NCBI GenBank assembly: GCA_039683575.1
Contig: JBDKRC010000135.1
Coordinates: 1 to 24,257 of the forward strand
Direction of reading: 5' to 3'
Origin: Armatimonadia bacterium
GTDB taxonomy: Bacteria > Armatimonadota > Zipacnadia > Zipacnadales > UBA11051
DNA: 24,257 bases
The notes below the pieces were generated by a model. It ran no database searches. It worked only from the letters and a program-made list of their open reading frames with translations, and was not told where the DNA came from. The translations under genes and the position numbers were made by a program. Of the stretch, positions 1 to 24,257 are shown piece by piece. Each line of letters begins with the position of its first letter. Within the stretch, counting starts at the first letter, position 1.

Positions 1-30
1 GCAAGCCGAACAGCGGGCCAGTGCCACCGC

Positions 31-205
31 TGTCGGGCGCGGGCCCGTCCCCCGCCGCTCGTGCTGTCGAAGACAACGGCCGGCGGGGTACGAGCCCCCG
101 CCCTACAGACGGAGTCGGGCGAGACGAGCGACCTGCAGGGATGAGGTTGGCGAGGGCGGGACGGCGGGGTACGAGCCCCCGCCCTACAGACGGAGTCGGG
201 CGAGA
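31..205. repeat. REP-like cluster, family A (GTAGGGCGGGGGCTCGTACCCCGCCG): two identical 44-bp direct copies (81-124, 162-205) plus a degenerate inverted copy (31-57)
   Basis: cggcggggtacgagcccccgccctacagacggagtcgggcgaga is present at both 81 and 162. Positions 31-57 (tgtcgggcgcgggcccgtcccccgccg) match the reverse complement with 4/27 mismatches. A GTAG end plus an internal GGCGGGG/CCCCGCC hairpin is typical of GTAG-type REPs. Confidence 0.85.
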
Positions 206-234
206 GGCCCGAACTGCGAAGCTGCTGGGGGGCA

Positions 235-1230
235 TCATGGCTGCAACTCCTTGTTGGGCCCGTACACGTTCTGGTAGACCTTCGTGTTGCCCTTCGACCC
301 CACCGTTTCGGCTGCGGGCGCGGCGAACCAGTTGTGGTGGATTTCGGCGCCCTGGCTGGGGACGCCACGGATGACCACGGCCCGGCGCTTGGGGTCCTGG
401 AAGGTGTTGTGGTGGATGTATATCCAGTCGCCGGCGATGTCGGTGCCGTCGCCGCGGTCGCTGCCGCCGTGCATGTCGAAGCGGTGGCTCGTGGCGTTCT
501 GCCCCACGAGGTTCCACGAAGCCTCGTAGCAGTCACCCGGCGAGCCCGAAGAGGCGATGTCGTGACGGCACCAGTCGAACTTGTTGGCCGTAATGAAGCA
601 GTTCGCGCGCCCGGTGGACACGCCGTAGCCGTAGCCGGAAAGCTGGCAGTGGTGGATGTCGTTGTGGTGGATATAGACGTTCCCCCCGCCCCCCACTCCG
701 ATGCCGACGAGGTTCCAGTTGTAGATCTCGCAGTTGTCCACGGTGCAGTTGTGGTGGGCCATCGTCATGCACTGGGACATCTGTGCGATGCGCTCGGGGC
801 CGGAATAGGGACCCTCGAAGCGCAGACCAGTGACCCGGACGTCGTCGCCGCCGCTTTGCAGGAGGGGTCTGATCGCCATGCTCTTAGTGAACAGGCGCGC
901 GCCGAGGGAGCCGTTGAGGCCGCGGGTGCCGGCGAGGGTGACACCGGAGGGGATGGTGAGGCCCTGTTGGGTGCCGGTGTCGATTTCCACGCCATCGGGG
1001 AGGAAGATGACCTGTCCGGCTTTGGCAGCCTTGAGGGCCGCGAGGAGCTCGTCGAGGGTGCGGACGGTGAAGTCGCCGGAGGTCTTGATATCGCGATAGC
1101 CCGCCCCACCGCCGATGGGGTCGCCGGTAGGGTTGGCCTCACAGCCGAAGGTTTCCGGCTCCTGGGCAAGGGCGAGGGTGAGCAGGGATAGGGCGAACAG
1201 GATCGCCGTCGCGAGCGTTCTCAGCGGCAT
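235..1230 (-). CDS. Secreted right-handed parallel beta-helix (pectin lyase-like) protein
   Basis: ATG at 1230 follows a GAGGAGG RBS. N-terminal signal peptide (MPLRTLATAILFALSLLTLALA|QE). Beta-helix-type repeats: VDNCEIYN, YIHHNDIHH, ITANKFD, YIHHNTF, EIHHNWF. Confidence 0.8.
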   Translation of the reverse strand: MPLRTLATAILFALSLLTLALAQEPETFGCEANPTGDPIGGGAGYRDIKTSGDFTVRTLDELLAALKAAKAGQVIFLPDGVEIDTGTQQGLTIPSGVTLAGTRGLNGSLGARLFTKSMAIRPLLQSGGDDVRVTGLRFEGPYSGPERIAQMSQCMTMAHHNCTVDNCEIYNWNLVGIGVGGGGNVYIHHNDIHHCQLSGYGYGVSTGRANCFITANKFDWCRHDIASSGSPGDCYEASWNLVGQNATSHRFDMHGGSDRGDGTDIAGDWIYIHHNTFQDPKRRAVVIRGVPSQGAEIHHNWFAAPAAETVGSKGNTKVYQNVYGPNKELQP

Positions 1231-1525
1231 TACCGGCCTCCTCATCACACCCCGCAGAGGGTGGGGGCAGGTGCGCGTTCAGGGGTGAGACTGTCTGCGT
1301 GTATGTTACCGCCGCGCCTGGTTGGAGTTCCCGCCTGGGAAGACTGACCGCACTATGGCTAAGGGAATCTTCAACGAAAATCAGGGATTCTCCGATTTGC
1401 TTCCACATCATCTTCATATAGTCTGGTTATGGAAACAGTGGGCAGAGAGTCGGGGCTGGCGCGGATACTGGCGTTCTCGTAATCACCGCTTTCATCGCAC
1501 GAACTATGGAAGGAAATGGCGCTCC

Positions 1526-1945
1526 ATGCCTTCGGTCGTCATCTGCCCCTCCCGCAACCCCAGGGCCGCACACTTCCTCGCGCGTCTTCTCACCGGGAAT
1601 CCTGACTTCACCGTGAGTGTGGCACCCCGCTGCAAGCGCGATCCCGGTCAGGTCACCGAAGAGCCCGACGCAGTGCTCCTGCTGACGGGTTTTCCTGACC
1701 GAGCTGATCAGGTCTACATCAAATCAACCCGGCGACTCTACCCGTCAACGTGTCTGATCGTGCTCAGCCTCTATGACAGCGCCCATTTCGTCCGCTCGCT
1801 ACTCATGGCAGGGGCCAACGCCTTCGTCCCCCTCGAGTATGCGGTGGAGCGGCTGCCTGAGCTGATTCGCCAGGCCGCCGCCGCACCGCATACCGTGCTG
1901 CATTTCCCTGCTAATCACGACTCTGACGCGATAGCGGGCAGTTGA
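1526..1945 (+). CDS. Stand-alone atypical (pseudo-)receiver domain protein, NarL-like REC fold
   Basis: ATG at 1526 follows GGAAGGA. PDAVLLL...YPSTCLIVLSLYDSAHFVRSLLMAGANAFVP...LPELIRQA follows the NarL-type REC pattern, but the phospho-Asp and conserved Lys positions are replaced. Its 3' end overlaps the convergent gene by 35 bp. Confidence 0.55.
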   Translation: MPSVVICPSRNPRAAHFLARLLTGNPDFTVSVAPRCKRDPGQVTEEPDAVLLLTGFPDRADQVYIKSTRRLYPSTCLIVLSLYDSAHFVRSLLMAGANAFVPLEYAVERLPELIRQAAAAPHTVLHFPANHDSDAIAGS

Positions 1946-4211
1946 CGACGCAGCTTTCCACGCCGCAGCGGTGATGTCCCTGCACGGTGTCGAACTGCTC
2001 GAACCCCTTGGCCAGCGCCTCGGCCGTGATCTCCTCGGGCGGGAAGATGTCCTTGTCCACACCCATGTGCTTGAAGCCGTCCCCACCCATGAGCGCATAG
2101 CGCGCGCACCAGTCACAGCGCTTCTGGTCGAGGCGATGGAACTTGATGGGCTGGCCTTCGAGCGATACCGCGATCTCGTCGAGGTAGGCCTCAGGCGGGC
2201 AGGCGGTCATACAGGTGTCGCAGCCGGCGCAGGAGCCGAGGAGGCTCTGGAAGTCGAGCAGGTCATCGGCCTTCAGCGGCGCGTCGGTGATGACGCTCAC
2301 GTAGCGCATGTTCGTCCCGAAGTCCTCGGTGGCGACGAACCCGCCCTTGGTGATCGCGCCCAAACCTGCCGCGACCGCGGCGAAGCGGTTGCTGAAGGCG
2401 TTGCGCTGCGGGCCGCGGGGATTGGCCGAGATCGAGCCGGTAGCCATCAGGTCCATCGTGATCTCCGCCTTGTACCCGCGGGCACTAAGCCACTTGACCA
2501 TGGACAGGGCCTTCTCGCGCAGGATCCACTGCACGACATACTGCGCGAAGACGTAGGGGCCGACGACCTCAGCCGGCGGCTGGGCCACGCGGCGGGTGGT
2601 CGCGGCGGGGATGCGCAGGCCGAGAACTACCACTGACTGGGCGTCGGGCAGATAGTCGTACGCGTCCTTGACCTGCCGCGTCTCCTCGACCACTTCAGCC
2701 TCGAACTCCAGCCACATTTTGCCTTTGTTGGTCACGCCGAAGGTCTTCTCGCCGTCGAAGATCGGCGCCAGTTGCTTCTTCAGCTCGGCCAGACGCGCCG
2801 GCGAGGCGATGCCCACCTGATCGCAGCCGAAGGCCTCGGCGGCCTGCTTGAGCGCGCGGGTGAGGTTCTTGGGCTGCTGTAGGGCGGGGGCTCGTACCCC
2901 GCCGTCGGGGGTCTTCGCGGGGTCATCCGCCACCAGCGGCGCGCTGGTCAGGAAGGTCGCCGTCAGGGCTTCCCAGCCTTCGGGGGCCATTTTGTCCGTC
3001 ACCGCCGCCATGGCTGACTGCGGCAGGTCGGAGCAGACGACGACGCTATAGCCGAGGTCCTCGAGCTTGCGCGCGCCGAGATAGGATTCGCGGCTGGCAA
3101 AGTACGCGCCAGCGGTCCAGACCTCTCCGTGGCTGTTGCCCTTGGGAATGAGCACGCCCATCGTCACGGCACGGATTGCGTCGGGCAGGCGCTCCTGGAA
3201 GTCGAAGCTCATGGCCTGCATGGCGGCTTCATCGTGCACCAGCACGAAGTCTATGCCCGAGGCTAGCGCCTTGGCGGTCATCTCTTCCTGGACGTAGCGC
3301 GGCATCTCCCACTCGAAGCTGCCCGGCGTGCCGACTTGCTCGTCCCGGGCGTAGATCCGCTTGCGGCGCGGGGCGTTGGTGTATTCCTTGTCAAAGTAGC
3401 GCAGGTGCGGCGGCAGGCAGTGGCGCAGGCAGCTACCCATCTCGCCGCCGCGCAGGCCCTTCTCGCGGATGGTCTGGATGATCTTCTCTTCGGTCACCAC
3501 CTCCGGCTTGGGCAGGTCGAGGTCCACGCCGAAGTGCTCGCCCCACGAGCAGCGCCACAGGCTCTTCTTGGCCTTGTTGTACTTGCGGCCCTCGATCTCG
3601 ATGTACTCCAGCCCGTCCACTTCCTCAGAGAGCGCCCCCGACAGGCAGTGCTTCACACACTGGTTGCAGTTGTCGCACAGGGTGTTGCCGGGCAGGAGCG
3701 GCGTGGGATCGAGCTCGGCGGTGGTGATGATCGAGACAAAGCGGTTGCGGGGGCCGAACTCGGGGCTCATGGAGATGCCATGATAGCCGAGTTCAGTCAG
3801 GCCGGCGGCGACGGCGGAGTAGATGTGTGACATGTCCGGCGCGAAGACCGCGCTGAGGCCCTTGTAGTTGCGGTAGCGCCAGATGTTGCTGGCGGCGATG
3901 GGGATGGCCTCGTAGCCGAGATCCTCGAGGTGCCGGGCCATCTCGTAGGAGATGTGGTCGAGGTGGGTGTTCATGAGGCCCTGCACCGCATACGGGCCCA
4001 TGTCCTGCGGGTGCTTACGCCCGCCCATCTCGACGCAGCCGTCGGGATGATGCAGCGCGCAGACGACGACTGACCTGGCCTCCGGGAAGATTCCCTTCGG
4101 GCTCATCATCAGCGGCGCGTTGTCGTAACGCTCGATGTTAGCCACCCCTACCAGGTCTGCCCCCAAGCCGAAAGCGTAGCTCTTCACTAACCCGGTCAGT
4201 TGCGATTGCAT
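1911..4211 (-). CDS. Multi-module QueG/epoxyqueuosine reductase-like (reductive-dehalogenase-like fold) 4Fe-4S protein
   Basis: Repeated module pattern: G(A/C)D(L/Q)VG(V/I)A...P(E/D)AxSVVV...GY...AVAAGL...FG...R(F/Y)VS(I/V)ITxA(E/P)L. Ferredoxin-type motifs CDNCNQCVKHC and CAGCDTCMTACP follow, with distal CLRHC and CVVNCP. No signal peptide. Confidence 0.8.
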   Translation of the reverse strand: MQSQLTGLVKSYAFGLGADLVGVANIERYDNAPLMMSPKGIFPEARSVVVCALHHPDGCVEMGGRKHPQDMGPYAVQGLMNTHLDHISYEMARHLEDLGYEAIPIAASNIWRYRNYKGLSAVFAPDMSHIYSAVAAGLTELGYHGISMSPEFGPRNRFVSIITTAELDPTPLLPGNTLCDNCNQCVKHCLSGALSEEVDGLEYIEIEGRKYNKAKKSLWRCSWGEHFGVDLDLPKPEVVTEEKIIQTIREKGLRGGEMGSCLRHCLPPHLRYFDKEYTNAPRRKRIYARDEQVGTPGSFEWEMPRYVQEEMTAKALASGIDFVLVHDEAAMQAMSFDFQERLPDAIRAVTMGVLIPKGNSHGEVWTAGAYFASRESYLGARKLEDLGYSVVVCSDLPQSAMAAVTDKMAPEGWEALTATFLTSAPLVADDPAKTPDGGVRAPALQQPKNLTRALKQAAEAFGCDQVGIASPARLAELKKQLAPIFDGEKTFGVTNKGKMWLEFEAEVVEETRQVKDAYDYLPDAQSVVVLGLRIPAATTRRVAQPPAEVVGPYVFAQYVVQWILREKALSMVKWLSARGYKAEITMDLMATGSISANPRGPQRNAFSNRFAAVAAGLGAITKGGFVATEDFGTNMRYVSVITDAPLKADDLLDFQSLLGSCAGCDTCMTACPPEAYLDEIAVSLEGQPIKFHRLDQKRCDWCARYALMGGDGFKHMGVDKDIFPPEEITAEALAKGFEQFDTVQGHHRCGVESCVVNCPLSRQSRD
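2877..2906. repeat. REP family A copy in-frame inside the 766-aa gene (encodes DGGVRAPALQ)
   Basis: ctgtagggcgggggctcgtaccccgccgtc is the exact 30/30 reverse complement of 160-189. Confidence 0.9.
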
Positions 4212-4257
4212 GGCGATTCATGGTCTCCTGATGGTATCAAGGCTTGATCTTGCGGCG

Positions 4258-4266
4258 AGTGTAGCA
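4258..4266 (-). promoter_or_regulatory. Putative extended -10 (TGcTACACT) for the 766-aa gene
   Basis: Minus strand TGCTACACT lies about 47 bp upstream of the ATG, in the intergenic region shared with the divergent AraC gene. No good -35, which is compatible with an activator-dependent promoter. Confidence 0.35.
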
Positions 4267-4365
4267 CAGCGCCGCTACGGCCAGAAGGCACGGGTTGCTG
4301 TTTCTTATTGGACAAAATGCTGGTAAAGACGCAGGTATGGCGCTCCCAAGGCCGAAACAGCCGGC

Positions 4366-5226
4366 ATGCGTACTGATGAAGCCAGGCCTGCCGAGTTGCC
4401 CCTGCCCCCTGCCGGGCTGGCGGGGCAGCTCTCGTTCTCGTTCTACTGGGCCCGCGAGTATGATCCCGAGCCCGGCTGGACCTTCATCCCGCCCAAGCGC
4501 CGGCCCTACGCAACGCTGTGGCTGATCCGCGACGGCGAGCTTGTGGTTGACACCGGGTCAGAGACCGGCACTTGCGGCCCGGGGACGCTGGTAGCCTGGC
4601 CGCCGGGGGCCGTCCGCGAGGCCGAGAATCGGCTGGACCATCCAGCACTTCTCTACACGATATCGTTCAACCTGCAGGTCTGGGGCGAATTGGATTTCTT
4701 CCGGCTGTACCGCGTGCCGCCATTTCACCGGGTAGCGGACTTCGAGGCTTTCGACGAGCCGTGCGCGGCGCTGGTGAAGGAGCTGACCACCTACGACGCT
4801 GTCACGCTCGTGGCGGAGGGCTGGGCGCGGGTACTGGTGGGGAGGTGGCTGGGGGAGTTGGAGCAGACCAGGGCCTTGCAGCCCGCGGCGGGCGTGGATG
4901 AGCGCCTGTCGGAGGTGCTGGCGGCGATTGAGGGGGATCTGGCCGGGGATTGGAGTCTGCAGCGGCTCGCGGAGATGATGCGCCTGAGCAAGGTGCGGAT
5001 GCGGGAACTCTTCGTGCGGGCGGTGGGCCTGCCGCCGCTGCGGTATATCACGCTGCGGCGCATTGACCACGCGCGGGGGTTGCTGCGGGATACCGACCTG
5101 ACGTCGGCGGAAGTCGCGCGGCGGTGCGGGTATGAGGATCCGGGGTATTTCAGCAGGATGTTCCATCGGATAGCCGGGATGCAGCCGTCGGTCTACCGGG
5201 AGCAGGCGCGGTTCCGGCGGGACTGA
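4366..5226 (+). CDS. AraC/XylS family transcriptional regulator (N-terminal cupin)
   Basis: C-terminal AraC double HTH: WSLQRLAEMMRLSKVRMRELF...LLRDTDLTSAEVARRCGYEDPGYFSRMFHRIAGMQPSVYR. Cupin-like N-terminus (LWLIRDGELVV...GPGTLVAWPPG). Confidence 0.93.
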   Translation: MRTDEARPAELPLPPAGLAGQLSFSFYWAREYDPEPGWTFIPPKRRPYATLWLIRDGELVVDTGSETGTCGPGTLVAWPPGAVREAENRLDHPALLYTISFNLQVWGELDFFRLYRVPPFHRVADFEAFDEPCAALVKELTTYDAVTLVAEGWARVLVGRWLGELEQTRALQPAAGVDERLSEVLAAIEGDLAGDWSLQRLAEMMRLSKVRMRELFVRAVGLPPLRYITLRRIDHARGLLRDTDLTSAEVARRCGYEDPGYFSRMFHRIAGMQPSVYREQARFRRD

Positions 5227-5231
5227 CGCGG

Positions 5232-7070
5232 CTACTCAGACTGCCGCAGTACCTGTAGAAAGGCCTCGCCGTACCTGGCCAGTTTGACCTCTCCCACACC
5301 CTTGACCTCCAGCATCTCCTCCGGCGTGCGTGGCTGCCGCTGCGCCATGTCGCGGAGGGTGGCATCGGCGAAGACCTGGAACGCGGGGACGCGCTTCTGT
5401 CGCGCCAGTTCCAGCCGCAGCGCCCGGAGACGTTCAAAGAGCGCTTCCGACCCAGCGCGCGGTCTCGCCCCCGTGGGCGCGTTGGCGACGTCTACGTCGC
5501 GGGGTACCCTTGTCCGCGTGGCGGCAGCAGGTTCACTCTTCGCCCTCTGCAACACCACCTCGCGCTCGCCTCGCAAGACCTCCGCACCCTGCTGGTTCAG
5601 CCGGAAGGTGCGAAAGCCGTCCTCCCTGACATCCACGAGTTCCTGTGCAATGAGTTGTGTGAACACCGACCGCCACTGCTGCTCGGAGAGATCGCGGCCT
5701 GCGCCGTAGCTCCCTAGGCCAGCATGGCCGTTTTCCAGCACCTTGCGGTCACGGCTGCCCCTGAGTACGTTCGTCAGGTGCGCTGAGCCGAACATCTGGC
5801 CGGTCTCGAAGATGCACAGGAGGGCCTTCTGGGCCACCGTGGTCGCGGGCCAGTCTTCCTGCTCGCTGCCGTCGTTGCCGAGACAGGTATCACAGTTGCC
5901 GCACTGGTCAGGGAGGTTTTCGCCGAAGTAGCGCAAGAGCAGCCGGCGGCGGCATTCGGCGGTCTCGCAGAAGCGCGCCATGGCCTGCAGCTTCTTCTTC
6001 TCGACCTTCTGAAACTCCGGTTCCGCCTCGCCGCTTTCAATCAGCTTACGCATCAGGACGACGTCACCCACGCCGAAGGTCATCCAGGCGGTGGCCGGGA
6101 GGCCGTCGCGCCCCGCGCGCCCGGTCTGCTGGTGGTACTCCTCAATGCTGCGCGGCATGTCCATGTGGGCCACGAAGCGCACGTCCGGCTTGTCGATCCC
6201 CATCCCGAAGGCAATTGTAGCGGCGACGATTGCTCCCGGCTCGTCGAGGAAGCGCTGCTGGTTCACCCGGCGCTCGGCGTCATCCATCCCGGCGTGGTAG
6301 GGAATGGCGTTGAAGCCGCACTCGCGCAGGTACTCGGCAGTGGCGTCCACAGACTTGCGGGTGAGACGATACACGATGCCTGAGGCGCCGGGCTCCTGTC
6401 CGCGCAGAAAACCGACGAGTTGGCGCTTCCAGTTCGTTTTGGGGGTCACGAGATAGCGGATGTTGGGGCGGTCAAACCCACCCACGAACATGCCCTTTTC
6501 CGGCAACTCCAGCCGCTTGAGGATCTCCGCGCGGGTTTGCAGGTCGGCGGTGGCAGTGAGCGCCAGGCGCGGCACACCGGGGTAGCGCTCCTTGAGCACG
6601 TGCAATTGCAGGTATTCGGGGCGGAAGTTGTGGCCCCACTGGGATACGCAGTGGGCCTCGTCGATAGCAAAGAGGGCCAGTTCGACCTGATCCAGCGCCT
6701 TAAGGAAGCCCTCCATCATGAGGCGCTCGGGCGAGACATAGAGCAGATCAAGCTCCCGCGCCATCATCTTGTGCTTGACGTCCCACGCCTCGGCGTTCGT
6801 CAGCATCGAGTTCAGGTGAGCCGCCCGCACGCCCAGACTTTGCAGGCGCGCTACCTGGTCCTGCATGAGGGCGATCAGTGGGGAGACCACAATGCCGAGG
6901 CCGGGACGCACGATGGCCGGAATCTGGTAGCAGAGCGATTTGCCACTGCCGGTGGGCATGAGCAGGAGGGCGTCCTTGCCCGCGAGGACGTGGTCAATAA
7001 CCGGCTCCTGAAGGCCGCGGAAGCTCTGATAGCCGAAGACGTTGCGGAGAATGTCGAGAGGTTGCTGCAA
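5232..7070 (-). CDS. recQ: ATP-dependent DNA helicase RecQ
   Basis: Motifs MPTGSGKSLCYQIPA, VSPLIALMQDQV, IDEAHCVSQWGHNFRPEY, ATIAFGMGIDKPDVRFV and GRAGRDG. Zn/RQC region CRRRLLLRYFGE...CGNCDTC and a C-terminal HRDC. Start placed at TTG 7070 (LQQPLDILRNVFGY), because the ORF extension to 7205 runs through a hairpin and a REPIN. Confidence 0.95.
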   Translation of the reverse strand: MQQPLDILRNVFGYQSFRGLQEPVIDHVLAGKDALLLMPTGSGKSLCYQIPAIVRPGLGIVVSPLIALMQDQVARLQSLGVRAAHLNSMLTNAEAWDVKHKMMARELDLLYVSPERLMMEGFLKALDQVELALFAIDEAHCVSQWGHNFRPEYLQLHVLKERYPGVPRLALTATADLQTRAEILKRLELPEKGMFVGGFDRPNIRYLVTPKTNWKRQLVGFLRGQEPGASGIVYRLTRKSVDATAEYLRECGFNAIPYHAGMDDAERRVNQQRFLDEPGAIVAATIAFGMGIDKPDVRFVAHMDMPRSIEEYHQQTGRAGRDGLPATAWMTFGVGDVVLMRKLIESGEAEPEFQKVEKKKLQAMARFCETAECRRRLLLRYFGENLPDQCGNCDTCLGNDGSEQEDWPATTVAQKALLCIFETGQMFGSAHLTNVLRGSRDRKVLENGHAGLGSYGAGRDLSEQQWRSVFTQLIAQELVDVREDGFRTFRLNQQGAEVLRGEREVVLQRAKSEPAAATRTRVPRDVDVANAPTGARPRAGSEALFERLRALRLELARQKRVPAFQVFADATLRDMAQRQPRTPEEMLEVKGVGEVKLARYGEAFLQVLRQSE

Positions 7071-7083
7071 AACGGACCCCGTG

Positions 7084-7124
7084 AAAAACATGAGCATCCA
7101 CCCGAAGAAGAGGTGGATGCTCAT
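7084..7124 (-). terminator. Rho-independent terminator-like hairpin between the oxidoreductase gene and recQ
   Basis: Perfect 13-bp stem atgagcatccacc (7090-7102) / ggtggatgctcat (7112-7124), followed on the minus strand by GTTTTT. Confidence 0.6.
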
Positions 7125-7136
7125 TATACTCTTTAG

Positions 7137-7208
7137 CGCGTGGTAGGCACACTCCGTGTGCCGGGATTCGCTCGATGATTCCGGCACACGGAGTGTGCCT
7201 ACCACGCG
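7137..7208. repeat. REPIN-like element, family B (CGCGTGGTAGGCACACTCCGTGTGCCGG, inverted pair)
   Basis: Perfect 28-bp inverted repeat, 7137-7164 / 7181-7208. Each arm has GTAG and an internal GGCACAC-tcc-GTGTGCC hairpin. A sister copy is at 21544-21626. Confidence 0.9.
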
Positions 7209-7219
7209 GACAGGCGGCG

Positions 7220-8395
7220 CTACAACTCCTCAAACGGCCTGATCGGCACGAACTTGCGCTCGTCGAGGCTCTCGCGGGTGGCGATGCCGATGGAGGCGCT
7301 GTCGTAGCCGGCTTTGGCGTCGCACAGCGGGTCGCGGCCTTCGCGGCAGGCCCTGGCGAAATCGGCCAGCAGTGCCGGGTCGGCGCCACCGTGGCCGGTA
7401 TCGCGGCTGGGCCGCTCGCGGCGCTGGTCGCGGTTGCCAAAGCGCTGCGTCACTTCGACGTAGGCTACGCCGGTGTCGTGGTTGGCCTCGACATCAAGCT
7501 GGGCTTTGCTCCCGAACAGGGTCAGGTGGATGCCATAGTAGGGCGCGAAGTGTATCTCGTGGTAGCTGCCCACCACGCCCGAGGCATACTCGATGTTGAC
7601 GAGGTTCACATCCTCCACATCCGCGGCCACTGACCAGACGCAGAAGTCCTGGTTGGTCTCGAGGTCCACGCCGGGCGGGTCCAGGCGGTAGGTGTGGCCG
7701 TGGGAGTGGACGCAGGTCTCTCGCTCGTCGCAGTCGCGGCAGTGCTTGTCCGCGGGGGCGTTTCCGCCGAAGACCTTCCGCGCGCCGACGGCGCTGACCC
7801 ACGCGGGGCTGGAGCCCATGAACCAGTTGAGCAGGTCCAGACCGTGCACGCCCTTTTGCAGCACGAGGCTCACAACGTTCTCTTTGGACCGCGTCTTATC
7901 ACGGGCGAAGAACTGACTCTTGTCCCGGCCCACGTACTCGGCCAGATAGCCTGTCAGCACTTCACCAATCTCGCCGGAGTCGATGATGGCTCGCACGCGC
8001 TTCCACAGCGACGAGTGGCGCAGTTCCAGGAAGGTCCCGACGGTCAGCCCGGTCTCGCGGCGCAGCCGGGCGATCTCGGCCATGTCGGCGAAACTCTGCG
8101 CGAGCGGCTTTTCGATCAGCACATGCTTGCCGTTGGTAAGCGCCTCACGGGCGTTCCCGGCATGGAAGCGGTCGCCGGTGCCGACCAGCACGGCCTCGAT
8201 GTCGGCTTCATTGCACATGGCCTCGCCGGAGGTATACAGCGGCAGGTCAGGGTAGAGCTGGCGGGCGATATCCAGCGCCTGCGGGTTCATATCGGCAATG
8301 GCGCAAAGCTCGGTCTCGGCGCCCTCATTGGCCATCCGGGCCAGCCAGAAGCCACGGGGGCCGAGACCTACTACGCCGCATTTCAGTGGTTGCAT
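7220..8395 (-). CDS. Gfo/Idh/MocA family oxidoreductase
   Basis: Rossmann GVVGLGPRG, HVLIEKPLA and KGVHGLDLLNW motifs, a Cys-rich CRDC...C insert and the GHGGAD motif. AAGGA RBS. Confidence 0.92.
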   Translation of the reverse strand: MQPLKCGVVGLGPRGFWLARMANEGAETELCAIADMNPQALDIARQLYPDLPLYTSGEAMCNEADIEAVLVGTGDRFHAGNAREALTNGKHVLIEKPLAQSFADMAEIARLRRETGLTVGTFLELRHSSLWKRVRAIIDSGEIGEVLTGYLAEYVGRDKSQFFARDKTRSKENVVSLVLQKGVHGLDLLNWFMGSSPAWVSAVGARKVFGGNAPADKHCRDCDERETCVHSHGHTYRLDPPGVDLETNQDFCVWSVAADVEDVNLVNIEYASGVVGSYHEIHFAPYYGIHLTLFGSKAQLDVEANHDTGVAYVEVTQRFGNRDQRRERPSRDTGHGGADPALLADFARACREGRDPLCDAKAGYDSASIGIATRESLDERKFVPIRPFEEL

Positions 8396-8406
8396 GGGTT
8401 CATTCC

Positions 8407-9558
8407 TTACGTGATCTTGAACTGCGTGAGTCTGAGATTGAGGTCGTCGATGCTTAGGAACTCGACCTCAAGGTCATCGTATCTGCGTCGGAAACTGGGG
8501 GCTACATCGGGTCCGACAACCCAGTTCAATCCTCCCGGATAGACCTTTCTGAAAGCGAACAGGCTTTGGGGCTCGAAAGTCGCCACTGATCGCTTGCATT
8601 CCATGGCGATGAGGGGAGCCTGAGGGTGAGCCAGGACGAAGTCCACTTCATGGCCACGCTTGTCGCGCCAGTAGTTCACCTGCGGATAGGCGATGCGGGC
8701 ATTTAGCTCGTTGAGAACGTAGTGCTCCCAGAGCAGGCCAAAGTCCTCGGGACGCAGTTGGTTCCAGCCGCGGAAGTGACGAACGAAGCCAGTGTCAAAG
8801 GCGTATACCTTTGGAGCCGATGTTATCTCCGTGGCGCGGTATGTCGAGTACGGCCGGACCAGGTGCACCACCTGGGTAGTCTCAAGCACTTCGAGGTAGT
8901 TGCGGCCCGTGGTGTGGCTGATGCTCGCCTGCTTTGCCAACCTGTTCAGCGAGAGAATCCCGCCGCTTTGCACGAAGAGCAGTTGTAGCAGTTGGCGGAA
9001 ACCATCCCGCCGCTCCAGCCGGAACAACTCCTGCACATCGCGCGCCCAGTAGGAATCTAGCCATTGCTCGTAGTCGAGAGCCGGCAAGTCCTTGCTCAGG
9101 AAGAAGGGGGGAAGCCCGCCCAGGCGAAGCCGGTGATCGAGATCGGTCTGCTCGAAGTCCCGGAGGTCCTGGCTCATCATCGGCGTAAGCCAGACCTCGG
9201 CTTTGCGGCCGGTGAGCGTATCACGGAATTTCCTCGAAGCGCCCAGGGTAGACGAACCGGTAGCCAGGACTTTGACGCCAGGATAGTGGTCAGCCGCGAT
9301 CTTCAGCAGTTCCGAGGGGTTATCAAGGCGTTGGACTTCATCCAGGACAACCCGCTTGCCCACCAAACCGGCTAGGAAGCCCTCGGGGTCTGCCAGCGCC
9401 TGCCTGACCCGTGGCAGTTCACAGTCAAGGTACTCAGTGTCAGCAAGACTCTGGCACAGAACGGTCTTGCCCACACGACGCACGCCGTATAGCCAGACAA
9501 CGTTACGCCGTTGCCAAGCCTCTTCGACCCGGTTGATCCAGTATTTTCTGTACCACAT
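8407..9558 (-). CDS. AAA_14-type ATPase with C-terminal DUF4143 (wHTH plus PD-(D/E)XK-like) region
   Basis: Walker A GVRRVGKT, Walker B VVLDEVQ, ATGSS, LTGR, GGLP, PKVYAFDTG and YWRDKRGHEVDFVL...IAMECK. Codon usage is visibly more A/T-rich than in neighbouring genes. Confidence 0.9.
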   Translation of the reverse strand: MWYRKYWINRVEEAWQRRNVVWLYGVRRVGKTVLCQSLADTEYLDCELPRVRQALADPEGFLAGLVGKRVVLDEVQRLDNPSELLKIAADHYPGVKVLATGSSTLGASRKFRDTLTGRKAEVWLTPMMSQDLRDFEQTDLDHRLRLGGLPPFFLSKDLPALDYEQWLDSYWARDVQELFRLERRDGFRQLLQLLFVQSGGILSLNRLAKQASISHTTGRNYLEVLETTQVVHLVRPYSTYRATEITSAPKVYAFDTGFVRHFRGWNQLRPEDFGLLWEHYVLNELNARIAYPQVNYWRDKRGHEVDFVLAHPQAPLIAMECKRSVATFEPQSLFAFRKVYPGGLNWVVGPDVAPSFRRRYDDLEVEFLSIDDLNLRLTQFKIT

Positions 9559-9611
9559 GCAATCAGTATTGCAAATAGTGCTACTTTTTGCAATACTAAT
9601 TGCAATTAGTA
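9558..9611. promoter_or_regulatory. AT-rich nested palindrome: putative operator and leaderless promoter of the ATPase gene
   Basis: 18-bp inverted repeat at 9558-9575 / 9587-9604 (1 mismatch). Perfect 18-bp palindrome TACTAATTGCAATTAGTA at 9594-9611. The minus strand reads TTGCAA-N17-AATACT-N6-ATG. Confidence 0.7.
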
Positions 9612-9615
9612 AGAA

Positions 9616-11634
9616 CTAACGTTCGGACGGCTTCTTCACCCAGTCCTTCTCCCCATACAACCCAATCCCGTCAGTCTTGATCGGCGTAAACCCCAGCCGC
9701 AGCGCCGGGGAGCCCTTCTGGAGGCGGAAGTCGTGGGCTTCGGCGTCCACGAACAGCGGGTCGGCCACCACCGACTGCACGTCCCGCCCCTCGGCCTGCC
9801 ACCGCTCGAAGTTCATCCCATCGAACAGCAACTCCGGCCCTGAGGCGTTCCAGTACAGGTTGCGCTCCATGCTGTAGTTGTTGTTGCTCCACTGCCCGCC
9901 CAGCACTTGCGGGTTCGTGCAATGGACGATATTGCGCTCGAAGGTGAAGGAGCGGTGGTCCTCCTGGCGCGTGCGCGAGACCTGCATCTGCGGTGACAGG
10001 GCGAAGATGTTGTTCTGGATCACGTTCTCCCGCCCATAGTGCTGGTGGAAGCCGCCCGTTTTGCAGTTGTAGCAGATGTTGTTCTCGATCAGGATGTGGG
10101 TACTGCCCTCGTCCGGATAGATCCCCCAGCCGCCGTACATGACTGACTCGAGATCGTGGATCAGGTTGTACCGCAGCACCGTTCCCGGAGAGATGCCGAG
10201 CGTGTAGATGCCGCCCATGTCGCTGAGCTGGCCCTTGCCGAGGTCGTGGATGTGGTTGTACTCGATCACGTTGTGGCTGGCGCTGCTGGGCGCGTAGCCC
10301 CACGACCACCCGACGGAGACGCCAGTATAGTAGAAGTCACAGATTTCGCAATGACTGACGGTGTTGGAACTGCTGCGCAGGATGATCACGCCCACGCCAG
10401 CGGGGAACACGTGGCCGCCATCGTGAATGTAGCAGTTGTCTATCACATTGTGTGCGGTAGCCAACTCTGCCTTGTCCACCGAGCAGGTCTCCCCCACCTT
10501 GATCCCGCCGGCGCCGAGGTCGTGGATTTCGCACTGCCGGATCGCATTGTCCCGGCAGCCGCGCTCCAACCAGACCCCGTACTTGCCGCAGTGGGCCAGT
10601 TCGCACTGCTCGATGGTGCAGTTGAGCATCCCTCGCCCGAAGACCGCCCCGCCCAGGAACACCGCTGCCTGTCCGTCGGCCTCGCCCTTGCCCGGGATGT
10701 CCCAATCGGCATGGCGGAGCGACAGCCCCTTCAGCATGACATGCCGCACGTACTCCTGCTTGGCGGGGTTGCCCCGGAAGACCACCAACTCCTGCAGCGC
10801 CGGCGCCACCACTTCGGCGGTCTCGAAGTTCCCGCCGGGTAGCGGCCAGTAGTGCAGTAGGCCGGTGGCGCGGTCCAGGTACCATTCCCCCGGCTCGTCC
10901 AGAAACTCCCGCGCGTTCTCGAGATAGTACCGCTGCTCGGCCTCCCAGTACCCCGTCGGCCAGTGCGCCGGGGCGGTGAAGAAGGCCAGCCTCTTTCGCG
11001 TGTCGAGCCGCTCGATCCAGTGCAGCGACGAGGTCCACGAGTGGTACAGGAACACATTCACGTCATCGAGGTTGCCAAACCGCTTCAGGTCGCCCTCGTT
11101 GAAGCTCATCAGCCCGCAGGCGGCCTTGTTGCCGCGCAAGCCGTGGGGCTCTTCATTGCCCGGTGGTCGTCCGGCGGTCTTGAGATAGCCTGTATTGGGG
11201 TGGCGCGCCCGCGTGGCGCGCTTACCGTTCACAAAAAGCTGGTGGAAGTACCACTTGCCCTCGCGCACGCCAGGCACTTCTGCGGTCCAGACCCCGTCCT
11301 CACCCTTCTTCCAGCCTGAAATGGCCCGCCCACCGCTCAGCACGGGGTGCTCTCCGGGATACGCTGCATAGGTGACCGGCGCCTCGGCTGTGCCCGAGTC
11401 CTCGGGCCGGAACACCAGCGGCCGGCCCAGTGAGTAGTCTCCCCCGCGGATCAGCACTGTAACGGGCGCGCGGCTATCGCCGGCGGTCGCCAGCAACTCC
11501 CGCACCGCCTTTTGCGCCCGCGCGACCGTGGCGAAGGGGCCGTCCTTGCCATCAGATGACGGGGCAGGCAAGGTCCCGGACCAGTAATCACGCCCCCTGG
11601 TCGAGACGAAGAAATTCGCGGTGACGTCATTCAT
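9616..11634 (-). CDS. Right-handed beta-helix glycoside hydrolase-like protein (GH141-like), no signal peptide
   Basis: FFVSTRGRDYWSG...DGPFATVARAQ, PVLSGG, QLFVNGKRATRARHPN, YYLENAREFLDEPGEWY, DMGGIYTLG and GIYPDEGS, plus many beta-helix repeats. ATG at 11634 follows GAGGAG. Confidence 0.8.
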   Translation of the reverse strand: MNDVTANFFVSTRGRDYWSGTLPAPSSDGKDGPFATVARAQKAVRELLATAGDSRAPVTVLIRGGDYSLGRPLVFRPEDSGTAEAPVTYAAYPGEHPVLSGGRAISGWKKGEDGVWTAEVPGVREGKWYFHQLFVNGKRATRARHPNTGYLKTAGRPPGNEEPHGLRGNKAACGLMSFNEGDLKRFGNLDDVNVFLYHSWTSSLHWIERLDTRKRLAFFTAPAHWPTGYWEAEQRYYLENAREFLDEPGEWYLDRATGLLHYWPLPGGNFETAEVVAPALQELVVFRGNPAKQEYVRHVMLKGLSLRHADWDIPGKGEADGQAAVFLGGAVFGRGMLNCTIEQCELAHCGKYGVWLERGCRDNAIRQCEIHDLGAGGIKVGETCSVDKAELATAHNVIDNCYIHDGGHVFPAGVGVIILRSSSNTVSHCEICDFYYTGVSVGWSWGYAPSSASHNVIEYNHIHDLGKGQLSDMGGIYTLGISPGTVLRYNLIHDLESVMYGGWGIYPDEGSTHILIENNICYNCKTGGFHQHYGRENVIQNNIFALSPQMQVSRTRQEDHRSFTFERNIVHCTNPQVLGGQWSNNNYSMERNLYWNASGPELLFDGMNFERWQAEGRDVQSVVADPLFVDAEAHDFRLQKGSPALRLGFTPIKTDGIGLYGEKDWVKKPSER

Positions 11635-11769
11635 GTCGCTCAACTCCTCATCCACAAGCTTTGGCCCGCACTGTTAGCTTCCACTTCCCGCCTGCGATCC
11701 CCTCTTGACCTGCAGTAACCGTGAGTGTAGCCTGTGTTGGTCTGAGCACGGAATGCTGAACTTCCCTGC

Positions 11770-11798
11770 TTCTCACCGGCTTTCGGCCGTGGTATAAT
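11770..11798 (+). promoter_or_regulatory. Putative sigma70 promoter of iscU
   Basis: TTCTCA (11770-11775)-N17-TATAAT (11793-11798), with a TGn extension. Confidence 0.6.
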
Positions 11799-11856
11799 CG
11801 CGTTTGTGAGGGTGGGTAGATCACGGGCAGGCCCCACTGCCCGTCTGAAGGGAACG

Positions 11857-12315
11857 ATGTCTGTGTATTCAGAGAAAGTACTGGAGCATTTCCGCGAGCC
11901 GCGTAATGTCGGCGAGCTTGAAGACGCCGATGCCGTCGGCGATGTTGGCAACCCCAAGTGCGGCGACATGATGCGCATCACGATGAAGATCGACCCGGAG
12001 ACCGAGAAGATCGAGGACATCCGGTTCAAGACCTTCGGTTGCGGCGCCGCTATTGCCGTCAGTTCGATGCTCACCGAGCTAGTCAAGGGCAAGACGCTTG
12101 AAGAGGCCCTGGCCGTGGACAATAAGACGGTAGTGGACGAACTGGGCGGCCTGCCGCCGGTCAAGATGCACTGCTCGGTTTTGGGCGAGCAGGGCATTGT
12201 CGCGGCCTTGCAGGACTATTACAGCAAGCACCCCGAAAAGACGCCCCCGGCCGAACTGGTCGAAAAGGCCAAGTTCCTCGAAGGCGTCGATCCGCACGCC
12301 GACGAGCATGCATAG
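11857..12315 (+). CDS. iscU: Fe-S cluster assembly scaffold IscU/NifU-N
   Basis: YSEKVLEHFREPRNVG, GNPKCGD, FKTFGCGAAIA and LPPVKMHCSVL, with all three conserved Cys. ATG at 11857. Confidence 0.95.
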   Translation: MSVYSEKVLEHFREPRNVGELEDADAVGDVGNPKCGDMMRITMKIDPETEKIEDIRFKTFGCGAAIAVSSMLTELVKGKTLEEALAVDNKTVVDELGGLPPVKMHCSVLGEQGIVAALQDYYSKHPEKTPPAELVEKAKFLEGVDPHADEHA

Positions 12316-12335
12316 ACCCTGGAAGTCCCAAATAC

Positions 12336-12372
12336 AACAAGCCCCTGCAAACGCAGGGGCTTGTTTCGTTTT
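12336..12372 (+). terminator. Rho-independent terminator after iscU
   Basis: 13-bp stem aacaagcccctgc / gcaggggcttgtt, 4-nt loop, followed by tcgtttt. Confidence 0.8.
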
Positions 12373-12410
12373 GCGGCAGGTGTCCATGGGAGCAGCGGGA
12401 ATATGTCACG

Positions 12411-14000
12411 ATGCGCCTGAGCTACACTCTCCTGCCCTTGTGTCTGGCACTTCTGTCCCCCTGCCTCCACGCCGACACACTCACTCCGCCGCTGAGCCCC
12501 GGTCAGGAGCCCCAGTGGCACTTCGCCGCCGGCGCCTGGCGCTTCACCGCCGAGGGCACGCTTGAGCAGACCAATGCGTCCCGCCGCTCTGCCGCGATCC
12601 TCCGCAGCCCGGCCTACGGCAACCTGCGCCTCAGCGCGGACTTCAGAATCGCCCCCGTCGGCAGTGGCGTCCGCGCCGCCGCCGTCATCTTTGGGGCTAC
12701 GGGAACGCTCTCGTACCACTGGCTCCACCTCGATACGAAGTTCCACCAGCTCATCCTCACCCGCTCAACTCCGAAGAACACGTGGATCGAGGTCGCCCGC
12801 CGCCGCTGTCCCACGCTCACCGACGACACCTGGCACAATCTGGTCGTCGAGGCCCGTGACGGTGCGGTGAAGGTTCTGTTGGACGGTCGGGAAGCATTGC
12901 AGGCCCCCCTTGCCGAGCCTGCTGCCGGATACGTCGGCTTCGGCACCAGCCAGGGACAGGTTGCCTTCCGCAACCTGAAGCTCGAGGGAGACGTGGTCAA
13001 GATGGCACAACTCAAGGACGAACAGCCGCCGTTCCGCATCATCTCCCACGGGGAAGCTGCGGGGACCTACCAGGCCTTTCCCGATGCCTGCCGGCTGAAG
13101 AATGGCGACATCATGGCGGTCTTCTACGGCGGCTATGGCCATGTGTCGCTGCCGAATGACGAGTGGCCCAGGGGTGGGCGCGTCTGCACCGTCCGCTCCT
13201 CGGACGAGGGGCGCACCTGGACCACCCCAGCGGTCCTCTACGATGACCCGCTGGACAACCGCGACCCGCATATCGCCCAACTCAGTGACGGCACGCTGGT
13301 GTGCAGCTTCTTCAACTACTGGCGCGAGGACGGCAAGACGCGGTACCACTGCCTGCTGGCGCACTCCACGGATGGCGGGAAGACGTGGGAGCAGCAGGGA
13401 CAGGTGGTAACGCCGATTGGTTGGGCGGTGTCAGCCCCCGTACGCGAGATGCCCGACGGGACGCTCATACTGGGGGTCTACGGCGAGGGGCCACATGGCT
13501 CGTTCGGTGGCGTGATCCGCTCCACCGACCACGGCAAGACCTGGAGCGCCCCCATCCCCATCGGCGAAGAAGCCCGCCTGCCCCTCGATGCGGAGACTGA
13601 CGTCATCTTGCTCAAGGACAAGACGCTCTACGCCGCCCTGCGCAGCAGCAAGGTCAACATGCACTACGCCACCAGCCCCGACCTCGGCCTGACGTGGTCG
13701 GCGGTCAAGGACATCGGCTTCAAGGCCCACGCGCCGCATTTCACGCGCCTGAGCACCGGCGAGATACTCATGACCCACCGCATACCCGAGACCGCCCTGC
13801 ACGTCAGCCGCGACGAAGCCCAGACGTGGGAGGGGCCGTATGTGCTCGATACGGTAGGCGGGGCCTACCCGGCGACGGTTGAACTGAAGGATGGGACGAT
13901 TCTGGGGATCTACTACGAGGAGGGCGAGGGTAGCGCGATTCGCGCCCTGCGCTTCAGGCTGAAGGCCGACGGGATCGAGCCGCTGAGCCTGGATAAGTAA
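12411..14000 (+). CDS. Secreted sialidase-family (BNR/Asp-box beta-propeller) protein with an N-terminal ConA-like/DUF1080-like domain
   Basis: Signal peptide. Five Asp-boxes (SSDEGRTW, STDGGKTW, STDHGKTW, SPDLGLTW, SRDEAQTW). Beta-sandwich N-domain with WHNLVVEARDGAVKVLLDG...GYVGFG...FRNLKL. Confidence 0.85.
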   Translation: MRLSYTLLPLCLALLSPCLHADTLTPPLSPGQEPQWHFAAGAWRFTAEGTLEQTNASRRSAAILRSPAYGNLRLSADFRIAPVGSGVRAAAVIFGATGTLSYHWLHLDTKFHQLILTRSTPKNTWIEVARRRCPTLTDDTWHNLVVEARDGAVKVLLDGREALQAPLAEPAAGYVGFGTSQGQVAFRNLKLEGDVVKMAQLKDEQPPFRIISHGEAAGTYQAFPDACRLKNGDIMAVFYGGYGHVSLPNDEWPRGGRVCTVRSSDEGRTWTTPAVLYDDPLDNRDPHIAQLSDGTLVCSFFNYWREDGKTRYHCLLAHSTDGGKTWEQQGQVVTPIGWAVSAPVREMPDGTLILGVYGEGPHGSFGGVIRSTDHGKTWSAPIPIGEEARLPLDAETDVILLKDKTLYAALRSSKVNMHYATSPDLGLTWSAVKDIGFKAHAPHFTRLSTGEILMTHRIPETALHVSRDEAQTWEGPYVLDTVGGAYPATVELKDGTILGIYYEEGEGSAIRALRFRLKADGIEPLSLDK

Positions 14001-16458
14001 CGAGAACCAACAGCGAAACCAATCCGAGCGCCATCAGCATCAGGCCGACGCGCCACGGACGCGGATGGTAGCTGAAGATCACTTCGTGGCAGCCTGCCCT
14101 CACCGCCACCGCCTTCAGGCCATAGTTGGCACGCAGCAGCCGCGCGGGCAGGCCATCGACAGTAACCTCCCACCCTGGATACCACGCATCCGCCAGCACC
14201 GCCAGCGCCGGGCGGAAGGCCTCTACGGTCACTCTGACGCGATAGGTATCTTCCCCAACCACCGAGGCCGTCCCGGCCGGGCCCGGTTGCGTCAGCCCCT
14301 CGACTGCCCCCTCGACCACAGCCTGCCCGTAGGGCTGAAAGTCCCGCTGCTTGATGATCTGCATCTGGGCCTCGGCGTTTGGGGCGCTGATCGCCTGCCC
14401 GACCAGCCACGCGCGCGGGTGAGCGGGTTCATAGCGCCAGACGCTCGTTTCGCCCTCCCACACCCGCTTCAGCGCCGGGTCCTGCACCTTCCCCGGCGTC
14501 ACGATGAACTGCGCCCCCACGAGCGCGTGGAAGCGCTTCATGCGCTCCAGTGGCGTCCCTACGCGCTCGATGGTCTCCTCGCTGGTATTCACCTGTCCGG
14601 TGATCGCCTGCACCATGTATGCCTGGTACTGGTTCCACATCTGCAGCGTCGCCGGGGTGACAATCCCCTGCTTGTAGCCGTCGCTATAGCGCACGTCAAA
14701 GAGCGTGCCATAGGCGGGCCGTAGCTGCGAGCGGTAGCCCTCGGTATACATCCACTCCCCGCCGGGACGCTGTTCACTGGCAGGCACAGCGGCAACCAGT
14801 TCCCGCGGCACGCTCACCATCCGCCCCGAGCCAATCACCCGCGCGCTCTCCGGCGGCTGCACGTAGTAGGCGCGACCGACCACGGGGTTGGTAACCTGCC
14901 AAAAGTGCCAAAGCGGGCCCAGCAGCGCGACCACGAGCAGCATCAGGAGCACTCTCTGCAAGGAGTTCCGCCCGGGCCTCTGCGCGGCCACCCATACACA
15001 GACCACGACGAGCGCCGCCACCAGCACCACCGGCTGCCACCCGATGAGCGAGTTGTACATCGCCGCCGCCGTGTTCTTCAGCGGCAGGGCCAGCCCCGGG
15101 TGCCCCGGCAGGACCAGGCTGCCCCCCTCCGCGCCGAAGGTCATCCACAGCGAGAACAGCGCAAATATCACCAGTCCCGCCAGTCCGAGCGCCGCCTTCG
15201 TCGCCACCTGCCGCTGCCGTTCGGTCGCCTGCGGCAGCCACTGCACCGCCATCGACACCAGCAGCCCCACTGCGAACATGGGCAGCAGCGTCCAGCGCCC
15301 CATGGCCCGGAAGCCGCCCACGAGAGGCAGTCGCGCCAGCACCGCATACACCGGGTTCCCGGCCCACACCAGCGACGCGCCGACGACCAAGAGCACCAGG
15401 GCGAACAGCCATCCACGGCGCCGCCAGCCAACGATCAGCCCGACCAGTCCCAACAGCAGCGGCGCGCCACCCACATACGCGGAGGTCTCATGGAAGAACG
15501 CCTCCCCGCCGATGACATTGGCGCGAACCGTTCCAAAGATGTCCGGCAGCAGCACCCGCGCCACATCGCGCAGCTCAAAGGCATAGCTCTGCATCCAGCT
15601 CAACTGGTCAATCTGCGTCCCAAGCTCCCGCTTGATCTCGCGAGCCAGTTCAAGCGTTGGCAGGACCTGTGGGGCGATGAGAAGACCGGCAACGAGGGCG
15701 GCGACCAGAATCCCAACCAGGACTGGCCGCGCGCGGGGATTCTTCGCTTCGCTCAGAATGACAGGCTGGCGCCCGCCCCCACCCTTTGCATCCTGCCTCC
15801 CCCCATTGTCATCCTGAGGAGCGCCGTTTGCGACGAAGGATCTCTCCCCCACCAGCACCCACACCGCCAGCGTGAACATGATCATCAGGAAGATCTGCGG
15901 GTGGCTGGACAGAAACGCCAGCGCCACCTCCAGCCCGAGCAGCCCCCAGCAGCGCCAGCTTCCCCTCCGCAGCGCCGTCTGCAGCACGCCCAGCGCGAGC
16001 GGGAGGTGCGCCGCAGCCGTCACGAAGTTGTAGTGGATCAAGTGCCCCGCCTGATAGCCGCTGAACGCGTATACTCCCGCGCCGATCACCGCCGCCGCCC
16101 GTCCCATCCCCAGGTTCCGCGCCACCCACATGAAGCCCGCCAGCGCCAGCGCCAGGTGCAGCCAGTAGCAGCAGTGCAGCGCCGTCATCCACGGCAGGAG
16201 GCGGAAGACCACGAGATGTATCGGATACAGCCCACCCGACTGCCCCGTCGCCAGGGCCGGCAGCCCGCAGTACTGCCGCGCGTCCCACAGATACAGGTCG
16301 CCCGCCCGCAGCGTCTCGCCCAGCGCCCGGTATTGGGGGTATACAAACAACTGCGCATCATCGCGCACCAGCGGCCGCCCAAGCAGGAGCGTCTGCCACA
16401 TGAACGCCAGCGGCAGCAGCACGACAATCGCCCCAAGCAGCAGTTTGCGCCCTCGCAT
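13954..16458 (-). CDS. YfhO-family polytopic membrane protein (putative GT-C glycosyltransferase)
   Basis: Many TM helices. LWDARQYCGLP, GGLYP, YAFSG and the C-terminal LADAWYPGWEVTVDG...RANYGLKAVAVRAGCHEVIFSYHP signature. Start is ATG 16458 (GTG 16542 is possible). Confidence 0.85.
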   Translation of the reverse strand: MRGRKLLLGAIVVLLPLAFMWQTLLLGRPLVRDDAQLFVYPQYRALGETLRAGDLYLWDARQYCGLPALATGQSGGLYPIHLVVFRLLPWMTALHCCYWLHLALALAGFMWVARNLGMGRAAAVIGAGVYAFSGYQAGHLIHYNFVTAAAHLPLALGVLQTALRRGSWRCWGLLGLEVALAFLSSHPQIFLMIMFTLAVWVLVGERSFVANGAPQDDNGGRQDAKGGGGRQPVILSEAKNPRARPVLVGILVAALVAGLLIAPQVLPTLELAREIKRELGTQIDQLSWMQSYAFELRDVARVLLPDIFGTVRANVIGGEAFFHETSAYVGGAPLLLGLVGLIVGWRRRGWLFALVLLVVGASLVWAGNPVYAVLARLPLVGGFRAMGRWTLLPMFAVGLLVSMAVQWLPQATERQRQVATKAALGLAGLVIFALFSLWMTFGAEGGSLVLPGHPGLALPLKNTAAAMYNSLIGWQPVVLVAALVVVCVWVAAQRPGRNSLQRVLLMLLVVALLGPLWHFWQVTNPVVGRAYYVQPPESARVIGSGRMVSVPRELVAAVPASEQRPGGEWMYTEGYRSQLRPAYGTLFDVRYSDGYKQGIVTPATLQMWNQYQAYMVQAITGQVNTSEETIERVGTPLERMKRFHALVGAQFIVTPGKVQDPALKRVWEGETSVWRYEPAHPRAWLVGQAISAPNAEAQMQIIKQRDFQPYGQAVVEGAVEGLTQPGPAGTASVVGEDTYRVRVTVEAFRPALAVLADAWYPGWEVTVDGLPARLLRANYGLKAVAVRAGCHEVIFSYHPRPWRVGLMLMALGLVSLLVLVTYPGSAARSRRPSA
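15738..15844. repeat. Family C palindromic repeat pair in-frame inside the YfhO-like gene (encodes ...RSFVANGAPQDD...VILSEAKNP)
   Basis: 15738-15763 (gattcttcgcttcgctcagaatgaca) is identical (26/26) to 22977-23002. 15807-15844 (tgtcatcctgaggagcgccgtttgcgacgaaggatctc) is a variant arm in the opposite orientation. Confidence 0.88.
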
Positions 16459-16562
16459 GGTCAGGTAATTCGCGTTTTCGCGCTCCCAATCCTCTTCGCG
16501 CGAAGGTACGCGCCCTCCGGCCGTCGAAGTGGCCTGCTTCACGTCAGTCTCGGAGGATGGTT

Positions 16563-17612
16563 ATGGCCTATCGTGTCGCCTTCGTGGGTACCGGCGGGAT
16601 CTCCCGCACCCACGCCAAGTACTACGTAGACAACCCGGCCACGGACATCGTGGCCGCCTGCGATATAGACCCCGAAAAGCTCAGGGGCTTTCGCGAGCAG
16701 TTCGACGTCCCGGCCGGCTATGAGGATTACCGTGAACTGCTTGAGCGCGAGAAGCCGGATATCGTCAGCATCTGCACATGGCATGGCACCCACTCGGAGA
16801 TCGCCGTCGCGGCGGCCGAGGCGGGTGTGAAGGGCATTCTGTCCGAGAAACCCATGGGCCGGGACTTGCGCGAGGCCAGGGCCATGGTGGAGGCCGCAGA
16901 GGCCAACGGCGCAAAGCTCGCCATCCACCACCAGTTGCGTTTCGCCGGGTCGTACTGCGCCGCCCGGCAGGCCGTCGCTGAGGGCAAGATCGGCAGCCCC
17001 CTGTGCCTCTTCTGGCGCACTGGTGGCGGGCTGCTCAACAACGGCTGCCACGGGATCGACCTCTTCCGCTGGCTGACCGGCGAACCCGAGTGGACCGCAG
17101 TCATGGGCCAGGTAGAGCGCCTGAGCAACCGCTACGAGCGCGGCCTGCCCGCCGAGGACAAGGCCGCCGGGATCATCCGCTTCGAGGGCGGGCATGAGCT
17201 GGTGCTGGAAGTGGACATGCTGGGCGAGGACCGCGCGGAGACAACGTACCGGCTCTTCGGACCCGAGGGCATAGTCGAGATCAACGTCCGCACCGCCACT
17301 TTGCTCTCTACCGACCAGAAGGGTCGCCAGGAACTGCCCCCCATCCCGCAGCCCACGCCACTTGAGGAACTCATCACGTGGATCGAGGGCGGCCCCGAGC
17401 ACCGCGACTCCGGCCGCCGCTCCCTCAAGACCGAAGAGATCATGATGGCGATCTATGAATCCTCCCGCCTCCGCGCGTACATCCACCCGCCCTTCGACAA
17501 GCTGGAAAGCCCGCTGTTCGAGATGGTAGCCGACGGCACGTTGGCCGTGGACGAGCCCGCCTACGACATCCGCAGCGAAGCGGCGCTGAAGTATGAGATG
17601 GACCGGGGGTAA
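16563..17612 (+). CDS. Gfo/Idh/MocA family oxidoreductase
   Basis: VAFVGTGGIS, PDIVSICT, ILSEKPM and GGGLLNNGCHGIDL. GGAGGA RBS precedes ATG 16563. Confidence 0.92.
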   Translation: MAYRVAFVGTGGISRTHAKYYVDNPATDIVAACDIDPEKLRGFREQFDVPAGYEDYRELLEREKPDIVSICTWHGTHSEIAVAAAEAGVKGILSEKPMGRDLREARAMVEAAEANGAKLAIHHQLRFAGSYCAARQAVAEGKIGSPLCLFWRTGGGLLNNGCHGIDLFRWLTGEPEWTAVMGQVERLSNRYERGLPAEDKAAGIIRFEGGHELVLEVDMLGEDRAETTYRLFGPEGIVEINVRTATLLSTDQKGRQELPPIPQPTPLEELITWIEGGPEHRDSGRRSLKTEEIMMAIYESSRLRAYIHPPFDKLESPLFEMVADGTLAVDEPAYDIRSEAALKYEMDRG

Positions 17613-17639
17613 TCGCGCCGTTCGCCGGGACCGCCGACA

Positions 17640-17834
17640 GAAATGGGGGCTGACCCCAATTTCCATCTCCAGGCCCCACCACCCAATCTGGTCGCACGGG
17701 AAATTGGGGTCTGTACCCATTTCTGGTCTTGTGATACCGCCGCCACCGGAAAACGGGTACAGACACCATATTCGCATGACAGTTAGTGGATAATGTCAGG
17801 CCAGGTTGCGAAAATGGTGTCAGTCCCCATTTTC
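17640..17834. repeat. Family E: four 24-25-bp imperfect palindromes in alternating orientation (BIME/REP-like cluster)
   Basis: gaaatgggggctgaccccaatttc (17640-63), gaaattggggtctgtacccatttc (17700-23), gaaaacgggtacagacaccatattc (17749-73) and gaaaatggtgtcagtccccattttc (17810-34). Spacers are 36, 25 and 36 bp. Confidence 0.8.
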
Positions 17835-17869
17835 CTCGTTTGCCGCTAGTCCAAAAGGAATTCTGACCA

Positions 17870-19090
17870 ATGCCCAACCCAATCAACATCACCCTCGTCG
17901 GCACCAATAACTTCGCGGGCAGCCACCTCGGCTCCATCCGTCGTATGGAGGAGGAGGGCCTTGCGAAGCAGGTCGGCGCCGTGATCCGCCGCCCGGACGT
18001 GTATGCGGACAAGGTAGCCGAGTTCCAGGCACGCGGCATCACTGTCTACAACTCGTATGCCGAGATGCTCGAAAGGGAGCAAGGCCGCACCCAACTCGTG
18101 TCCCTGCCCGTGGCCATTCCCGACCATGCCGAGACCACCATCGCCGCGCTCGAAGCCGGCTACGATGTCCTGCTCGAGAAGCCCCCGGCACCTGTGATCC
18201 AGCAGATTGACGCGATGCTCGAGGCCGAGAAGCGCACCGGGCATTTCTGCTGCGTGGGCTTTCAGAACCAGTCCAAGTGCACCGTCCGCGCCATCAAGCG
18301 CGCCCTGGGCGAGGGCAGGTTCGGCGACCTGCAGCGCATCAACGTCATGGCCGAGTGGATCCGCCCCGACAGCTATTACGAGCGCAACGCCTGGGCGGGC
18401 AAGGTCATGTTCGAGGGCAAGTACTGCCTCGACGGCCCGACCTGCAATGCCCTCGCGCATTATCTCTTCAATGCCCTCTACTGGGCCTCACCCGAATGGG
18501 GCAAGGCCGCCGAGCCCACCTCCGTGCGCGGCGAACTCTACCACGCCCATCCCATCGACAGCGTCGATACCAGCGCCCTCGCCGTGCACACCGACACCGG
18601 CGTGGATATCACGTACCTGACCACCCTCGCCGGCTGGTCGAATCGCGGCCCCTTCAGCCGCCTCATCGGCACGAAGGCCACCTGCGACTGGGCCATCAGC
18701 GGCGATGCCACCGTCACATACGCCGACGGCCGCCAGGAGGTCATCGCCGACGACGGCAGCCGCGAACATGACGAGGTCTTCCGCAACTGCATCAAGTACC
18801 TGCAGGGCGAGGCCGAGGAACTGAACTGCCCGCTCGCGATGACCCGCCCGTACGTGCTGGCGCTCAATGGCGCCTGGGAATCATCCGGCGGCCCGCGTGA
18901 CATCCCGGCCGAATCCGTCACCCGCGAGCCGAAGGACAACTCGATCTTCACGGGCCTCAACGGCATCCCCGAGCTACTCGACGAGTGCTACAATGCGGGC
19001 AAGCTCTACAGCGACGCAGGAGCACCGTGGGCGGTCGCAACCAGGCCCTTCGACCTGAAGGGCTACAGAGAGTTCGCTATGGCGTTCTGA
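17870..19090 (+). CDS. Gfo/Idh/MocA family oxidoreductase
   Basis: ITLVGTNNFA, VLLEKPP, VGFQ, YYERNAWAGK and DGPTCNALAHYLFN. AAGGA RBS. Confidence 0.9.
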   Translation: MPNPINITLVGTNNFAGSHLGSIRRMEEEGLAKQVGAVIRRPDVYADKVAEFQARGITVYNSYAEMLEREQGRTQLVSLPVAIPDHAETTIAALEAGYDVLLEKPPAPVIQQIDAMLEAEKRTGHFCCVGFQNQSKCTVRAIKRALGEGRFGDLQRINVMAEWIRPDSYYERNAWAGKVMFEGKYCLDGPTCNALAHYLFNALYWASPEWGKAAEPTSVRGELYHAHPIDSVDTSALAVHTDTGVDITYLTTLAGWSNRGPFSRLIGTKATCDWAISGDATVTYADGRQEVIADDGSREHDEVFRNCIKYLQGEAEELNCPLAMTRPYVLALNGAWESSGGPRDIPAESVTREPKDNSIFTGLNGIPELLDECYNAGKLYSDAGAPWAVATRPFDLKGYREFAMAF

Positions 19091-19099
19091 ACACTGGTC

Positions 19100-19128
19100 T
19101 TTACAAAGTATCATCTTGGTTGTATCAT
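19100..19128 (+). promoter_or_regulatory. Putative sigma70 promoter of the HTH gene
   Basis: TTTACA (19100-05)-N17-TATCAT (19123-28) in an AT-rich patch. GTATCAT is repeated at 19108 and 19122. Confidence 0.55.
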
Positions 19129-19156
19129 GGTTTCATACCAAAGGAGGTATGGGCCA

Positions 19157-19873
19157 ATGAATCTGTCAGTTCTGACACCCAAGGAAGTCGCAGATGCACT
19201 CAAAGTCGACGAAGAAGTCATATTGGAGCTCATGGACCGTGGCGAACTGCGTGGGTTCCAAGCTGGCCACCTGTGGCGTACAACCCAGCAGTTTGTTGAG
19301 CAGTTCATCCAAGATCAAACCAAGCCCGAACCACAACATGTCAAAGCTAATCAGTCTGAGTCGAGGCCTGAGCAGGCTGACGAGAAGATGGGAGACCTAC
19401 GCTCAGGCTGGGACCGCATCGACGGCGGCTTCAGGTTCGGTTGGCCGAACATGGACGAGGAAGTGTTCGACGTGGCTTTCGCCCGCATTGTGCGGCGGAA
19501 AGGACGTAACATCCCTCTGGTCATAGGAATTGGCGACCGTCGCGCCGCCGGACGAGTGCGCCGCCGGGCGGTCGTGTTCTGGGGTGTCCACCCCGGAACC
19601 AAGAGCCCTCTGGTCGAGTTTGCTGGGGCGAACGACTTTGACGACACGAAGCTGATGGCCTCCGTTATCAAGGTTGACGGGCGAAGGCACCTGGCACCCG
19701 CTGATGACCTTCCCGAGCAGTACGTCGACGCCGACCTTCCCATCGGCGTATACAACCACGTCGTTACCGGCCCGCGCGCGTGGGACAGCCAGGCCGTACT
19801 AGCACGCGAGGACCAACTTGAGGTCATGGCGACGCACGCCCTGATCAGAGCCCAGCAGAAGGGACTTCTTTGA
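19157..19873 (+). CDS. Excisionase-like (HTH_17/MerR-like) DNA-binding domain fused to an unrecognised C-terminal domain
   Basis: AAGGAGGT RBS 8 nt before ATG 19157. VLTPKEVADALKVDEEVILELMDRGELRGFQAGHLWRT matches the Xis-like wHTH pattern. About 170 aa of globular C-terminus is not recognised. Confidence 0.75.
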   Translation: MNLSVLTPKEVADALKVDEEVILELMDRGELRGFQAGHLWRTTQQFVEQFIQDQTKPEPQHVKANQSESRPEQADEKMGDLRSGWDRIDGGFRFGWPNMDEEVFDVAFARIVRRKGRNIPLVIGIGDRRAAGRVRRRAVVFWGVHPGTKSPLVEFAGANDFDDTKLMASVIKVDGRRHLAPADDLPEQYVDADLPIGVYNHVVTGPRAWDSQAVLAREDQLEVMATHALIRAQQKGLL

Positions 19874-19887
19874 TGCCAGCGCTGAAG

Positions 19888-19922
19888 CGCGCGGGAGGCG
19901 CACTCTGTGTGCTTCCCGCGCG
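19888..19922 (+). repeat. GC-rich hairpin, probably a collapsed derivative of a family B REPIN
   Basis: 16-bp stem cgcgcgggaggcgcac-tct-gtgtgcttcccgcgcg with two G-U pairs. Its core differs from ggcacactccgtgtgcc at 3 of 17 positions. Confidence 0.5.
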
Positions 19923-19931
19923 AAGGTGACC

Positions 19932-21476
19932 ATGAACGACCTCAACGACCTCTGGACTCGCGCCGCCGACCTCTACGGCGACCGCACCGCCGTCATCTTC
20001 GAGGATCAGCGCTACACTTACGGCGACCTCGACGCCCTGATCCGCGCCTTCGCCGCGAGCCTGCCCTCCCTCGGCGTCGGGCCCGGCGACCGCGTGGCGC
20101 TTGTCTTGCCCAACTGCCTGCACTCCATCGTGTGCTATCTCGGCATCATCCGCGCCGGAGCCATCGCGCTGCCCCTCAACATCCGCCTGAAGCCCTCCGA
20201 GATGCGGTTCATGTTCGAGGACGCCGCGCCAAAGGCCGTCATCGCCCACCACACCCTTCGCGAGCAGGTCAACGAGGCGCTCGACGGCCTCCCCTCTATC
20301 CCCCGCCTCGGGGTTGGGTTTGAGGATGAGCAATACACCTCCATTGACCGCGTAGTGCGGGCGTCTCGCCCGCATCCGGCCGAGGATGCCACCAACCCAC
20401 AGCCTGCGGGCGAGACGCCCGCACTACGCGAGGACGACACCGCCGCCATCATCTACACATCCGGCACCACTGGCCTGCCCAAGGGCGCGATGATCACGCA
20501 CGGAAACGTGCTCTTCAACATAACCGCCACCATCGCGGGCCACGGCTTCCGCGCCGACGACATCCATCTGCTCATCGTCCCGCTCTTTCATGTCACGGGC
20601 CTGAACACCATCATGCCGACGGCGTTCTACCAGGGCGCGACGCTCGTGGTCTCAGGCGATCCCAACCCCACAAACGTAGTCGCTCTCATCGAGCGCCATA
20701 GCTGCACCACGGTCTTCACCGTCCCCACGACCGCCATCCTGCTGGTGCAGACACCCGGCATTGCCGACCACCCGCTCCCGAGCCTGCGCCTGATCGCCTA
20801 TTCCGGCGCACCCATGCCCGTCCGCGCCATCTCCCGCCTGCGCGAGCTATTCCCGGACAAGCTGCTTCACAACTTCTTTGGGCTCACCGAGACCACGTCA
20901 TGCACCTCGGTCCTCCCCAGCGACCAGGCCCTCCTGCGCCCCGAGTCCATCGGCCGTCTAGTCCCGGGCCTGCAGGCCAGGATCGTGGATGAGGAGGGCA
21001 ACGCACTCGCTCCCGGCCTCGTCGGCGAACTACTCATCAAGGGCCCCAGCATCGTCAAGGGCTACTACAACCGCCCTGAAGCCACCGCCGAGGCCATCGT
21101 GGACGGCTGGCTGCACACGGGCGACACCGCCTTCATCGACCCCGAGGGCTTCATCTTCCTGCAGGGCCGCAAGAAGGAGATGCTCATCGTCGCGGGAGAG
21201 AATGTCTACCCCGTCGAGGTTGAGAACGTCCTCACCCGCCACCCCGCCGTCGCCGAAGCCGCTGTCATTGGCGAGCCCCACCCGATCTTCGGCGAGGTCG
21301 TCAAGGCTGTGGTAGTCCTCCGCGCCGGCGAAGAGCCAAACCCGCGCGACCTCAAGCGCTACTGCGCCGAGCAACTCGCCAGCTACAAGGTGCCGCAGAC
21401 CTTCGAGTTCCGCGACGCCCTACCCCGCAACCCGTCGGGCAAGGTCGTGAAGCGCGCACTCAAAGACGCCCCTTGA
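19932..21476 (+). CDS. Long-chain acyl-CoA synthetase / class I adenylate-forming enzyme
   Basis: IYTSGTTGLPKG, PLFHVTG, FGLTET, GWLHTGD, GRKKEMLIVAGENVYPVEVE and PRNPSGKV. Start is ATG 19932 (GTG 19926 is possible). Confidence 0.93.
   Translation: MNDLNDLWTRAADLYGDRTAVIFEDQRYTYGDLDALIRAFAASLPSLGVGPGDRVALVLPNCLHSIVCYLGIIRAGAIALPLNIRLKPSEMRFMFEDAAPKAVIAHHTLREQVNEALDGLPSIPRLGVGFEDEQYTSIDRVVRASRPHPAEDATNPQPAGETPALREDDTAAIIYTSGTTGLPKGAMITHGNVLFNITATIAGHGFRADDIHLLIVPLFHVTGLNTIMPTAFYQGATLVVSGDPNPTNVVALIERHSCTTVFTVPTTAILLVQTPGIADHPLPSLRLIAYSGAPMPVRAISRLRELFPDKLLHNFFGLTETTSCTSVLPSDQALLRPESIGRLVPGLQARIVDEEGNALAPGLVGELLIKGPSIVKGYYNRPEATAEAIVDGWLHTGDTAFIDPEGFIFLQGRKKEMLIVAGENVYPVEVENVLTRHPAVAEAAVIGEPHPIFGEVVKAVVVLRAGEEPNPRDLKRYCAEQLASYKVPQTFEFRDALPRNPSGKVVKRALKDAP
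20349..20430. repeat. Family D REPIN (GTAGTGCGGGCGTCTCGCCCGCA pair) in-frame in the acyl-CoA synthetase
   Basis: Perfect 26-bp inverted repeat at 20349-20374 / 20405-20430. Each arm has GTAG and a TGCGGGCG-tct-CGCCCGCA hairpin. Encodes RVVRASRPH...AGETPALR. Confidence 0.9.
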
Positions 21477-21543
21477 CGCTCACACCTCCACGCGTGGTAT
21501 CATGTCGTCGCGGCCCACGACTGCGCGAAGGGACCATCTTCAA

Positions 21544-21626
21544 CGCGTGGTAGGCATACTCCGTATGCCGGACCCAGTTGACCCATCGCTGACCAGTTCC
21601 GGCATACGGAGTATGCCTACCACGCG
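21544..21626. repeat. REPIN-like element, family B variant (CGCGTGGTAGGCATACTCCGTATGCCGGA pair)
   Basis: Perfect 29-bp inverted repeat at 21544-21572 / 21598-21626, homologous to 7137-7208. Confidence 0.9.
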
Positions 21627-21691
21627 CAGAGGGATGCCTTCCCGTTCTGCCTGTTTTCTGTCTTCTGCTTTCGCGGTTCAGGCAATCAACC

Positions 21692-22888
21692 ATGTCCCAC
21701 CACATCCGCGTCCTGCATACCCCCACCCGCGCTGACCTTGAGCGCGAGATGCGCCGCGCCGGCTCCACCGAGACCGGCGTGCAGATCATGGCCCCCAAGG
21801 GGCTGCGCCTCGCCGTCCGTATCGAAAACCTCCGGGGCAAGGCCGCGTCGCTGCTCAAGCAGATGGCGCTCAGCGTTGGGGCCGAGGCCTGTGTCTCGGA
21901 CCGCGTCGCCGCTTTTGATGACACCCCCGCTCCTGTGGTGGTCGTCGGCGATCTGCGCCACTTTGCCCGTCTCTGCCCGCGCCTGCGCATGGAACCCTTC
22001 GGCCTGCCCGCCGTCGCCGACGAACTCCAGCGCGTGGTGGAACTCGCCCAGTCCGGCCCGCTCCCGGTCCGCTGCGGCGCGCGCCAACTCGTCTTCGACC
22101 ACTCGCTGGTCATGGGCATCATCAACACCACGCCGGACTCCTTCTCCGGCGACGGCCTCAGCGCCAATGTCGAGGCCGCCGTCGCCCAGGGCCAGGCTTT
22201 CGCCGCCGCGGGGGCTGATATCCTCGACATCGGCGGCGAGTCCACCCGCCCCGGCAGCGATTCCATCACCGTCGAGGAGGAACTCGCGCGCATCGTCCCG
22301 ACCATCGAGGCCCTCGCTGCCCAGGTTGACCTCCCGCTCTCCGTGGACACTTACCGGCCCGAGGTCGCCCGCGCGGCCCTGCAGGCGGGCGCCACGATCA
22401 TCAACGACATCTGGGGCCTGCGCCAGCCGGGGATGGTGGAGTTAGCCGCCGAGACCGGCGCCGCCGTCTGTATCATGCACATGCAGGGCGTCCCCCGCGA
22501 CATGCAACACCAGCCGCACTACGAGGACGTCATCACCGAAGTCTACGCCTTCCTCGCCGAGCGCATGGAAGCCGCCATCGCCGCCGGCATTGCCGAGTCG
22601 CAGATCATCCTCGACCCCGGCTTCGGCTTCGGCAAGAGCGTGGAGCACAACCTGGAACTCGTCCGTCGGTTAGCCGAGTTCCGCAGCCTCGGCCGCCCGA
22701 TACTGCTCGGCGTCTCCCGCAAGCGCACCATCGGCGAGATCACCGGCAAGCCCGTCGCAGAGCGCGTGATGGGCACCGCCGCCCTCTGCGCCCTCGGCCT
22801 GGCCAACGGCGCCAACCTCATCCGCGTCCACGACGTCCCGGAGATGGTTGACGTAGCCGGCACAGTAGACGCCACTCTCAAATCATAG
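21692..22888 (+). CDS. folP: Dihydropteroate synthase with an N-terminal extension of about 130 aa
   Basis: VMGIINTTPDSFSGDG, DILDIGGESTRPG, SVDTY, IINDIWG, MHMQG, LDPGFGFGK, GVSRKR and IRVHDV. Confidence 0.96.
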   Translation: MSHHIRVLHTPTRADLEREMRRAGSTETGVQIMAPKGLRLAVRIENLRGKAASLLKQMALSVGAEACVSDRVAAFDDTPAPVVVVGDLRHFARLCPRLRMEPFGLPAVADELQRVVELAQSGPLPVRCGARQLVFDHSLVMGIINTTPDSFSGDGLSANVEAAVAQGQAFAAAGADILDIGGESTRPGSDSITVEEELARIVPTIEALAAQVDLPLSVDTYRPEVARAALQAGATIINDIWGLRQPGMVELAAETGAAVCIMHMQGVPRDMQHQPHYEDVITEVYAFLAERMEAAIAAGIAESQIILDPGFGFGKSVEHNLELVRRLAEFRSLGRPILLGVSRKRTIGEITGKPVAERVMGTAALCALGLANGANLIRVHDVPEMVDVAGTVDATLKS

Positions 22889-22933
22889 TCTCTCATCCTG
22901 CCCATCTGCCGTTATCCTGCTCCCGAAATTGGT

Positions 22934-23002
22934 TGTCATTCTGAGCGAAGCGAAGAATCCCCTGGTTGGCGACCGAGATTCTTCGCTTCGCTCAGAATGA
23001 CA
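22934..23002. repeat. Family C inverted repeat (TGTCATTCTGAGCGAAGCGAAGAATC pair), intergenic
   Basis: Perfect 26-bp arms at 22934-22959 / 22977-23002, with a 17-bp spacer. Confidence 0.9.
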
Positions 23003-23083
23003 GAGGCGTGCGAAGGATTTTGATTCATTTAGGGTGCCGGATAATCCGGCACGACGACTGTCCATCCTGACAAGCTCTTCCCC

Positions 23084-23692
23084 ATGCAACCCACCAACCT
23101 GCGCCCAATCAAAGACGCCCTGCGCCGCGAGATCACTACCCTCCGCGACGCTCTCTCGCCCGCTGACCGCGCCGCCAAAAGTGCCGCCATCGCCGCGCGC
23201 CTGCTTGACCTTCCGGACCTCATCGAGGCCGAGTGCGTCATGCTCTACAGCAGCTTCCGCTCCGAGGTAGAGACGCCCAACCTGATCGCCACCCTCCTCG
23301 CGCAGGGCAAGTCGGTCGTCCTGCCGAAGGTCAACCGCCAGACGCGGACGCTGGACCTGTACGCCATCATGGACCTCGAAGCCGACACCGCGCCGGGGCC
23401 CTGGTGCATCAAGGAGCCGGTTCCGGCCCGCACCGAGGCTGTCTCGCCGCGCGATCTGGACTTCATAATCGTCCCCGGCGTGGCTTTCGATGGGCAGGGA
23501 CACCGCTGCGGCTACGGCGGCGGCTACTACGACGACCTCCTCGCGCGCCTGAGGCCCCGCCTGGAGCCGGAGCAGGTCGTAGCCGCGGCTTTCGAACTCC
23601 AGATCGTCCCGCAGGTCCCATGGCGTCCCAAGGACATCCCGGTGCCATACATTGCCACCGAAACCCGGCTCATTCGCGCCCACGACGCCTAG
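23084..23692 (+). CDS. ygfA: 5-formyltetrahydrofolate cyclo-ligase
   Basis: KDALRR, YSSFRSEV, VVLPKV, IKEP and DFIIVPGVAFDGQGHRCGYGGGYYD. Lies in a folate gene context. Confidence 0.95.
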   Translation: MQPTNLRPIKDALRREITTLRDALSPADRAAKSAAIAARLLDLPDLIEAECVMLYSSFRSEVETPNLIATLLAQGKSVVLPKVNRQTRTLDLYAIMDLEADTAPGPWCIKEPVPARTEAVSPRDLDFIIVPGVAFDGQGHRCGYGGGYYDDLLARLRPRLEPEQVVAAAFELQIVPQVPWRPKDIPVPYIATETRLIRAHDA

Positions 23693-23709
23693 TGAAAGGT
23701 CCTAACGCC

Positions 23710-24081
23710 ATGTACCGCGACCGCATCCGCCTCACCAACATGACCTTTTACGGCCATCACGGCGTCGAGGACTCTGAACGCCGCCTCGGCGGCCGCTTCG
23801 CCATGGACCTCGAACTGGTCCGCGACCTAGGCCGCGCCGGCCAGACCGATGACCTGACCCAGACGGTGGACTACAAGGCCGTCTATGAGTTGGTCCGGCA
23901 CACGGAGGCAGCGCGCGGCTACCTGCTCATGGAGGCCCTGGCCTACGATGTGGCCATGGCGATTCTGCGCGAGTTTGAGGTGGACGAGGTCACGGTGCGG
24001 GTGCGCAAGCAAAGCGTACCGCTGGGGGGCTTGGTGGATCATGCCGAGGTGGAAATGACGCGCCGCAAGGGTGAGGTGTAG
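23710..24081 (+). CDS. folB: Dihydroneopterin aldolase
   Basis: DRIRLTNMTFYGHHGV...E...GGRF, DDLTQTVDY, LMEALA and VRVRK. ATG at 23710. Confidence 0.95.
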   Translation: MYRDRIRLTNMTFYGHHGVEDSERRLGGRFAMDLELVRDLGRAGQTDDLTQTVDYKAVYELVRHTEAARGYLLMEALAYDVAMAILREFEVDEVTVRVRKQSVPLGGLVDHAEVEMTRRKGEV

Positions 24082-24084
24082 ACA

Positions 24085-24255
24085 CCTGCCGCAGGGCCCT
24101 GGGCCGCCGCGTCGCGGTGATTGCGGACCGGTTAGAGGGCATGCCGCAGCGGTGGCCGTCCCTGCGCCAGTGAGTACCAGGCCAATGGCCGCAGGCAGCG
24201 CTATCGGACTATGGCCGGAATCGTACAACAGAGGCGACCCGTATGCGTAGCCAAG
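24085..24255 (-). CDS. Partial membrane protein entering from the right edge (3' end uncertain)
   Basis: The frame reads LGYAYGSPLLYDSGHSPIALPAAIGLVLTGAG, which resembles membrane segments of sensor proteins. It then becomes low-complexity, and the first stop is only at 23827, inside folB. Confidence 0.35.
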
Positions 24256-24257
24256 CA

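Follow-up and report, generated by a model that had tools for sequence, protein, structure and literature searches.

In-frame insertion of REPs from several families is a known kind of event, already described for Opitutus and Rickettsia. In Opitutus terrae, Di Nocera, De Gregorio and Rocco (2013) reported 70 intragenic entries from three GTAG families; the cited passages of their paper already propose linkers and loops as intragenic REP sites and mention one case, Xanthomonas recB, of different REPs at the same site (PMC3733652). Rickettsia palindromic elements (RPEs), of about 105-146 bp, are described in the corresponding passages as palindromic sequence that functional proteins contain in translated, in-frame form (PMC3733652, PMC3184786). 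In the passages on REPIN-RAYT / TnpA-REP systems (PMC3116915, PMC3333891, PMC3686654), the space considered is extragenic, and REPs are sometimes abundant without a cognate RAYT.

The elements described here resemble each of these systems in part. Like the GTAG and CGTC REPs in the passages of PMC3733652, several families lie inside ORFs, as singles and dimers and with similar peptides. Unlike them, they belong to a new phylum: 'Armatimon' gives no match in that paper, and our mostly open-access literature search did not find REPs in Armatimonadota. Reuse, frame bias and absent frame-breakers were measured here against null models, which sets the work apart from those passages. As with the RPEs of the cited passages, the palindromes were in frame in conserved genes and lineage-specific, but internal elements had a median length of 27 nt and the genome carries transposase genes. 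GTAG hairpins, inverted doublets and Y1 transposases flanked by their own family recall the REPIN-RAYT / TnpA-REP passages, and one family (C) has the CGTC-class TGTC-AT...AT hairpin layout described in passages on the NTS/SRM repeats of Ssn GIY-YIG nucleases (PMC11893778).

The window, a 24,257-nt stretch from an Armatimonadia bacterium (genome G000), contains three palindromes, of families A, C and D, all within uninterrupted ORFs as verified by an ORF check. The first-pass annotation had reported them in frame inside intact ORFs, which was borne out in 3/3 cases, together with exact intergenic twins of A and C. Positions 2877-2906 were identical to 160-189 (family A, 30/30 nt), in a region with two non-coding A copies (82..189, + strand), and 15735-15763 were identical to 22934-22962 (family C, 29/29 nt), in an intergenic doublet (22934..23002, no strand assigned) that is the twin of one arm of the C insert. 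The repeats were indeed multicopy genome-wide (A 150, C 85 and D 156 copies at 3 mismatches or fewer), and alignment with orthologues identified the repeat peptides as lineage-specific inserts, native linker residues being partly missing at all three sites. The permissive placement proposed for all three stood for A and C, found in a variable linker and a hydrophilic stretch; D is not purely in a loop, since its first arm overlaps a predicted helix (residues 138-145). Three hosts among 18 genes is not a typical density, as only 2 of 118 non-overlapping 24-kb windows had three hosts and 87 had none; this window is a tail case for intragenic REP density. Unique tryptic peptides of the hosts are TPDGGVR, QPVILSEAK and ASRPHPAEDATNPQPAGETPALR. 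AGETPALR, put forward for proteomic detection, is not tryptic in its host and is present in 9 proteins.

Family A, a GTAG-type single REP (2877..2906, - strand), is in frame as (D)GGVRAPALQ at residues ~436-445 of a 766-aa tandem QueG-like 4Fe-4S protein (1911..4211, - strand). This singlet, not doublet, immediately precedes the second QueG-like Fe-S module (internal repeat E=8e-18; alignments), within a linker (residues ~427-448) that is a re-used insertion site, with four or five REP families among 20 homologues. The insert was missing in 94-95% identical homologues and was nested among empty sisters in a quick tree; the insertion appears to be recent and to have replaced part of the linker, for a net gain of 3 aa. 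The empty site was already variable (mean identity 0.31 vs 0.68). Equally variable stretches near residues 328, 352 and 395 carry no REP peptide, so that variability alone does not predict the insertion site. Concerted change of one ancestral family at this linker was considered and rejected, because A is plentiful in the related genomes G002 (121 matches) and G003 (131) though their Fe-S linkers hold families other than A.

The family C insert, a TGTC/CGTC-type pair (15735..15844, - strand), encodes residues 233-269 of an 862-aa YfhO-like membrane protein (13954..16542, - strand), in a hydrophilic region with a hydrophobic segment on either side. The identity of the host is based on a weak Pfam match below cut-off and on precomputed PF09586 matches in 29/29 homologues. 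Two C subfamilies are paired tag-to-tag with the tags inward, an arrangement different from that of the intergenic twin; the consensus, a TGTC/CGTC tag and, at the base of the stem, an AT pair, fits the CGTC-type REPs described in passages of PMC3733652. Homologues sharing 89% and 96% identity retain the insert, and in one of two relatives it diverged no faster than its host (5/46 vs 82/781). Across separate clades, three different families occupy this loop, and these gains have short-looped sisters.

Family D is a GTAG-type inverted doublet, or REPIN, of 82 nt (20349..20430, + strand), in frame as RVVRASRP...AGETPALR before the YTSGTTG P-loop of a 516-aa AMP-binding acyl-CoA ligase (19926..21476, + strand). 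Its perfect 26-nt arms (20349-20374 and 20405-20430) give the 26-bp inverted pairing characteristic of a REPIN, with a DNA hairpin of -43.5 kcal/mol, and in the predicted structure pLDDT is <50 at residues 148-158. Here too the empty site was already variable (mean identity 0.29 vs 0.69), and the orthologue from G003 carries a different palindrome there. Exact peptide 7-mers were confined to the D clade (5/45), so the evidence for other families in the ligase consists of the G003 DNA and weaker matches. In two of four close relatives the insert diverged ~6x faster than the host (10/34 and 9/34 residues vs 25/480 and 20/480 elsewhere), and in the other two the loop was nearly unchanged (1-2/34 residues).

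A genome scan with 19 family groups, using gene calls from our own hexamer model, found 2,367 units in G000 and 0 in the reversed genome. Internal elements amounted to 91 of 1,253, in 85 of 4,782 genes (~2%), and at least 17 of the 19 groups had an internal copy. Expressed per Mb, 16.8 elements were internal vs 1,324 intergenic, making them 79-fold rarer per base inside genes; depletion was 32-fold in both the G002 and the G003 sample. Families A and D have the 20-40-nt hairpin and terminal GTAG of GTAG-type REPs, judged from consensus and folds, and are mostly intergenic (146/190 and 100/134 elements). Genes differ among themselves as well: extra insertions per gene exceeded chance (6 vs 1.6 and 14 vs 3.8), which counts against the model favoured below.

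All 78 elements in conserved genes preserved the reading frame. Among elements with flanks aligning collinearly to a single partner protein, an open frame was kept in 19/19 from G000 and 59/59 from G002; only 62% of the frames of intergenic elements are stop-free. The frames used in G000 were richer in small/polar residues than the null (0.73 vs 0.63) and poorer in Arg (0.11 vs 0.16). The same bias was found in G002, simulated values never reaching those observed, and did not reach significance in G003, where the set was small (n=17). Across the five open frames of family D, usage was 11, 0, 5, 1 and 14 times (P=7e-5). A common target phase seems an unlikely source of the frame bias, tag phase having looked different between families when frames were read by eye. 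These signatures of selection suggest that the inserts are translated. Gap-free identity was similar in hosts and other genes (70.6% vs 71.6%; 59 vs 806 pairs, P=0.17). Weaker selection on host genes was rejected, as an apparent 65% vs 71% gap shrank once gaps and inserts were excluded; among genes of at least 300 aa, 80% identity was reached by 6/56 hosts vs 122/502 others, no more than a trend (medians P=0.095). It is highly improbable that the inserts reflect misassembly at repeats or decaying pseudogenes: the G000 assembly is in 352 contigs, the assemblies of near-identical strains are interrupted at these repeats, and no single contig among those listed covered the whole 19.9-kb stretch, but other records contain the same peptides (P0001, P0126-P0129 and P0170-P0171), frame-breaking cases numbered 0/78 and host conservation is normal.

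The same sites were re-used across relatives. Comparison with G002, an independent orthologue set, gave 4 same-site coincidences vs 0.29 expected (P=2e-4), and G003 gave 3 vs 0.11 expected, two involving different families; capture-recapture indicated roughly 200 intragenic sites in about 880 shared genes. In our mostly open-access literature search, quantified same-site reuse was not found beyond the recB remark. Shared sites may reflect targeting of old REPs and not independent filtering, an ancient insertion opening a site into which RAYT strand transfer swaps later families. We consider this turnover unlikely overall, though several observations fit it. G001 carries long degenerate, non-matching inserts at three shared sites (Fe-S, C250 and C186), as expected from one old insertion followed by turnover; no Y1 transposase was found in G001. 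All loops of a nine-member ligase clade are long with differing contents, one ligase relative has 15 additional residues beyond D, and E. coli TnpA-REP, in the cited passages, cuts both sides of REPs at CT and joins the pieces in vitro (PMC3333891). Multi-unit elements of mixed families also occur inside genes (9/33), but are rarer there than between genes (285/602). The empty sisters of the Fe-S insert and the short-looped sisters of the YfhO gains speak against turnover, as does a sulfatase in which G000 and G002 carry different doublets at one position that is empty in G003, G001 and four outgroups. The nested position of family A, and the differing sulfatase doublets with empty relatives, argue instead for independent gains.

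The inserts had been tentatively interpreted as systematic recruitment of palindromes as linker sequence and mRNA structure. The part of that claim that survived the whole-genome count is that several REP families are in frame in intact genes of G000 and its congeners, at variable loops; recruitment is disfavoured by the 79-fold depletion, by family C being internal in only 1/128 elements of G000, by the fast divergence of the ligase insert in two of four close relatives and by the lack of any peptide conservation seen at shared sites. It would require the cell to retain hairpins, whatever their family, where domains meet because they serve it there, for example by pausing the ribosome, stabilising mRNA or tuning the linker. 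Different hairpins do repeatedly fill the same sites, the C and D inserts are retained in relatives down to 89-94% identity, and 21-26% of the congeners' sampled elements lie within genes. Yet close relatives lack the inserts, the D hairpin region changes quickly in two relatives, and single short units are commoner inside genes (58/91 vs 458/1,060 between genes), the opposite of selecting stable hairpins; adaptive recruitment is thus very unlikely. Hardly more credible is a combination in which RAYT enzymes would fill and refill some 200 standing slots with any REP family active at the time, linker peptides being swapped between lineages and the slots kept by the host because the hairpin or the longer linker is useful at the domain boundary.

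In G000, the anticipated mobilising genes were not found next to these repeats. Copies of A, C or D flank none of its 7 Y1 transposases, within this genome a difference from the systems in the REPIN-RAYT / TnpA-REP passages. In a scan of another 46 Y1 loci, including one that belongs to G000, A flanks one, the Y1 transposase L352 in the relative G007, and D is near two, as lone copies only; inspection of a three-copy A cluster in G024 revealed no transposase-like ORF. The two PF01541 (GIY-YIG) matches in G000 lie in reading frames of 665 aa and 177 aa, and no small GIY-YIG gene flanked by family C was found in this 96% complete assembly. Family C also falls outside the SRM pattern given in passages of PMC11893778, with 0/222 units matching at 0-1 mismatches and 79/222 at 2 mismatches.

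Collectively, the data favour a model in which mobile REP hairpins probably persist in frame after landing in the few loops that selection tolerates; different families would share loops of related species because few loops tolerate insertions, not through recruitment. Y1 transposases of the RAYT type likely spread families A and D, and another hairpin-cutting enzyme likely spreads family C. Insertions would hit coding DNA widely, those that break the frame or encode Arg-rich or aromatic peptides likely being removed by selection, as depletion and frame bias suggest. With few tolerant sites, unrelated families could independently reach the same loop in related species, a recurrence that is observed, and older inserts may in turn serve as targets for later insertions. 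The inserted peptides would then act as near-neutral spacers. The analysis demonstrated no new function.

What is new here is the quantified reuse of the same loops, together with frame retention, peptide bias and the comparison of insert and host divergence. Targeting versus filtering of REPs, and the harm of intragenic copies, are questions left by the cited passages of PMC3733652. For annotators, shared peptides such as AGETPALR should be read as repeat-derived. The genus amounts to a natural linker-scanning experiment: its families are numerous, close relatives offer both empty and filled alleles, and loops have been hit again. This allows filtering to be tested against targeting and shows which loops tolerate foreign peptides.

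The three palindromic repeats placed by the first-pass annotation inside unbroken reading frames were confirmed, positions included: a single family A unit (2877-2906) in the gene for a 766-aa Fe-S protein (1911-4211, minus strand), a family C pair (15735-15844) in a YfhO-like gene (13954-16542, minus strand, 862 aa) and a family D REPIN, a perfect inverted doublet (20349-20430), in an acyl-CoA ligase gene (19926-21476, plus strand, 516 aa). As also claimed, the window contains exact non-coding twins of A and of C. All three repeats are multicopy in the genome (150, 85 and 156 copies of A, C and D at ≤3 mismatches). For two of the three hosts, close homologues were labelled Armatimonadia by their sources. 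The window also holds another family, B, as two intergenic doublets (7137-7208 and 21544-21626), a degenerate B-like copy just upstream of the ligase gene (19881-19915), a cluster of AATGGGGAC-type repeats (17638-17833) from a group that also flanks a Y1 (RAYT/TnpA-REP type) transposase gene on contig C237 of the same genome and, outside the scanned REP groups, an AT-rich 29-nt inverted repeat (gap, 3 nt) that lies between a GH-like gene and an AAA/DUF4143 gene (9551-9611). Genes for dihydropteroate synthase (N-terminal extension of ~140 residues), 5-formyl-THF cyclo-ligase and folB follow each other at 21692-24081, a C doublet lying between the first two.

De novo k-mer analysis of the genome (G000; 352 contigs, 96% complete) yielded dozens of repeat families, of which 19 palindromic groups were kept after exclusion of tandem, coding, CRISPR-like and IS-like repeats. 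These groups comprised 2,367 units in 1,253 elements, each made of one or more units; the same scan of the reversed genome gave no matches. With genes called by a hexamer method of our own (4,782 genes, 87% coding) and an element counted as internal when each side had ≥40 coding codons, we classified 1,060 elements as intergenic, 91 as internal (spread over 85 genes, 1.8%), 62 as overlapping a gene's stop codon, 35 as near termini and 5 as doubtful; C-terminal tails held 16. Per base, internal elements were 79-fold below intergenic density, and the internal share was 25/190 for A, 23/134 for D and 1/128 for C. Three hosts among about 19 genes had been judged dense; three in 18 is indeed unusual (binomial P = 0.004), but the window belongs to the tail, 2 of 118 same-size windows reaching three. 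Samples from the congeners G002 (78/366 elements internal, 1.97 of ~6.4 Mb) and G003 (17/66, 0.40 of ~5.9 Mb) were richer than G000, that of G002 being non-random, with contigs taken from earlier match lists for length or known genes.

In the Fe-S protein, A directly precedes the second QueG-like module. Homologues at 94-95% identity lack A and are 3 residues shorter, and contigs of three studies, possibly the same data as these proteins, cross the site 9 nt shorter. On these comparisons, A is read as a recent, lineage-specific insertion with which about six native residues were lost. The same linker carries one GTAG doublet in G002, another in G003, a third in the homologue P0006 and, probably, a fourth in the homologue P0012. 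Exact 7-residue REP peptides were found at this linker in 5/20 close homologues, with no occurrence outside it in 14,861 residues, the G002 and G003 matches being partly circular because the peptide library contains families derived from these genomes. For the G002 linker family, the motif matched exactly at 192 places in the G002 genome vs 2 in the control. A quick tree of the protein nested A among empty rows, placed P0012 as sister to three empty rows and contained one clade with three families. This host, a tandem QueG-like 4Fe-4S protein, has 451 homologues, the named ones mostly from Armatimonadota and Lentisphaerae; its Pfam matches were all sub-threshold.

Family D lies before the ligase P-loop; residues 148-158 have pLDDT <50, and the first D arm overlaps a predicted helix. 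The segment spans 34 residues here vs 21-23 in most outgroups. D is kept in four close relatives, two of which differ at 9-10 of the 34 loop residues vs 4-5% elsewhere and two of which differ little; one close relative has 15 extra residues, and G003 carries an unrelated palindrome at D's site. The empty Fe-S and ligase sites both fall within the least conserved 1-2% of windows, the empty YfhO site only at the 14th percentile. In the YfhO-like protein, C is located between two hydrophobic segments and is common to relatives at 89% and 96% identity. The loop holds two other families as well, each in a separate clade, and one of these clades has a sister with a short loop. Exact REP peptides were found in the loop in 6/30 rows, the only others being in two C-terminal tails.

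Among 883 reciprocal best pairs between G000 and G002, repeats were hosted by 19 G000 genes and 51 G002 genes, 7 being hosts in both. The Fe-S gene, fetched on purpose, was dropped from the count; of the six remaining shared hosts, four had the same site, all with different families, and two had different sites. A length-weighted null predicted that 1.9 host genes would be shared (P = 0.008) and 0.29 sites, vs the 4 sites observed (P = 2e-4). With G003 (145 pairs), three sites coincided vs 0.11 expected, two with different families and one with the same family, which may be inherited. Each of the four G002 cases was followed into further relatives. A sulfatase site filled in G000 and G002 was empty in G003, in the genome G001 and in four outgroups, which points to two independent insertions; G003 is closer to G002 than G000 is. 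At the C22 site, one family was common to G002 and G003 and another was present in G000. At the C250 and C186 sites, the long non-matching inserts of G001 point to an old insertion plus turnover. Capture-recapture gave a rough figure of ~190-230 usable sites in these genes, assuming equal sites. In G001 (90% complete), several shared sites still held long degenerate inserts, and neither a Y1 transposase nor a family A match was found; this genome may record how REPs decayed once the enzyme had been lost.

Seven Y1 transposase genes were found in G000, each adjoining other repeat families. The first-pass annotation suggested looking for such genes beside the intragenic repeats; none of the seven lies next to A, C or D. 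A Y1 transposase gene bordered by A-type copies is present in the relative G007. Family C is consistent with the CGTC class and did not match the SRM pattern. The TnpA-REP of E. coli is described in PMC3333891 as having cut-and-join chemistry at CT; the absence of some native residues from the sites fits either such chemistry or later trimming. One Y1 transposase domain (G000:C102:9064-9342) lies in a 357-codon frame running into an unrelated C-terminal region. In the genome G024, all three family A pattern matches form one intergenic tandem array (L359, G024:C5:72637-73178) flanked by two similar secreted-looking genes.

None of the 78 elements with both flanks collinear in one partner protein broke the frame, elements <330 nt from a contig end being skipped. 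By estimate, a random insertion would be harmless to frame in about 1 in 5 cases (62% stop-free frames times one third). Compared with all stop-free frames, the used frames in G000 and G002 had more small polar residues and less Arg and aromatics, also when single units alone were considered; the effect was not significant in G003 (n = 17). Host genes were about as conserved as other genes.

Multi-family intragenic REPs were reported by Di Nocera et al. 2013 (PMC3733652), where linkers and loops are suggested and one same-site case is mentioned, so the phenomenon noticed in the window was already known. The idea that this lineage recruits palindromes was not supported. Literature also consulted comprised PMC3184786, PMC3116915, PMC3686654, PMC11893778 and bioRxiv 10.1101/2024.10.14.618302. 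Our literature search found no paper measuring same-site reuse or peptide-level filtering of intragenic REPs. What is added to earlier work is a case from a new phylum, a large set of families and measurements of both site reuse and peptide-level filtering. Collectively, frame retention, frame choice, host conservation and the variability of empty sites, as read from sequence comparisons, imply that the inserts are probably translated and subject to screening.
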